From the IMG/VR virus record IMGVR_UViG_3300031884_000002, positions 1 to 64,000 of that record: a stretch of 64,000 nt of DNA. The stretch is one strand, 5' to 3'. Under the pieces are notes generated by a model. It made no database searches. It had not been told where the DNA came from and saw only the letters and a list, made by a program, of their open reading frames with translations. Both the position numbers and the translations under genes were made by a program. Positions 1 through 64,000 of the stretch are shown here, in pieces (position 1 is the stretch's first letter; each line of letters starts with the position of its first letter).

Positions 1-425
1 CTTAAATCCATATATTCATTCAACCATTGAAATGATATTCCTTCAGTTGCCAAAAATGGAATCATACTATGTAATCTAACATACCAATTTACATTCGGAT
101 GTAATTTGGATAATTCTTTAAATTTTTCAGGTACTACCCATAATGCTTCAATAAAGCAATGAGTTGGTTTATAATTAAAAACTTCACGGTCAATATCATT
201 ATTATCAATGACTTGAATCACCTTTACTTCAATGTTATTTTCTCTTAATACATTGGCGACAAACTCACAAGAATTAACCAGACCATAAGATACTGATTTG
301 GTTCCATAGATGTTTCTTTCTTTTATAATAAACAGTATTCTTATAGATTTTTTTATATCTTTATCAGTAGAAGAACTTTGTTTTTTAAAAAATGTTACAA
401 TCGGATTTAAAATTGATTTTTGCAT
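1..425 (-). CDS. Partial ORF running off the window edge; glycosyltransferase-like N-terminal domain
   Basis: Manual translation from ATG at 425-423: MQKSILNPIV...VIQVIDNNDIDREVFNYKPTHCFIEALWVVPEKF...WYVRLHSMIPFLATEG, open to base 1. Resembles phage glycosyltransferase N-domains (by eye). Confidence 0.45.
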   Translation of the reverse strand, partial: MQKSILNPIVTFFKKQSSSTDKDIKKSIRILFIIKERNIYGTKSVSYGLVNSCEFVANVLRENNIEVKVIQVIDNNDIDREVFNYKPTHCFIEALWVVPEKFKELSKLHPNVNWYVRLHSMIPFLATEGISFQWLNEYMDL

Positions 426-485
426 ACGTTTATAAATAGGAAAATATTTATAAAACATTGTTACAATTTGATTAAACATAATAAA

Positions 486-563
486 TGGGGTGTTTAGCCG
501 GAATTGAACCGTGCTCTTTTAATTTCACAAATTAAAGTGCAAAACCTTTACACTATAAACACC
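486..563 (-). tRNA. trnH: tRNA-His(GUG) with encoded G-1 and CCA
   Basis: Anticodon arm TTTAA-TT GTG AA-TTAAA region, T loop GGTTCAATTCC, G-1 opposite C73 (His identity), CCA end. Confidence 0.9.
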
Positions 564-569
564 ATTAAA

Positions 570-1118
570 TATAGTTTTTATTCTGCTGCCCCAGATATTT
601 TACTGTTACACTACAAGAACTATTAACTTGATTGGATTTGCACCAATAACTCATGGACGTGATTGTTTTTACGTTTGCAGATTGTATCGTTTAACGCTAC
701 GTTGTGCAACTTAAAAATTGGCATACATAAAAGTTTACATCACTTTACCTCGTACATATGATACGATGACCTATGTTAGTCGATATGTATATTAAATCGT
801 TGATTCGTCAGACTGGTTCAACGAGAAAACCCTTGATATCTTACTTACCACTGGTAAGGAAGTCTGCATTACGCCGAGATACTGCCTCCCGCTTTCCAGA
901 TTTGGAGTTTGGATTGTTCCTTGAACTGCGTAATATTAAAATGCCTTGTTTGCTATTACGATTCCAGTATGAAAGGCTAATCAACCGTCTAAAGTTTAAT
1001 GGTTCATTTGTAGCATTAAAATTATACCTATCAATGAATATTACTCTCGATAGGATTAGTATTTTGATTGTCGGGAAACGTAATGTCCACCGAATAGGTC
1101 TTCACCTAGAAGATTATA
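570..1118 (-). ncRNA. Candidate large structured RNA(s) between two tRNA genes
   Basis: About 550 nt with no credible ORF, many hairpins and a T-arm-like ATTGG-TGCAAAT-CCAAT on the minus strand. Confidence 0.35.
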
Positions 1119-1120
1119 AA

Positions 1121-1208
1121 TGGTGCGGACAACGAGATTCGAACTCGTGATGGATCAATGATCTATGGATTAAAAGTCCATTGGTTTCGGCCACTTACCT
1201 ACATCCGC
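1121..1208 (-). tRNA. tRNA with UUU (Lys) anticodon on a long-variable-arm (Leu-like, type II) body
   Basis: GCGGATG/TGTCCGC acceptor, A73, CCA; anticodon arm ATGGA-CT TTT AA-TCCAT; variable arm GATC-ATT-GATC; T arm ACGAG-TTCGAAT-CTCGT. Confidence 0.85.
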
Positions 1209-1209
1209 A

Positions 1210-1364
1210 TTAAAATTATTACACTTAACACAACTTTCGCCTTGTCACCTGTCAGATTCGTCATCTGGGTCGATGATAGACCGATCTCCGTTTTTGTCAC
1301 ACTTGGGTTCCGCTTGGATAGAGTTCTGCTTTAACCCAACTCTAACTTACAAATTCTTTATTAC
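1210..1364 (-). ncRNA. Candidate structured RNA with H-type pseudoknot, upstream of the tRNA cluster
   Basis: Minus strand AGAGTT..AACTCT interleaved with GGGTT..AACCC, plus hairpins GGTC/GACC and CAGAT/ATCTG. Starts just after the promoter at 1371-1398. Confidence 0.35.
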
Positions 1365-1370
1365 TTAACT

Positions 1371-1398
1371 ATCTTACCACACTTTTTACATTTGTCAA
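1371..1398 (-). promoter_or_regulatory. Sigma70-type promoter for the RNA-gene cluster
   Basis: TTGACA-N16-TAAGAT on the minus strand. Confidence 0.6.
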
Positions 1399-1400
1399 AC

Positions 1401-1429
1401 AAAAAACCGACCTTATTTTCTGGTCGGTT
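1401..1429 (-). terminator. Intrinsic terminator
   Basis: AACCGACC-loop-GGTCGGTT hairpin followed by a U-tract on the minus strand. Confidence 0.55.
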
Positions 1430-1647
1430 GGTTCATTTTTACTTTTCCCTTACACTTTCCCTTTATGAACCAACCTTTCTCTTATCTTCCGCTCCTAACA
1501 CTGCAACTGTACTTTGATTATTATATGAATGTACAGTGAGACACATCCCTTTATTCGAGGGGCGGCTAAACCATTTAATTTTATTTACTGTATTCATTCT
1601 ATTTTATACATATAAGCGACTTTTAAATTATTCGCAAATATTTTCAT

Positions 1648-1953
1648 TTATTTTTTCGTCTCAACTTTCAACATCATATCAGATTTTATATTTTTGTCAA
1701 GTTCTTTTTTAAATCTTCCGTTTTTATCTCTTCTGGTTGACGTATTCAACATATTTAATACTTTATAAACGGCATCACTATAATTCCCATTCAATGGAAT
1801 TGTAAATGCTCTTTCATTGGACCATAACTGCAATTGTAATGTTCCATAATCATCTTTATAAATTGAATGATGACCTCTAAAACCACTATGCATTGTAGAA
1901 TATGGAAATTCGTTTTCCAATTTCGTTAAAAACTCGTTTATTTCATTTAACAT
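1648..1953 (-). CDS. Hypothetical protein with RDxxGRF motif
   Basis: ORF track; own promoter TTGACA-N17-TATGAT directly upstream. Confidence 0.7.
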   Translation of the reverse strand: MLNEINEFLTKLENEFPYSTMHSGFRGHHSIYKDDYGTLQLQLWSNERAFTIPLNGNYSDAVYKVLNMLNTSTRRDKNGRFKKELDKNIKSDMMLKVETKK

Positions 1954-2075
1954 GCCAACATCATATCAGAAATTTAAAAATTGTCAATAAAAAATATTTT
2001 CAATTTTATCATATTTTTAATCATCTTGCTACTATTTATATATAACATAAACAAATAAAGTAGCAAAATGATATT

Positions 2076-2756
2076 ATGAAATGGACTTCTGAAGACGATA
2101 ATGTTCTAATAAACGGAACAAACAAACCAATTACTCAACTTATGGCACAACTTGGACGAGATAGAAATTCCGTTCGACAACGTATTTTAAAATTGAAAAA
2201 GAAAGGATTTGTTATAAATCCTATTATTAAAAAGGGAAAATGGAGTGATGAAGAAATAAGAATATTTAATGAAAACATTGAAATAAAAACTATGAATGAA
2301 TTATGTGAATTGCTCCCGCATCGAAGTAAATTGTCTATTAAAACGAGAAGTCATAGATTAAAAAAATATGCTATTAAACAAAATGTTAGAGGTAATAAAT
2401 CATTTAATTTTAAAGGATATAAAGAAATAAGTGCTCATAAATTCAATAGTTATAAATCAAATGCCAAGAAGAGAAATATAGAATTTTCTGTTACTATTGA
2501 ATATTTGTGGGAATTATTAGAAAAACAAAATTTTAAATGTGCTATATCAGGTCTTCCACTTACAATATCATCTGAACGAATGTTATTTACTGCCTCTCCT
2601 GATAGGATAGATAATAATTTAGGATATATAAAGGGAAATATTCAATGGGTTCATAAAAATGTTAATTTTTCTAAACATACATTATCAATGAAAGATTTTA
2701 TAACTTTATGTAAAACTATTGCAGAAAAATGGAGTAATATAAATTGTTATAATTAA
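2076..2756 (+). CDS. Homing endonuclease-like protein: Myb/SANT-like HTH repeats plus His-Me (HNH-like) domain
   Basis: KWTSEDD/KWSDEE repeats; C-terminal CAISG...SPDRIDNNLGYIKGNIQWV. Confidence 0.8.
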   Translation: MKWTSEDDNVLINGTNKPITQLMAQLGRDRNSVRQRILKLKKKGFVINPIIKKGKWSDEEIRIFNENIEIKTMNELCELLPHRSKLSIKTRSHRLKKYAIKQNVRGNKSFNFKGYKEISAHKFNSYKSNAKKRNIEFSVTIEYLWELLEKQNFKCAISGLPLTISSERMLFTASPDRIDNNLGYIKGNIQWVHKNVNFSKHTLSMKDFITLCKTIAEKWSNINCYN

Positions 2757-2759
2757 ATA

Positions 2760-4034
2760 TCAATTTAAACTTTGTTCTGGTTGTTTTTCAAATAATTCAG
2801 TTTTAATAACGTTTATACGCTTAATTATAAAGTCCGATGCCTTTTTAATTATATCAAGGTTACGTTTAATGGAGGTAGAATTACTCTTCCATAAACTTAA
2901 ATACACCGCATGATGTTCTACGGGAAGATTATAATATTTTAATACAACATAGGAAACTGATTCGGCTTGAAGTTCTCTTATTTCTCTGCTTAAATCATTA
3001 CTATCTTCATCATCTCCAATATAAGATTTGAATTGTCCTCGGGAATGTAATAATTCATGTGCTATTTCATGTATAAATGTAGAAGCTTTTGCCGCACCTG
3101 CAATATCACTGGATAGGTTAATATGACCTCCAGCACTAAATCCTTTTTCTCCTCTGGTTGCATCTACATTAGTTACTTTAATTCCCATTTCACTACATAT
3201 TTGTTCGGCACATAAACATATTTCATCGGCTAATTCGCTGGCATCATTTTTTCCATGCCATTGTAATTTATCTGGAATTGCTCCTTGTTCGTCAATTGGT
3301 TCCGTATCGGAAATATCAAATACACTAACTGCCATAAATCTAACAAATTGACGTTGTTTTGTGCCAGCATCAACATCGGCTTCATCTCCACCCGATGTAG
3401 CAGTTGCATTGGGAACTTCTTCTTTTCTTTTAATAGGTGCCAAGATAGTTATACTTTTTGCTCCTTTTTTAACACGTCTATGAAACTTTTCTTCCCATTG
3501 TTTAAATCCGGCAACGTGGGTAGCATCACGTCTTTGTAAATAAATTAACATGGTATTATAAAAACTATATCCATGAAATTTAGCATAAAACTCCAAGAAT
3601 TGTTTTACTTTTGCTGATTGAGTAGTAGCATCAACTGCCAAACTTAATTCATCAACATATTTTTCAATCTGCTGTCCCAATTCATCTTTACGGGATAAAT
3701 TATCGGTATTTTCTAAAAACTCAGGTATTTCCTCTATTTTATCGATAAACTTCTCGATTGGTTTTTTATTTATAATTCCTAATACTTCTTGGGCATGTTG
3801 CAATCTGTTAGCATCTATAGCCCATGAGTTTAATGTTGGATTCCATTTAAATCCTCTTGTTTTCAAGGCATCTTTATTACGAAAAGTTTCAGCACTTTGT
3901 CCTTTTCTATCGGGGGCATCGGATACGGCTACTAGTTTATCACCGGCACGTTTTAGAAGAAGTCCTTCAAATAAAATATAATCATTTAATTTGAATTGAT
4001 TGTTATTTTCGAGTATAAATAGTTTTGGAGTCAT
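2760..4034 (-). CDS. ArdC-like antirestriction/ssDNA-binding protein with zincin metallopeptidase domain
   Basis: FHGYSFYNTMLIYLQ...VAGFKQW...VKKGAKSITILAP (ArdC N-domain); HEIAH motif and ELQAESVSY. Confidence 0.8.
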   Translation of the reverse strand: MTPKLFILENNNQFKLNDYILFEGLLLKRAGDKLVAVSDAPDRKGQSAETFRNKDALKTRGFKWNPTLNSWAIDANRLQHAQEVLGIINKKPIEKFIDKIEEIPEFLENTDNLSRKDELGQQIEKYVDELSLAVDATTQSAKVKQFLEFYAKFHGYSFYNTMLIYLQRRDATHVAGFKQWEEKFHRRVKKGAKSITILAPIKRKEEVPNATATSGGDEADVDAGTKQRQFVRFMAVSVFDISDTEPIDEQGAIPDKLQWHGKNDASELADEICLCAEQICSEMGIKVTNVDATRGEKGFSAGGHINLSSDIAGAAKASTFIHEIAHELLHSRGQFKSYIGDDEDSNDLSREIRELQAESVSYVVLKYYNLPVEHHAVYLSLWKSNSTSIKRNLDIIKKASDFIIKRINVIKTELFEKQPEQSLN

Positions 4035-4081
4035 AATATAACATATAAATATATTATAATGAGATTAAAATAGAATATTTA

Positions 4082-4158
4082 TGGAGCCATAATTCAGATT
4101 TGAACTGAAATATTTAGTTTACGAAACTAAAGTATTAACCAAATTATACGATTATGGC
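4082..4158 (-). tRNA. trnT: tRNA-Thr(CGU)
   Basis: GCCATAA/TTATGGC acceptor; TTAGT-TT CGT AA-ACTAA; T loop TTCAAAT; CCA. Confidence 0.9.
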
Positions 4159-4315
4159 AATATATCTATAAATACTATTCCGATGACAATTTTCTCATAG
4201 TTTTACACTCTGGATGGTCTCCCAATGATTGAAATTCGTGTTTATCGGTATATCCAGCCGATTTACATTTACAAAATTGTTTGCTAAATGATTTCATATT
4301 TTCATAATATTATTT

Positions 4316-5195
4316 TTAATACGACCACTGACTAGTAAAACTTATTCCAAATCCAAATAATTGAAATATTATTGATTCATATCCATATGCTCGTTGATAG
4401 GATATTCGGGTATTAAAATCTAATGTAGTTGTTGTATTTCCTTCACCATCTTCATATTTATATATAAATGTAGGAATCCAAATACCAACACAATAATAAT
4501 CAAAATCACTATTTTCCCATCCTATTGCAATATTATAAATAATCCATCTTAACCATTTATTTTTATAATAACTATTGGTATTTGTTTTTAATTTCTTACG
4601 AACCGACTCATAAATCGTCATAAATATTTTGTTTTTAATTGTTCCAATTTATCGGAAGCATCTTCAATAATTTCGGAAAATTTATCAGTTAATTCAAATG
4701 TAGTATCTTCTTTTGATTCTGCTCTTCCTATATCAAATGAAGTGTTACACATATCATCTATTTTCAAATTATTAACAAAATGATTAACTATTTTTTTGGT
4801 AAATAGTTTCCATTGTTCTCTTTCTGAGAATGATAGTGTATTTACATCTGGATAAAATTGATATAGTTCAGACCATAATGATTCAAATTGAGCCGGAACT
4901 TTATTTAAAATGTCGGCAATATCATCCATATATTTTATTTCATTTTTCATAATTACCCAGCATCATATAATCTATCACCATTATCATCGTGTTTAGGTTC
5001 TACCATATCATTCAATGAAATATCCCATTTGAACTTTGGTTTATAATCACCATCGCCATCACAATATAGAGATACGATACGAGAACCTCCCAATCCTCCT
5101 AATTGTTGCATATATTTTAACATAGCAAGAAAATGAGGTATCCATCTTTCGGACATTTCACATTCAATAGTAAACTTTTTATTTTGGTATTTCAT
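4316..5195 (-). CDS. Three small co-oriented hypothetical proteins (4316-4621, 4618-4950, 4953-5195)
   Basis: ORF track; abutting or overlapping start/stop codons. Confidence 0.7.
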
Positions 5196-6063
5196 TTGTA
5201 TCGGGATTATATTTTATTGCTTCATAAAATTTTTTAATTAAAACTATTATTTCTTCAGGTAAATACGAACATGCAGTTTCGACTAATTCTTTGGATATAG
5301 ATTCCGTTCCATAATATGCTTCGGCAATAGCTCCAGCAATTGCGGCATTAGTATCTGTATCACCTCCGATATATATAGCATTTCTAATTGCAGATTCGTA
5401 ATTATTAGATTCCATAAATGCAATTAATGCTTGTGGTGCAGTAACATTACATCGAATAGTTGTCTTTGGTTGTTTTCTGGCTTCGTCTAATGTAATATTG
5501 AGCATATGACCGTAATTCTCTTGAATATAATCTGCAATTTCCATTTTATCATATCCATTTTTTGCCATATGGATTGCAGTAACAATAGATTTTACCCCTC
5601 TGATAGATTCGGGAGAGTTATGCGTATATTTAATACTTTCTTCTGCATTTTCCAATGCAGTTTCTATATTAGAATCACTATAATACATTCCGATAGGACT
5701 ACACCGCATCATTGCTCCATTGGCATAACTATTATTAATTTGTAAAACTTTACTCGAATCTGCCAACCATTTTTTAAACCCGCTTCCATATCCTCTATCG
5801 GGATATTTAGTTCCCCATTTATAATAACTATCAGAATATTTGATTGGAGTAGGAACCCTAAATCCAAAAAAATGAACTGGATGATTTATTATTGCTTCTG
5901 CGGTGGCACAAGTCAATACTGTATCATCGGTAAATCTACATTGGGGAGTAAATAACCTAAAGTTTTTATTTTGAACTGGTCGTTTTGGATATTTGGGCGA
6001 CGATTCGTGCCTACTTCCTATTATGTCTCCGATTATTGCGCCGAGCATAGAACTCCTTCCCAC
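5179..6063 (-). CDS. ADP-ribosylglycohydrolase (DraG/ARH family)
   Basis: GAIIGDIIGS, TDDT, NGAMMR, GGDTDTNAAIAG motifs; true start probably at MLGAIIG. Confidence 0.92.
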   Translation of the reverse strand: MGRSSMLGAIIGDIIGSRHESSPKYPKRPVQNKNFRLFTPQCRFTDDTVLTCATAEAIINHPVHFFGFRVPTPIKYSDSYYKWGTKYPDRGYGSGFKKWLADSSKVLQINNSYANGAMMRCSPIGMYYSDSNIETALENAEESIKYTHNSPESIRGVKSIVTAIHMAKNGYDKMEIADYIQENYGHMLNITLDEARKQPKTTIRCNVTAPQALIAFMESNNYESAIRNAIYIGGDTDTNAAIAGAIAEAYYGTESISKELVETACSYLPEEIIVLIKKFYEAIKYNPDTNEIPK

Positions 6064-6269
6064 TTTCTTAATTGTTGTCTGTATATTTTTCTCATTCGTT
6101 TCCTACAGCAGTTCTTTGGAAATCTACAACGTATAATTAAATAATTTGCAGTTGACGTATTGGTTTTTTCATATATTTCGTTGGCTACCTTTTGTATTTT
6201 TTCACAGAGAGTCATACTTTATTCTCCTTTGATATCTTAATACAATCTTCCAATAATGCTAATTGTTTT

Positions 6270-6821
6270 TCATATCTTAATACTTCGTTTTGCTGCCTCG
6301 ATTAAATCATATTCTTTACTATTTACCAATAGTTTAAACCCTACTAATTTAGATTTAGGAGACCATTCTTTAATTCTGTTAATTAACTTTGGAAGTTGTT
6401 TTAATTTGATATTAAACATATCATTACTACGGAGTTTTCCATTGAAATAATTTTCAACTCCATAATCACTTACTGCTGCCGCCAGAACTATAACATCGGG
6501 CTGTTCCACTCCAATAATAAACTTTAAACCGTCAGAATATTGGTCGTAAGTGGAATAATCATATTCAGTGTAATGTTCTATATATTTAGAAGTTTTATTA
6601 TACCATTCAGCAAAACGTTCAATATCATATCCAGTCATCACATTGATATTTGTTGACATTGGAGTTTTAGAATCTTTAGATTTATAAAATACCAATTCAT
6701 GTCCCAGTTTCAATAATTCAGTTCCAATTTTAGAACCGAATGTTCCAGAACTCATATTGGTTATTCTACGAACGGAATCTATTGGGACTACTGTTCCGCC
6801 ACTGGTCAAAAGTATTTTCAT
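6270..6821 (-). CDS. CoaB-like phosphopantothenate-cysteine ligase domain, probably C-terminally truncated
   Basis: ILLTSGGTVVPIDSVRRITNMSSGTFG, LAAAVSDY, LVGFKLL; lacks the usual distal D-x-V-V-A-N segment. Confidence 0.75.
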   Translation of the reverse strand: MKILLTSGGTVVPIDSVRRITNMSSGTFGSKIGTELLKLGHELVFYKSKDSKTPMSTNINVMTGYDIERFAEWYNKTSKYIEHYTEYDYSTYDQYSDGLKFIIGVEQPDVIVLAAAVSDYGVENYFNGKLRSNDMFNIKLKQLPKLINRIKEWSPKSKLVGFKLLVNSKEYDLIEAAKRSIKI

Positions 6822-6825
6822 ATGT

Positions 6826-7194
6826 TTATGAAGTTATTTCAGTAAGCCAATTATCTGAAAAATATCCAATTTCGTTTTTATTATTATAATTTTTAATGAA
6901 AAATAAAACAATAAAATCAGTTGAGTCGATATGACAAGAATGTATAAATCTCCCAATTTCCATTCCAATTAGATTTTTAAACTGTCCTATACTACGAACT
7001 CTCCAGAACTTTGTATTTTTATTATGTAAAAATCCAAATGTATCTAATCTAGATTTAACTTCTGGTAACGTTTCGAGTTTTAATTCTGGTTTCCAACCTT
7101 TGGGCCAAGTTTTAACTATATCTTCGGCACAATCTACACAAAATAAAAAGTCATTGGGAACTTCATTATTGCACATTCTACATATATTTTTCAT
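6826..7194 (-). CDS. Hypothetical protein with N-terminal CxxC...CxxC
   Basis: ORF track. Confidence 0.65.
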   Translation of the reverse strand: MKNICRMCNNEVPNDFLFCVDCAEDIVKTWPKGWKPELKLETLPEVKSRLDTFGFLHNKNTKFWRVRSIGQFKNLIGMEIGRFIHSCHIDSTDFIVLFFIKNYNNKNEIGYFSDNWLTEITS

Positions 7195-7200
7195 AATTTT

Positions 7201-8525
7201 TGGAGGAAGGAAACCACGACGGCTTTAGCCTCGTGGAGGAATTCCGACCATTCTCAATATTAACACACCACCCATCAAATGTCAACCAAAAATATCTTCA
7301 CTGTATGAAAGATTTTTTGTGTTTTGGGATTCTCACGTGTATTTATATGTAGATGAGTAAATTAACATACAACACCAAGTTGATATTCACGGACGATAAT
7401 GATAAATCAAATATCATTAAAATGCTTGACTCCCAACTGTTTGTGTGGAATGAATGCTCAAAAATCCAATTTACTCTACCGAAAAACTCCATCATTGATT
7501 TACATTCTAAATTTTATAAGTCATTCCGAGAAAATAACCCAACCATTCCATCCCAAGTAGTAATTTCCGCAGAACAGTCCGTATTATCTACATTTAGGAC
7601 AATTAAATCAAATAAACAAAAAATAAAAAATCCACCAATTAAAAAGAATTTGTCAATTCGTCTTGATAAAAGAACATACTCCTATAAAAATGGAACATTT
7701 AGTTTGATTAGTTTGGGAAAACGAGTTAAATGTCAACCATACATATTCCCTAAATTACGAGAATTAATGTCTAAATATGCCTTTTGTGACCCATTGCTTT
7801 TTGTTCATAATAACGATATTTACATTGCTTTAACTTTTACCATTTCCGAAGTTAAATCTCAAAACAAATTAGCGATTGGAGTTGATTTGGGATGTGTGAA
7901 TTTAGCGGCAACAAGTGAAGGTAAATTGTATAAATGCGCATCATTTAATGCTAGAAAGAGACAATTACGACATCTCAAATCGGCATTAAAATCTAAAGGG
8001 ACGAAATCATCCCGAACCCATTTAAATAAATTACGACATAAAGAGCATAACGTAAACAAGAATATGTCTCATAATTTGGCAAATAGAATCATCCAAGACA
8101 CGACTGCCGATGTTATTGTCTTAGAGAATCTTAAATCATTAAAAGTTAAGAAGCATAAGTATCAGAATAAAAATAGAATTTCTCAAATTCCAATGTTTGA
8201 ATTGAGAAGAATAATTACCTATAAGGCACTCTTAAATGAGAAAACGGTTATCGTAGTAAATCCATCATACACAAGTCAAATTGACCATCGAACTGGAAAA
8301 CTCGACGGTCAAAGAATTGGTGGCAGGTATATCGGAAAAGATGGTCAAATATTACATGCGGATATTAATGCGGCTTGTAATATAGGACTTCGTTCCAAAC
8401 TCCCATGCTCAATAAATAATTATTATGCGTGGCAGGTGAAAGTCAACTCACCAATCGTATGTAAACCTTCTGCTAGTCGGGAAGTATTACAAGCACCTAT
8501 CCCTTTAGGGTAGGTGTTGTTTGAC
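7201..8525 (+). mobile_element. IS200/IS605-family tnpB-only element (IS1341-like); left boundary approximate (7200-7212)
   Basis: Left-end hairpin CCACGA-CGGCTTTAGCC-TCGTGG; right-end hairpin CACCTATCCC-TTTA-GGGTAGGTG followed by TTGTTTGAC; no tnpA. Confidence 0.8.
7353..8513 (+). CDS. tnpB: TnpB RNA-guided nuclease
   Basis: RuvC motifs GVDLG, VLENL, HADINAACNI; YTSQ motif without the usual CxxC zinc finger. Confidence 0.9.
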   Translation: MSKLTYNTKLIFTDDNDKSNIIKMLDSQLFVWNECSKIQFTLPKNSIIDLHSKFYKSFRENNPTIPSQVVISAEQSVLSTFRTIKSNKQKIKNPPIKKNLSIRLDKRTYSYKNGTFSLISLGKRVKCQPYIFPKLRELMSKYAFCDPLLFVHNNDIYIALTFTISEVKSQNKLAIGVDLGCVNLAATSEGKLYKCASFNARKRQLRHLKSALKSKGTKSSRTHLNKLRHKEHNVNKNMSHNLANRIIQDTTADVIVLENLKSLKVKKHKYQNKNRISQIPMFELRRIITYKALLNEKTVIVVNPSYTSQIDHRTGKLDGQRIGGRYIGKDGQILHADINAACNIGLRSKLPCSINNYYAWQVKVNSPIVCKPSASREVLQAPIPLG

Positions 8526-9689
8526 TGTAGTTAATACGTCTTTAACTACATCTTTATTATATGATGCTTCTTTTTTCTGTCTTGTTGGAATCTCTGGTAA
8601 TGGCTGGTCGAGCACTCCTTCCATTGGTTGACAATATTTAATCCATTTCGTAGGCACTGGACTAATAATGCCAATCATTCCACCAACAATAGCACAATTT
8701 GTATCAACATCACCAGAACATTGACAGACTTCAATGATTGCCTTTTCATACATTTCATCGATTGGATATTTTCTCAATGCTTTAATGGTTAAAAATACAC
8801 ATAGAGGAACGGTATCTTGGCAAGTAACATGAGTTCCATTTCCTAATACTTCAATTAGTTTTGCCAATGGAGTCCCAATGGATAATTTAGATGCTTTTTC
8901 AATTCCATTCCACACTTCTCCTTTGGGAACAAAGCTCAATAATGATTTATAATGGATTTCAGAATCTATTGTTAAATTTGGATTTACTTTCATCAGTTCA
9001 ACCATAGAAGCAATAAAGTTTGATAATAATGCTATTGCAATAGCCCCAGCAACTCCTTCAGGGTGACTGTGAGTTGGTTCGGCGGATAATGTGGCTTGTT
9101 TAATAACATCAGTTATTGGACTTCCATAGTAATAAGCACCCAATGGAGGAATACGCATAACCGAACCATTTCCACATGAACCTACTAATTGTTGGTCGAT
9201 TGGTTTATTACCCGATAAACTTTTCAAAGCCGCCAAACTTTCTTTTACTGATTTTCCAGCGGCAAGACCGGCAATAACATTATCGGTTGAAGACATTCCT
9301 TCACTTTTTTTAAATGTTAAATTGGCTTCTCTCCAAGGTTTTCCTTCATATATATCTTTTAATACCTTACGAGTCATCAACCCATATCCCATATATTCTC
9401 CCCCATCTTGATGATACATAAATCGTTTGGAGAACTCCATTGCCAAATCATCTTGTAATATTTCTTTATTTTTAAGAATATGATTAAATAATACAATTGC
9501 TTCATCCGTATCATCAGAATATTGAAAAGAGGCTCCTCGTGAATCGATATTATTTATTCCAAACTTAGATATTCCTTCATCGAATGCTTTTAGAATATCG
9601 GTTACATTATAAAGTTGCCCCATATTTCCAATACAGTCGCCAACCCATAATCCTATTAATGATTTTAATGCTAATTCTTCGTTATTCAT
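8505..9689 (-). CDS. ADP-ribosylglycohydrolase (second paralogue)
   Basis: GDCIG, YSDDT, GNGSVMR, HPEG, GDVDTNCAIVG; its last codons lie inside the IS right end. Confidence 0.9.
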   Translation of the reverse strand: MNNEELALKSLIGLWVGDCIGNMGQLYNVTDILKAFDEGISKFGINNIDSRGASFQYSDDTDEAIVLFNHILKNKEILQDDLAMEFSKRFMYHQDGGEYMGYGLMTRKVLKDIYEGKPWREANLTFKKSEGMSSTDNVIAGLAAGKSVKESLAALKSLSGNKPIDQQLVGSCGNGSVMRIPPLGAYYYGSPITDVIKQATLSAEPTHSHPEGVAGAIAIALLSNFIASMVELMKVNPNLTIDSEIHYKSLLSFVPKGEVWNGIEKASKLSIGTPLAKLIEVLGNGTHVTCQDTVPLCVFLTIKALRKYPIDEMYEKAIIEVCQCSGDVDTNCAIVGGMIGIISPVPTKWIKYCQPMEGVLDQPLPEIPTRQKKEASYNKDVVKDVLTTVKQHLP

Positions 9690-9691
9690 AA

Positions 9692-10375
9692 TTATTTTTT
9701 CTCCAATTCTTCGGCTATTTTAAAACATAAATCTACTACTATATTAGATGCTTTGTATGTATCTATTTCAGAATTTTCTGGCAATTTTTTCCAACATCCA
9801 GTTGCCAATCCAATTGCCTCCCATACTGCCATATACATTTCATTTGATATTCTATAGCACAGTGGTCTTTTATTTAAAGGTAAAGCCATTGCTTCATCAT
9901 TTGACATTATAATAGCAGTGTTAAAAGCAGAGCCATCTGGTAATATTGTTGTTTCATTCATAATTTTTAATAGTATCACTTTTCCAATAATATGTTTTTC
10001 CTTGTCGTCTAGCTTGAGAAATACGAATACAATTATATAATGTAAAACATAGTAACATAGGCAATCCGATGAATACAAATACTATAGTCTTGAATATTTC
10101 CAATGTAATATATTTCATATAATTTAATTATGTCCAGTAACTAACATTTTGGGGTCGGCACAAAAATTAAAGTTTCCTTCATATGGATTAGGAGTTTCTG
10201 TGATTTGGTTTACATATTTAAATGGAGTTTGTTTAACCAATTCAGGATAAAACTCGTCATACATGACTCTTGGAACATGTAATGCTAATTTTATAGTTTT
10301 ACATTTGGTTTCATCGGATTCATATATAAATCCAAGTTTTTCAATTTCTTCTTTTGTTAAAATAGGAATATTCAT
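9692..10375 (-). CDS. Two hypothetical proteins (9692-10078, 10124-10375)
   Basis: ORF track; the first probably starts at MNETT. Confidence 0.6.
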
Positions 10376-10377
10376 GT

Positions 10378-11196
10378 TTAATATTCTTTTAATTCTTCGC
10401 TTACCGCATCACATCTAAAAAATCTACAGTTCAAATGTGATTTTATTTCATTCATTCGTCTTTTATCTGCTTCTTTTCGTTGATTATGATGACCTTCATC
10501 ATATTCCATTACTATATTTTTGTTTTTATCATATGCATCCAACCAATATCCCAGTTCTTTAACATAAAATTCTCCTCCATTTAATGCGTGCTGTAAATTC
10601 CATCCGTCTTTATTTAATTTATCAAAATATTTACATGCCTCAATACTAAACCTTGGCGTTACTCGATTTCCTCCGAATCTTGTTTTTTCAATGTATTTAA
10701 TACGGGAAAGGCGCATTTTTCTACGAGTTTCATCTGAGCATTTTCGTTGTTTATTTCCATCTATAACTTTTTGTTTTAATTCTGGAGCCATATTTAATAA
10801 TCCATTTCTTATTTTCATTCTCCATTCTTTAGGTGATGGTTTCCCTTTATTATGAGTTGGTTTTCCAATTCTCGCTAATGTGCCTTTTAATATCCAACTT
10901 TTTCTTTTATCGGGTGGCATATTTTGTAATCCCAATTTTACATTTCTTTTACGTTCTTCGCTTAATTTTCTACCTTTTAATGAGTTACTTATTTTTGCTC
11001 TATATTCCAGTGAACGGGGTCTTCCCTTAAATGCACAACTATAACATGCCGATTTAATTTTATTAGATAAATTAAAATATTTTTTAGATTTACATATAAT
11101 TTCTTTACCACACTTAGGACAAGTTCGTATCCATTGTTTTTTATTAATTTCCATATAGTCAAATGTCACCTTTAACATAACATGGGATTTTATCAT
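10378..11196 (-). CDS. NUMOD3-repeat homing endonuclease with Vsr/PD-(D/E)xK-like C-domain
   Basis: KISNSLKGRKLSEE and SDETRRKMR repeats; YWLDAYDKNKNIVMEYDEGHH. Confidence 0.75.
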   Translation of the reverse strand: MIKSHVMLKVTFDYMEINKKQWIRTCPKCGKEIICKSKKYFNLSNKIKSACYSCAFKGRPRSLEYRAKISNSLKGRKLSEERKRNVKLGLQNMPPDKRKSWILKGTLARIGKPTHNKGKPSPKEWRMKIRNGLLNMAPELKQKVIDGNKQRKCSDETRRKMRLSRIKYIEKTRFGGNRVTPRFSIEACKYFDKLNKDGWNLQHALNGGEFYVKELGYWLDAYDKNKNIVMEYDEGHHNQRKEADKRRMNEIKSHLNCRFFRCDAVSEELKEY

Positions 11197-11863
11197 ATGA
11201 TAGATTATACTTTTGACACATTTCTAAACATTTTCTATATGCTGCCACGGACTCATCTATACTTGATGACCGAGAAGCAAGTGCTTTTAATTTTTTAATT
11301 GTATTAAAAGTTTTTAAATCAACATTATCATAAATAAGAGTTTCCATATCAGGTTCAGTCGTTTCTCCAACTTCTTCTATTGTGGTATTTTCTCTTAACT
11401 GTTGATTTATATTCTGCCTCTCCTCGCTTCTTTCATATAGCAGTTCTGCAATATCTTGTAATGCTTCATCGGATTCTAATATATCATTTTCCGTTTTATA
11501 TGTAGATGTCAAATATTCATTTAATTTATCCCTTTTACGTTGTAATTCTTTCCCATAATATGGGTCGGTATCTGATTCGGATAATAAAAAATATAACATA
11601 TTAAGTATAGGTGTAGATTTCATTGGAATAAATCCACGACCCGCAAATATCTGTTCTTCACTCATTCCCTTTCGATTTCCCTCAGTTAAAAGATTCAGGC
11701 GCAACGCTTCGCCTTCCAATACTTCCTGTTTATATTTATTACCATAATTTTCGGCACAGGATAAAATCTTTCCTTTATCTTCTTTTACTTCATCAATTCG
11801 TTTGGCCAGACGACGTTGAAAATCAGAATCTGATTTTAATAGATTTATTAGGGATAATGACAT
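11159..11863 (-). CDS. Hypothetical protein with C-terminal DUF2786-like segment
   Basis: TIKKLKALAS...ESVAAYRKCLEMCQKYNL. Confidence 0.6.
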   Translation of the reverse strand: MSLSLINLLKSDSDFQRRLAKRIDEVKEDKGKILSCAENYGNKYKQEVLEGEALRLNLLTEGNRKGMSEEQIFAGRGFIPMKSTPILNMLYFLLSESDTDPYYGKELQRKRDKLNEYLTSTYKTENDILESDEALQDIAELLYERSEERQNINQQLRENTTIEEVGETTEPDMETLIYDNVDLKTFNTIKKLKALASRSSSIDESVAAYRKCLEMCQKYNLSYDKIPCYVKGDI

Positions 11864-11865
11864 AA

Positions 11866-12246
11866 TTATTTTCTTTCTTTTAAATGTGTAAGATATGTTT
11901 CACAATATTCGGCTTCGTCATCCACTCCACAAGCACCTTGACGGTAATTAGTAGGACTTACAATTCCGTTTTCATCAACATATTTTTCAAAATCAAGAAA
12001 TAAATTAGTAATATTTACTGGTCTATTATCTTCATTTATATTTTCGTTATATATTCTAACTAATATTGGCAATATCATACCGGACACAAATCCACCTCGT
12101 TCTTCAATTTCTCCAGTTGAATCTCCATATTTTAATATTAATAATTGAGCCAATTCTTCCAATCCATTTGCCAATTGGTCTTTTATATCGGCAGAACTAC
12201 CTTCAAGTAATCCGGTCTTTTCCCATTTTTCTGCATTTTTATTCAT
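11866..12246 (-). CDS. Small protein resembling the N-terminus of T4-like major capsid proteins
   Basis: EKWEKTGLLEG and ILPILVRIY resemble gp23-type prodomain motifs (by eye). Confidence 0.5.
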   Translation of the reverse strand: MNKNAEKWEKTGLLEGSSADIKDQLANGLEELAQLLILKYGDSTGEIEERGGFVSGMILPILVRIYNENINEDNRPVNITNLFLDFEKYVDENGIVSPTNYRQGACGVDDEAEYCETYLTHLKERK

Positions 12247-12283
12247 AACAATATTATAATTTATTTCTTGTTAATTGTAAAGA

Positions 12284-12991
12284 TTATTTATTTTCTACGA
12301 ATTTCGATTGATATTCGTAAATTTTTTTAATATGGTTTATAAAATCTAAATCAGACAGTTTTAATTTCATAAAATTACATCTTTTACAGCACGATACTAC
12401 ATTTTCAGATATATAACCTTTGTTATTATCTTTTCTATCTATACCATTATAGATATAAATTTCTGTTCTATTTCTTGCATGTTTAATATTACTTGGAATT
12501 TCGCCACAATAATAACAATTATTTTTAGTTAGAAGTTCAAATTCATTCGGTGTTAATTTAAATTCACGATTTTTAGATTTGGCTCCTGTTCGATAGTCAT
12601 TATATAGATTATTAAATGCAGATCTTCCGATTTCTTTAACTTTAAATTCATTTTTCTTTTTACAATATATACACATAGATTGTCGTTTAACACTGCCTAT
12701 TCTTTTATTTATTCCCATATGTCCACAATTACATGTGTAATCGACTTTAATAATTTTACTACCACATGGAGAAAATCCATTATATTGTTTTATTATTATT
12801 AATGATCCAAATTTATTTCCGATATAATTTACTTTCTTTTTGTTTCCAATATTTTTCCATTCGTTCTTCTCGGATTCGTAATTTGTTTCGTTGATAATAT
12901 TTTTTGGATCTGTTATTCCATTGTTCTCTAATTTCATCTTCGGCTCGATTGAGTTTTTTTCTTCCCATATAGTTAATGTATTTTTATTCAT
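12284..12991 (-). CDS. HNH homing endonuclease
   Basis: CYYCG...GIDRKDNNKGYISENVVSCCKRCNFMK. Confidence 0.85.
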   Translation of the reverse strand: MNKNTLTIWEEKNSIEPKMKLENNGITDPKNIINETNYESEKNEWKNIGNKKKVNYIGNKFGSLIIIKQYNGFSPCGSKIIKVDYTCNCGHMGINKRIGSVKRQSMCIYCKKKNEFKVKEIGRSAFNNLYNDYRTGAKSKNREFKLTPNEFELLTKNNCYYCGEIPSNIKHARNRTEIYIYNGIDRKDNNKGYISENVVSCCKRCNFMKLKLSDLDFINHIKKIYEYQSKFVENK

Positions 12992-13032
12992 ATTATATAA
13001 ATATAGAGTGAAAACATAAAAAGTGAAACTAT

Positions 13033-14196
13033 TTATTGTTTATTTTCTATAAATTTATATAAATCTTTGGACGCTTTTAAAATATATGTTATTGCTTCTT
13101 CTGGATTGTATGCTCTATTTGATAATTTAATAATATCTGTGGCACATTCAATCACAGAAAGTCTAATCTCATATGCATTTTTTGAACTTTTTATTATTGT
13201 TTGATCTCCATCTTTTTTAGGTTCTGAGCCGGAAGATACATACTTTGGAGTTGGTTTATTTTTTGATATTCCGGCAAGATATTTAAATCTTCCAGCAGTA
13301 TCCATTTTAATAGTTCCATCTTCAATTTTAACACCGGAATCTTCCTCTTGGTTGGTTACTAATTCTCCGTCTATTGATATTGGAACTCCAAATGTGCTAA
13401 CTGGATTTTTTGGATGAATAACAGTATTAAATAAACGAATTGTTATATTAGAATTTTGTTTTAATTCACATTCTTTTTCCAATTCCCCTATCATTTTATC
13501 TATCATTTTATCTATTTCGTTGATAGTTGTATCTTGTTCTTCTATTTTTAATTTGGATTTGACTTTAAATATCAATTCAAAATCTTTAGTATCATCTAAT
13601 TTTACAGTAAATTTTTCCCGAATGATGTCATTATTATTTTGTTTGTCTAATTGCTCGGTTATAACCTTTTTGTCATCGTCCGGTAGATTGTTTAATATAA
13701 CTTCATTTTCAAGTGCCACCGCAATATTTAATACTGTGGCAGTTTCTACTGAAATATATTGGGGATAATTAGCCATACATTTTTTAAAATTTGATATGGT
13801 GTCTCCTATTGGAATATCAACATTGGTATTTAATTTAGGCAATACATTACTTCCTAAAAAATCATCAGAAGTCCAAGGTTTAACAGAAGATGAGTTTGAT
13901 AGTGGAATTTCTGTTGAATTTAATGATTGAGTTACCCAACTGGCATTTCCAACAACAGAGTTTAATTCTTCATTGAATATTTTTTTATATCTATTACCAA
14001 ATGCGTCTTCTAATACTTTTTTGGCATTTTCTATTGTTTTTTTTCTTTCATCAATTATACACGAAGAAGTCACTGGTATATAATTTTTTTGGAATTCTTC
14101 GGTATTGGAAAATACAGATTGTGGAAATGTTGTATTTGGAATAGAAGGAGTAGCAGACTGCGTAACGGTATGTTTCTTTTTAGAACTTTTTTTCAT
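13033..14196 (-). CDS. Hypothetical protein (387 aa)
   Basis: Long ORF; no recognised motif. Confidence 0.75.
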   Translation of the reverse strand: MKKSSKKKHTVTQSATPSIPNTTFPQSVFSNTEEFQKNYIPVTSSCIIDERKKTIENAKKVLEDAFGNRYKKIFNEELNSVVGNASWVTQSLNSTEIPLSNSSSVKPWTSDDFLGSNVLPKLNTNVDIPIGDTISNFKKCMANYPQYISVETATVLNIAVALENEVILNNLPDDDKKVITEQLDKQNNNDIIREKFTVKLDDTKDFELIFKVKSKLKIEEQDTTINEIDKMIDKMIGELEKECELKQNSNITIRLFNTVIHPKNPVSTFGVPISIDGELVTNQEEDSGVKIEDGTIKMDTAGRFKYLAGISKNKPTPKYVSSGSEPKKDGDQTIIKSSKNAYEIRLSVIECATDIIKLSNRAYNPEEAITYILKASKDLYKFIENKQ

Positions 14197-14267
14197 ATAT
14201 CTTACTTTATGTGTGTTAGACGAACTGTATTGTCCGTTCTAAATTATAAATATATGATAAAAATAAA

Positions 14268-14293
14268 AAACACCGAATTATTTTTCGGTGTTT
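14268..14293. terminator. Probable bidirectional intrinsic terminator
   Basis: AAACACCGAA-TTATTT-TTCGGTGTTT with an A-run on the left. Confidence 0.6.
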
Positions 14294-14312
14294 GTGATGA
14301 TTGAGAATTATA

Positions 14313-15122
14313 TCAGGCTAAACTTGCACTGGTCCAGCGAGTTCCATTGAATACAAATAATAAATTATTTGACCCTGATGCAGTGGTTACAGTTTGAAAA
14401 TATGCCGATGCCGTTGCATAATTTACATTAACTATATGAGCCGAACTGCTATAAGGAAATTGGAATATTGTAGCATTTACAGGTCCAACTACGGCACTTG
14501 CAGTTCCCATTAAAGATGCGGTTATAGCAAGACAGTTGATAATAGTAGAACTAATATTATATGCATTAACATTACCGGCAACATCCAATGTATATTGGGG
14601 ATTAATATTGTTAATACCTACTTTATTATTGGAACCAACCGTGTAAATAGCAGGAGACGATTGATTTCCGAAACTAAATACACCTTGACCTCTGAAATAA
14701 TAACCGCCTAAATCAGTATTTTCACCATAATAATTATCGGCATTAGGACTATTTTTATCTTCTACTTTATTGGCACTTCCGGTTGAAGCTCCGGTTGGAC
14801 CAGAATAGATTCTGGTAAATCCAGCGGCATCAGTTGCTACGGAATATACGGTTGCTCCCGTCGATGATTTTATACCCATATAAACAGGATATGAACTTCC
14901 AACTGTAGTTGCGGCATTGTTAATAAATAATGCCGATGCTGAAACATTTTTTAGATACCCATTACCCGATGCATCAATAACTTCCGAGTTATTGCTACCA
15001 CTTCCACTAATAATGGTGTTTACGAAGTATCCCATACTATTGATACTTCCACTTACATCCAAGTTATATTGGGGATTAGGTTGATTGATTCCAACGTTAA
15101 TTGGAAAGTTAATTGTACTCAT
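14313..15122 (-). CDS. Tail-fibre/virion beta-repeat-like protein
   Basis: Two VGIN(x)xNPQYxLDVxG repeats; S/T/G/N-rich. Confidence 0.6.
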   Translation of the reverse strand: MSTINFPINVGINQPNPQYNLDVSGSINSMGYFVNTIISGSGSNNSEVIDASGNGYLKNVSASALFINNAATTVGSSYPVYMGIKSSTGATVYSVATDAAGFTRIYSGPTGASTGSANKVEDKNSPNADNYYGENTDLGGYYFRGQGVFSFGNQSSPAIYTVGSNNKVGINNINPQYTLDVAGNVNAYNISSTIINCLAITASLMGTASAVVGPVNATIFQFPYSSSAHIVNVNYATASAYFQTVTTASGSNNLLFVFNGTRWTSASLA

Positions 15123-15247
15123 TTTTATTCTTTCTATTTTTTGTTATATTTGTTAAGTATAACTCTTCAGAGTAATAAGTATAGAAGATTATCCAATATT
15201 GATGTAACAATTTAACGTGGCGTAACTATTTGTATATCAAGAACTTA

Positions 15248-15637
15248 TGGTGGAGATGAAGGGAATTGAACCCTTGTGTTATGAACTAATCTTAAATAAT
15301 ACTATATGTTTAGTTTATTATGATTTTAACTGATATATCAACAAACAATTTACTTCAGTCGAGATGAATTAATTGATTCATCACCAAACAAATGATTGGA
15401 ACCATTTGCAGTTTTTTTCTGCTATTAGATGTAAGAGTTTTAGCAGAAATCCAACTCTTACATACTGTTCAGGCTATTGCTAACTCTTCACAGTCAACGG
15501 ACAAATCTACTTCATCCATTGCAGCCAATTGAGATAATCGATTAGCATTTAATTTTTGACTGATTTTTATCGTAGCCAACAATCATCTACGACATACATT
15601 ATTTAGTCAGAGAACATAGTCGATACCTGTCATCCCC
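15248..15637 (-). ncRNA. ssrA: tmRNA; tag ANRLSQLAAMDEVDLSVDCEELAIA*
   Basis: 5' GGGGATG / 3' CATCTCCACCA with G3-U70 wobble; T arm GGGTTCAATTCCC; resume context TTAAAT-GCT; upstream TTGACA-N17-TATATT. Confidence 0.93.
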
Positions 15638-15682
15638 ATAACAATTATAAATATAACAGATTTTTAGAAACTTGTCAATATC

Positions 15683-15958
15683 TTATAAAACTTCAATAGA
15701 ATTGATTATTAGTTGTATTCCTGAGTAATTATCTTTCATATGTAATTTATATTTAATAAATTCATCGGAGATTAAACTATCAGACAAAAATTTATCTATA
15801 CAATATTGTGTATCTTTGTCTGAAAAATTAAGAAATTCACATTGCGATTTAATTCTATCAACAAAACAATCAAATTCTTCATAAGTTCCTCCGTGCCACA
15901 TTGCTCGTAATGGATAATACGGCAACCGATTTAATAATAACCTATCATATGGTGTCAT
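15683..15958 (-). CDS. Hypothetical protein
   Basis: ORF track. Confidence 0.6.
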   Translation of the reverse strand: MTPYDRLLLNRLPYYPLRAMWHGGTYEEFDCFVDRIKSQCEFLNFSDKDTQYCIDKFLSDSLISDEFIKYKLHMKDNYSGIQLIINSIEVL

Positions 15959-16149
15959 ATAAAATTAAATATTCTATAAATCAAAAATAAACATACATTG
16001 GTATGATAAACCATACATTCGTTCGCCATAACCATACATTTTATAATCATACTTTATACATATATTAAAAAAATATAACCGGTGATATTTTATGAATGTC
16101 ATTCATTTTAATTTTTTTAATGTTTTTTTATTTTGAATGATATTTATAC

Positions 16150-17301
16150 TTGATGATAACTTATAATACACAAATTATACCAGAATGTAAAGAAGATTTT
16201 GATAACTTGAAATCTATACTTGAAATGGAACAATTGGTATTTAATTTTGCATCTAAACAACAATTTACAGAAAATAAAAAATCATTAGTAGTATTACATT
16301 CCAAAGTATATAGAAATATAAGAAAGAAGTATGCGAATATCCCATCCCAAGTGATTATCAAAGCCGAACAGGACTGTTTATCTAAATATAGAAGTATAAA
16401 ATCTAATCAACATAAAATAAAAAAACCAATAGAAAAAAGAAAATTATCACTTAGATTGGATAAACATTTATATTCTCATCCTTCAAAGGATGAAAAATAT
16501 TCAATCAGAATAACAACTATTAGTGGCAGAAAAATATTTAAGTTTATCATTTATCACAAACTGAAAGAATTACTCGATAAGTATAAATATCGTGATCCAT
16601 TAATTTATGAGAATAGCGGTAAATTATTCATATCATTCACATTTGAAAATAAACCGCAAGATAAATTAAAACAAAAATTAGCATTAGGAGTAGATTTAGG
16701 AATTAGACGTGCCGCTGGGACTTCGATTGGAAAACTTGTCATAGATAAAAAGTTTAATGGTGAAAAACGAAAACTTAGATTTAATAAACGAAAATTACAA
16801 TCGAAAGGAACTAAATCAGCAAGAAAACATTTATTTAAATTAAAACATAAAGAACATAATAAAAATAAAAATCAAACTCATTTAATAGCGAATGAGATAT
16901 TAAAAACAAATGCCGATACAATTGTATTGGAAAATCTAAAAGGAATAAAAAGAAAGAAAACAAAATATCAAAATAAGCGTTCAATCGGACAAGTTCCGAT
17001 ATATGAACTTCGTAGAATAATAACCTATAAGGCAGAGAACCAAGGTAAAACGGTTCTTTTAGTTTGCCCTTCTTATACTTCTCAACGAGACTCCGTAACG
17101 GGTAAAATTGAAGGTGAAAGAAGAGGTTGTAGATTTTATTCTAAGAATGGACTTATTTATGATGCAGATATAAATGCAGCAATAAACATTGCTAAATTAT
17201 CTAAACTTCCCATATCACAGACTAATAATTTGACTTATGGGCAGGCATCCATCAATGTGCCATATATATATAAATCTTCTACTAATGTAGAAGTAGTATA
17301 A
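16150..17301 (+). CDS. tnpB: Second TnpB nuclease, intact RuvC triad, no recognisable left end
   Basis: GVDLG, VLENL, YDADINAA; clear paralogue of 7353-8513; likely ATG at 16153. Confidence 0.9.
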   Translation: MMITYNTQIIPECKEDFDNLKSILEMEQLVFNFASKQQFTENKKSLVVLHSKVYRNIRKKYANIPSQVIIKAEQDCLSKYRSIKSNQHKIKKPIEKRKLSLRLDKHLYSHPSKDEKYSIRITTISGRKIFKFIIYHKLKELLDKYKYRDPLIYENSGKLFISFTFENKPQDKLKQKLALGVDLGIRRAAGTSIGKLVIDKKFNGEKRKLRFNKRKLQSKGTKSARKHLFKLKHKEHNKNKNQTHLIANEILKTNADTIVLENLKGIKRKKTKYQNKRSIGQVPIYELRRIITYKAENQGKTVLLVCPSYTSQRDSVTGKIEGERRGCRFYSKNGLIYDADINAAINIAKLSKLPISQTNNLTYGQASINVPYIYKSSTNVEVV

Positions 17302-17333
17302 ATATTTAAGATTAATTCTTAGGTATATTCGAT
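17239..17333 (+). ncRNA. Degenerate omegaRNA/right-end scaffold of the second tnpB
   Basis: Aligns with 8431-8525: GGCAGG..., CTTCT/AGAAG stem, then TATTTAAGA-TTAAT-TCTTAGGTA hairpin. Confidence 0.55.
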
Positions 17334-17497
17334 AATTCAGTACTCCATTTTTTAATAGCGGCAGTTATTTTCTTCAATTCTCTAAGTTCTCTATTAAAAG
17401 ATTGCGTTTCTTCTTCGGATACAGTATCATAATATTTATCAATGATATTTAATACCTTTTTCAATAGTTCCTTACGGTCTTTTTCAAATATTTTCAT
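17312..17497 (-). CDS. Hypothetical protein converging on tnpB2
   Basis: ORF track. Confidence 0.6.
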   Translation of the reverse strand: MKIFEKDRKELLKKVLNIIDKYYDTVSEEETQSFNRELRELKKITAAIKKWSTELSNIPKN

Positions 17498-17499
17498 TC

Positions 17500-17596
17500 A
17501 GATAATAAATATCAGATAGAATTATGAAAAATGAATGAAGATAATAAATATCAGATAGAATTATGAAAAATGAATGAAGATAAAAATATCAGATAA
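17500..17596. repeat. Tandem repeat, 39-bp unit, about 2.5 copies
   Basis: AGATAATAAATATCAGATAGAATTATGAAAAATGAATGA at 17500 and 17539, partial copy at 17578; no spacers. Confidence 0.9.
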
Positions 17597-17650
17597 TCGG
17601 CACAAAACAATGTATAAATATTAAAGGTTGACAATAATCTATTTTCTGAT

Positions 17651-17893
17651 ATGCTATGTCAAATTATGAATATCAATATTGACCCAATTAGAGAATCCAT
17701 TACTCCAAAAGAACCAATCAAATACATTAATGCGGCACAATGTAAAAAATTTGCCATAGAATATGCCAAACAAAATAAACCCAAGTTTACCAGAGTATCC
17801 AAGGAGTTCTTAAAATCATGTGAATATGTGGTAAGAAACCATATGGAATCAAGGATTAGAAACCACATTTCCAAAGGAAAGACTTTAATGTAA
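17651..17893 (+). CDS. Putative histone-fold protein (short, lacking helix 3); likely start 17666
   Basis: INAAQCKKFAIEYAK-loop-RVSKEF-long helix-SKGKTLM parallels the archaeal histone RVS and RKT loops. Confidence 0.55.
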   Translation: MLCQIMNINIDPIRESITPKEPIKYINAAQCKKFAIEYAKQNKPKFTRVSKEFLKSCEYVVRNHMESRIRNHISKGKTLM

Positions 17894-17894
17894 T

Positions 17895-18955
17895 ATGAAA
17901 AAATTAAAAATAATCAAAAAAGTTATAGGTTATATAGATACTAATGGATTTTATCTTGAATTAGAAGATAAATCTTTTATATCCTGTAATATGAAAATAT
18001 ATCATTCGGTAAATATAGGAGACGAAGTTGAAATAGAAGTAAACTTAGTTAGAACCATACGAGAAAGTATTATATGAATATTATTGATTATATCATGTTT
18101 TCATATTACATTAAAGTCACTATTTCTAATAATGTCATTGGTTTGTATTGCCTTGTTTAATATATGTGAAATAGTGTTATTTAATAAACTTAAAATTAAA
18201 TGGCACCACCGACAAATAAAAAATCATTATAAAAAATCCAAATTATATCCTATTGAAAAAGATGCCGACGATAGATTTAATGGAAATATAAATAAAGATT
18301 TTAGAATATATCATTTAAATCAGGCACAGCATCATAAAGATGAAGTTAGAAAAATAATAAACAATTCATAATGACATGGGAATGGATAATATTAGGGATG
18401 ATTTTTTTATTTTTATGTATAATTGAAAATAAAGAATAATATTTCTATATTTATAGAATATGATTATTATATCCATAATGTTGAATATTCTATTAGTTCT
18501 TACTATTCTGGGACTTATGAAATATTATAGAAATAAACCGCAATGTAATTTCAAAAACTCATGTACCAAGTTTAATTCACAAGATATTGTTTCTGCCGCC
18601 AAAAGAATAGTGGATTTAATTGTCGAAGAGCATCAGCATCAAAGCCTTATACGAAAAGAACTTATAAAATATATCAAATCTAAATAACAGAACCACTACA
18701 ATAATTAAAGTTACAATCTTCCAACATATTATTTAAATCAGACCCAGTAGCAGGTGTATTGTAAATGCTTTGTGAAATAGAAGAAGAATATAACTCTAAT
18801 TTAGCAGCCGCTTCTTTTTCCGCTTTCTTTTTATAATATCGAGCCAAATCTTTGGCATTCTTTTCTTCCTTGTTTCTCAAATAATAGCGATGGGAAGCTT
18901 CATTTAAAGCTCCTCTTTTTTCGTTATTGTTATAATATTTTTTTAGTCTTCCCAT
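17895..18955. CDS. Small hypothetical proteins: 17895-18077(+), 18084-18371(+), 18460-18687(+), 18680-18955(-)
   Basis: ORF track; two have N-terminal hydrophobic segments. Confidence 0.55.
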
Positions 18956-19370
18956 AATACTTTATAAATATAATCGACTTTGTTAATTATCTTATAAATT
19001 GTTAACCTGAATATTTTTCTAATTTATTTTTTGAATATGCCGCCAAAATTATTATAAAAATCAATTTTCCAATATTTTTTATTACCTTTTCTTTAAAATA
19101 ATTACTTTTTGACTTCTTATATTAAAAATCATTACTTTTTTCTTTGTTTAAGCCATAAATTATCTTATAAATTGTTCTATTGAAAAAATTACCTCGTATC
19201 GTGAATGACTAGGAGCCAGCGGTGAAGTGTCTATTTTTTGGACAGTCAGAAGCATACCACCGGTGGGGTGGGTGCCATTTATACCACTATAAGTAGTATG
19301 GTTATACATAGCAACAAGTGTGCCAAGTGATTTATTAGTTCACTTGGCACGTTAATTGTTTCCTACTTAT

Positions 19371-19799
19371 TTACAGACTTGGCATAAGAGTTGCGTAGTC
19401 CTCTTTAGGATTGTCCCGAATGAAGTCAAGTTTTCCATCGCTTGACAAAGCTTGCCTGACAGCATTAATTTTGCTGGCGATTTCGCCATGTACTTTCGTC
19501 ATAAGGTTAAGCAAGGAAAAATCCATTGCCTTGCTTTCGTCCGGCAAGATTTCATCGGTTGCCGATACGATGGAAAAGGTTGCATCACATTCAACCAAAA
19601 AAGCATCCAACGTGTCATCTTGCTTGGCGAGCATGGCATTATATTCCGCATCAGCTTCAATATCATCGGCGGAAATTTCCGGTTGCGCCACGGTCAAGCT
19701 TGGCTCAATTGCGATTGTTTCCGCATGAATATCAGACAAGCCAAGACTGGCGAGTTTAGCAATGGTGGATTTATTTTTAGAACCTTTTGGGCGAGACAT
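19371..19799 (-). CDS. Hypothetical protein with N-terminal RPKGSKNK (AT-hook-like) motif and acidic body
   Basis: ORF track; A/C-rich leader upstream. Confidence 0.7.
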   Translation of the reverse strand: MSRPKGSKNKSTIAKLASLGLSDIHAETIAIEPSLTVAQPEISADDIEADAEYNAMLAKQDDTLDAFLVECDATFSIVSATDEILPDESKAMDFSLLNLMTKVHGEIASKINAVRQALSSDGKLDFIRDNPKEDYATLMPSL

Positions 19800-19944
19800 A
19801 TATTTTTTATTGTTTGATTGTTTAGTTTATTGTGTTTTAACTTACGAAAATGATTTTATATTTTATTTGGCGAATTGCAAGAAAAAAGATGATTTATTTT
19901 TTGATTAGACTGGCTTTTTTGTTTTCCAGTCACTATTTATTTAT

Positions 19945-20343
19945 ATGAATACAAACACACGAGAAAAAGTTATTGACTTAAAATTAAAAGGATATAGCAA
20001 TCCCAAAATATCAAAATTATTAAATATTGGAATTTCTACTGTAAGATGGCATTATGATGAAAATTTTAGAAATACTAATCGTCAATGGAAAACAAAAAAA
20101 CGAAATGATATTTTGTATAAGTTAAAATCATTGAAAGGTAATAAATGTGAATTATGTGGTTATGATAAATGTCAATCTGCATTGCATTTTCATCATAAAA
20201 ATCCAGCCGAAAAATTATTTGAAATATCAGATAAACCACTACATAAATCACATCAAATTTTATTAGATGAAATTGATAAATGTCAATTGCTATGTGCGAA
20301 TTGTCACGCTGAAATAACATGGCCAGATTCGCACATAACATAA
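19945..20343 (+). CDS. HTH plus HNH endonuclease
   Basis: CELCGY...LHFHH...CQLLCANCHAE. Confidence 0.85.
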   Translation: MNTNTREKVIDLKLKGYSNPKISKLLNIGISTVRWHYDENFRNTNRQWKTKKRNDILYKLKSLKGNKCELCGYDKCQSALHFHHKNPAEKLFEISDKPLHKSHQILLDEIDKCQLLCANCHAEITWPDSHIT

Positions 20344-20349
20344 ACTAAT

Positions 20350-20934
20350 TTAGTTTTTGGCAACCAAGTAGAATTTGCGACGGGGACGTTCATTTTTGGC
20401 TTTGCGGTTTTTATCTTCAACGTTAGAAAGGATGATAGTGGCAACTTTCTTGCTACCCTTTTCACCCTGATTCATTTTGACCGATAGATATTGATAGATA
20501 GTCGCATCAGGATAACGGTCAAAGCCAAATTCTTTACGAATATCGGCAATAATATCCGACACAAAAACAGACTGGACTAATGCGATTGAACGCAATTTGC
20601 CTAATTCGGCACCAAGGGCATTAATTGCGCCACGTTTTTCCATAAGCTTTTCAATCAGTTGCGCCACGCCATTAACCCCGTTTTTAACGTAATGTGCTCG
20701 AAACGCCAACGGGGTTTTTACGCTGGCGAGAATTGCGTTAATTTCACGCAATTGATTTTTCAGGGAAACGGAGGCATTGTAACGGACGATATTGTTTTGG
20801 CTTTTCAAGGATTTTTTCAGGTTAATCATATGTTTTTTAGTTTTGCGGTTATACTGGTTTAGTTGCTTTCGATATTTAAAGATTATCAGTTTGCCGGTTA
20901 ATTTCAATAAAAATCGTATTTTATTTTGAAGCAC
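20350..20934 (-). CDS. Hypothetical basic protein, possible winged-helix C-domain
   Basis: ORF track; C-terminal RPRRKFY. Confidence 0.6.
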   Translation of the reverse strand: MLQNKIRFLLKLTGKLIIFKYRKQLNQYNRKTKKHMINLKKSLKSQNNIVRYNASVSLKNQLREINAILASVKTPLAFRAHYVKNGVNGVAQLIEKLMEKRGAINALGAELGKLRSIALVQSVFVSDIIADIRKEFGFDRYPDATIYQYLSVKMNQGEKGSKKVATIILSNVEDKNRKAKNERPRRKFYLVAKN

Positions 20935-23456
20935 TTATACTGGTATAAGTGGTATGCGGTGAAAACTGTCTCGATTTGAGACAGTGTGGTATAATTGCTT
21001 AGGCTTGCGGTGAGTTCATTAGCATATTTAATATGCTATTAATCACAACTTTATCAGAGTTTGCCGCACGATAAGCCATTGGTGCAAATCCGTTAGGTGA
21101 ATTGGAATGTGCCTTGCTCCACAATTCAATCCTATCATTGGTACTATGTTCCTTCATGATTTTTAATGCTTCATCAATATCTTTTATTCCATTGGTGCCA
21201 CGCCAAAGAACCATATAAGAACGGTTTGATAAGGTTGCTTCAATGAATAGATTATTGTTGTTTTGCATATGTAAGAGAATATAGATTTAAATCTATTTGT
21301 CAACCGTAAATCACTTCTTTAAAGATTGCCAGTTGAATGAATGCGTCAAAATCCATTGCATCACAATTACAGAGCCAATTGTCCCAAGTATCAAAGTTGT
21401 TTAGATTGGTGCTAGGTGGCTGAGTACAGCCTTTAGGCCACTTATCCGTAAAAATCAAAGGGAACGTTGCAATAAGCATATCCTTGCCAACGGCATGTTT
21501 TATTCCAGTGTCTTGGTTGATAAATCCAAATAACCAGTTTTTATAATTCCAGTCAATACATTCCAACGATGAACCTTGGCTGGCTTCTGGAAAGTTTGCC
21601 ATTATGCCTTTGACTACGGATTCAACTGTTTTGTCGTTAATTTCAATGGTAATTTTCATATGTTATAGAAATTGGTTTTTATTGTGCGGTAAACTCCATC
21701 ATTGTGCCATTGCGGATTTGACGGGCATTGCGGGCCTTGTTAAAGGTCTGACACCGTTCCCGGGCTTGTTCATAAGTCAAGCCGGTATCCACCGTGGTTT
21801 TCCGGCCATTGACAAAGGTTGTCCAATTGGTGCAACTACGTTTGAATGTCTTGTAAAATGTCATAGTCGTAATATATAGATTTAAATCTATTTGTCAAAT
21901 GTTAAGAGTGCGCCACGCATCAAAAACCGCCCAACTATGAAATTGCTTCTTACGTTCCTCAATTGAGGTTCCGGCACACTCCCACAAATCCAATCCACCG
22001 CATTCGGCAACTGTTTCGTCATAGAATGCTTCGATTAAATCTTTATGGATAGGGTCATTTTCAAAATCAATGTCTGGCTTATCGCCACCTGTCCAAGCTC
22101 TACGTTGATAGGTATGTCCTAATTTGGTTGTTATGGTGTATGGAGATGTCATATGTAAGTAAAAGAATATAGATTTAAATCTATTTGTCAATGGATTTTT
22201 GATAGTTATGCATTTATACTGGTATAAATGGATATAGCATAATTGCCGCAGTCCAGTTACGAACCACGGCAACTAACACATATGAACCGCACCAAAATTA
22301 AGATACCAATTTGTCTTGAATGTTAAACAAATCCAGTGCCAATCGAGTACATTCGTCCATTGATACTTTTATTGGAAGATAAACAGGTGATTGAATAAAT
22401 CTTAGCATATTCGTTCCTGATGTTACTCCAGCCCAACGAGAAAGCATTCGAGCTTCTTTTACAGTCAATTCCAAAATAACTTTTTCAATTTGAGGTGGTG
22501 GAGGCGGCTGCGGCACAGATTTAATAGTTGTTACTTTCATATTCAGTATATTATAGATTGTTTATTGTTTGTCAATTCAATTCCAGCAAGGTTTAAACTT
22601 TTCTTTGCGGCTGTAATTCTTTTTGCTTTCGACCCGCTTGGTTACGGGGTTTAATACTCCCCAAGTTTTACGGATGCGAATGTCGGCTTGTTTGATTGTT
22701 GTTTTCATATGTTGATAACAATATATAGATTTAAATCTATTTGTCAACCTTCAATGTTCTGACATTCCGTTATATCAAAGGTTTTGGTAAAATCCTTGCC
22801 ATTGGTCAAAATCAAATCCAATTGGCTTGAATAGTATCCATTGTTATATCCATGTCCAGCAACCCGCACAGGATGCCCATGAATAGGTAGCAATTCAATT
22901 CCATAACCATCGACCCGCTTGAAAAAAGCATCAGTTGACAAATCAAACTCCAATCCGTCAAAATCTGCCAGACTCAAATCATGAAAATACAATCTCAAAT
23001 CATGAAAATACAATTCATGAAACTCACAACAATCTTGACTGTGATAGGATAATAATTCAAGTCCATTGTCAAAGATAATTCCATAGTTATTCACCACGAC
23101 AACCTTGGATTTATTTAAATTAGATATTTGTTCCATATGTGAATACAGTATATAGATTACTGAGTAAAAGTCAATAGAAAATAAAACTATTTTTGCCGCA
23201 AGTAATTATACTGGTATAATTGCTATTTTAAGCGAAGTCCATTCCTCATCTATAATATAGATTTCAATTTAAAAGTCAATCACAATTGATATTCTTTTTT
23301 CAAATATTTAGCAAGGTGTTTTACCGTTTTCAAAAAGCAACGTGCCTCATATTTAGTCAGTGTATGAGTTTTCTTTCGCTTGCGATTGCGGAAACATCGG
23401 ACAGAAAATGTATCATTCATAAGTAAAATTATACAGAATTAAATCTATTAGTCAAA

Positions 23457-23490
23457 TAAAAAAGTTGCCTAGTTTTTAGGCTAGGCAACT
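23457..23490 (-). terminator. Intrinsic terminator
   Basis: AGTTGCCTAG-loop-CTAGGCAACT with an A-run on the left (U-tract on the minus strand). Confidence 0.75.
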
Positions 23491-23506
23491 CGTAACACAT
23501 ACACTA

Positions 23507-24040
23507 TTATACAACCACCAAAGTTTGCTTCATTGCGTTCATTTCAATCACATTGTTAAGCGTGAGACAATTCACGATAGGCTTAAATTCGCTTTCCTTT
23601 TTTGCATATAGCCAAGGTTTGAGGTCATCGTAAGCAATCGGCTTGCCAGTTTTGTCAAAATACTCCGAAAATAGAGTTTTATTGTGCCGATAGAAAAGAT
23701 AAAACTTTTCATTTGGATTTTTATTGATATGGACACAAGTAGGCTTGCCATCCTCATTCATCATAGGAACGTGCCACGATGTTCCTAGAGTGTATTCTAC
23801 TTCGCTGGCGTCAATACCAAGTTTCTTCGCCACGTTTTTCTCTACTGCCTTTTTGAATGAGAAATTGACCCAGCCATTGACAATCGCCCGCTTAAACACT
23901 TCGCCAAACGGATTTTTCTTCTTAATATCCGTAACCGGAGTTACGGCTGTAACCGTAATAAATCGGGATTGAGTTCCGGCATCCACCGTAAGAAACTTAA
24001 CCAACCCAGCAACCGTAAGTTTTTGTATAGCTCGTTTCAT
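23507..24040 (-). CDS. Hypothetical protein (177 aa)
   Basis: ORF with A/C-rich leader, own promoter and terminator. Confidence 0.75.
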   Translation of the reverse strand: MKRAIQKLTVAGLVKFLTVDAGTQSRFITVTAVTPVTDIKKKNPFGEVFKRAIVNGWVNFSFKKAVEKNVAKKLGIDASEVEYTLGTSWHVPMMNEDGKPTCVHINKNPNEKFYLFYRHNKTLFSEYFDKTGKPIAYDDLKPWLYAKKESEFKPIVNCLTLNNVIEMNAMKQTLVVV

Positions 24041-26233
24041 ATTTTTTATTTTTTGGTGTTATGTGTTACTGACAAAAGAGATAATATAGATTTTTAGATT
24101 AAAGTCAAATGTTTTCAATCAAAATTAACAGAATCTTCAAAAATATTATTCAACCGGATGCGAATAGTATCTAACTTTGCCGCAATATTAGGATACTCAA
24201 TAACATCTTCAGCCGTTAATTCGCCAGTGATAATCAGAACATTTTCAATGGCTTCTTTGATAGATTGCTCGTTAAAGTTCATAGTTGTAGAATATAGATT
24301 TTTAGATTAAAATCAAATTAAATCCAGCCATTTTCTGATAGTTGCATAGTAATCATATTCCAAACCACGAGCCAAACAGACACCCTGAAAAAATCCAACA
24401 GTGGAGGAAATCACATGTATTTTACTGGTGGGCGAGTCTGCCAATGATATACATGCGGTCTTAACATTACTATCAATATGTTTAACCAATTCTTCTAAAG
24501 TGCAAGTTTTATAATTCATATGTTCCTAAAAGAATATAGATTTAAATCTATTTGTCAACCGGAATCGTAAAAATCATTAACACCACTTAGACCAATATAA
24601 ATGGAGTTTTATGCGGTGAAAATAGGTTGCATTTATACTGGTATAATAAGGTGTTTAAAAGGTTGGCATATGAGAATAGACAAAGACTCATATGCCAATT
24701 TGAAATGCAATTTATGAAAACAATAACTAAACAGACGATAGCACCAAAATTAGACGGTGACAACTTCAGCCAGCAATTCAACATCGGGTTTATTATTCTT
24801 GCTGGCATTCTTAACACGGCGAATATAACCATTCATCTTCAAATCATGCCGCTTGTTAATCTCATTCAATGTCTCAATATGGTTAATGATGAAATTGGCA
24901 GCTTGAAGCGGAGAAACAGAAGTTGCCATATTAACATTCAGCTTGGAGGTTACGAAATTGCGAACTTCAATCAGACGTTCGTGAGAAAGTGCGTCCAATT
25001 CATTCGTAAAGGTTTTTCCATCGGTGGTTTCGTATGCGATAACTTTTTTCATTTTATTTTTTGGTTTATTGTTGTTATGTGTTACTGACAAGAAAGAGAA
25101 TATAGATTTTTATTTAAATGTCAATCAGATTTCAGTGTAGGCCACAGAAATATCAATTGGTGGTTTGGAAAAAATCCAACCATCGGAATTAGTAGTATTG
25201 TGAGTAGAACTATATTTCTTCTTGGCTTTCTTCTCAGCCGCATTGTGACTGCCAGCTTTGATATAACCGGTTTCAACTCCATTAACATAGACGATGTAAG
25301 TTTTCATATGGTTAAGAATATAGATTTTTATTTAAATGTCAATCTTTTCCTTCAATTCTATCTTCACTCCAATCATCATAATCAGGTTCATCCATTTTAA
25401 CCGTATCGGCCCATTTATCAACATTGGCTTCAATGGCAGCTTCAACCGATTTAATTTCATCCGGTGAAAATCCAGTTTTATTCCAATCCCATTCTTCAAT
25501 GTAAAAATAAGTAGTGCCACGGTCAACGCCCTTGCATCCCCAGTACTCATATGCTCCGATTCCATCGTTTTCCCAGTCCCCTTTGGTGGTGACTTCAATT
25601 TCAACTTCATCTTCGCCACGAGTTGGAAGTTCAACGGATAGTGTAAATGTGTTAATCATAGGATTAGAATATAGATTTAAATCTATTTGTCAAATGAAAT
25701 CAGCAATTTCAATTGCCTTTTCAATATATTCTCCCTTAAGTTCTGCCAATTTACAATCATAATCAAATCTTAGTTGAATCAATGAGTTTCGGATTTTAAC
25801 TCCAGTATCATATGGCAAAATTGCCTTTGGCTTGAACCAGCCCATATAAGATGGAGAATAAACCAATCCTTCATCATTTAGTTTAGTTATTTCAGCACCC
25901 AAGATATAGGGGAACTGGTCATATTTCCAAAAAGCCATTAGTCGTGTATTCATAAATGTAAGAATATAGATTTATATCTATTTGTCAACAGGTTTTTGAT
26001 AATTATGCATTTATACTGGTATAAGTGGTTGATTACCAATTATATAGGTAGAATTAGAATGCGGTGAAACTACTCAGTGAATACTTGAACTAAATTACGC
26101 CACGTCGAAATTGTCTGTTTAAGAAGAAAATCCTTAATTGCTTTCTTTTGCTTACGAGAACATTTAGCATTCATAAGTTTTTTATTATTCTTCACATAGT
26201 ATAAATATAATCTATAAAATGTCAAGTTAAAAA

Positions 26234-26340
26234 TGGTGGGCCTTGACAGGAATTGAACCTGCATCGTCTGTATGTGTTCCAATAGTTATCGTTACGCTTC
26301 TATTGTACTATACTCCCATTTCCGTTTGGGTACAACGCCC
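26234..26340 (-). ncRNA. tRNA-like RNA with CCA end and a greatly extended anticodon arm
   Basis: GGGCGTTG/CAAGGCCC acceptor (one G.G mismatch), T arm GCAGG-TTCAATT-CCTGT, ACCA end; no 7-nt anticodon loop. Confidence 0.75.
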
Positions 26341-26349
26341 ATTAAAATT

Positions 26350-26602
26350 GGTATTTAGAGGATTTCACGTAAGTAATTCATTCTAATAAAGAGGAATTGA
26401 ACCTCAATCAACCCTTGCGGGTAATGCACCTTACATCATATTATCTATCTCTTCAGGAACCATCTAAAAGGAGCTACCTTTTAGAAACCTGTTTCTTTGC
26501 GCTTAGAAATTGTATGCGTCATTTCGAGGGTTCATGACGCTAACCCATGTTTATCTTAACTGTTATTTACATTTTTAATAGGAATGTAATAAACCGAATA
26601 CC
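26350..26602 (-). ncRNA. Candidate 253-nt structured RNA containing an anticodon-less mini-tRNA domain
   Basis: 5' GGTATTCGG pairs with 3' CTAAATACC; internal GAGG-TTCAATT-CCTC and ACCC-GCAA-GGGT; starts at the predicted TSS of the promoter ending at about 26632. Confidence 0.6.
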
Positions 26603-27390
26603 TATATACTACCGATTCTAATCTATTTGTCAACTGTTTTTACGAAACATCCACTTAACCCGAACCATGTTTGTTTGCTGGCAGAAATAAGTTTTAATCT
26701 TCATTTTGTTTATTGGTTGTTTGTTGTTACTGACATAAACAAGCATACAGATTAAAATCTATTCGTCAATCATTATATTCCAACAGGAATTGAATGAGAG
26801 AAGTCCAATCAGGCAAGGGACCATCACCAAAGGAGTTATTAAACTCAGGCGTGTCTGATACAGTAACCCATTGATTCTTATCAGAGTTCCACTGCAATTT
26901 CAACTGATGTTTAACCCAAGAGTCTGGATTTCCAACCTCAATGGCAAATGTATTGTCTTCAAAACGTTCAATGTTAATATTATTCATAGGCGATAAGTAT
27001 ATCAGGAATAGATTAAATGTCAAGGGAATTTTAAAGATATAATTTACTCTAATAGTTGTAGTAGAAGCACTTATACTGGTATAGATAGTATAACAAAAGA
27101 ATGCCGCACTTTTAATGCGGCAATCTATTCGTAGCTCTTAATTCCCCACCTTGCCAAGATTATCTAAACCGCCAACCAAATCCAAAATGAAACAGTTAAA
27201 ACATCTAAAGCAATGGACCAACCGTAAATGTTACTTACTAACTTTTGTTTTTCTGCTTGACTTTTGGACTTCATCATATTAAATAGACAAATCCAACCAA
27301 AACTTGATAGAATCGTCCAAATTACGGCTAAAATTATTAGAAATTTAATCATATGAGTATATTATAGATTTTTATTTATTTATTTATCAA

Positions 27391-27660
27391 TTACTTTGTT
27401 TCGTAAATATTGTATGTTCCTTGAAATACTCCCCACGATGATTGTTCTTTCATAGTATAAGACTCAGGAACTTCATTGGTTCGCATTTGACGGGTCAAAT
27501 ACCACAAATGGCTTTCCTCCCATGTGACACATATCAACTTTTGATTGGGTGGCAGTTTCAATTCAGCATTTCCGCCAAATTGTTTGGCTCTTTGATTTTG
27601 AGTGCAACCAGTTAAAGCCAAGGTTGGAATTAGTAACAGGATTGGTAGTATTCGTTTCAT
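27391..27660 (-). CDS. Small lipoprotein
   Basis: MKRILPILLLIPTLALTGC: signal peptide with lipobox. Confidence 0.7.
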   Translation of the reverse strand: MKRILPILLLIPTLALTGCTQNQRAKQFGGNAELKLPPNQKLICVTWEESHLWYLTRQMRTNEVPESYTMKEQSSWGVFQGTYNIYETK

Positions 27661-28080
27661 AGTGTTAAAAGTATATAGATTGTTATTTATTTGTCAAGAT
27701 CCAAACGGTTCTACATTCCAATCATCATCTGCTACTTTGATTATAGTAGTTTTACTAATTGTTGAATCAGGAATACAAATCGCAACTTTGCGAGACCAAT
27801 TACGAAATATACGAAAATAATATTTTACACCATCAATGGTTACTGGATCTATTCTGCAAACTACGGAATAAGATACAGAAAAAGGTCTTTTATCATATTT
27901 AAGATGCGCTTGAATATAATCTGTTACTGCCCCACCGCACGAACCAATTGAACAATATGTATATGGAATTTTCATATTTGTATTTTATAGATTTTAGAAT
28001 AAATGTCAACAAAAAATAATTTATGTTTTTTGGTAGAGCACTTATATGTATATAAGAACACTCTACCAGAAAGGTAAAAT

Positions 28081-28827
28081 ATGGCAAGCAAAATAATGAC
28101 AATAGATAAAAATGAATTACAACTAATAATAGACAACAGTAAAACTTACGGTGACGTATTACGTCATTTTGGGTTGGAAAATAAAGGAGGAAATCACAAT
28201 ACTCTAAAACGAAGGATAAAAAATGATAATTTATCAACTGATAATATTATTAAATTTAAATCAGGAGGAGGATGGAATAAAGGATTACATGGATTTGATA
28301 TTAAAGCATTATCTAAAGAAGAAGTATTAAATATAGTGTTTATTAAAAATTATACTGGTGGAATACGACCAAGAACATATATTAGGAGATATAATCTAAT
28401 AGAAGAAAAATGTAATGAATGTGGATTAACTAATATCTGGAATAATAAACTAATTACATTAGAATTAGATCATATAGATGGCGACTCACATAATAATTTA
28501 TTAACTAATTTACGATGGGTATGTCCTAACTGCCATAGTCAAACTGATACATTCAGAGGTCGAAATAGAAAAATAGAACATTTTTGTGAATGTGGAAAAT
28601 TAAGATGTAAATCATCCAATAAATGTGTAGATTGTAATCATAAAGAACAATTAAATAAAAATCATAAAATTATTTGGCCAAGTGATACTGAACTTATGGA
28701 AATGATGAAGACTACTTCATTATATAAATTAAGTAAAACTCTTGGTGTTACTTCCAATTCTATTAGAAAACATTGTTATAAACGTAATATAAATTGGAGG
28801 AAAGATGGTGCAATGGGAGGGATTTGA
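28081..28827 (+). CDS. HNH homing endonuclease; 3' end overlaps tRNA-Lys antisense
   Basis: CNECG...LELDHIDGDSHNNLLTNLRWVCPNCHSQT. Confidence 0.9.
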   Translation: MASKIMTIDKNELQLIIDNSKTYGDVLRHFGLENKGGNHNTLKRRIKNDNLSTDNIIKFKSGGGWNKGLHGFDIKALSKEEVLNIVFIKNYTGGIRPRTYIRRYNLIEEKCNECGLTNIWNNKLITLELDHIDGDSHNNLLTNLRWVCPNCHSQTDTFRGRNRKIEHFCECGKLRCKSSNKCVDCNHKEQLNKNHKIIWPSDTELMEMMKTTSLYKLSKTLGVTSNSIRKHCYKRNINWRKDGAMGGI

Positions 28828-28885
28828 ACCCGTCTATCGTCCGATTAAAAGTCGGATGCTTATTCCAGATTTAAGCTTCCATTGC
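28806..28885 (-). tRNA. trnK: tRNA-Lys(UUU), canonical short variable loop
   Basis: TCCGA-CT TTT AA-TCGGA; GCAATGG/CCATTGC acceptor; ACCA. Confidence 0.9.
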
Positions 28886-29980
28886 ATTAAAAAGAAATCA
28901 AAGTTTTTACCACCAATCAACTTAATTACTGTCGATTGATGGCTAGGGTTATCCACCTGTTTGCTGCAACCAACATCTATATAATACCGATTAAATCTAT
29001 TTTGTCAACTGTTTTCAGCTAACCGCCCAATTAAGTTTCTCCGCATAATTCCACACTTCATTAGTGGAAAACGTGCCATCCTCATTTTCAACTTGAACGT
29101 CAACATTGGTATGATTTTTGAATGCGGCTGTAATGGCAAATTCCAGTCCGGTATGGTCCACTGGGAAGGTTAGGGTTTCAGTTTCAGTTTCAACGATGTA
29201 GTTTGTTTGTTTCATAGGTTATATATTATAGATTTTTAGTTAAAAGTCAATCAACAATTGGATTATTTTCCCAAGCTGGTGAAGTGCCATCAGGATTATT
29301 ATATTCATACTGAAAAAATCCTCCAATGTCACCACCCAAAGGGTTATTCTCAATAATCTTATCAATACAGGAATAACAGTAAGGATTGTTTTTAAGGACA
29401 ATATCATCTACCCAGTTAAGTGTTGTCATATTTAAGATTATAGAGATTATTGTTTATTTGTCAATTTATTTGCGGTTAATTCTTTCGTAGGTTCTGGCAA
29501 TGGCTTCCAGTATGCAGATGAATAATAGTAATGAACCAACCAATTTCATTGTCAATGTTTCTTTTGATTTCTTTTACAGGTTTGAAAAGAATGCTTGGAA
29601 GTTTTCTTTTGCCGGAATCCATTACGATGAGCCACTGGATTTTGCCAGCAAGGACCATCATTATAGATGCTGCGGTTGATGTAAGTGTCACCGTATATAG
29701 TTTCTTTTTGCATATGAGTAGAATATAGATTTAAATAGATTTGTCAATCTATTCTGGTATATATTTTATATTTCATCGTAGGATAATATTTCCTCAAATC
29801 TATTACATAAGAATTTATTTCTTCTAATGTATGAAACTCCTGATAATTTGTAATTCCATTATAATAACAGTCAATTCGTACAATATATTTCATAGTGTTA
29901 AAAGTATATAGATTAGAATTAAAAAGTAAAGAAAAATACCGGAATATTTATTAGACATTCCGGCATTTTTTACTTGATTT

Positions 29981-31000
29981 TTACACCGTAGCCAGCAATT
30001 TCTCTCCCCGCACTTTCCATGCCACTTCGATTTCAGGGTCACGAACCCCAGTCCAAAAATCCCGCTTGGCAACCAATCCGGCACCAAACTCCGAGGATTC
30101 AACTTGCTTCATCGCATTATCCTTAGAGCGGCTGCTGGTATGCGTATAGTAATCCGTAACCGCTGACATTGCATCGCTCAAATCGTTACCATCATTGCCC
30201 TTGCCAGTGCGAAATAAAGTTTCCAACGTTTCAACCGTGTTAAACGTGCGAGTGGAAAGCTTTTCCGGCTTTGTAACCCGAGTGAGAAAACCGGCAAACA
30301 AACAACGTGCTTCGGTAACACCAATCTTGACTTCGGACATTTTTTCAAACTCAATTTGAAACTCAGCTTGCACCCCAATAGCCTTATCAATCAACTTGGC
30401 AAACTCAGGCAATCGCAACGTAGCATTTTTCGTATGCCGCTGGTTAATTGCAATATCATCACTTTCATCGGCACCACCATTAGCAATCTTATTTTCAACC
30501 GAAAACAGATTAGCCGAAAAAGTATTATCACATACAGTACAAACATTAGAAGTATTAACCCACAATACACTTGACTTATCGTGACCATTACCAAAGTTAA
30601 GATAAGCCGAAAACTCCCTGCCTGCCGCTTTGAACTTTTCCATACCATTAAGTTCAACTGATAGGAAAACCCTACCACGGTTACGGGTGGAACCATTAGA
30701 CACAATCTTGTGAGACGTGCCACCAATCGAGCCACGAACCAAATCCAAGAATGCCTTATTCGTAAGGGGTGTAAAAGTTGCCGGATTGTAAGGTTTTCCA
30801 ATTTCCAATCCTTCAACATCGGAGCATTCCAAAATGGAATATTTGCTAGGTTGTCCCCTTTTTTCCAGTTGCACCGCAACCAAATCCCATTTGTTAAGAT
30901 AAACCGTATCAAGTGTAAGTTCCGGCACCACGTTCGTTTTACCATGCCAGCCCATTTCAGTTGCTTCGTGCATGTCGTATGTAAAGATTCTATCAGCCAT
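29981..31000 (-). CDS. DUF932-family phage/plasmid protein
   Basis: GWHGKT, RGRVFLSVEL, NGHDKSS, VCDNT motifs. Confidence 0.75.
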   Translation of the reverse strand: MADRIFTYDMHEATEMGWHGKTNVVPELTLDTVYLNKWDLVAVQLEKRGQPSKYSILECSDVEGLEIGKPYNPATFTPLTNKAFLDLVRGSIGGTSHKIVSNGSTRNRGRVFLSVELNGMEKFKAAGREFSAYLNFGNGHDKSSVLWVNTSNVCTVCDNTFSANLFSVENKIANGGADESDDIAINQRHTKNATLRLPEFAKLIDKAIGVQAEFQIEFEKMSEVKIGVTEARCLFAGFLTRVTKPEKLSTRTFNTVETLETLFRTGKGNDGNDLSDAMSAVTDYYTHTSSRSKDNAMKQVESSEFGAGLVAKRDFWTGVRDPEIEVAWKVRGEKLLATV

Positions 31001-31349
31001 ATGTTTTATTTTTGTTTAATTGTTTCGTTTACTGCTACCAACATTTAAGATATTACAGATTTATTTTTAAAAGTCAAACTAAAACAGATTTATTTTTAAT
31101 GTTCCGGTTTGGTTTGTAATACCGTTTACTTCCAAAAGAATATAGATTTATTCTAAAGAGTAAAGATAAATCTATTCTATTTTTTGCCAGCAGTTCCCAT
31201 GCCAACCGGCACAGCAGTACGCACTTATATTGGTATAAGTGGTTGATTACCAATTATATAGGTAGAATTAGGATGCGGTGAAAACAATAAAAAACGCCTT
31301 GCATTCGGTGAAGAACACAAGGCATTAACACATGAACCCAACACCAAAA

Positions 31350-31664
31350 TTAAGATTTAATTTTTCTTGTTGAACCCTTCTTTGGTTTCTCGGTGACTTG
31401 CACCTTTGTCACAGGAACCGGCACACTTGGCTTAAGTTTCAACAACTTAGCAAGTTGCCGCTTGGAGCCGCCGGGAATGCAACTCTTAATCTTCTCATCC
31501 AAAGATAGAGCATCATACTTGGCTTGCCTATCATCCGCTTCATATTGAAGCTTTCGCCGCTTGGCTTGCAAATGAGCCGATGAATATCCATTAGTTTTAC
31601 CCCGCTTGGACTCCGTAGAAGTCGAGGTTGAGGTTGATTTGGTATTTACGTATTTTTGTGCCAT
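31350..31664 (-). CDS. Basic hypothetical protein
   Basis: ORF track; own promoter at about 31690-31723. Confidence 0.65.
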   Translation of the reverse strand: MAQKYVNTKSTSTSTSTESKRGKTNGYSSAHLQAKRRKLQYEADDRQAKYDALSLDEKIKSCIPGGSKRQLAKLLKLKPSVPVPVTKVQVTEKPKKGSTRKIKS

Positions 31665-34600
31665 AATTTTTTATTTTCTATTCGTTACGTTTAAGAGTAT
31701 ATCAGATTAAATCTATTTGTCAATCACTTCCGTTACAATTGGAAACTTCATATCAATAATATCAAACCCCATTTGTTTAAAATAATCCATAACACCGTTA
31801 GGGTCGGTTTGCCAATCACGTTTAAGTTTTTCAATGCTTTTCTTTGGCATTTGGAGAATAATCGAAGTTTTTGGTGTTTTCATATTTAAAATTATATAGA
31901 TTTTAGGTTAAATGTCAAATTTAAATTGAAGTCCTCTTTCCTGCTGGATTTGTTTAGCCGAATTAAAATCATCACTACCATAGGTAAATGAACTTAATGG
32001 ATGTTCGTAATATTTACAGCCACAATAAGCACATTGTCCTTTTGGTTCTCCCATATCATCACAGATAGCAGGGTCTTCAAGGTATTTTCCACAAGTGGTT
32101 AAAATGATTGGTTCACGCATATAGGTATAGAATATAGATTGTTATTTAAATGTCAATAGAATTTTTGGGAGTTGACAAATAGATTTATATCTATATACTG
32201 CTTTAACTATGAACGACAAAATACCACATATTCCTAAACTTGCAAGTATTATCTACTGGAAGGATACCGCCGAAAAGGAGCGAGTCGAGCGGTGGATTAA
32301 GAAGTTAATGGAACAGGGACATATCGAAGCCCATACTACAAGGGAATACAATTCTTATTGCGGTGAACCAGTATGGTTTATACCGTGATTATTCCATTGA
32401 CATTTATATTTTAATCTATATACTTTATCAACTATGAAAATTTACATTTATCATCGTTTCAAAAATTGGTGTCCTCCCCGAACATTTGGAGTGGAATGTT
32501 ATGGTCCATTTAATTCGGTGAAAGGTGCTACTTTGGCACTGGAATATCAAAAACGTGTAAATGCCAATACGGGAGAATATCTTAGTTCGGTGAAAATCAT
32601 TCGTAGAAAAAATGAACCAGAGTTTAGAACTTTGGAATGGCCGGATGTCTGTAAGTCAGACCGACGGTTTATGGAAGATAAAAAAGATTGGCATTTGATT
32701 TGACATTTAAATAATAATCTATATTCTATAAACATATGAATGATTTAACTGCTAGAGAACATGCCTATGCCATCACAATGGCTGTTAATACACTGGTTTC
32801 CGCCATGGGAATGGTAGCCGAAAACAAACAACGAGAAATTGAAGGTAAATCTATGGCATATACCGAACAACAATTTAATGACTTAATTCTTAAGAATGGA
32901 TGTCACCATAATGGTGTTTTAGGATTAAATTGGAATAATTATTGACTTATAAAAAATAATCTGTATGCTTTAAATATTATGAATCTCAAACAATATACTG
33001 TCGGTGAAGTTACATATGGTTATTCTCTTAAATCCAAGAAATGGGAGTTTAAGATTAAGGATTTTACTTTTCTTTCTCCTTGTCCCGGTGGAAATGAAAT
33101 GGGTGAAAAGTTTGCCAAAATTGTTGCGGCAGGTTACGTTCGCACTAAAGGAAATGGAATTGGTGGTCTGGCACGGTCAAACATTGACAGACTGCTTGCG
33201 GTGAAATAATACTATGAATAAAAAAATTGTTGAAAAAGCACTTGAAGCATGGGATGAATATAATTCATTTGTTAATTTTAAACCTACCAATGAAAACTTT
33301 GATATAATTAAAGCGGCATTTATCAAAGGTTATATTTGGAAATGTGCCCAACTTGAAATCGAAAAATTTCCAATGTGAAATAATTATAGATTGACACTTT
33401 CTCGTAAACCTGTTATTATGTTGCCATTATGAATAATCAATGGCAATTTAAGAATGGGCTGAATACAACGGAGTTTCAAACTTTTCCGTTGGCTTTCAGG
33501 GCAATGTTTAATTTAGTCCGCAAAGGCGTCGAAGATAAGAAGCCGGTGGATACGTCAAAGTTTTCAATTGTTGGACCTAAAAATCCAAGAGGTGAAAACG
33601 TGCGTTATAACTATAATCAGGCAATGGAGTTTGCCGGTTCATTTGGTTTGGTAAACCAAGATGGATATTTGAATGGTAAAGAGTTTAAACGTAAAAACAG
33701 TTGACAAATAAAATATAATCGGTATAGTTATTTGTGTTGGGAGAGTACCTCAGTGGTGATTTGTGAAAATGTTAATCTTAATACCTTGACTTTTGGCGAA
33801 GACTATACTATAATTCAATATCCTTAATAACATATGCATATTCACAAACAAAATATTTTAAATCTAAAAGATGGAGAAGTTTATTTTTTAGATTTAGGCG
33901 AAGAGTCAGGTGCTGAGGTTTGGAAGAAAAATGACCTTTACTTTTTATTTGACATTCCTCAATATGGAGGCACTCCAACGTATTGTGGACATTTCAATGT
34001 ATTAAATATTGACGACGCAATTAAAAATGTGTTATCTTGGACTTAATTATTATGAATAAACAAGAACGACTATTGCGAATTAAAGCATTTGCTGAAAAGC
34101 AAGAAATAGAAACTACCATTCTATTTTCTGAACTTCCATTCTCCAAGCAGGAAATTGAAGAAACGGTTAATGATATGGAGGCATATACCGAACATAAAAG
34201 AAATGAAAAAGAAGCATTGACTTCGGATGAATAATCCGTATAATTAAAATATGAATACTACACGAGCAATCTATATTGGAAACCGATTTAGCCGAAATAA
34301 TTTTACGGGTGATTATAACAAAGATACTTGGCAATTCTTTCCCGATGGAATGCCAAACTTTGATTTTTTCACTGGGCCTAATTTTGTTTATCTTCCTCAT
34401 GATTGTAATGAGTGGGATGATTCTGATGAAGCCGATAAATCAATTGCAGGTTATATTACTTTACCGATATGATGTTTCTATTCCCGTTCGGGAATACTTT
34501 ATACAATTATACTAATATAATTAGTAATGTTACCGCTCGGGTATTTATACTAGTATAAATGGTATATCAGGCCAACTTTTATTTTTAATTTATAGTTAGC

Positions 34601-35713
34601 TACAATGGTAATCCTACCATCATCCATCTGATTAAATTGTTGCTTTTGCTTTGGCTATGATTTCACCAGCTCGCTTCATTGCGGCAATAACGGATTCATC
34701 GCCTTCAACATCACAATTTGACCCTAATCCTATTAAATATAGGGATTCAAGTGCTTCAAGCACTTCATTATATTCAATATGATTTTTCATAGTTTTAACA
34801 GTATATAGATGTTTGTTTATTTGTCAATATCAGATTTCCGATACAGTTAAATACAAATCGATTTTAGGAGAATCAAAATAACCTGTTTTAATAATTGCTT
34901 CAATATCCTCATCATCTAAGACATAACCAGTATCTTTCAATTTTTCACTAAAACAAGCCTTGGCTTCTTTAATACCGGCTTCATCATTTACAAATGAAAT
35001 AATACCGTCGAGGACTCCGTTATAGATTGTGATTACGTTAATGGTTTGAATTCTCATAGTGTTAAAAGTATATAGATTTATTCTTAGTTGTCAACTTGGT
35101 TTTTTATTATCACCTGCAATTTCAATCCATCGAAGAGGATGATTAGTTTTACGAAATGGGGTTACATTAACTGGATGGCATAGATGACTCATAGGTGCAT
35201 TTTCCCAATGAATATCAGGCCAGCATACTATGCCACTTAGAGAATCATTAAAAAAACTTTTACCTACTAAAATACCAATTTTATTGACATCTGGTTTATA
35301 TCCAGATTCTTTCATCCAGTGTTTACTATGTTTAACTAAAGTTCCAATCGGATAATCGGTAAAGTTTACGATTTTCATATTTAAAAGTATATAGATAAAA
35401 ATCTATTTGTCAATAGGAAAATGCCGCTTGACTTTTAGATGATAATCTATATACTTTTGACTATGAATATTATACGCACAATTTTTACAGACCATAAAAG
35501 CGGTGACATTTCATATGGATTTCGAGCCTATGATGATACGGGCTGCACATATTGCACCGGAATGCTTCAAGATGAACTCTTATATAAGGATGAAAACTTT
35601 CTAATTCTTATCATTGAACAATATGCCGATGAAGTATTTGATGATATGTTTAGAGTTTCCGATGAAATTATCATTGATGATACAAACTATAATATTGATA
35701 GGAATATTGAACC

Positions 35714-36358
35714 TTGGAAATTGGTTGCTATTTAGATTATCATCTGTATAATACTCATATGATTAAATTACAGGAACAATTCAAATCGGGTGCCGGTGGA
35801 TTTTCGGGACCAGAAATCCTAACGTATAATCAGGTTATTCGTTCGGATACGGCTGCGGTGTATGAACGGTCTAGAGATGGTAAAGTAAAGGATTTTGAAG
35901 TATTTAAGATTAAGTTTTATCCAAAGGGAATGATACAAAAGTTTCCTAATGGTACTACAACCACAATCGAGGATGATACCGAACGCTATCCATCCAATGG
36001 TGACTTTGGAAAAATTGCTTGGTGTTGTGGAAAAACGGAGGCAATGCGTCGTTTCAATGAAATTAGTAATTCAGCGGTGAAATTGGATGATGAAGATGAT
36101 GAAATTAAAATCATTGAAATTGATGAAACTGTGCCAGTCGTATCAACTGGACGCAGGGGACGTGCTCCTAAACAACGTCACGATTTAGTTATTCCCGATG
36201 GAGAGTTTACCACTAATGATTTAACTGAATTGAATCAGGTTGACCGTAATGATGCTGTATTCTATATTAACCAAGAATTAGGCAAGAAAATCCAATTCAT
36301 TGGAGAAAAACGTATCGGTGAAAATAAACGACCCAGTAAGATTTATAAGAAGATTTAA
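35714..36358 (+). CDS. Hypothetical protein with a putative C-terminal DNA-binding (wHTH-like) domain
   Basis: RRGRAPK...PDGEFTTNDL...RPSKIY; similar to 38011-38553. Confidence 0.6.
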   Translation: MEIGCYLDYHLYNTHMIKLQEQFKSGAGGFSGPEILTYNQVIRSDTAAVYERSRDGKVKDFEVFKIKFYPKGMIQKFPNGTTTTIEDDTERYPSNGDFGKIAWCCGKTEAMRRFNEISNSAVKLDDEDDEIKIIEIDETVPVVSTGRRGRAPKQRHDLVIPDGEFTTNDLTELNQVDRNDAVFYINQELGKKIQFIGEKRIGENKRPSKIYKKI

Positions 36359-36365
36359 TTTTAAT

Positions 36366-36442
36366 GGCTCGATGGTGAAAATGGATTATCATAAGGCACT
36401 TCTAATGCTAAGTTCTGGGTTCAACTCCCAGTCGAGCCACCA
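36366..36442 (+). tRNA. trnR: tRNA-Arg(UCU)
   Basis: GGCTCGA/TCGAGCC acceptor; loop CT TCT AA; CTGGG-TTCAACT-CCCAG; ACCA. Confidence 0.9.
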
Positions 36443-37092
36443 TTTCTATTGACAAACATCTAAAAATCTATATTCTATAAACATATGGGATTACGAATAA
36501 ATCTATTTAAAATGTTAGGACTTCCGCCAACTGTTGGAGAATATTTAGATGGTTCATTTGCAGTTATGGTTGATGAACTTGATATTTGGAATTAGAAATA
36601 AATTGACATTTCCCTTTAAGTAGTTTATATTTATTGTTATATGGCAAAAAAACCCGACGACAAGAATAACGAAAACTTGGATATGTTCAAGGATTTTCTA
36701 AAAAAGAAACAGGGTAATACTGATAAACCCAAAATTGTTCCAACACATCCTATGGATGAATTAGCCAAAGAAGGAGAGAAGCTATTGGCGGATGAAAATG
36801 CTGTAATTGAGCCGCCAGGAATTCAAGAAGCTACCAAGCCAGCACCCAAGATTGATAAGAATCCTTATTCACGAGCCAAATCATATGTTCTATCCAAAAT
36901 GGATGAATGGAATAGAAATAAGTTTCTTAAAATCTGTCGTGATATGGAAAAGGGATTGACGGTTGATAATTTTGCCGACCAACGGCTTCATGATGATACA
37001 TCTTGGAAAATTACTATTCTTGGTAATGATTTAGCCGATGGAATTCCATTGCCTAAAAAGTAAAATAGATTAGAATTAAACTTTACACAACA

Positions 37093-37120
37093 CCGAACTG
37101 ATTTAGTTCGGTTTTTTGTT
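37093..37120 (+). terminator. Intrinsic terminator
   Basis: CCGAACT-GATTT-AGTTCGG followed by TTTTTTGTT. Confidence 0.8.
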
Positions 37121-38010
37121 TTATAGCATTTATACTGGTATAATAAAACATCCATTTATACCAGTATAGTTAGTTTAATTAAGTAAAAAATACATTTGAC
37201 ATATAGATTTAAATCGGTATTCTATTGGCATATGAAAAAACACATTAAATGTATAGTATCAGTTACAAACTCAAACGGTGAACCTGATTTGTTTTTTATT
37301 ATTGTCAATGCAACAGAGGAACAAATTGAAAATGGGGAACATTACGATACTGCAAAAGATGAAGCTTGTGATTATGGATACGAGCCTTATTTGGTGTATG
37401 ATGAAAATGATTCGGCTGGCAAATCTATGCTTTCATTATTTCAATGGGAAACTGCCTCGGTGATTGAATGTAATTGACAAATAAAATACAATCTATATAC
37501 TCTTAAATATGAAAAACAAAATACCATGTTGTAAAATTACCAATCCAGTTTTGAAAAAAACATTGGCAACTCTAACTAAAGAAAATGGCTATCCCATTGA
37601 TGAACGATATTGGGATTATGACAGTAACAGTGCTATTTTTTTCGTGCCAAACGATGAAGTAAATCGGGGTGCTGGATTTGCTTTTACTAACTTGACAAGC
37701 TATAATAATTCAAGCGGTGATACTGCCTTTAAAACGGTTTCTATTGAAGAAATGTTTGATATTATGTCTAAACCTTATGAGGCTCCATTTCAGCCTATTG
37801 AGGTGAAATTGAATGATGAATATACCGCTAAAGTTCAACGGGATGGTTCGGTGAAAGTTGGATGCCAAACTTTTCCTATGCAATCGATTGTTAGTCTTTA
37901 TACCGCAGTCCAATTGGTAGTATCTAAAAATAATATTTGACAAATAGATTTTAATCTGTAAACTTTACATATCGTTAAAAACAAAACAACAAAAAACAAA
38001 AAATTAAATT

Positions 38011-38553
38011 ATGAAAAATAAAAACAACAAAAATAAAAAATCAACCGCAACTGTTAAACCCGCTGGTCCTGGTCGTCCTGCCAAGGCCATTAAATGGCCC
38101 GCTACCAAGCAATTCACTATGGATGACATGGTGAAGGTCAATGAAGGTATTTGTTCCAAGCTGTGTATTATTCAGCATTTGCAACGGGATGCCAAGCTTG
38201 GCAAGAAGTCCATGATTGTCAAGACGGATGAGAAGCGGGATAATTCTAGTGGGCGGGGACGCAAGCTCGAAGTGTATATGAAGCGGGCAAAGGTTGATGG
38301 GGATGTCAGCATTACCAAAGTTAGCCGAACGGTGAAAGTGGTTGATATTGCTCCGGTTACGACTACGGAACAATACGAGGCAATGAAGGCAGAATTGGCT
38401 GCTCCGTCTGCTCCGGTTGCGGTTGCCGATATTCCGGCTGTTGAAACGGTTGCGACTCCTGAAGTTGTGGCTGAAGTGACTCCTGAACCGGCTCCGGTGG
38501 CTGAAGTTGTGGAAACTCCGGTTGTGGCTGAAACTGTTACGGTCACGGCATAA
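38011..38553 (+). CDS. Hypothetical protein: basic wHTH-like N-domain plus Ala/Val/Pro/Glu-rich tail
   Basis: GPGRPAK...PATKQFTMDD...RGRKLEVY. Confidence 0.7.
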   Translation: MKNKNNKNKKSTATVKPAGPGRPAKAIKWPATKQFTMDDMVKVNEGICSKLCIIQHLQRDAKLGKKSMIVKTDEKRDNSSGRGRKLEVYMKRAKVDGDVSITKVSRTVKVVDIAPVTTTEQYEAMKAELAAPSAPVAVADIPAVETVATPEVVAEVTPEPAPVAEVVETPVVAETVTVTA

Positions 38554-38572
38554 TAAAACAAATTAAAACAAT

Positions 38573-38602
38573 AACCCTATTCTTAACGGAATAGGGTTTT
38601 TT
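38573..38602 (+). terminator. Intrinsic terminator
   Basis: AACCCTATTC-TTAACG-GAATAGGGTT followed by a T-run. Confidence 0.8.
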
Positions 38603-38633
38603 ATTTGACATATAGATTTTAATCAATATACTC

Positions 38634-39422
38634 TTGGCAATGAAATTACTATCATTCGATGACAATTCTAAAACAATTAAAAGCAATGTGTACGGTTATG
38701 CAACTGGTATTTTATACCTTGCTCCAGCCGATGAAAGCGGGGTAATGAATGTTTGCCCTAACGCATCCAATGGTTGCAAATCCGCTTGTTTGTTTACGGC
38801 TGGCATGGCTCAAGCATTCCCTGAAATCAATGAATCCCGGAAAAACAAAACTATTCTATTTAAACATAATCGGGAATGGTTCATGAAAAATCTAATCGGT
38901 GATATTAATGATTTTATTATTCAAGCCAATAAATTTAAATTAACTCCTGTTTTAAGATTAAACGGAACATCAGACCTTGCTTGGGAAAGTATTAAGCACG
39001 ATGGAAAGTCTCCAATGGAACATTTCCCTGATATTCAATTCTATGATTATACGAAATCTCCATCTCGAATGATGCGATTTTTGAGCGGTGATTTTAATAA
39101 AAATTATTACTTGACATTCAGCAAAAGCGAACATAATTATGAAGATTGCCGCAAAGTTTTACGCAATGGTGGAAATATTGCGGTGGTGTTTAAAGGTCAA
39201 TTGCCGAAATATTACATGGGCAAATCAGTCATTAGTGGTGATGCCCACGATATTAGATTCATTGATCCTGATAATGTGGTTGTCGGCTTAACTGCAAAAG
39301 GAAAGGCAAAAAAAGATGAAAGCAATTTTGCGGTTAAGTTTAAACAAGTACAGGAATTAGGATTTGTGGCTCCTACTCCGTTGCGATTTACTATGAAGAA
39401 AAATAGATTGACAACGGTTTAA
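38634..39422 (+). CDS. GP88-family (radical-SAM-like) protein
   Basis: CPNASNGCKSAC, RLNGTSDL, FYDYTK, YYLTFS motifs. Confidence 0.75.
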   Translation: MAMKLLSFDDNSKTIKSNVYGYATGILYLAPADESGVMNVCPNASNGCKSACLFTAGMAQAFPEINESRKNKTILFKHNREWFMKNLIGDINDFIIQANKFKLTPVLRLNGTSDLAWESIKHDGKSPMEHFPDIQFYDYTKSPSRMMRFLSGDFNKNYYLTFSKSEHNYEDCRKVLRNGGNIAVVFKGQLPKYYMGKSVISGDAHDIRFIDPDNVVVGLTAKGKAKKDESNFAVKFKQVQELGFVAPTPLRFTMKKNRLTTV

Positions 39423-40233
39423 TCTTTGATATATTAACTACAATGACTAATTATTATATCATCGGCTCAAAATCTACGGAAGACCAACCTAATACATATT
39501 GGAATTCTTTAATTGGCTGGACGGAAGATTTTGATTTGGCTCATTCATTTCACGAAGATATTGTAAACTATCCTTTGCCGGATGGCACAACATCTATTAT
39601 GGTTGAAGATGATGATGAAGAATATGAAACTATTCCGTTGACAAATAACTAATAATCTATATATTAAAACTATGACATTCAAAGCAACCATCGACCAAAA
39701 AGTTACCGTCTGGCAACGTAATGAAATTACCTTTAGTGCCGAAAATGAAACGCAAGCCAGAGAAATATTAAATGGTGGAAGATTACCGGCTGATACGGAT
39801 TTTCTTGATACTGAAACTCTATATGATACGGAACATACAATGACACCGGCTGAAAATAAAGGACAACCAACCTTTGAAATTATTGAATTGAATCCGGCTT
39901 GACAAATAAAAAATAATCGGTATATTAACAATATAACAAAAAACAAAAATATGGAAAAACTTATTTATCAACGTACTCGGGACCGCAAAGGGAATCCAAA
40001 GGGCGTGCTCGTAGCCAAGAAATTGAAAAACGGAACCATTTCAATTTCATATTCTCTCACAAACTTTAAGGCGGGAGATAAGTTCAATCTAAAAGAAGGA
40101 TTGGCTATTGCTACTGCTCGTGCAGTTCATGGTTCTCCCATCGAAGTTCCAAACTCGATTCATAATGATTATTCGGATTTTGTAAATAGATCTAAACGTT
40201 ATTTCTACCCTAATCAAACTGTAAAAATTGTTC

Positions 40234-41136
40234 CTAATTAAACAATATCCAATTATGTGTCATTATGCGTTCGCCTCTGGTTATGCGGCGGACCATATTG
40301 GCATTTAATTTGTATTTATTTATAAAATCAAATTGTATTCCTTCATATATTTCATTCGTAATAATATTTTTAAACTTAAATATTGTTTTTAACTTCAATG
40401 AATTAGATATTTGTGATTTTTTAATAAAATTAATATTTCGACGAGTTTCTCCTTTATATTTCCATTCTTTAACTAATGATTTAAACTTATTTACGTTTAT
40501 ATTATATGATATGGCTAATTGTAAAGCAGATGAATATCCAAGTTTCTCATATAAACTTTGTAATTCTCTTTGTTTATAATTTTCTATGTGAATATAACAT
40601 GGATTAGATTTTCCTCTTACTCTATTCGTATGATTTAATCTAAATTGTTTATCATTCCATAATAATTTCATATTATCTCTACACAATAGTCTCATATTTT
40701 CAGTGTTATACCCACCCGTAACATCAAACTTTAAATTATACACTTTATATTTATTTAATTTAGCAATATCTAAATAATATTGTTCTATTTTATTAAGCGT
40801 CTTTCTGTTCGATTTGGCATATTCCAGTTCTACAAATATAAATGCTTCTTTTCCATATTTATTCCATGCACTCTGTAAATATTTATTTGTGTGTTTATTA
40901 GTTATTAAATGTCGTTTGTGATTATTTCTAATTCTATGCCAAAAGTTTTTAGTACTTCCAACATACCATTTTCCATTGATTTTATTTACTATTAGGTAAA
41001 TCCCGCTTTTCTTTGACATCGTAGTATCTGTCAAGTTTCCGTTTACGTTCGGTAATTTTGTGCCGGTCATAATAGCGTTTATAACGTTCTCTATTTTTTG
41101 CTCTCGTTCGCTCAAGACGTTGTTTAAGTTCTTCAT
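40234..41136 (-). CDS. GIY-YIG homing endonuclease; true start probably at MSKKSGIY
   Basis: SGIYLIVNKINGKWYVGS...HTNKYLQSAWNKYG...LNKIEQYYLD. Confidence 0.9.
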   Translation of the reverse strand: MKNLNNVLSEREQKIENVINAIMTGTKLPNVNGNLTDTTMSKKSGIYLIVNKINGKWYVGSTKNFWHRIRNNHKRHLITNKHTNKYLQSAWNKYGKEAFIFVELEYAKSNRKTLNKIEQYYLDIAKLNKYKVYNLKFDVTGGYNTENMRLLCRDNMKLLWNDKQFRLNHTNRVRGKSNPCYIHIENYKQRELQSLYEKLGYSSALQLAISYNINVNKFKSLVKEWKYKGETRRNINFIKKSQISNSLKLKTIFKFKNIITNEIYEGIQFDFINKYKLNANMVRRITRGERIMTHNWILFN

Positions 41137-41516
41137 AGGTATATTCTTTCTTTTTCATACATATAAATATCATCAATTTTTCCAAACGCATAGAAAATAT
41201 CACTTGACTATTTTCTAAAAATCTGTAATATGTATTCAGTTGTAAGCGAAAAGTTAAGAAATCAATAAATTAGTCCAAAAAATATTTCTTGACTTTTTTC
41301 TAAAGTCTGATAATATTTATGTCTTGTTAAGATTTGAGACAAAAGTGGGGTGACTCCCATAGACAAAACTCAAAAAGTATATCTAGTCCATATACTTTAC
41401 TTCGGGTCTGATATGATAGACTCGACAGAGATTAATAAGGAACGATTAAGCTCTGAATTATAAAAGATAGGTTTTTTGGGCAAGTTTCCTTATATAAAAA
41501 ACTGCCAGTTTAATTT

Positions 41517-41590
41517 TGCAGATTAGTGTAATCCGGCAACACATTTGGCTCATAACCAAAAGTTTCAGTTCAAATCTGAGTCTGCTACCA
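41517..41590 (+). tRNA. tRNA-Met(CAU) with 1:72 mismatch (initiator-like; Ile2 not excluded)
   Basis: TTTGG-CT CAT AA-CCAAA; T1:T72 mismatch; ACCA. Confidence 0.85.
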
Positions 41591-41859
41591 TTTGGTTTCC
41601 TTTGTTAAACCGGCAAAGGATTGTCCGAATCACAGAAAATGTTTCATTGGAGGTTTATCGCCAATGATGAATTGAAGAATAAAACAGATATGAAATGAAC
41701 TTCTTCATTGGATGTGGTTAAAAACTGATTTGTTTATGCCCTAATTGTCGGGACTACATAAACAAATCAAACTTTAATATCCCATAATATAGAAATATGT
41801 TATGGGATCTTTCATTTATAAGGGATATGCCGGTATATAGGGTAGTTATACCAGTATAA

Positions 41860-42372
41860 TTACTTATTGTAATCTTTAATTTGAAGAGTGGCAACAGTAG
41901 GAAATAATGAAGGATTAAAGAACATCATTAGTTTATGGTTGCCGCTGGCTTTATCCGTGGTAAACTTCATCTCCCATTTATCACCTCGTTGATTAACTGG
42001 GTTAGCATCGGCAAGTAACTCATTGGCTTTAGTTTTGATTGCGGCAGTATTATAAATAGACAATAATCCTTGAGGATTGACTATAACATATAATTGGGCC
42101 TTTGAAATCATATCTCTACCCATAATATTGGCTTCCCAATCTTTAACCGCTTCAAATATTATGTCGGCACCACCTTCTCTAAACTTTAATTGAAAAGATA
42201 ATCTACCTCCCGTTTTAGGACAAAAGAATCCATCTATTTTATCAAACTTATCTTGTTGACTGGTAGGAAGGTCTATTTTATAACCATTATGATTTAAGTA
42301 ATCTATAATATATGCTTCTTGTTCTTTTCCTAAAGCAATTCTACTAGTATAATCAGTGACAGTGTTTAACAT
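41860..42372 (-). CDS. Hypothetical protein, possible PD-(D/E)xK nuclease fold
   Basis: E...DKIDG...QLK pattern (weak). Confidence 0.5.
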   Translation of the reverse strand: MLNTVTDYTSRIALGKEQEAYIIDYLNHNGYKIDLPTSQQDKFDKIDGFFCPKTGGRLSFQLKFREGGADIIFEAVKDWEANIMGRDMISKAQLYVIVNPQGLLSIYNTAAIKTKANELLADANPVNQRGDKWEMKFTTDKASGNHKLMMFFNPSLFPTVATLQIKDYNK

Positions 42373-42428
42373 AATATATAAATATTATATCATATAAAGA
42401 ATAATTAGTCAATGAAAATAAAATGAGT

Positions 42429-42502
42429 TGGTCCCCCATGAAGGAATCGAACCTTCATCAAAGCCTTATAAAGACTCCGCTAGACCTTCCAGCTAATGGG
42501 GG
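42429..42502 (-). tRNA. trnI: tRNA-Ile(UAU)
   Basis: GAGTC-TT TAT AA-GGCTT; CCCCCAT/ATGGGGG acceptor; A73; CCA. Confidence 0.85.
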
Positions 42503-43626
42503 AACCGACTAACTACTAAATAACTATATCACACTATTCTAAATTGTCAAAATGTTTTTTAATTGCCGCATGAGTATAAATCAATTTAGCAACTTCAAAG
42601 GTGTTATTACAATTGGCTCCGACAGATTCAAAATGCTTATAATACGGAACATCTACTATTCCAATTAGTTTATCCAATGTATCGGTAATAGGAGTATAAT
42701 TAAACAATGAACCAAAAACATCCAATTCTCGTTGAGTTTCAAAGGTGAATGAAACGGTAACAGGTTTAAACTCAGTTGATTTATCAGTTGTGATTTTCAT
42801 ATTATGGTTAAAGTATATAGATGTTTAGATGAATGTCAAGCAATAGTTTTTTGAGGAATATATTTCTCTTCAATGATTTCATATGCCGCATCAGGATTTT
42901 GATTTCGAGTATATCCAAATACTTCAACGGGACAAGCACGGTTATTACAGAACATAGTCAAACCATAGCCTTCTTTGTTATGATTAAATACATTTCCAAG
43001 GCTGATAGACAATGGAACATTACACATGGGACAAGAATAAGATTTTTCAGTCATAATTTTATAGACCATCTGCCGCTTTAATTTCAGTTTTATCTAAAAA
43101 AAGTTCTTCATCAGTTTGTTTTAACCCACCGCAAGAAGTGCAATATTTACCATTGCCAAATGCAGGTTTATTATTAAGTTGGTGCCAGCAATACGATTGC
43201 CCTAAATCATCGTCATCACTGTATATATATGTTTTAGTCATATATACAATATATAGATTAAATATTATTTGTCAACTTCCAACCGGCAATTTGTTTATGA
43301 GAAATGCCATATAATCCATCTCGCTGAACGTATAACATATCATCAACTTTGTTAATAATATACTCGACATCCATAAAATCTTCATCATATTCTGCCGCAG
43401 ATAAAATGTCAAAATAATGTTCTTTGGTTTCTTCTAAAGACCAGTTACTTTTAATGGCTTTAGCCACAATTACACTGGTTAAATCTGAATGTTGACTCAT
43501 ATAATAATTTAAAATAAACAGCAGTCACATGTTACAGCATGGATTAGTTTTAAGGTTCCCGTACTGTAAATACTCGAACCACATTCACGATCTCGATTTA
43601 CGAGGTATCCCGTTTTACTGTTAAAA

Positions 43627-43907
43627 TGGTAGCGATAACCGGACTTGAACCGGTACAACTTTTCAGGGTTCTTGGATTTTCATACTACTATGGTTTTCAC
43701 CACCTACTTAGTTTGTAGTCTGGACTTTACCTTCATCCGGTCTGGATGCACTCCGTCAAGTCTCTACACCTTCCTATTTCTAGGCTTGGCTCGGTATTAC
43801 CATTTTACAGGCTTCACCGACTTTGAAGTGTTCTACTTTTTGGATTCCTCCAAAAGCACTCAATTTTTCTCTAAGTCCAATGCGTCTGCCAATTTCGCCA
43901 TATCGCC
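43627..43907 (-). tRNA. trnL: tRNA-Leu(UAA) interrupted by a group I intron
   Basis: Exon 1 ...GACGCATTGGACTT; exon 2 AAAATCCAA...GGTTCAAGTCC...ACCA; spliced loop CT TAA AA. Confidence 0.92.
43681..43872 (-). other. Group I intron (192 nt, no ORF), tRNA-Leu(UAA) type
   Basis: Q AATACCGAGCC, R GTGTAGAGACTTGACGG, S AAGGTAAAGTCC; 5' splice after U; terminal G. Confidence 0.9.
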
Positions 43908-44390
43908 ATTACCGACTAAAATAGATTATACCGATTATTTATCAGAAGTCAACAACTTCCAAAGCGATATGACACAAATCCATACTCCGATTTATGAAAT
44001 CCTAATTCTTCTAATCGTTCAACCTCATCGGCTAATACTTTACTTGTATCACAAGTTACAAAAAAATTATCATGTTCACAATGAGTTGGAGCATAATCAT
44101 TGTTATATTTAGATAGAATCGTAAGTGCTTCGATTAAGTCTTTCATATTAAAGAATATATAGATTATTATTCCGAAATCAAGGTTAATTGACTGGCATCA
44201 CAATCCCACACATTATCATCTTGGTCCTTAACTTGAATATATCCACCTTGTTTATATCCAATAACAACACCTTGAAACTCATTGAGAAAATCACCATCCA
44301 ATGGTTCAGCAATTACTTCAGTTCCAATTTTAAATGTTTTCATATTAAAGAGTATATAGATTATAGATTGGAAGTCAATACATAACCAAC

Positions 44391-45071
44391 TCAGACAGCA
44401 TCTTTAACATATCCTTTATACTTATAAATGCCAGATGCACGAGTTTTATTAAATCTCTTATAACCGGTATTCCCATTGTTAACTTGGATACCTTCAATAT
44501 ACTTGTCGGATTCCTTTACAATCTTAACCACACGAAATTGATGGTCTCCATTATGGGGATAATCAAACTCAGCAATTTCATCCATTTTAATGAATCTGCC
44601 GCTGGCATCCCGTTTCAATTTAGTATGAGAATCATTAGCATACTTATCATTTTGAATAGTATCCAAAACATCATTAACATTAGAATAAATCTTATTCTTA
44701 ATTTTGACACCACCCTTGGGAATAGGTAAATTATTTAGTGCGTCAATTACAACATCTTTAATTTTTCTATTCTTGGTATATTGAGCCGATGCTTTGACAA
44801 TAGGCTTAGACACCTTTGGATTGGAAATAGGATAATCAAATGTCTTTTTCAAATCTGAAGCATTAGGAGTAACCCAGTTCATAATTTGACCCGTTACAAT
44901 ATCAACTTCCAAATCAATATAATCACCAGAATGTTGAAAGTTTTTATTAGGTAGCCAGTTCGGCACATAGCCATTATAGATTTTACCTAATTGATTGCCA
45001 TTTTCATCATACAAATCCAAATACAAAAGGTCGGAACATTTGGAAGAGATTAGAATCGTTTTATTTCTCAT
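44391..45071 (-). CDS. Hypothetical protein with RDASGRF motif and possible WYL-like C-domain
   Basis: ORF track; FDY...RVV...EG...YKRF pattern (weak). Confidence 0.55.
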   Translation of the reverse strand: MRNKTILISSKCSDLLYLDLYDENGNQLGKIYNGYVPNWLPNKNFQHSGDYIDLEVDIVTGQIMNWVTPNASDLKKTFDYPISNPKVSKPIVKASAQYTKNRKIKDVVIDALNNLPIPKGGVKIKNKIYSNVNDVLDTIQNDKYANDSHTKLKRDASGRFIKMDEIAEFDYPHNGDHQFRVVKIVKESDKYIEGIQVNNGNTGYKRFNKTRASGIYKYKGYVKDAV

Positions 45072-46589
45072 ATTATTTTAGTTGTTTTTTGTGTTATTTA
45101 AGTGTTAAAAGTATATCAGATAATAGATTTTAGTCAATGACTAATTCTATTCAATTCATCTCTAATTCCATTAACAATATTATCAATATTGATTTTAGTA
45201 TCAAGCAATGAAACATCCTTATGTTTATAATTAAAAACAGATTGATTTATATACTTTTGAGCCTGATAATAAGTAGCGTGTCCCAATACACCAATTATAA
45301 CAAGGATTTCATCCTCATTCAATTCAAGTTTAAAAATCCGAGGAGGTTTAGGCTGCGGCACAATTTCCGATGTAATTTTCATAGTTAAAACAGTATATAG
45401 GTTAAATTTAAAATGTCAATGATTATTTTTCTTTGGGTAAATTGTGCCAGCAATCCATAATATGTTCAATTTCAGTAAATGTCAATGCCAGACAATCATC
45501 ATTATTCAAATTTAATTCCGGCTCACTGCCATCCCATGCTATTACATAGCCAATCGGAGTCAAGCCAGATGAAAAGATTAAAACATCTTTATTCCATTTA
45601 CATTGTATATTCATAATAATTTAATTTGCCAATGTAACTTGTCCGCTATAAATTGCCCAATGAGATTCTTTAAAGGGAACTGGACCTACCTCACTTACCT
45701 CACTTCCAATGGTTACATATCTGCCAGCATTATTCGCTTCAGCGGGAATATGGATAATCGTTCCATTGTTTTCATCTCTAGCCAAGACAATTATTCCTTT
45801 CCAAGATCCGGCACCACCTCCAATTGCACCCAGATGAATAAGTAAGCATGGATAATTTCGAGTTTGTGTATCGTTAGTAATAGTAGCAGTAGATTTCATA
45901 GATAAATACATTATACCGATTTCATTTCCTGAGTCAAGTGAATATTCCAATAGTCCGAATTACTCAATATCGCATAATAAAATCCCTTGGCGGCATCCAA
46001 AGAGTCAAATTCTTGAAAGTTATTTTCCCAGCATCCACAGTCCCCATCATCAAATCGATTAGGATGATTATAAACCCTATAAATTACAAAGTATTTCATA
46101 ACTTCTATACTATAGATTTATTTTATAAAGTCAATATCTTTATTTAATTTAACCACATTAAATGGTTCGGTTCTGGTAATATACAATCTATTTTGAAACG
46201 AATATTCAATTTTAACTTTTTGTGGCGTAAATCCAACAATTTTAGCCTTAATAATTCCTTTATATGTGGGAGGATTAAAAGCAATTGAATCTCCTTCATT
46301 CAATTGCATTCCTGAAATATCATTCATATAAATCTATTCTACCGATAATCTGACGATTAGCAAGGAAAATCTTACGATAATCTGACGATACCACTTATAC
46401 CAGTATAAATGGGTAAATTAGCATTTATACCTATATAATAAGAGAGGACCACTTATACCAGTATAATAAGCAATCTTTAATAAAGAACCCTATATATAGA
46501 TAGATATATAAATCATGCGGTGAAAAAATCTATATTTTTAGTGATTTTATAGTATATGTATAATTAGTATAAAATAATAAACTAAATAT

Positions 46590-47360
46590 ATGAATGAATT
46601 AAATACTAATTATAAAATATGTTCTCAATGTAAAGAAAATAAATCCATTGAAACCTTCTATAAAAATAAACAATGTAAAGACGGATTACATTCCAAATGT
46701 AAATTATGCTTAAAAACAAATCACCAAAAATATTATATTAATAATAGAGAAGATATCAGGGAAAAATCCAAAGAATGGAAATTAAATAATCCAGAAAAAT
46801 TCAAACAATCTAACATAAATTGGCACAATAAAAACAAAGAAAAAATGGAAGTATATATTAAAGAATATGGAAAACAATATTATCAAAATAATAAAGAAAA
46901 AGTGGCTCAATATATAAAAAATTATTATCAACAAAACAAAGAAAAACTAAAACAAAAAGCGGCTGAGTATAATAAAAAACCGGAAGTTATAATACGAAAA
47001 CGAGAATCTAAGAGAAAAAGTGATAGAAAAAAAATGGAAAATCCTTTCCATCGTATATCTAATAATATGCGAGGTAATATGTATCACGCATTAAAAGCCA
47101 AAAAAGGATTTAGAAAATGGGAAGATTTAGTAGGTTATACATTACAAGATTTAATTAATCATATGACTCCATTATTAATAGATGGAATGACTTGGGATAA
47201 TTATGGTTCAGAATGGCATGTTGACCATATTAAACCTAAATCGTGGTTTAATTATCAATCAACTGATGAGCCACAATTTAAAGAATGCTGGTCATTATTC
47301 AATCTCCAACCTAAATGGAAACATGATAATTTAAGTAAAGGTAATAGGTTTATTGGTTAG
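46590..47360 (+). CDS. HNH homing endonuclease
   Basis: CSQCKE...CKLC zinc motif; WHVDHIKP...NLQPKWKHDNLSKG. Confidence 0.9.
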   Translation: MNELNTNYKICSQCKENKSIETFYKNKQCKDGLHSKCKLCLKTNHQKYYINNREDIREKSKEWKLNNPEKFKQSNINWHNKNKEKMEVYIKEYGKQYYQNNKEKVAQYIKNYYQQNKEKLKQKAAEYNKKPEVIIRKRESKRKSDRKKMENPFHRISNNMRGNMYHALKAKKGFRKWEDLVGYTLQDLINHMTPLLIDGMTWDNYGSEWHVDHIKPKSWFNYQSTDEPQFKECWSLFNLQPKWKHDNLSKGNRFIG

Positions 47361-48300
47361 TATCTAAATTTAGCCAATAATACGAGTTCTTCTACATCTA
47401 ATTTAACGGCTAACTCATTGAATGGCAACACTATACATTCACCATCTCCCAATACTCTATTAAACTTTAATACTGTTACAGTATTATCATCATTCTTTTT
47501 AATTACTAATCCTTTATTAGTCTTAGGTAATAGAAAAAATTGACTCTCTGTTACATCTTTATCAACCTCTGATTGTTCTCCTAATAAAGTAATAAATGAA
47601 CCTACTTCTATATTCTTTAATGAAGTAGCTATTAAATATGGTTGTTTATTTAGATTTACTGTTTTTATAGATATTTTAGTCATATGTCAATACATATAAT
47701 CAAATATTAAGAAATTGTATTATAATAAGTAATATGCGGTGAGAAATAAAATATTAAACGTGTTAAATTCACTGTATATAGAGATTATATACAGTATAAT
47801 AAGTGTAAGGTAGGAAATGGGGTGTTATGGGGTAAAAAGGGTTAATATGGATGTTTATCCATTGCTTCAATGAAATATGTTAATATTTTATGATTAGACT
47901 TATTATATAATTACCAATGTCCAATAAACCCTAATAGGTAAAGAGTTATTAAAAGTGACAGGGATATACTCCATAAGATTAAACCTATACAGAATATATG
48001 AACAGCTATATATTCAAAGTATTCTATACCGGAATTTGGATTGTATTTTTTAAACATGATTATTAATTGAATGTATGATACATGATGTCAATTAAGAACC
48101 ATACGGTTCCAACATATAGGAATACCATGCCAAGGAGTATAAGGTTATAATATATAGGAATAGTATTATTAGGAGATTAAAATCAGAAGGAGTTATAATG
48201 ATTGGTGATGGCATATTCTTAGGTAGATGTATATTATTATAGAGAGTATGGAAAATAATTCTATTAGATTAAGGATGAGCCGCTCATTAGGATTCATGAA

Positions 48301-49187
48301 TAGAGGCAAACCAATGACAAATTAAAAACAAAAGTATAATAAAGCATGACATTCCTCGATAGGAATAATTCGTTTAACAATTATCTCATTACAAAGAACA
48401 GTGCCGACTTTAGGAAGAGTAACTTTACCTATCTCATATTGAGTAGAGATTTTATCAAAATTTCCATTCTTACTTTTTAGATAAGAATAGTATTTGCCGT
48501 CGATGTGAGTTAGGAGTTTATAAACTGTTGTCATATATTTTATCTTATGTATTATTCAGGGTCGATTATTAAAGAGAGTGCCACTATCAATATAAGTGCT
48601 AATGTGAAAAGTATGTCATTCATAATTGTTATGTAGATTCGGTTATCCACAGTGTCAACATTGATATTAGAAAAAATAGGATAGTAAATATTATTAAGTC
48701 ATTCATATTTTATCTTATCGATAGGATAATGGAGCATACGTTAGAGGCTGTGTTAATAGTCATAGGTAATAGTATAGCAGGTTTATTCTAAAAGGAAAGG
48801 ATTATTTTTCTTGAAGCCATATTCAGAAATATACTTAGATTGTGCCGGATTTAATAATTCGGTAATAAATGGAATTATGTAGTTTTGATACTGTGTATGT
48901 TCTTCCATTATATCGGATGGAATCTCTTTAGATAAATCAATGCTTGACTCGCACTTGGGTATATCATTAGTTAAATCTATAGTAAAACTATGAACTTTGC
49001 CGCTTTTAAATTGGTGATAGAATTTATGTATCATAAATTATGATACCGATGCAAACCAATATAAAAATAGCAAGAACTACAATTATATACGAAATAGCAA
49101 AATATTGTAATGTTAATAGAAACGTTTTCATTTTTTAATCCATAGAGGCAAACCAATGACAAATTAAAAACAAAAGTATAATAAAGC
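48301..49187. repeat. Exact 45-bp direct repeat (48301-48345 and 49143-49187)
   Basis: TAGAGGCAAACCAATGACAAATTAAAAACAAAAGTATAATAAAGC occurs twice. Confidence 0.9.
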
Positions 49188-49490
49188 CAGTTCCAAGTAA
49201 ATAAGGAGCATATATAGTTTCCGCTATATAAAAACATACGAAACAACCAAGAAATGTAATTAACGTGCCAGCAAAATATTTTAAAGTTAATAGAAAGGTT
49301 TTCATTTTTCATTTTCCTTTGCAGCGGCATAACATAGAGTAAATATACATATAAAACATGCAAGTCCAATCACAAGAGAGCCAACTGTTTTATGCATTAA
49401 AAAGTAAATAATATCTACTATAATCTCGACAGCTACAAATAAGCACATCACTATTATAAAATATTTTAAAGCTAATAGCAAGGTTTTCAT
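49024..49490 (-). CDS. Three tandem paralogous membrane peptides (49302-49490, 49135-49305, 49024-49131)
   Basis: Manual translation: MKTLLLALKYF..., MKTFLLTLKYF... (56 aa), MKTFLLTLQYF... (35 aa). The last two are not in the ORF track. Confidence 0.75.
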
Positions 49491-51613
49491 TTATTTTCTC
49501 CTTGAATTATAGATAAGGGAAGTTCAACCACAGTCAACCAATTTTCATTTCCTTTTTCACCTTCCAATAAAGGATGACCTTCGAGAATGTATACGGCATT
49601 TTGACCGTAATAACTCTTCATTATTTCTTCAACTGAAGGAGTTAAAACTCGTTGCAATTTAGTTAAACAATGTCGATTACTTCCGACTTGAAAATAATCA
49701 TTCCAAATGACAGTATATTTTTTCATATGCCAACATTGTATAGATTATAGATTGGAAGTCAAGGGTAAATAATTTCCATATTATAATAGGTATTATGCGG
49801 TGAAAATACTCTAAAATAAAATTGACATTTTGATATTATATGGTATAGTTATTGGCATATGGACGAACATATTAAACGAGGAATACAATTGGTTGAAACC
49901 AGTAAAATGATTTTGGATAGTATCACTTTTACTCAGGTTCAAATTGATAAATTATCATCAGATTTAACCGAAAAAGAATTGCAGTTGGTGATTTCATTGA
50001 TGGGTAAATTGAAGTTTGATTATATGGAATTAAAAAAACTTGAGCGGGAACATGATAAATTGCGGAAAGAAGTCAATACTTTTTATAAAAGAGAAGTTAT
50101 GGCTCCCATAACTCCTATGGAAGATTTAGATTTTAGTGTTTGATATTTTATTTCCATTTGGGAGAATATAATACGTAAGCCGAACTTAGAGGATGTGAAA
50201 TCATATCAAATGCGCACATAGTTGAAGCGGAAAAATTATGCCAGTTCAATCCTTGGATTGAAATGCTCCAAGTTGCTTCTGCTTTCTTTACTAATTGAGA
50301 CATTAAAATAACGTGTTTATCAGTTATAGCATTAGTAATGGATGAATCATCTTTTTTATTGGTTAAATTACATTTAGTTAATTTAATACATTTAATTTTA
50401 TGTTGCCGCAAATATTTCAACATAAACTCATCGGAATAATGGTCTTTCCAATCGTTTGTTTTTCTAATTGACCAAGGACTATTTCCTGTTATTAAAGCAA
50501 GTGCATTGGCACCACACCCGACAGTTTCATATATACTGCGGTCAAATAAATACATTGGAAACTTGGTTACAATATAATTATTCCATTTTCTATAATCGTT
50601 ATAATTTCCAGTCTCCATATATAAAATAAAAAAGCCAGTTTTTAACAAAGAACTGGCAAACTTTATGAATGTAACTTTTTGGTTAATTCAATGAACTGGC
50701 AAACCGAACAGTGGAAGTTTTATTAGGAGAATCCGCAGTTTCGGTAACAACTGGAGTTTCGGAAACTTCAGTAAGAGTTTCAACTGGCTTAACCTCCTTG
50801 GTGACTTTCTTAGTTGCGGTTTTCTTGGTAGTAGTTTTCTTTGGCATAATTTTATTATTTTTTTATTGTTTAATACGAGGAAGAGTATATCAGATTTTAA
50901 AAGATTGTCAAGTGTTTTTCAATGGTGTAAATGTTTTATAAAAGTTTCCTCGAATGAATCCGTATTTTTATTATTTAATATATTTTTAATATCATCCAAT
51001 TTTCTAAAATGTAAATAATTAAATCCTACTTCTGTATTATCAACAATTCCAAATGCAGTTAATCCTCCTACAAATGATAATCCATACATATGGACAGGCC
51101 AATTAGAATAATGTAATATTTTAGATATTACATATATTTTGTCTTTTATAGGAATCCCATTTGGATGGTAATTATCTTCTGAAATAAGAGGCTCAAGTTT
51201 ATTAATACAAACGACTTTATCTCCAATTTCAAACATATTATTCCTTTCTCCAATTTGGATTTGTTGAATATAATGAAGTTTCAAGTTTTTCTGTAACTAT
51301 ATCAAAACTTCTATCAAACCATTTACCAATAGCATTTAAACATACAAGATAAAATAAAAGCGATGCTAAACAAAATGTAACTCCCAATATAAACAAAACT
51401 CCTATTTTAATATATAAAAATATTTTCATCTATTTAATAGAAATTTAAGTGCCGCATAAATCTTCTCTTGATTTTTATAAAGAACTTCTAATTTATTTTC
51501 AATTGCTGAAAATTGACAATAAGTAGAATGATAAATTGGTTCTAAATCTGGAAGATTAGGAAGTTCTCCAATAGGAGCGTAAATATTATTGATTACTTTT
51601 TTTATATTTTTAC

Positions 51614-51988
51614 TCATAACAATTCGGGAGTTTCGTATATATTACCAATTACTTCGGGATTATTTGCCAGCACTTGTTTCTCTTCATCAATTCTTAGATA
51701 GAATGGATAATAACCACCAACATTAACATCATAATATACCAGAACTGGTTTAAATTGATTATTACGAATAATATCACCTTCGTAAATCCCAATTCCGTTT
51801 TTATCTATAATCTCGGTATATTGGTCTAATTTTATATCTCTGGAAAAAGATATATTTGGATGATATTCCATAAGTCCCGCTTTAATAGCATCGGACATAT
51901 GAAAATAATAAAATGTTTTATCATTATTATTCCAATATCTAAATTGAAGTTCTCTATTCATAAACACAATAAAAACCCAAATACACAA
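51614..51988 (-). CDS. YopX-family protein
   Basis: RELQFRYW...QYTEIIDKNGIGIYEGDII...EVIGNIYETPELL. Confidence 0.85.
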   Translation of the reverse strand: MCIWVFIVFMNRELQFRYWNNNDKTFYYFHMSDAIKAGLMEYHPNISFSRDIKLDQYTEIIDKNGIGIYEGDIIRNNQFKPVLVYYDVNVGGYYPFYLRIDEEKQVLANNPEVIGNIYETPELL

Positions 51989-53535
51989 ACATTAAACAAA
52001 CTAATCATAATCATTATTATTTTATAAACAGACGGTTTTTGATTAAATGATTCACACCATACAAATAATAGGAAAATATTAAGGATTAAAAATAGAAGGT
52101 TCATAGTTAGTAAATTACAAATATAGTTAATATTAGAAATAATGCAGCAACCGTACCAATAATCGTTCCTAACATATTTAATTTTAATGAATTGTTAGAT
52201 TTCATAAAAGCATAAAAATTAACACCTGCCATAAATGAGTTAAGGTATAGAAGACATAATAATGTTAACATGATGATTTAGTTATTTGATATCCCAGTTT
52301 CCAAGTATAAACTAAAAGTCGAATTGGATATTCTGTTCCTCTATATTCAAGATATACAGTACAAGATTTCTGAATCCATAGGTCATCTTCTTTAGAATTT
52401 TCATCATCTTTAAAAAGATTTTTATCCAGAGGACGACTCCATGGGTCGAGCCATCCGTCTTCGTCTAAGTCACATTCTTCCGCAAACCAAGTAGTATCAA
52501 CTTCGTTAGCCCAGTTGTTACTGGTCTGAGGATATACCAAGTTCATTTCTCCCTGTGATAATTTTTTCATCATAAAAACGAGTATAGAGATTATAGTTTA
52601 TAAGTCAAGGAAAAAACCACCATCCGCCACTATTTCCACTATTTTTACATCCATTGTTACTGTCTTGTATGTTTACAAAAATAAAAAAAGAAATAATACC
52701 AGTTACCAATATAACAGCACCAATCCCAGTTATAATTGGATGAAGGTCAAACCAATTAGGAACATAAGGAGTAGGAGGACCATATAAATAGTTATCCAAT
52801 TTACCAGCTTCACGATTAACAGAACCGGCTACATGTTTTCCTAAAGTAAATATATTATGCATATCACGGAATAGGATGACCTACTTTAAATCCTAATTGT
52901 AACAATTCATTCCACTTGATAGTTTTAATTTTATCAATTGGAATAGATGCAATTATTTTGGCATTATCCCAATGAGAAGTCCAAGACGGCATTGGTTGTC
53001 CCAATTGACATTGGCAATATAAATAGAAATGAGGATATTCATCCTTATTATAATTATCAGGGTCAACCGGAACCATCATATCTGCGGCATCCGCAGGTTT
53101 AATTAACATTGAAGGAAAAGCAATCATAAATAATTTTAGTTTAAACTCCAATATCATCAGAACTTTCTGCCAATACATTACGGACTTTTTTAAGGATGTT
53201 TTGCCGCTCTTCCATCGTAGCAGGAAATTGTTCTACACTGGTTGAAAATCCATAACAATTTATTTTAGTAATTTCATCGAGATTAGTTTCATCGGGAGAA
53301 TTAAAATGATACATTTCAAATGGAATAGGACAAGAACATCCACTGTCTTTAGCATAAAATACACGCTTGGATTCGGGATGTTGCCATACTGCCAAGATAT
53401 TAAACGCATAATCAAGCGGCTCGTTTAATTCATCGACCAACACAAGATTACAGGCTTTTGGATTATAATAAGGATTTTGTTCGTAACTCATAATAGTAAA
53501 AGTATAGAGGTTATATCTAAAATGTCAAGTATGTT

Positions 53536-54396
53536 TTATTGTCTATTATGTCGTTGATTGCAACCAAGCATACCACATATATCACACCGTTTTTTAACTG
53601 GCGGCATATCATTTACCAACCCATATTTTCTTAATTCTTTATGATTAAGTTGCCGGTCCAATGTAATTTTAATAGAACCATAATTATATTTACTATAAGA
53701 ATATAAATGAGACCTATCTTTTCTAACATCAACCATTAAATCTCTCGGTCCTATTTTTTTATAATTACCCCCGAAATCATAAGGACGAGGAGTAGGAATT
53801 AAAATCTTACCGTCTAATATTCTATGTCTATCTCCTTCTCTAACGAACTTGACAATATTATAATGAAGTCCATCTATTACAACTTCATCAGATTCTGATT
53901 TTAGAGGTTCGCCCTTTAATTCGTGCCAAATACCATCAATTTTAACTAATTGATGATAATTACCAAGAATACGATACGTTTCTTCTTTTTTCTTTTTAAT
54001 TTCTTTTCTGGGTTTCTGTTTACACAGTAATTTAGTTACGGGATGAACGTAAAACTTTCCGGTTTTATAATAAAAATGAGTGTCAATGTGACAATCTATG
54101 CCATCTCTTGTATCTAAATAATATACTTCTCCATTTTTTATAAAAGTATCAACCACGACATCCCATTTTATGGTTTCGAGATTTTTATAATATTCCGGCA
54201 CCCAATCTGCCGCAATATATTTAGAATAAACCACATCCCAATTAACACCAATATTACTTTTAAGGAACCGTTCAATTTTATTTGCGGGATATGAATATCC
54301 ATGCCGATATCTATGGTCTCTCATTTGCATTTTTTCACGATGCGGAAGTTCGGCAATTTTCTCAACATCGTGTTCTCGGTTTAATAAATCTTTCAT
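53536..54396 (-). CDS. Hypothetical protein (286 aa)
   Basis: Long ORF with own promoter. Confidence 0.75.
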   Translation of the reverse strand: MKDLLNREHDVEKIAELPHREKMQMRDHRYRHGYSYPANKIERFLKSNIGVNWDVVYSKYIAADWVPEYYKNLETIKWDVVVDTFIKNGEVYYLDTRDGIDCHIDTHFYYKTGKFYVHPVTKLLCKQKPRKEIKKKKEETYRILGNYHQLVKIDGIWHELKGEPLKSESDEVVIDGLHYNIVKFVREGDRHRILDGKILIPTPRPYDFGGNYKKIGPRDLMVDVRKDRSHLYSYSKYNYGSIKITLDRQLNHKELRKYGLVNDMPPVKKRCDICGMLGCNQRHNRQ

Positions 54397-54918
54397 CTTC
54401 CAAAATTATATAGATTAAATCTATTTTGTCAATTTATTTCATCGTTCTTTTTTGGCAGATTTTAAAGAGGTAAATAATGCCACAAAATGGAAATCTCCAA
54501 GAGTATTGCAAGATTTCCAGCAATAGCCCAATTGATATTTAGTCTTAATCATTTATTAAAATATTGAAATGCCCCACCTTTTACATAGATAAAAATCACA
54601 AGCGACAATGTAAATATATAAGTCCAAAAACCGTATTTAAAGGATTTTTCACGGTCAAGACCCATAATTACAAGTCCCATTGTAAGCATACACACATAGG
54701 TAATTTGTGGCCAATTAAAAACATTAAAAAATCCACACAAATATAACAAGCCACAAAACATAATAGATTTTAAAAGTGATGCTTCAAAAGTTGGTTTAAC
54801 TTCTTTACCAATTCGACTGGCTTGAATGGTCCAGTCAACAACAATCCAGATCAATAATATTATAGGAAAAATAGTCATAATGTTTATAGTATATAGGTTA
54901 TAGTTAAAATGTCAATGG

Positions 54919-56025
54919 TTATTTTTTGAGGCATTGGAAAATGAGCCGCTTATAATTTTCCGGTGTAAGAGGTTTATTATCAAGTAGTTGGAAAAGCATA
55001 CCTGAACGATTATTATTCTCTCCACCATACGATGATATAATTGCTCGGGCAGCAATACCACGCTCTTCTTTTGTAAGAGGTCTATCCTTTTTAAAAGGTT
55101 CTATAAATCTTTTCATTCCGGCTTCAATTTGCTTAACTTGTCGCCAAGCATCACAAATATTAGAAATATTACCACGACAATATTCGGCTAACTCATAATC
55201 AAAGGTAGTTAGAATATAGTTATAAAATTCAATATATGACGGATAGTTTTGAGAAATCCATACATCGATAATTTTCTCAACCGAGGATAACTCGCTTTTC
55301 ATTTTATGTAAAAATAAATATTTTGCCGCTTTTATTTTTAATTGCTGTTGATGATTGACATATAAAACAATTCCTTCTTTATCGGACCATTTATCTACAT
55401 TTTCAAGGAGATTTTCTAATGTAGTAAACAAATATGTCGCCGGTCTTTTCATGCCCAAGTCGATTGCCAATTTATCAAGATCAAATTGAGACATTAAAGT
55501 ATAATTTTTATGATAAATTAAACCAGTCAATATAAAATCAATCTCATTATATTTTAATACTATTTGATTATTAGGACTCACATATTCTGTAATGACGGAA
55601 AAATCCCAAGTATCATCAGTTGATAATTCAAATAATTTAGGATACTTTTGTTTAATAACGTCCATTTCATTTCCAGTAGTTAAGGTATAAGCATCTATCG
55701 TTCCTCGGGAACGTATTATAAAATTTCCTTTATACCGGCTTATTATAATTGTCGAACCATCTATTTTTTCTACAATAACACTATTATTTAGATTTGACGG
55801 AATAGGCGAAAGGTCTGGTTTTTCTCCATAATTAAAAAACTTTTTGTAAGATAAACTAACAGGTTCTCCTAAATAATTCCAAACACTTGACCTGAAAATC
55901 AGATTATTAGAATTCCAAGTCGCTCCAATTTGTTTAGGAGTAACTAAATATAACAATTTCCCATTCCAAATATGTTCGTTTACATAAAACTGTTCTCTGT
56001 CAATTTTTTGAATGTCTATAATCAT
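54919..56025 (-). CDS. RNA ligase (T4 Rnl-like nucleotidyltransferase)
   Basis: EKIDGS (motif I), TEYVSPNNQIV, EGIVL, LKIK. Confidence 0.85.
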   Translation of the reverse strand: MIIDIQKIDREQFYVNEHIWNGKLLYLVTPKQIGATWNSNNLIFRSSVWNYLGEPVSLSYKKFFNYGEKPDLSPIPSNLNNSVIVEKIDGSTIIISRYKGNFIIRSRGTIDAYTLTTGNEMDVIKQKYPKLFELSTDDTWDFSVITEYVSPNNQIVLKYNEIDFILTGLIYHKNYTLMSQFDLDKLAIDLGMKRPATYLFTTLENLLENVDKWSDKEGIVLYVNHQQQLKIKAAKYLFLHKMKSELSSVEKIIDVWISQNYPSYIEFYNYILTTFDYELAEYCRGNISNICDAWRQVKQIEAGMKRFIEPFKKDRPLTKEERGIAARAIISSYGGENNNRSGMLFQLLDNKPLTPENYKRLIFQCLKK

Positions 56026-56832
56026 AATGCGAGTATATCAGCAATAAATAATGTTGTCAATAATACAGATTATCAATGGGAAGTCAAGTGCCATTTATTA
56101 CAATGAGGACATAAATAAGTTCTCAGATAATCAACTTTTAAATCTTTAACTAAAACTTCACCGGCACGAATAGCAGCCAATTCGTGAGTTTTAAACTTTA
56201 TCTTGCCGGATTTTCGACACGGCTTTTTCATATTTAATCACCATTAATACGTTCCATTATTTCATCATATGATTCTGATAAAAGCAAATTACTTCCACTT
56301 TTTAAGTAAATGCGGCACCAATTTTTATCAGGAGAAATCCGTTCAACTTCAGACATATTAAATGTATTCCATTCCGCCCAATTTCTACCATCGCTATGGT
56401 AGGTGTCAACTGGTAATTCAACAAAGTTTTTAATTTTCATAAGTATTTTGTATTTCTCCACTTTCCACTATTTGTCTAATAGCCTTTAAACAATTAGGAT
56501 AACCAATCCAATCAACCGGAACATTATTTTTTTCGGCGGTTAATTTTTGATAATGAGGATGAAAATCTCTATCGTATGTATCGAGATTTCTTAGTATTTC
56601 TGCTAATCTATTCATAACTTCCTATCGCCCATTCAATTATAATGAGTCCCAGTGGGGTTAGACGAGCCACATTATCATTCACTTCTACTAATTCAGGTGG
56701 TAATTTTTCAATATATGGAAATATGACATCGCTTATTTTAACCCAACCTACAATGTTAGCATCTCGTTTTAATAAACGTAACATATGCCTTTGTCCCATA
56801 TCCAGTTTGTTAATTCTTGGTTCTTTCATATA

Positions 56833-57702
56833 TCAATCAATAAATACAGTATTATCATTCACCTGACCGTCATTTTCAATTTTAATCACGGCATCATCAG
56901 CAGGAACAATACTAACAGAAATATCTTTAATTGCTTTGCTTCCATTAGCATTCTTTACATCAATCCATAAAGTATCATAATTGATACTGATTAAATGAGT
57001 TCCATTCCAACTAAATGTGTGCTTTCCAATACTGATATTATATGGATTAGTAGTTTTAAGGAGAGCAGTTCGCCCAATACAACTTTTATCTACCAATTCA
57101 TATTTAGCGATATATTCTGGATATAATTTAATCAATTCACTATATAGAAAAGGAAAAACTTCCATTAAATGAATTAAAAATGTAGGAATTGTTTCTTCTT
57201 GATATTGAGTTATTTCACCACCCATCAATGCACGAGGATGAAAATCAACAATTGATTTAATCACACCAATGGTAAATTGTTCTATTTTAATATAAGGGGT
57301 TCCACTGACAAATAAAGAATCGTGTCTTTCCACCGGCAATGATGTATTCATAGTCATATGAGCGTAGGGAATATAAACCCAATCTCCAACTATGGCAAGT
57401 TTATTGGGAGGAGAACCTTTAATACGCTTATATTCCCCATATTCTTTTTTCATCTGCTCTATCCACGGACGACATTGCTTTGATTTTTTATTAAATCCAA
57501 GTATAACTTCAATATGACCGTGAGGACACTTACATCCAAATACCAAATTATTTATACATTGTCCCCGTTTAAGCAATTCACAAGTATCAGCCTTCTCACA
57601 ATAGTAAAGAGTGCATTTACTTTTATCTTTAATAGTAGGTTTAAAAAATAATTGTTTTTCTTGAGGACTCCAAATTACAGCACTGATTAGTGTATCTTTC
57701 AT
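56833..57702 (-). CDS. Hypothetical Cys-containing protein (289 aa)
   Basis: Long ORF. Confidence 0.75.
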   Translation of the reverse strand: MKDTLISAVIWSPQEKQLFFKPTIKDKSKCTLYYCEKADTCELLKRGQCINNLVFGCKCPHGHIEVILGFNKKSKQCRPWIEQMKKEYGEYKRIKGSPPNKLAIVGDWVYIPYAHMTMNTSLPVERHDSLFVSGTPYIKIEQFTIGVIKSIVDFHPRALMGGEITQYQEETIPTFLIHLMEVFPFLYSELIKLYPEYIAKYELVDKSCIGRTALLKTTNPYNISIGKHTFSWNGTHLISINYDTLWIDVKNANGSKAIKDISVSIVPADDAVIKIENDGQVNDNTVFID

Positions 57703-59647
57703 ATTATTTTAAATTATTAGCCCAAATTGTATTTCCTTGCATTTTTGGATATCCCATATCATTCATAAGTCCAAGTGCATTTAAACGATGGTCGGAATAT
57801 TTTTTACGTCCCTTAAAACTTTTAAGTTTCCATAACTTTTTAGCATCGGAACAAAGAACATCATCGGAACAATTACATTTGTTATTCATAAATATCTCCA
57901 TCGGAGTCCCTTAAATCTTCAGCCCATGCGTATTCCATAATAATTTAATCGTTAAGTAGTTCCAGTAACCGTTTAAGTTCTTGCTTAACCAGTTTTAATT
58001 TTTCATTTTTTTCTTTACAAATACAAAATATACACCAGCCCGACTCAATCAGGGAAGGACTCATTGAAACTTTACATATCATGCAAGTTTCCCTGCATTT
58101 TTCAACATCAAAATCATCGTCAATATCATTCATAAATAAAAGGTTTTCCCAAAAGTCCATAGGATTTTCTACATAAAAACGTTCCAAGTCCCATAAATAC
58201 TGCATCGTTAAAATTAGATTTATATCCATCTTTAAACTGCGAATGGAAAAGATCAAAAGATATAGTCTCCGTAACTTTAACTTGACTTCCATTTACATTA
58301 TAAATGCAATATCCAGCCAAATCTTCCTGTTTTTCAGAATACCAACAATAATTTTCATTTTTCATAATCTCAAGTTTATTTATTTTAGAAATCCATCCAG
58401 TTTGCCACGCATAAAACTCATGAGTATTTTGTTTAAAAGGATTTTTATAATTATGTCCAGCACATAATTCTCCCATCTCATACGCCTTGATAGCAATCAT
58501 TCTCTTATAATCAGATTTATCAGTCATAACTTAATTAGAGTTTCAATTGTATCAACAATCTGTTTAATGTGTTTTTTAGATTTAAACTCTCCCGACCACA
58601 TTACTGTGCCGCTCAATTCATCTCTATCACCAGCAGCAGGAGCACAACATCCACTTGGAACTAATGAAACTTTATTCTTCTTGTATTTAGAATAATTTTC
58701 TTTAGATAACTTAAATACTTCAACATTTTTAGGATATAAATTGCTTATTACAATAAATGTATATAATTCCGGTATCTCTTTCTTATAAAGAGAATGACAA
58801 TTGGATTGAAATAAATTACAACCAACAAATCCCAATTCTTTTACTTGATTTAATCTAACTGTCATAATTATTTAATACCAACACATTTCATCATAATGTA
58901 TTTAGTACACATTTTAGTGGGACAAAGTACATATTGTTTATTATCACCTAAGTATTTTATATCAAAATAATCAGCCTCAACTTCACAGCCACAGTTTTCA
59001 CATGTTCCTCTATAATAGAGTTCGGTTAATTTGGGTAATGTTCCTTCTTTAAGTATTTTCATGTTTATAGTCTATAGATAAAATCTAAATTGTCAAGTCT
59101 GATTTGTTCTCCTACATCCATACATATATCCATAATAAAAAGCATCTGTCCATAATTGAGCCGGAATAATATCGCTTACATCTGTGTTTTTACTATATTT
59201 ATTCCAATAATTACATTTAGCCTTGTTAAAGGCATTACATTTTTTAATTTTATCTTTAAGTTTCATATTTCTCGCCATCTCCTGATTTTAAAATCGGCAA
59301 CAATTCATAAAATAATCCACACATAGTCCTAAAATCATCATCTTGCTTTCGGGATAATGCTCCTATATGTAAATCATCAATATTATTCGTAATACATTCT
59401 AATCCACATTTAATATTGTTAATATGACAGATATAATCTTCATATCCATTTTCGGTTAATATATCTTTTGGATTATACATAATTTTAATTTAAAAAAGTA
59501 AAACATTCTCTATGGTCACATTCCCAATGTAGCGCACTTTCACGTTTAGCAATCAGAGATTTACGATATGCCTTCAATCGCTTCAAATCCATTGTTTTTA
59601 GATTTTTAAATATCATGAGTGGAATAATACAGATTATAAATTATAAG

Positions 59648-60100
59648 TCAAGGATGTAATTTCAAGTGTCCCAATATTGGGTCAAGTTCTTCCTTGGTTC
59701 CAAATATATAAGCACAAGTAACTTCAGGACGGAAAATAGTAAATGTTTTATCCTCTTCATTAAAGATACTGAGACGTGGTATGATTTTTTTAGTATCTAT
59801 TAAATTATAGACTTCCGATGTAACTTTGATACTATATTCTGGGTCAGCTACATAACTTAATATATTAGAATGTTTATATTCACATTTAAATACTTCTCGT
59901 ATTTCGTGTAATGATGCCGCCAAAACAATAGCAGTTCCAAATCCTTGACAGGTTTGATTTTGCCATTCTATTACATCTCTCACATGTCCGTGTTGTTTAA
60001 TAAAAGCATTGGATGCATGAGATGCTTGAGCCATTGCCCTTCCAGTTGTCATAGATGACAAGTCAGTTCTCATTAAAATATATAATCGGGTATCTTTCAT
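59648..60100 (-). CDS. Peptidyl-tRNA hydrolase, Pth2-like
   Basis: LYILMRTDL.SMTTGRAMAQASHA...IVL. Confidence 0.75.
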   Translation of the reverse strand: MKDTRLYILMRTDLSSMTTGRAMAQASHASNAFIKQHGHVRDVIEWQNQTCQGFGTAIVLAASLHEIREVFKCEYKHSNILSYVADPEYSIKVTSEVYNLIDTKKIIPRLSIFNEEDKTFTIFRPEVTCAYIFGTKEELDPILGHLKLHP

Positions 60101-61050
60101 AATTTAATATATTTGATTGAACTCTTCTTTTTCTGGGATATAAACCCAGATTAATTTTTTGTTATTTATATCTTTTACAATTACAGGCTGTAAACCGTTC
60201 ACTTTCAATGCTTTATAAACTTGATTGGCAGTTACACTTTCCATAAAATTACATCCGTGTTTATACATCTTATATATTTCGTCACAAGTATATTTCATAA
60301 TCTTTTTAAGCTTTCGTTTTTACTTTCAATAGAAGATTTAATATATTTTATTAAAGATAAACATCTATTTAATTCGTCGGTTAAAGGATGATAACTCCAT
60401 CCATATCTACATACCAATTTATTTAAATTGATTGCTTCTTCTTCTATTTCATTGGAAATTGTATAAACATCATCACTCATAATTCATTATAACCCTCATT
60501 CTGTCTTAATTTATATTCAATAGAATCAATCTGATTTTGTAGTATATCAAATCGAGCATCAACATAATTCTTTAAAGCATATATTACTTGTTCTTCTTCA
60601 AGCGATTGAATATATTCTTCAATGTCATCATTTAATTTTTGATTCCATTCTTCAAGTTCTTTTTTCATATAAAATATTAAATAATTCTTGCAATTCCAAT
60701 TTAGATAACTCTCTTCCTAAAAAGGACACATTCAAAGGTTTATTTTTAGATTCTTCTATTCTACAAATTATTTTTTCATTTTCATCTTCGTCCATTTCTA
60801 CTAGAATAAGAGTAGAATCATGTTTTTTCCATACTGACCCATCATGGGTAACAATACAATAACAATCTTTTGGAACATTATAAATAGTAGTGTAACCAGT
60901 CCAACAAATAATATCAACGAAATCTCCATTATCTTTAATAGAAGATGCGGTAATACCACTATTTCTTAGATATACTTCCACACCAGTTCTGAACGGGTCA
61001 TATGAAGTAGTAATAGCTTCAAATGTTTTTGTAAAGTAAATAGTCATAAT

Positions 61051-61521
61051 TTAAATAAATCTAACAGGATTGTAATTACAAATAAAAATATCCAAAGTAC
61101 TATCTTTAAAGATTTCGGTAATAATGGTATTACAGATATTCCAACTTCCGCCGCCTAAAGTGCATCCCATATTTCGTGGAATAGCCAATGATTGTAGTCC
61201 CTTTGTGATTACATCTGATTTAACATATACTAATCCAGTATAATATGCCTCATAATTAGTTTGCCGCTTATGCGTTCCCAAATCATATTGAGAATACATG
61301 TTATAAATCCATCGTCCATCTTTCTTTCCTTGGACGATACTACAAGTTCCCAGTTTTTCCCTATCTCCATATTTAGTTTTTAAATCAGAGTCATATGCTT
61401 CGGGATAGATTGTTGAAACTCTGGCAGCAATTCCACCTCCCATAGCATGGAAACAATTACATTGATGAACCATCGCATCACATTGTTGTTTAAAAATATC
61501 AATATCAATTTCAGTAATCAT
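61051..61521 (-). CDS. Macrodomain (ADP-ribose binding/hydrolase)
   Basis: HQCNCFHAMGGGIA...YNMYSQ...IPRNMGCTLGGGSW. Confidence 0.9.
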   Translation of the reverse strand: MITEIDIDIFKQQCDAMVHQCNCFHAMGGGIAARVSTIYPEAYDSDLKTKYGDREKLGTCSIVQGKKDGRWIYNMYSQYDLGTHKRQTNYEAYYTGLVYVKSDVITKGLQSLAIPRNMGCTLGGGSWNICNTIITEIFKDSTLDIFICNYNPVRFI

Positions 61522-62500
61522 AAAAATATCAGTTAATACAAATTGAGTTTATTACAAAATCTTTTTCATATTCTTTTCTATACCATTCTGCTTCATCTTC
61601 TCCTATAAACTGTTTTTCATCAGAATCAAATTGACCTATTCCTCGATTTCCCCAAACTGTATCATATCTATTTCCTTCATCGTCCGATGAATAAATAACT
61701 TCCAAATCACCATGTTTATCTGCCATTTCTTGCAGTTCTTTAATATATTCGTTTAGTTTCATAACTGAGAGTATATAGATTTTAGGTTAAAAGTCAATGA
61801 TTATTTAATTGGTTCAAATGCCACTTGACAATATTTCGATAATGATTTTTTGCGGGGTCAACCAATTCATTATAGGGACAACCTGCTTTTCTTGGGTCGC
61901 CTGACAATCCATCCTTGGTAAGATTATCTTTGCGATTAGCACAGATAAAATCATATAGAGATTCGGCCAATTCTTCTTCGTTATTATTCATAAATCAAAG
62001 TCTATAGATAAAATCTAAATTGTCAATCATTATCGCCGCTATAATAGGCTTTCTGTTTTTTGATTATGTTAATTGGATACACACATTTCGGACAAGTTAT
62101 TAAAGGTGTGTTTGACTCTACATCCCATGCTAAAATAGTCCATTTACTATAATGAATATCTTTAGCATCCATAAAACTCATTGCTTTATTACAGATATCA
62201 CATTTAAGATGCCAATGATTAGCCATTATTAACTTGTTTTTCTAAATTATGATGAAACTTAAATGCTTCTTGTAATAATACAATCAAATGAAGAGTTTCA
62301 TCCGATGTAAATTTAAGTTCAATTTCATCAAATCCTTCTCCAACTTTAAGTTTTATGCCGCCATTATATTTAATTTCTTTAAGATTTATAGCATCATATC
62401 TATATTTTATATTGTGATTTTACTTCTATAGTAGATACGAGAAACATTACAGTTCCGGCAACAGACCACACTAACAACAATGCAATAATTATAAATTCTA

Positions 62501-63115
62501 TCATATTTTACATCCTTTATACATTTTCATTTCGTTAAGATTATAATGAAAACTAAAATCTGGTAATGATTTTTCTTTTATTCTATTTAAATACTTAGAA
62601 ATTGTGTCAGCGGTGCCACCATCCTTTAAAGTTTCTTTATCTCCAAACGTCATTGCCAGAATATAATGAGACATTGACACGTTAGTATTTCTATTTTTAA
62701 ACCCATGAACCACCGTAACATCGGCACCTTTATCTATTGCTTGTTGTATCTCTTTAATAGAGTTTTGTTTAGTTTCTTTTTCAAATTGACTATGATACCA
62801 GTTTGCAGTATCCGCAACTGTTCCAAAATCACTATAATTATCTATATAAGTTCCATTCTCATATTCACACGGAAGAAATAATTTAAGATTAGGCATTCTA
62901 TTATTAAGATATAATCTTACTGCTATCGAATCTGCGCCAGCCGCACCACCCGATACAAGCGTATTAAGTGGATATTTTTCTTTTAAATTTATATAATCTA
63001 TAAGTTTGTCTGCTACTCTATACATTTCATTATATAAATCAAGTGATAATTTATCATAATCATTATGACGAAATGCCGTTCCAACAATCGCAAGTGAATT
63101 TTCATCTTTTATCAT
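62501..63115 (-). CDS. SLOG-superfamily (YspA/DprA-like) protein
   Basis: AIVGT...LVSGGAAGAD...RNTNV...GGTADT. Confidence 0.75.
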   Translation of the reverse strand: MIKDENSLAIVGTAFRHNDYDKLSLDLYNEMYRVADKLIDYINLKEKYPLNTLVSGGAAGADSIAVRLYLNNRMPNLKLFLPCEYENGTYIDNYSDFGTVADTANWYHSQFEKETKQNSIKEIQQAIDKGADVTVVHGFKNRNTNVSMSHYILAMTFGDKETLKDGGTADTISKYLNRIKEKSLPDFSFHYNLNEMKMYKGCKI

Positions 63116-63223
63116 ACTTCAATAGTATATCAGAACATTTAGAAATGTCAATTGTTTTTATTCCAATTATAAATATGTTGTTATTTTTTGATTAAAATCA
63201 CTATATCTCTATATTTATAATGT

Positions 63224-64000
63224 ATGAAGACATCAAATATAAATTATAACGAACAACAAACTATCATTTCATATAGTAATAATGGAATGCTAGTAAATGA
63301 TATAGCAAATAAATTAAATAGAAATGAAAAATCTATAAGAAACATTCTTAATAAAAATAAAATTCCAATACACTTCAATGACAAAAGAATTAAAAAATGG
63401 AGCGAACAAAATATAACGACTCTTAAAAATATGGTCCAATCTAATATATCTCATAAACAAATAGCCATAAAATTAAATAGAGGGGTGGCTGCAATATCAA
63501 AAAAATTAAAAGAATTAAATTTAAATTCCAATTTTCTTTTAAAAATAGAAGAAAATAAATGTTTAAAGTCCCAAGGAAAGAAAAAATGTAATGAATGCCA
63601 ACAAATAAAGAATATAAAAGAATTTAAACATTGGTGTAGAAAATGTGAAAATTGCCGAAATTTAATATTACAAAATAGAATTGAAAAAATGTCTAAAAAT
63701 AATGATTTAAAATATATTTTGATGGAAAAATTAAAATGGAATAGATATAGAGTTAAAAAATATAAATTTGAATGTGACATTGACTTACAATTTTTAATAG
63801 AATTATATAATAAACAAAATGGAAAATGTTATTATTCAAATAGAGTAATGTCATTATCTACACATAATGAAAATTCTATTTCGATTGATAGAATAGATTC
63901 TACACAAGGTTATACTAAAAATAATGTTGTATTATGTTGTAATAGAGTAAATTTAATTAAAAACGATATGACAATAGAAAACTTTAAAAATATTATAATA
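63224..64000 (+). CDS. HTH plus His-Me homing endonuclease, partial (runs off the window); paralogue of 2076-2756
   Basis: Manual translation MKTSNINYNEQQ...KQNGKCYYS...SIDRIDSTQGYTKNNVVLCC. Confidence 0.85.
   Translation, partial: MKTSNINYNEQQTIISYSNNGMLVNDIANKLNRNEKSIRNILNKNKIPIHFNDKRIKKWSEQNITTLKNMVQSNISHKQIAIKLNRGVAAISKKLKELNLNSNFLLKIEENKCLKSQGKKKCNECQQIKNIKEFKHWCRKCENCRNLILQNRIEKMSKNNDLKYILMEKLKWNRYRVKKYKFECDIDLQFLIELYNKQNGKCYYSNRVMSLSTHNENSISIDRIDSTQGYTKNNVVLCCNRVNLIKNDMTIENFKNIII

What the first reader, a model, noticed from the sequence alone, without database searches (positions are those of the whole stretch)
21281..25686. Perfect palindrome ATAGATTTAAATCTAT filling the promoter spacer
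Seen: six exact copies (21281, 21876, 22169, 22725, 24536, 25671) and looser ones (about 25967, 32179, 35390, 37200, 38610, 54407). The AATCT half-site next to -10 is kept in most promoters. Inference: an operator for a dimeric phage regulator giving graded shut-off or activation, or an ssDNA hairpin used by a HUH/integron-type recombinase. The IS right end in this window also ends in TTGAC beside a hairpin.
Basis: partly seen in the sequence, partly recalled or inferred. Interest (0 to 1): 0.6.

Follow-up and report, generated by a model that had tools for sequence, protein, structure and literature searches.

The report
Palindromic-spacer early promoters of jumbo phage
The 16-base palindrome is the spacer of a 28-base bacterial-type early promoter repeated in front of many tiny, unrelated, apparently leaderless genes of a 354-kb lake phage; the copies mark the joints where gene cassettes are gained and lost, and it is still open whether a protein also reads the palindrome.

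Summary
There are six exact copies where none is expected by chance, and every site with at most one mismatch in the 353,772-bp genome lies at 21.3-32.2 kb.

Read on the minus strand, each copy fills the 16-nt spacer of a 28-nt unit: TTGACA, spacer, TATWCT. About 85-100 such units occur in the genome (0-1 in shuffles), mostly at 20-70 kb.

- **Leaderless layout:** in 59 of 85 units the ATG starts 6-9 nt after the -10. In 34 of 68 the upstream ORF ends at the TGA inside TTGACA.
- **Right arm:** it is a promoter element common to the family (C at -15 in 75 of 85).
- **Left arm:** it defines a subclass of about 20 units.
- **Genes:** the six copies front six unrelated ORFans.
- **Cassette turnover:** a related strain lacks exactly one promoter-to-promoter cassette. 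A diverged relative has other cassettes between the same promoters.
- **Closest known:** PeSL regulatory cassettes of T4-type phages. Here the upstream terminator stem-loop is mostly missing, there is no Shine-Dalgarno sequence, and a dyad sits inside the spacer.

An operator for a dimeric regulator stays possible (about 0.3): the arms are conserved, the centre varies, and no recognisable repressor is encoded. The hairpin/HUH/integron reading is rejected.

The parts
21276..21303 (-). Promoter unit with the perfect palindrome (21281-21296). ATG of an 89-aa ORF (20999-21268) starts 7 nt after the -10. The TGA of the upstream ORF 21300-21659 lies inside the -35.
21871..21898 (-). Promoter unit with the perfect palindrome (21876-21891). 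ATG of a 61-aa ORF (21679-21864) starts 6 nt after the -10. The TGA of the upstream ORF lies inside the -35.
22164..22191 (-). Promoter unit with the perfect palindrome (22169-22184). 85-aa ORF 21895-22152. It shares about 45 nt of upstream flank, including the second dyad motif, with the unit at 25961-25988.
   Evidence: (D16)
22720..22747 (-). Promoter unit with the perfect palindrome (22725-22740). 43-aa ORF 22577-22708. The whole cassette is conserved in L098 (85% nt). Strain X20 has T22731A in the palindrome centre.
24531..24558 (-). Promoter unit with the perfect palindrome (24536-24551). 68-aa ORF 24313-24519. It lies within the 1.1-kb stretch that strain X20 replaces by 72 nt.
25666..25693 (-). 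Promoter unit with the perfect palindrome (25671-25686). 106-aa ORF 25339-25659. It is one edge of the one-cassette deletion in strain X20.
25961..25988 (-). Promoter unit, palindrome with 1 central mismatch. 87-aa ORF 25690-25953, which is the cassette absent from strain X20.
23428..23455 (-). Palindrome-class unit (2 mismatches in the right arm). It is directly preceded by a strong terminator hairpin (23491-23462), so this is a classical terminator-plus-promoter composite.
26742..26769 (-). Palindrome-class unit (2 mismatches), followed by the conserved long leader of repeat family D10.
29720..29747 (-). Unit whose left arm is a direct, not inverted, copy of the right arm.
32129..32199 (.). 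Back-to-back divergent pair of units: 32129-32156 on the minus strand and 32172-32199 on the plus strand (palindrome with 1 mismatch). The leftward and rightward cassette arrays start here.
35386..35413 (-). Palindrome-class unit (2 central mismatches).
37196..37223 (+). Palindrome-class unit (right arm changed at 2 positions, left arm intact).
37937..37964 (+). Palindrome-class unit (2 mismatches, left arm intact).
38605..38632 (+). Palindrome-class unit (2 mismatches), preceded by terminator 38573-38598. It drives the GP88-family gene 38640-39422.
54405..54432 (-). Unit with a palindrome one base shorter (15 nt).
20350..32156 (-). Leftward array of about 35 small ORFs. Most have their own 28-nt unit and an ATG 6-11 nt after the -10. 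No two ORFs are related, and nearly all match no known family.
32172..40241 (+). Mainly rightward array of the same kind, with a short leftward group at 34167-35413.

Best explanation
The palindrome is the spacer of the 'master' version of this phage's early promoter.

**What the unit is.** It is 28 nt long: an invariant -35 (TTGAC, then A or T), a 16-nt spacer, and a -10 of the form TAnnnT (mostly TATACT or TATTCT). I infer that it is read by the host's primary-sigma RNA polymerase.

**What it drives.** Transcription would start about 7 nt after the -10. That is at, or up to 3 nt before, the ATG, so most messages are leaderless. Genes are packed so tightly that the previous gene's stop codon is often the TGA inside the next -35.

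**The two arms.**
- The right arm (AATCTA, next to the -10) is a promoter element shared by the whole family.
- The left arm (TAGATT) is carried by a subclass of about 20 units.

**Why the copies are alike.** The near-identical units flank unrelated ORFan genes. They act as short homology patches at which promoter-plus-gene cassettes are deleted, inserted and swapped, and through which the promoter copies homogenise. This is the way PeSL cassettes behave in T4-type phages. The six perfect copies are therefore members of one spreading promoter lineage, not operator sites proven to be read by a protein.

**What is shown and what is inferred.**
- Shown: the anatomy, the statistics and the cassette differences between strains.
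- Inferred: use by host polymerase, early timing, the leaderless starts, and recombination as the cause.
For: **Promoter family**
- A weight-matrix scan finds 101 units against 0-1 in shuffled genomes. TTGAC, A24 and T28 are invariant in 85 of 85 units, T23 too.
- An independent sigma-70 consensus scan ranks the same sites top, nearly all with a 16-nt spacer.
- The pattern '-35, 17 nt, TAnnnT, 6-9 nt, ATG' occurs 80 times in the genome. The same pattern read backwards occurs 0 times.
- The gap from the -10 to the ATG is 6-9 nt in 59 of 85 units.
- The upstream ORF ends at the TGA in the -35 in 34 of 68 units.

**Not gene duplications**
- Flanks differ right up to the edges of the 28-mer.
- There is no protein similarity among about 70 ORFs of 17.5-41.5 kb.

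**Cassette turnover**
- Strain X20 joins 25693 to 25994. It lacks exactly the ORF between two palindromic units, and the contig has 47 nt beyond the joint.
- X20 replaces 24094-25211 by 72 nt, with one edge inside the unit at 24081-24108.
- In X20, two base changes (25328 and 25332) turn a non-palindromic spacer into the near-palindrome of the neighbouring unit.
- The relative L098 (67-89% nt identity in shared genes) has homology blocks that begin or end in promoter units at 5 of 8 edges. It carries 4.2 kb of other cassettes where our blocks abut.
- L097 has two perfect copies around genes unrelated to ours.
- In L098, a variant with a damaged -35 and the same centre occurs three times, so units are copied whole.

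**Lineage-specific spacers, as concerted evolution predicts**
- Six related phages keep the architecture: 18-64 matches each in the five longer records and 6 in the 67.5-kb fragment G002, against 0-2 backward-pattern matches per record.
- Each has its own element next to the -10.

**Known precedent:** PeSLs (PMC2839356, PMC4122927) and lineage-specific early-promoter consensus sequences in front of novel ORFs in T4-like phages (PMC1524935).
Against: - There are no RNA data. No RNA run holds this phage, so starts and timing are inferred.
- The host is unknown. Cultured kin by capsid protein (Flavobacterium phage immuto, Microcystis phage Mel-JY01) lack these units.
- Within the palindrome class the left arm is at least as conserved as the right arm, while the 4 central bases vary. 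For sites with at most 2 mismatches the counts are left 2, centre 16, right 7. Pure hitch-hiking does not predict this; a reader of the dyad does.
- Units with at least 6 of 8 dyad pairs number 15 against 6.5 expected from column shuffles (maximum 14 in 2000 shuffles).
- Within 20-40 kb, neighbouring units are not significantly more alike than random pairs (p = 0.26). Genome-wide they are (p = 0.003).
- The strain evidence rests on contigs of one run plus two metagenome contigs.
Confidence: 0.55

Rival explanations
1. The dyad is an operator. A dimeric phage-encoded (or host) DNA-binding protein sits on the two 6-bp arms inside the spacer. It blocks or tunes RNA polymerase at the roughly 20 promoters that carry both arms, giving that subclass its own timing. 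Each cassette would then carry its own control site.
For: - It is a perfect 16-bp dyad centred in a 16-nt spacer, where a bound protein would exclude polymerase.
- In G000, L097 and L098 the arms are conserved and the 4 central bases vary. The left arm varies less than the centre.
- There is an excess of units with at least 6 of 8 dyad pairs.
- In L098 several copies keep both arms although the -35 is degraded.
- In the relative G006 the element next to the -10 is often the reverse complement. The four units there with a matching left arm are all inverted, none direct (weak, p about 0.06-0.16).
- When the right arm changes, the left arm does not compensate. This fits a protein site better than a hairpin.
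Against: - No HTH_3, RHH_1 or HU-type domain is found anywhere in the genome.
- The 40 small proteins of the region that were scanned gave no DNA-binding match.
- Only a minority of family members carry the left arm.
- The left arm also occurs shifted by one base, and as a direct copy.
- No stand-alone sites occur outside promoters.
- Identical variants are shared by several copies, so the number of independent changes is small. Counted as distinct variants, the arm-versus-centre contrast is only p about 0.08 (my count).
Confidence: 0.3
2. The dyad helps recombination itself. It would be a site where a phage recombination or junction-cutting protein acts, or where templated (quasi-palindrome) repair copies one arm from the other. 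The promoter unit would then be an active crossover point rather than passive homology.
For: - Cassette joints fall at the units.
- The two linked changes in X20 both create new dyad pairs.
- A variable centre with intact arms is what hairpin-templated repair would leave.
Against: - Non-palindromic units are cassette joints too, for example the 24081-24108 edge.
- The stem is too short and too weak to extrude.
- Right-arm variants are not copied into the left arm.
- No dedicated recombinase was identified.
Confidence: 0.08
3. The palindrome works as a single-strand hairpin. Either it is a DNA substrate of a HUH (IS200/IS605 TnpA) or integron-type recombinase, or it is an RNA terminator or processing hairpin in read-through transcripts.
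For: - The genome does encode a Y1 (HUH) transposase at 110898-111263 and four TnpB genes.
- With no terminator between most cassettes, read-through RNA would contain the palindrome.
Against: - Hairpin energy is -2.2 kcal/mol (DNA) and -3.1 (RNA), within the range of shuffles.
- There are no G-C-rich stems and no proper U-tract.
- The IS end hairpins are G+C-rich and unrelated in sequence.
- No tyrosine recombinase is found.
- No compensatory pairs are seen.
Confidence: 0.03

Closest known systems
PeSLs (promoter-early stem-loops) of T4-type phages RB49/phi1, T4/PST and KVP40/nt-1 (Arbiol 2010, PMC2839356; Comeau 2014, PMC4122927)
   Same: - Repeated, near-consensus sigma-70-type early promoters.
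- They sit in hyperplastic regions full of small ORFans of a phage with a T4-type capsid protein.
- The sequence is lineage-specific.
- They lie at the edges of insertions, deletions and replacements between close relatives.
   Different: - At the six perfect copies and most others there is no terminator stem-loop upstream. The previous ORF's stop codon lies inside the -35 instead.
- Only a few units (23491-23428, 29970-29903, 38573-38632) have the classical terminator-plus-promoter form.
- There is no Shine-Dalgarno sequence; the ATG sits at the expected start site.
- The only dyad is weak, A+T-rich, and inside the spacer.
- Mini-circles were not tested.
Early promoters of T4 and T4-like phages (host sigma-70 dependent, with extra conserved positions; PMC1524935)
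   Same: - Host-type -35 and -10.
- Phage-specific conserved positions in and around the spacer.
- Dozens of copies, many in front of novel ORFs.
   Different: - The -35 is the exact bacterial consensus rather than GTTTAC.
- The spacer is 16 nt.
- The conserved element next to the -10 is AATCTA rather than a TG or GT-rich motif.
- A subclass is dyad-symmetric.
- The messages are leaderless.
Operators that lie between -35 and -10, for example the Arc operator in the P22 ant promoter, or MerR-family sites (from my own knowledge, not tested here)
   Same: A dyad-symmetric site centred in the promoter spacer. The half-sites contain TAGA/TCTA, as the Arc operator does.
   Different: - No cognate protein is known or recognisable here.
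- There are about 20 copies, on unrelated genes.
- One half is a general promoter element.
- The spacer has normal length, so no MerR-like untwisting is needed.
Leaderless genes with a -10 box a fixed distance upstream of the start codon (lambda cI from PRM; many genes of Actinobacteria and Deinococcus; from my own knowledge)
   Same: TAnnnT lies 6-9 nt before the ATG, with no ribosome-binding motif.
   Different: Here this is the rule for a whole phage early gene set (80 units) and for six related uncultured lake phages. The host is unknown.
Integron attC sites and IS200/IS605 end hairpins
   Same: Short imperfect or perfect dyads at cassette or element boundaries.
   Different: - No integrase is encoded.
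- The site is far shorter than attC.
- The hairpin is unstable.
- The sequence is unrelated to the phage's own IS ends.

Membership tests
Sigma-70-type (primary sigma) promoter | -35 hexamer close to TTGACA and -10 hexamer TAnnnT, 16-18 nt apart | tested here: met
   TTGAC, T23, A24 and T28 are invariant in 85 units and the spacer is 16 nt. The same sites rank top in an independent consensus scan.
Sigma-70-type (primary sigma) promoter | Placed upstream of genes, in their orientation, far more often than chance | tested here: met
   80 units with an ATG 6-9 nt downstream, against 0 for the backward pattern. 101 matrix hits against 0-1 in shuffles.
Sigma-70-type (primary sigma) promoter | Transcripts start about 7 nt after the -10 | not testable with these tools
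   No RNA run holds the phage.
PeSL regulatory cassette (T4-type phages) | Strong early promoter repeated in hyperplastic regions rich in ORFans | tested here: met
PeSL regulatory cassette (T4-type phages) | Stem-loop terminator just upstream of the promoter | tested here: not met
   This holds for only about 3 units in 20-40 kb. At 34 of 68 units the upstream ORF runs into the -35.
PeSL regulatory cassette (T4-type phages) | Shine-Dalgarno sequence and start codon at the 3' end of the element | tested here: not met
   The ATG lies 6-9 nt after the -10, which leaves no room for a ribosome-binding site.
PeSL regulatory cassette (T4-type phages) | Elements lie at insertion, deletion and replacement points between close relatives | tested here: met
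   X20 has a one-cassette deletion between two units and a replacement with one edge in a unit. In L098, block edges fall in units at 5 of 8.
PeSL regulatory cassette (T4-type phages) | Mini-circles formed by recombination between flanking elements | not testable with these tools
   This needs inverse PCR on infected cells or virions.
Operator of a dimeric repressor or activator | Dyad-symmetric site overlapping the promoter | tested here: met
   A perfect 16-bp dyad lies in the spacer.
Operator of a dimeric repressor or activator | Half-sites constrained while the centre is free | tested here: inconclusive
   Mismatch counts are left arm 2, centre 16, right arm 7 for sites with at most 2 mismatches. 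Copies are not independent; by distinct variants the contrast is p about 0.08.
Operator of a dimeric repressor or activator | A cognate DNA-binding protein | tested here: not met
   No HTH_3, RHH_1 or HU domain in the genome. No DNA-binding family among 40 local proteins. Novel folds and host proteins are not excluded.
IS200/IS605 TnpA (HUH) substrate | Stable subterminal hairpin like those at the element's own ends | tested here: not met
   -2.2 kcal/mol. The IS ends carry G+C-rich hairpins of another sequence.
Integron attC | Integron-type tyrosine recombinase and a 57-141 nt imperfect dyad (size range from my own knowledge) | tested here: not met
   No Phage_integrase match in the genome. 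The dyad is 16 nt.
Intrinsic terminator | G+C-rich stem followed by a U run | tested here: not met
   The stem has 6 pairs, only one of them G-C, and is worth -3.1 kcal/mol; 28 of 200 shuffles fold as well. The terminator scan does not list it.

The most novel reading that the evidence does not exclude
Each cassette of the palindrome class carries its own operator inside its promoter. An unrecognised dimeric protein of the phage reads the two 6-bp arms. Newly captured ORFan genes would then be plugged at once into a ready-made timing circuit: leaderless promoter, embedded operator, and the previous gene's stop codon in the -35. That would be a self-contained, regulated, exchangeable gene cassette without an integrase.
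Probability: 0.25. Interest if true: 0.65.

Novelty: new variant of a known kind. Interest (0 to 1): 0.45.

Why it matters
**For annotation.** It gives a ready map of about 85-100 early promoters and probable transcription starts for an uncultured 354-kb lake phage and its relatives. It also shows that this phage group seems to run its early programme almost entirely on leaderless messages, which constrains what the unknown host can be.

**For phage evolution.** It extends the PeSL idea, that promoter repeats act as joints for shuffling ORFan cassettes, from coliphage and vibriophage T4 relatives to a distant freshwater jumbo-phage lineage. The form here is more compact: no terminator, no ribosome-binding site, and the stop codon inside the -35.

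**For regulation.** If the dyad proves to be a protein site, it would be a compact regulated cassette design of interest for phage engineering.

Tried and rejected
- **Segmental duplication:** rejected. Flanks differ at the unit's edges and the ORFs share no similarity.
- **Hairpin roles:** rejected on energy and on lack of compensatory change.
- **Link to the IS elements:** the four TnpB copies are only about 69-70% alike where they align at all. The window's element ends at about 17336, not at a TTGAC. The IS605-type end hairpins are unrelated.
- **T9-A10-R11 of the spacer as a stop codon for upstream ORFs:** rejected; only 3 of 68 ORFs end there.
- **Looking for a regulator:** Pfam and PHROGs on 40 local proteins, one Atlas look-up, and whole-genome scans for HTH_3, RHH_1, HU, Sigma70_r2 and AsiA found nothing useful. 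The AsiA scan rang in no control genome, so it says nothing.
- **Host inference:** TnpB has no close kin in 185,579 species genomes. Cultured phages with the nearest capsid protein lack the promoter architecture. The host stays unknown.
- **Near-identical DNA in phage records:** none. The exact 25-mer is absent from viral contigs.
- **Pairing test:** does the left part match its own right element better than other units' right elements? Weak in this genome (12 against 7.8, p = 0.03) and not significant in G006.
- **Several 'joints'** with only 31-32 nt on one side and summed depth 48 come from a contig made of the repeated promoter itself. I did not count them.
- **Not used:** the large profile search, structure prediction, complex prediction, and any genetic code other than table 11.

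Full report
**1.

The 16-mer occurs six times exactly, at 21281, 21876, 22169, 22725, 24536 and 25671. None of 100 dinucleotide-preserving shuffles had any. With up to three mismatches there are 25 sites against 3.4 expected.

The window is the first 64 kb of a 353,772-bp virus record with 30.5% G+C. In the whole genome, every site with at most one mismatch lies between 21.3 and 32.2 kb.

**2. What surrounds it.**

The genes here run on the minus strand. On that strand every copy reads: TTGACA, one A, the palindrome, then the rest of a -10 box (TATTCT or TATATT). An ATG follows a few bases later.

A weight matrix built from these sites and iterated over the genome finds 101 units. Block-shuffled genomes give 0-1. 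Among the 85 best units:
- TTGAC, T23, A24 and T28 never vary, so the unit is a -35 box, a 16-nt spacer and a TAnnnT -10 box.
- The four bases AATC, 3-6 nt before the -10, are strongly kept (C20 in 75 of 85).
- T9 and A10 are kept in about 80%.
- The G that makes the left arm occurs in only 21.

An independent sigma-70 consensus scan puts the same sites at the top, nearly all with a 16-nt spacer. So the right arm of the palindrome is a general promoter element of this phage, and the left arm defines a subclass.

**3. Leaderless, seamless cassettes.**

- The gap between the -10 and the ATG is 6-9 nt in 59 of 85 units.
- The combined pattern occurs 80 times in the genome; read backwards, it occurs 0 times.
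- From general knowledge, bacterial polymerase starts about 7 nt after the -10. These messages should therefore begin at, or up to 3 nt before, the start codon.
- In 34 of 68 units with an upstream same-strand ORF, that ORF ends at the TGA inside TTGACA.
- Good terminators are few.

The units are concentrated at 20-70 kb. They run leftward from 32.15 kb and mainly rightward from 32.17 kb, starting from a back-to-back pair.

The roughly 70 ORFs of 17.5-41.5 kb share no similarity with each other. Apart from DUF932, GP88, DUF7448 and an HNH nuclease, they match no family of known function.

**4. What kind of phage this is.**

- It has a T4 gp23-type capsid protein. The nearest cultured matches are about 52% identical: Microcystis phage Mel-JY01 and Flavobacterium phage immuto.
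- It is held by many lake-water metagenomes; no RNA run holds it.
- No Sigma70_r2 domain is encoded, which fits use of the host polymerase.
- Six uncultured relatives (G001-G006; capsid protein 61-83% identical for G001-G004; G005 and G006 were reached by a DUF932 homologue and by the promoter pattern) have the same architecture. The five longer records give 18-64 matches each and the 67.5-kb fragment G002 gives 6, against 0-2 backward-pattern matches per record.
- The three named kin have only 1-2 matches against 1-3 backward-pattern matches. The host is therefore unknown.

Each relative has its own element next to the -10:
- a canonical TG-type extended -10 in G003 and G005;
- ATCGG in G001;
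- TCTGA in G002;
- mostly AATAGA in G006, which is the reverse complement of ours.

Spacers that are strongly conserved within a phage but arbitrary between phages are what concerted evolution of repeated units gives.

**5. The copies behave as cassette joints.**

Contigs of run X20, a strain 90-99% alike, show the following.
- They join 25693 to 25994. This strain lacks exactly the 87-aa ORF and one of the two palindromic units that flank it. The two units share no 31-mer, so this is not a graph artefact, and the contig continues 47 nt beyond the joint.
- They replace 24094-25211 by 72 nt, with one edge inside the unit at 24081-24108.
- They carry two changes (25328 and 25332) that turn the non-palindromic spacer of unit 25315-25342 into the near-palindrome of the neighbouring unit at 25961-25988.
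- They carry a change at 22731, in a palindrome centre.

A scan of metagenome contigs with the 25-mer found two foreign contigs.
- L098 (13.9 kb) is collinear with window 13.3-20.9 kb at 73-91% identity. Beyond that it shares only isolated blocks (67-85%), which begin or end in promoter units at 5 of 8 edges.
- L098 has 4.2 kb of other cassettes between two blocks that abut in our phage.
- L097 has two perfect copies around genes unrelated to ours.

This is the behaviour described for PeSLs of T4-type phages: early-promoter repeats in hyperplastic regions that mediate deletion, insertion and replacement of ORFans (PMC2839356, PMC4122927).

The differences are listed in the membership table. 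The upstream terminator is missing at most units, there is no ribosome-binding site, and the only dyad sits in the spacer. Three units in 20-40 kb do have the classical terminator-then-promoter form.

**6. Is the dyad itself read?**

For:
- Across 46 promoter-context sites of G000, L097 and L098, mismatches pile up at the central three positions (14, 15, 13) and are rare in the arms.
- Among sites with at most two mismatches, the left arm has 2, the centre 16 and the right arm 7.
- Units with at least 6 of 8 dyad pairs number 15 against 6.5 expected.
- Several L098 copies keep both arms though their -35 is damaged.

Against:
- Identical variants recur, so independent events are few. By distinct variants I count 2, 7 and 6 (p about 0.08).
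- The left arm also occurs one base further right (6 units) or as a direct copy (11 units).
- Right-arm variants are never compensated.
- The pairing tests are weak.
- No classical repressor domain exists in the genome.

I therefore keep 'operator for a dimeric regulator' as a live rival at about 0.3, not as the lead.

**7. Hairpin readings fail.**

- The stem is worth -3.1 kcal/mol as RNA and -2.2 as DNA, within the range of shuffles.
- The phage does carry an IS605-type element with a Y1 transposase, but its end hairpins are G+C-rich and unrelated in sequence.
- No tyrosine recombinase is encoded.
- The window's TnpB element is bounded at about 16053-17336 by an empty site in L098.

**8. Verdict.**

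It is best understood as the master copy of a leaderless early-promoter family whose repeats double as joints of an ORFan cassette array. That makes it a compact variant of the PeSL system, found here in a freshwater jumbo phage lineage.

A separate protein reader of the dyad is possible and testable. Interest is moderate: the kind is known, while the leaderless, stop-in-promoter packing and the dyad subclass are new details.

Noticed in passing
window 20936-20947, 22215-22226, 23207-23218, 24634-24645, 26012-26023, 27072-27083, 31226-31237, 34546-34557, 37131-37168, 41847-41858, 46396-46465: A second dyad motif, TTATACCAGTATAA on the minus strand, has about 14 copies, and all good copies lie at 20-47 kb. 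It sits in the longer intergenic gaps, after terminators and 2-35 nt before early units, often with a TTTCACCGCAT box nearby. Copies at 26004-26069 and 31218-31283 are 94% alike over 66 nt. The related contig L010 has a matching pair of motifs in diverged form (ATACTG, 2 nt, CAGTAT, plus TCACCGA boxes). On the plus strand it reads like an extended -10 (TGGTATAAT). Its function is unexplained. It is a better operator candidate than the palindrome in question.
   Followed up: partly
window 16053-17336: A TnpB-only insertion element (tnpB 16150-17301). Its exact limits are given by an empty site in the related contig L098. Other TnpB genes lie at 7353-8513 and, outside the window, near 91-92 kb and 108.6-109.8 kb. 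The last of these sits beside a Y1 transposase gene at 110898-111263.
   Followed up: partly
window 17500-17595: A 39-nt tandem repeat, 2.5 copies, 98% alike, just upstream of a weak promoter-like unit at 17628-17655. It could be iterons or a binding array.
   Followed up: no
window 24042-24108, 25058-25124, 26703-26769, 31011-31077: Four units are followed not by an immediate ATG but by a conserved leader of about 40 nt that begins GTCAGTAACA (repeat family D10). L098 has the same leader after its unit at 5667. This is a long-leader subclass, possibly with a translational or RNA-level signal.
   Followed up: no
window 22973 (within ORF 22744-23136): A 21-nt in-frame tandem duplication is present here and absent from strain X20. 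This ORF gives a below-threshold match to DUF7448 (24.6 bits against a 27-bit cut-off).
   Followed up: no
window 15248-15637 and 486-42502: A phage-encoded tmRNA (Rfam 82.9 bits) and seven tRNA genes (His, Lys x2, Thr, Arg, Met, Ile).
   Followed up: no
window 2760-4034, 8505-9689, 28081-28827, 40234-41136, 54919-56025: Larger genes around the arrays: an ArdC-N domain with a below-threshold IrrE-like peptidase match, an ADP-ribosylglycohydrolase, a weak HNH-nuclease match (17.8 bits, below the 24.8-bit cut-off) on the opposite strand inside the leftward array, a GIY-YIG nuclease, and a T4-type RNA ligase.
   Followed up: no
G000 111327-111393 and 240393-240459 (outside the window): A 67-nt stretch (unit plus upstream flank plus first codons) is duplicated 129 kb apart in front of different genes. 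It shows that a unit can travel with some flank.
   Followed up: no
L103 (G006 60-80 kb) and the other G006 loci: In the related 139-kb contig G006, the commonest element next to the -10 is AATAGA (11 of 64 units), the reverse complement of this phage's AATCTA. The four units there with a matching left arm are all inverted.
   Followed up: partly
G003 and G004 (relatives): Some of their units carry another dyad, built on the -35 itself (GACTTTT, a few bases, AAAAGTC). Part of this may simply reflect a T-run followed by an A-run in the spacers.
   Followed up: no

What the first reader, a model, noticed from the sequence alone, without database searches (positions are those of the whole stretch)
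20999..63152. Cassette-like architecture: each gene's TGA stop is the TGA inside the next gene's TTGAC -35 box
Seen: roughly 65-70 units of TTGAC-N~11-AATCT-x-TAnnnT-N8-10-ATG-ORF. In at least 24 the upstream stop codon lies exactly within the -35 hexamer: ORF ends at 21300, 21895, 22744, 24313, 25339, 25690, 26766, 27694, 29247, 32703, 32945, 33704, 35091, 37477, 37940, 39902, 42836, 43949, 45134, 52605, 59093, 59648, 61794, 62023. Known: integron cassettes often end their ORF inside the recombination site, and T4-like PeSL promoter elements mediate modular shuffling. Inference: the ~35-bp promoter doubles as a recombination/insertion site, so genes are gained, lost and reordered as self-expressing cassettes. 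No recombinase is visible in the window, and extreme compaction is the alternative.
Basis: partly seen in the sequence, partly recalled or inferred. Interest (0 to 1): 0.85.

Follow-up and report, generated by a model that had tools for sequence, protein, structure and literature searches.

The report
Promoter-bounded leaderless gene cassettes in jumbo phage
The early region of an uncultivated 354-kb freshwater phage is a string of about 65 tiny genes, each starting right after its own near-identical strong promoter, with many upstream genes stopping inside that promoter; related phages show that whole genes are gained, lost and moved with junctions inside these promoters, much like the PeSL elements of T4-type phages.

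Summary
In 20999-63152 there are 87 TTGAC-N16-TAnnnT sites, and 66 have an ATG 3-14 nt after the -10. Window-wide, 95 strict sites occur against 12.5 expected by chance. All 24 listed ORF ends are TGA stops inside the -35, 23 in TTGAC and one in a TTGAT variant. I found two or three more.

The window is the first 64 kb of a 354-kb jumbo-phage contig. The units are sigma70-type early promoters fused to leaderless or nearly leaderless ORFs. 131 of 149 ORFs have no Pfam match.

Relatives at 75-99% nucleotide identity show frequent gain, loss, replacement and reordering of promoter+ORF units. At least nine indels have in-register, chimeric promoters at the junction. Crossovers map to the conserved AAATCTATAT (extended -10), to ATTGAC, or to the -10/ATG edge.

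No tyrosine, serine or HUH recombinase lies in the window, and crossover points vary. The mechanism therefore looks like short-homology recombination between promoter repeats (PeSL-like), not integron-like site-specific recombination.

The TGA-in-TTGAC overlap is mostly compaction, parallel to 18 ATGA overlaps. Its frame is still over-represented: 28/53 here and 65/122 clade-wide, against one third expected.

Verdict: partly supported; a new variant of a known kind.

The parts
20999..63152 (.). Hyperplastic early-gene array. About 87 sigma70-type promoter sites (63 on -, 24 on +), 66 of them followed within 3-14 nt by the ATG of a small ORF. Coding density is about 84%.
   Evidence: 131 of 149 window ORFs have no Pfam match
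21276..21303 (-). Promoter TTGACAAATAGATTTAAATCTATATTCT (palindromic-spacer type). Its TGA is the stop of ORF 21300-21659. The ATG of ORF 20999-21268 follows 7 nt after the -10.
21871..21898 (-). Promoter whose -35 holds the TGA stop of ORF 21895-22152. The overlap is conserved in the orthologue L152 10512-10757.
22720..22747 (-). Promoter whose -35 holds the TGA stop of ORF 22744-23136.
24289..24316 (-). Promoter with variant -35 TTGAT, which holds the TGA stop of ORF 24313-24519. The orthologous site in L154 has TTGAC and an identical spacer.
25315..25342 (-). Promoter whose -35 holds the TGA stop of ORF 25339-25659. It is identical to the neighbouring promoter 25097-25124.
25666..25693 (-). 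Promoter whose -35 holds the TGA stop of ORF 25690-25953.
26742..26769 (-). Promoter whose -35 holds the TGA stop of ORF 26766-26987. It is followed by a conserved CA-rich leader. The overlap is conserved in L154 3231-3449.
27670..27697 (-). Promoter whose -35 holds the TGA stop of ORF 27694-27975.
29223..29250 (-). Promoter whose -35 holds the TGA stop of ORF 29247-29429. Homology to relative R begins inside its spacer.
29720..29747 (-). Promoter whose -35 holds the TGA stop of ORF 29744-29893.
32172..32199 (+). Promoter that is the left partner of an indel. Relative L147 lacks 32218-32696 (two genes) and carries this promoter fused to the ORF that starts at 32736.
32700..32727 (+). Promoter whose -35 holds the TGA stop of ORF 32434-32703. 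It is the right partner of the same indel.
32942..32969 (+). Promoter whose -35 holds the TGA stop of ORF 32736-32945. Both flanking genes are orthologous in L147, but the 11-nt spacer is replaced (4/11 identical). This is a conversion-like patch.
33701..33728 (+). Promoter whose -35 holds the TGA stop of ORF 33429-33704. The overlap is conserved in L147 6477-6752.
35067..35094 (-). Promoter whose -35 holds the TGA stop of ORF 35091-35378. That ORF is absent in relative L150, whose single promoter is a chimera of this promoter's downstream side and promoter 35386-35413.
35386..35413 (-). Promoter that is the upstream partner of the 35091-35378 indel.
37474..37501 (+). Promoter whose -35 holds the TGA stop of ORF 37232-37477.
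37937..37964 (+). Promoter whose -35 holds the TGA stop of ORF 37509-37940. It is followed by a 46-nt CA-rich leader.
39638..39665 (+). Promoter upstream of ORF 39672-39902. Homology to relative L148 runs through this promoter and stops just after the ATG. In L148 an unrelated 95-aa ORF sits here between two near-identical copies (27/28) of this promoter.
39899..39926 (+). Promoter whose -35 holds the TGA stop of ORF 39672-39902. Homology to L148 resumes at its -10.
42812..42839 (-). Promoter whose -35 holds the TGA stop of ORF 42836-43069.
43925..43952 (-). Promoter whose -35 holds the TGA stop of ORF 43949-44146. It drives a non-coding transcript that contains a group I intron.
45110..45137 (-). 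Promoter whose -35 holds the TGA stop of ORF 45134-45382.
52581..52608 (-). Promoter whose -35 holds the TGA stop of ORF 52605-52862.
59069..59096 (-). Promoter whose -35 holds the TGA stop of ORF 59093-59278. It is identical to promoter 61999-62026.
59624..59651 (-). Promoter whose -35 holds the TGA stop of ORF 59648-60100.
61770..61797 (-). Promoter whose -35 holds the TGA stop of ORF 61794-61991.
61999..62026 (-). Promoter whose -35 holds the TGA stop of ORF 62023-62226.
22548..22575 (-). Promoter that aligns with two promoters of relative L152 (12727-12754 and 12952-12979). Those two flank a 64-aa ORF absent from the window.
20904..20998 (-). Intrinsic terminator hairpin plus the 20-bp palindrome CACTTATACCAGTATAAGTG at the 3' end of ORF 20999-21268. 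This block moves together with that ORF to a different position in relative L152.

Best explanation
The region is the host-RNA-polymerase-dependent (early) hyperplastic region of a 354-kb jumbo phage.

Each small ORF has its own near-consensus sigma70-type promoter: TTGACA, a 16-bp spacer ending in AATCTA, then TAnnnT. The ATG lies 6-11 nt after the -10, so the mRNA is leaderless or has at most a leader of about 5 nt.

Because the promoter fills the whole intergenic space, upstream ORFs run up to it or into it. The invariant TTGAC supplies a TGA in one frame, and that TGA serves as the stop for about 40% of upstream genes. This is mainly genome compaction, the promoter counterpart of ATGA start/stop overlaps. 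It is probably reinforced because TTGAC is the only in-promoter stop that survives exchange of the variable spacer.

The 28-nt promoters, with 11-13 nt invariant cores, act as dispersed direct repeats. The phage or host recombination machinery deletes, inserts, swaps and relocates promoter+ORF units at these repeats by short-homology recombination. This is what PeSL elements do in T4-type phages.

Shown: the promoter architecture, the stop overlap and its frame bias, the variable gene content, and the chimeric in-register junctions.

Inferred: early timing, leaderless translation, recombination (rather than selection alone) as the cause, and the reason for the frame bias.
For: Promoters and start sites:
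- 95 sites against 12.5 expected.
- 53 promoters have an ATG 6-11 nt after the -10, and only 1 of 61 promoter-proximal genes has an SD-like motif.

Stop positions:
- Stop offsets relative to TTGAC: 25 at +1, 12 elsewhere inside the promoter, 15 at -3 to -15.
- TGA contexts: 25 in the -35, 18 in ATGA overlaps, 16 free.
- Frame bias: 28/53 (p=0.003); 65/122 across lineages (p=5e-6); 37/69 without the window.
- In-promoter stops are skewed to +1 beyond what stop availability in the other two frames predicts: 25:7:5 against 15.9:11:10, p=0.01.

Gene turnover:
- Relatives at 75-99% identity show unit-wise gain, loss, replacement and reordering.
- Three-way alignments show chimeric single promoters. 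L156:3448, L163:14396 and L156:16264 have crossovers inside AAATCTATAT. L163:11326 against R and L166 breaks exactly at ATTGAC, which is also the stop of the upstream gene. L147:5921 and L150:784 against the window switch at the -10/ATG edge.
- A 542-bp insert in L156 is flanked by a 55-58-nt promoter+leader duplication. It is absent from four other lineages.

Other support:
- Adjacent promoters have more similar spacers than random pairs (p=0.002).
- A spacer is replaced between orthologous flanks at 32942.
- PeSL precedent: PMC2839356 and PMC4122927.
Against: - Homology-block ends are not enriched in promoters once compared with gene boundaries in general (p=0.2). Selection for intact genes could therefore place the breakpoints there.
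- Some indels do not use promoters. These include a 10-nt GTGAAATAAT repeat at 33210/33375, an intragenic fusion at L163 11152, and TnpB and homing-endonuclease insertions.
- The shared cores are short (6-13 nt), shorter than the homology usually invoked for homologous recombination.
- The L156/L158 difference involves a Logan (k=31) contig and a 55-nt exact repeat, so that one variant could be an assembly artefact.
- No transcription, translation or recombination was measured.
- The host and the recombination genes of the phage are unknown, and only 64 kb of the 354 kb was examined.
Confidence: 0.65

Rival explanations
1. Compaction plus selection only. The promoters are just promoters. Indels arise by illegitimate recombination anywhere, and only those that leave genes and promoters intact survive. 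The stop in the -35 is the end state of deletion-driven compaction.
For: - Block ends are no more frequent in promoters than in other non-coding or boundary positions (49% vs 42%, p=0.2).
- The TGA excess vanishes after removing -35 and ATGA overlaps.
- Stops also occur inside the promoter in the other two frames, at +8, +12, +14 and +15.
- Non-promoter indels exist.
Against: - Nine of about 25 indels are exactly in register, against roughly 5% expected for independent breakpoints (p about 2e-6).
- Out-of-register products are evidently tolerated. Tandem 'empty' promoters exist at 23279/23174, 41204/41289, 56087/56060 and L163 9172/9277.
- There is a promoter+leader duplication flanking an insert.
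- Neighbouring promoters are more alike than random pairs.
- The frame bias exceeds the random-frame expectation.
Confidence: 0.22
2. Integron-like site-specific recombination. A dedicated recombinase encoded elsewhere in the genome recognises the promoter, for instance the ATAGATTTAAATCTAT palindrome, and excises or inserts cassettes.
For: - About 18 promoters carry a perfect or near-perfect 16-bp palindrome in the spacer.
- One junction falls exactly at ATTGAC in two independent assemblies.
- 290 kb of the genome was not examined.
Against: - There is no tyrosine, serine or HUH recombinase among 149 window ORFs.
- Crossover positions differ between events: the extended -10, the -35, the ATG, or upstream of the -35.
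- Junction promoters often lack the palindrome.
- The palindrome is thermodynamically weak as a hairpin.
- Rfam finds nothing but tRNAs, a tmRNA and an intron.
- Unlike integron cassettes, the cassettes carry their own promoters.
Confidence: 0.06
3. The apparent gene-content differences are metagenome assembly artefacts caused by the repeated promoters.
For: - Promoters are repeated about 80 times.
- One variant (L158) is a k=31 Logan contig that differs across a 55-nt exact repeat.
- Some scaffolds contain N runs.
Against: - Most junctions share only 6-13 nt, far below assembler k-mers.
- Independent assemblies from JGI, ENA and Logan agree on each lineage's structure. W-type contigs are 100% identical over 21 kb, and R contigs are 99% identical to L163.
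- The flanking genes are diverged orthologues, not identical repeats.
Confidence: 0.04
4. TGA in the -35 is not a stop but is read through or recoded, which would fuse neighbouring ORFs.
For: None specific. TGA accounts for 43% of stops.
Against: - The downstream ATG is in frame with the TGA in only 8 of 20 cases, no more than chance.
- No suppressor tRNA is among the 8 tRNAs.
- Orthologue conservation ends at the TGA while the downstream sequence is unrelated.
- Each downstream ORF has its own promoter-proximal ATG.
Confidence: 0.02

Closest known systems
PeSL (promoter-early stem-loop) cassettes of T4-type phages (Arbiol et al. 2010, PMC2839356; Comeau et al. 2014, PMC4122927)
   Same: - Many copies of a strong sigma70-like early promoter are concentrated in a hyperplastic region full of small ORFans.
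- The upstream stop codon is treated as part of the motif.
[quoted passage not shown]
- Insertions, deletions and replacements between related phages have chimeric motifs at their junctions.
- Recombination needs only short homology.
   Different: - The phage is an uncultivated 354-kb jumbo phage, and a T4 relationship was not shown.
- The spacer palindrome is AT-rich and weak (-2.2 kcal/mol), not a G/C-rich terminator.
- Only about 7 of about 55 units in 20.9-40.8 kb have a real terminator upstream.
- The promoter abuts a leaderless ATG, with no SD and no 5' UTR.
- The stop codon lies inside the -35 itself in about 40% of junctions.
- The conserved extension is AATCTA rather than TGn.
- Mini-circles were not tested.
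Integron gene cassettes with attC sites
   Same: - There is an array of small, mostly unknown ORFs.
- ORF ends overlap the repeated element.
- Gene content varies unit by unit.
   Different: - No IntI integrase is present.
- No attC hairpin architecture is present.
- Each unit has its own promoter instead of a common Pc.
- Both orientations occur.
- Crossover positions are variable.
Morons of lambdoid phages (Juhala/Hendrix; cited from my own knowledge)
   Same: They are self-expressing extra genes inserted between neighbours, each with its own promoter.
   Different: Morons are sporadic, carry dissimilar promoters and terminators, and are not bounded by a repeated recombinogenic motif.
ATGA start/stop overlaps in compact operons
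   Same: A 4-nt overlap of a TGA stop with the next functional signal. 18 such overlaps occur in the same window.
   Different: Here the overlapped signal is a DNA-level promoter element, not a start codon, so no translational coupling is implied.

Membership tests
PeSL-type recombinogenic promoter cassettes | A repeated strong sigma70-like early promoter concentrated in a hyperplastic region | tested here: met
   - 95 sites against 12.5 expected.
- 59 sites share TTGAC-N11-AATCTnTAnnnT.
- Exact-pattern matches in the 354-kb contig fall only at 11.7-70.3 kb and 335-349 kb.
PeSL-type recombinogenic promoter cassettes | An associated stem-loop that works as a transcription terminator | tested here: not met
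   - The spacer palindrome folds at -2.2 kcal/mol, z = -1.2. Non-palindromic promoters fold at 0.
- Only about 7 good terminator hairpins lie just upstream of promoters in 20 kb holding about 55 promoters.
- Terminator function itself cannot be tested here.
PeSL-type recombinogenic promoter cassettes | Association with ORFans and variable gene content between close relatives | tested here: met
   - 131 of 149 ORFs have no Pfam family.
- Relatives with 75-99% identical shared genes differ by dozens of unit indels and replacements.
PeSL-type recombinogenic promoter cassettes | Indel or replacement junctions lie in the motif, giving chimeric motifs | tested here: met
   Nine in-register junctions; chimeras were resolved for six of them. 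Caveat: there is no enrichment over gene boundaries in general.
PeSL-type recombinogenic promoter cassettes | Formation of excised mini-circles | not testable with these tools
   This needs reads or inverse PCR.
PeSL-type recombinogenic promoter cassettes | The host genome is a T4-like myovirus | not tested
   Only an RnlA-type RNA ligase (54919-56025) hints at T4-like content. Hallmark genes lie outside the window.
Integron | An IntI tyrosine recombinase adjacent to the array | tested here: not met
   The Pfam scan of 149 window ORFs found no integrase or recombinase family. It found only TnpB x2 and a GIY-YIG endonuclease. The rest of the genome was not examined.
Integron | attC sites: imperfect inverted repeats of 57-141 bp downstream of promoterless ORFs, with a fixed crossover point | tested here: not met
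   - The repeat is a 28-nt promoter.
- Its hairpin potential is negligible.
- Each ORF has its own promoter.
- Crossovers occur at several positions.
Leaderless mRNA genes | The transcription start is at, or within a few nt of, the AUG, with no SD | tested here: inconclusive
   The geometry fits: the -10 end to the ATG is 6-11 nt in 53 promoters, and 1 of 61 has an SD-like motif. No TSS data are available.

The most novel reading that the evidence does not exclude
The promoter is a universal two-sided adaptor. Its invariant -35 closes whatever ORF lies upstream through the built-in TGA. Its invariant extended -10 plus an immediately following ATG opens whatever ORF lies downstream, with no need for a ribosome-binding site. 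Any crossover within the roughly 22 bp between them would then join two unrelated units into two intact, expressed genes. On this reading the stop-in-promoter and the leaderless start are co-adapted features of a dedicated gene-shuffling architecture, possibly with excised mini-circles and a phage annealase. They would not be mere by-products of compaction, and the architecture would be conserved across a whole clade of freshwater jumbo phages spanning 31-44% GC.
Probability: 0.3. Interest if true: 0.8.

Novelty: new variant of a known kind. Interest (0 to 1): 0.55.

Why it matters
It extends promoter-mediated modular shuffling, so far documented for T4-type coliphages and vibriophages, to an uncultivated lineage of freshwater jumbo phages. 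It does so in a more extreme form. There are no untranslated leaders, no spacers, and for about 40% of genes the stop codon is borrowed from the next promoter's -35.

If the architecture is adaptive, it would help explain how large phages turn over their ORFan accessory genes so quickly without breaking neighbouring genes. It would also provide a natural design for scar-free, self-expressing gene cassettes.

The array of more than 60 putative leaderless early genes is a testable case for leaderless translation as a phage takeover strategy.

Tried and rejected
- Megablast of 20 kb against GenBank phages found only a 150-bp hit. That hit turned out to be a group I intron.
- The exact 28-nt promoter pattern in IMG/VR found only the source contig. 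A looser pattern gave mostly single chance hits, plus L008, L024 and L058.
- A protein-anchored search with ORF 23507-24040 found only the source contig itself. The RNA ligase search found mostly distant (about 35% identity) phages without the motif.
- The test that homology-block ends prefer promoters over other gene boundaries was negative (p=0.2). I report it as such.
- I looked for a clean rule that 'the -35 and spacer travel with the upstream ORF'. Several junctions fit (24313, 39652 and 34830 ends; 24519, 29215 and 39951 starts). Others do not (22577 and 31908 ends; 54396 start). I therefore claim no rule.
- The L165 vs L163 differences are 100-N scaffold gaps, not indels.
- Recoding of TGA was considered and rejected.
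- The spacer palindrome as a hairpin or terminator was rejected on folding energy.

Full report
**Source and context.** The window is the first 64 kb of a 354-kb viral contig, IMGVR_UViG_3300031884_000002 = Ga0316219_1000009. It has 31% GC and no close relative among deposited phages. It encodes:
- 8 tRNAs and a tmRNA;
- two TnpB/IS605-OrfB proteins, a GIY-YIG homing endonuclease, an RnlA-type RNA ligase, an ArdC-like protein, two ADP-ribosylglycohydrolases and a DUF932 protein.

Of 149 ORFs of at least 46 aa, 131 have no Pfam family. None matches a tyrosine, serine or HUH recombinase.

**Observation.** TTGAC followed at the right distance by TAnnnT occurs 95 times, against 12.5 +/- 3.5 expected. 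The family consensus is TTGAC(A)-N10-AATCT-n-TAnnnT, with a 16-bp spacer between the hexamers.
- In 20999-63152 there are 87 sites, 63 of them on the minus strand. 66 have an ATG 3-14 nt after the -10.
- For 53 promoters the distance is 6-11 nt, with a mode of 7. That places the usual start point at, or up to about 5 nt before, the AUG, so these are leaderless or nearly leaderless genes.
- Only 1 of 61 promoter-proximal genes, and 10 of 100 other genes, have an SD-like motif.
One (24313) lies in a TTGAT variant. I add 29744 and a doubtful 38-aa ORF ending at 26630.

**Is the stop overlap more than compaction?** Mostly it is compaction.
- Of 62 genes with a co-directional promoter near their end, 25 stop at +1 (the TGA in TTGAC). 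Twelve stop elsewhere inside the promoter (+8, +12, +14, +15, +24, +35), 15 stop 3-15 nt upstream, and 10 stop farther away.
- Of the 69 TGA stops, 25 lie in a -35 and 18 in an ATGA overlap. Without these overlaps the TGA share of the array falls to the 24% seen in the first 21 kb.

The frame that uses the -35 TGA is nevertheless over-represented.
- In the window it is 28 of 53 (binomial p=0.003 against one third).
- In five lineages together it is 65 of 122 (p=5e-6), and 37 of 69 without the window.
- The other two frames also find a stop inside 61-68% of promoters. In-promoter stops are still 25:7:5 against an expected 15.9:11:10 (p=0.01).

One plausible reason, which is inference, is that TTGAC is invariant while the spacer is exchanged. 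At 32942 the 11-nt spacer differs at 7 positions between genomes whose flanking genes are about 85% identical. A stop in the -35 is therefore the only in-promoter stop that is safe.

TGA recoding is unlikely. There is no suppressor tRNA, the downstream ATG is in frame no more often than chance, and conservation ends at the TGA.

**Relatives.** A promoter-pattern scan of JGI metagenomes and a DUF932-anchored look-up recovered four lineages:
- W-type contigs, 100% identical to the window over 21 kb;
- R contigs (Ga0114951, Ga0209083) and L163-L169, which are 99% identical to each other and 75-85% identical to the window;
- L156-L158, which are 93-98% identical to L163 in shared parts;
- L008, 78% identical over window 51.6-57.8 kb.

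More distant phages keep the same plan. L024/L058/L151 have 35% GC. L084-L086 have 42-44% GC and the promoter form TTGACA-N11-TGTGnTAnnnT. All have one promoter per small ORF, an ATG a few nt after the -10, and stops in the -35.

**Gene turnover.** Conserved anchor genes (65-95% amino-acid identity) are interspersed with unrelated small ORFs, each with its own promoter. Gene order also changes.
- The orthologues of 20999-21268 and 21895-22152 are in swapped order in L152.
- A gene in L156 (4588-5006) has its homologue 13 kb away in L163.

**Junctions.** Nine indels are exactly one or two promoter-to-promoter periods, with a single intact promoter at the junction in the other genome.
- Three-way alignments resolve chimeras. 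L156:3448 has the -35 and spacer of L163:6997 and the -10 and gene of L163:6673. L163:14396 and L156:16264 behave likewise. The switches fall inside AAATCTATAT(T), a shared 11-13 nt.
- L163:11326 against R, and the otherwise 99.96% identical L166, switch exactly at ATTGAC. That TGA is the stop of the upstream gene in both arrangements.
- Against the window, L147:5921 joins the 32172 promoter to the ORF at 32736. L150:784 joins the 35413 promoter to the ORF at 35057. The switch is at the -10/ATG edge in both.
- Window promoter 22575 aligns with two L152 promoters that flank an extra ORF.
- L156 carries a 542-bp GC-richer insert flanked by a 55-58-nt duplication of promoter plus leader. The insert is absent from W, R, L163 and L158.
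- ORF replacements leave both flanking promoters homologous. An example is window 39672-39902 against an unrelated ORF in L148, which sits between two 27/28-identical promoters.
- Neighbouring promoters have more similar spacers than random pairs: 5.15 against 6.0 mismatches of 12 (permutation p=0.002).

**Cautions.**
- Homology-block ends are enriched in promoter zones against sequence at large (24/64 vs 11%, p=4e-8). They are not enriched against non-coding or boundary positions (24/49 vs 42%, p=0.2). Position alone therefore does not separate a recombinogenic promoter from selection for intact genes.
- The argument for recombination rests on four things: in-register junctions (9 of about 25, p about 2e-6 if breakpoints were independent), the promoter duplication around an insert, the similarity of neighbouring promoters, and evidence that out-of-register products are tolerated. 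Tandem promoters without an ORF between them occur at 23279/23174, 41204/41289 and 56087/56060.
- Some events do not involve promoters. These are a 10-nt GTGAAATAAT repeat around ORF 33214-33378, an intragenic fusion, TnpB insertions and the homing endonuclease 40234-41136.
- The L158 variant is a k=31 assembly across a 55-nt repeat and could be an artefact. The other junctions share too little sequence for that.

**Comparison with known systems.** The closest known system is the PeSL of T4-type phages. [quoted passage not shown] They flank ORFans in hyperplastic regions and mediate indels, replacements and mini-circles by homologous recombination over short patches (PMC2839356 and PMC4122927).

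Differences here:
- The palindrome ATAGATTTAAATCTAT is weak as a hairpin (-2.2 kcal/mol).
- Real terminators precede only a minority of promoters.
- The genes are leaderless.
- The stop codon sits inside the -35.

The integron analogy fails on integrase, attC structure, promoterless cassettes and a fixed crossover point. Published transcript maps report no leaderless transcripts for phiKZ and 5' UTRs of 26-491 nt for AR9. The leaderless array may therefore be unusual among jumbo phages.

**Verdict.** The cassette idea is partly supported, in a PeSL-like short-homology form rather than an integron-like form. The stop overlap is mainly compaction with a reproducible frame preference. This is a new variant of a known kind.

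Noticed in passing
window 43701-43882 (-): A group I catalytic intron (RF00028, 52 bits, E=3e-12) lies downstream of promoter 43925-43952, in a transcript that looks tRNA-like at its 5' end. The same stretch is 86% identical to DNA annotated as a capsid gene in Pelagibacter phage HTVC120P. That suggests a mobile intron shared across unrelated phages.
   Followed up: partly
window 15248-15637 (-): A phage-encoded tmRNA (83 bits) with an unusual long tag, ANRLSQLAAMDEVDLSVDCEELAIA. There are also 8 tRNAs: His, Lys x2, Thr, Arg, Met, Ile. The tmRNA is conserved at 87% nucleotide identity in relative L152.
   Followed up: no
window 7353-8513 (+) and 16150-17301 (+); L163 2904-4070: Three TnpB (IS605 OrfB / Cas12f-like) genes with no TnpA. 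The 16150 copy is absent from relative L152. The L163 copy is a 1330-bp insertion absent from the 99%-identical R contigs, sitting 5-12 nt upstream of a -35. The IS elements are therefore recently active in these phages.
   Followed up: partly
window 40234-41136 (-): A GIY-YIG/NUMOD3 homing endonuclease lies on the opposite strand between early genes. It is absent from relative L148, so it is a free-standing mobile endonuclease insertion.
   Followed up: partly
window 20916-20953, 22195-22232, 23187-23224, 25992-26029, 27052-27089, 37111-37148: A 20-bp palindrome, CACTTATAC-CA-GTATAAGTG, with variants. It usually lies after a terminator and just upstream of a promoter, and it is conserved in relatives. 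As a hairpin it folds at -4.5 kcal/mol (z = -3.7). It could be a protein-binding site or a second repeat used in rearrangements, because it moves together with ORF 20999-21268 in L152.
   Followed up: partly
window 24040-24080, 25055-25096, 26700-26741 (-); also L024, L154, L156: A conserved CA-rich 5' leader of about 40 nt (TTGTCAGTAACACATAACA...AAAA) follows a subset of promoters in place of the leaderless ATG. It could be a translational enhancer or a regulatory RNA target.
   Followed up: no
window 26004-26069 and 31218-31283: A 66-nt direct repeat, 94% identical, contains the palindrome above plus TTTCACCGCAT. Its function is unknown.
   Followed up: no
window 23147-23279, 41204-41316, 56033-56087: Pairs of complete promoters lie 27-105 nt apart with no ORF between them. 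These may be 'empty' units, that is, scars of ORF loss or landing pads.
   Followed up: no
L084-L086 (IMG/VR contigs, 41-44% GC): Distant relatives (DUF932 71% identical) keep the one-promoter-per-leaderless-ORF plan, but with a canonical TGTGn extended -10 in place of AATCTA. The AATCT element is therefore a lineage-specific replacement of the TGn motif.
   Followed up: partly
whole window: SD-like motifs precede only about 10% of genes that lack a proximal promoter. Translation initiation in this phage, and presumably its unknown host, seems largely SD-independent.
   Followed up: no
source contig outside the window: Exact matches to the promoter pattern occur only at contig positions 11.7-70.3 kb and 335-349 kb of 354 kb. 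The promoter family therefore marks one contiguous region of about 90 kb on the circularly permuted genome.
   Followed up: partly
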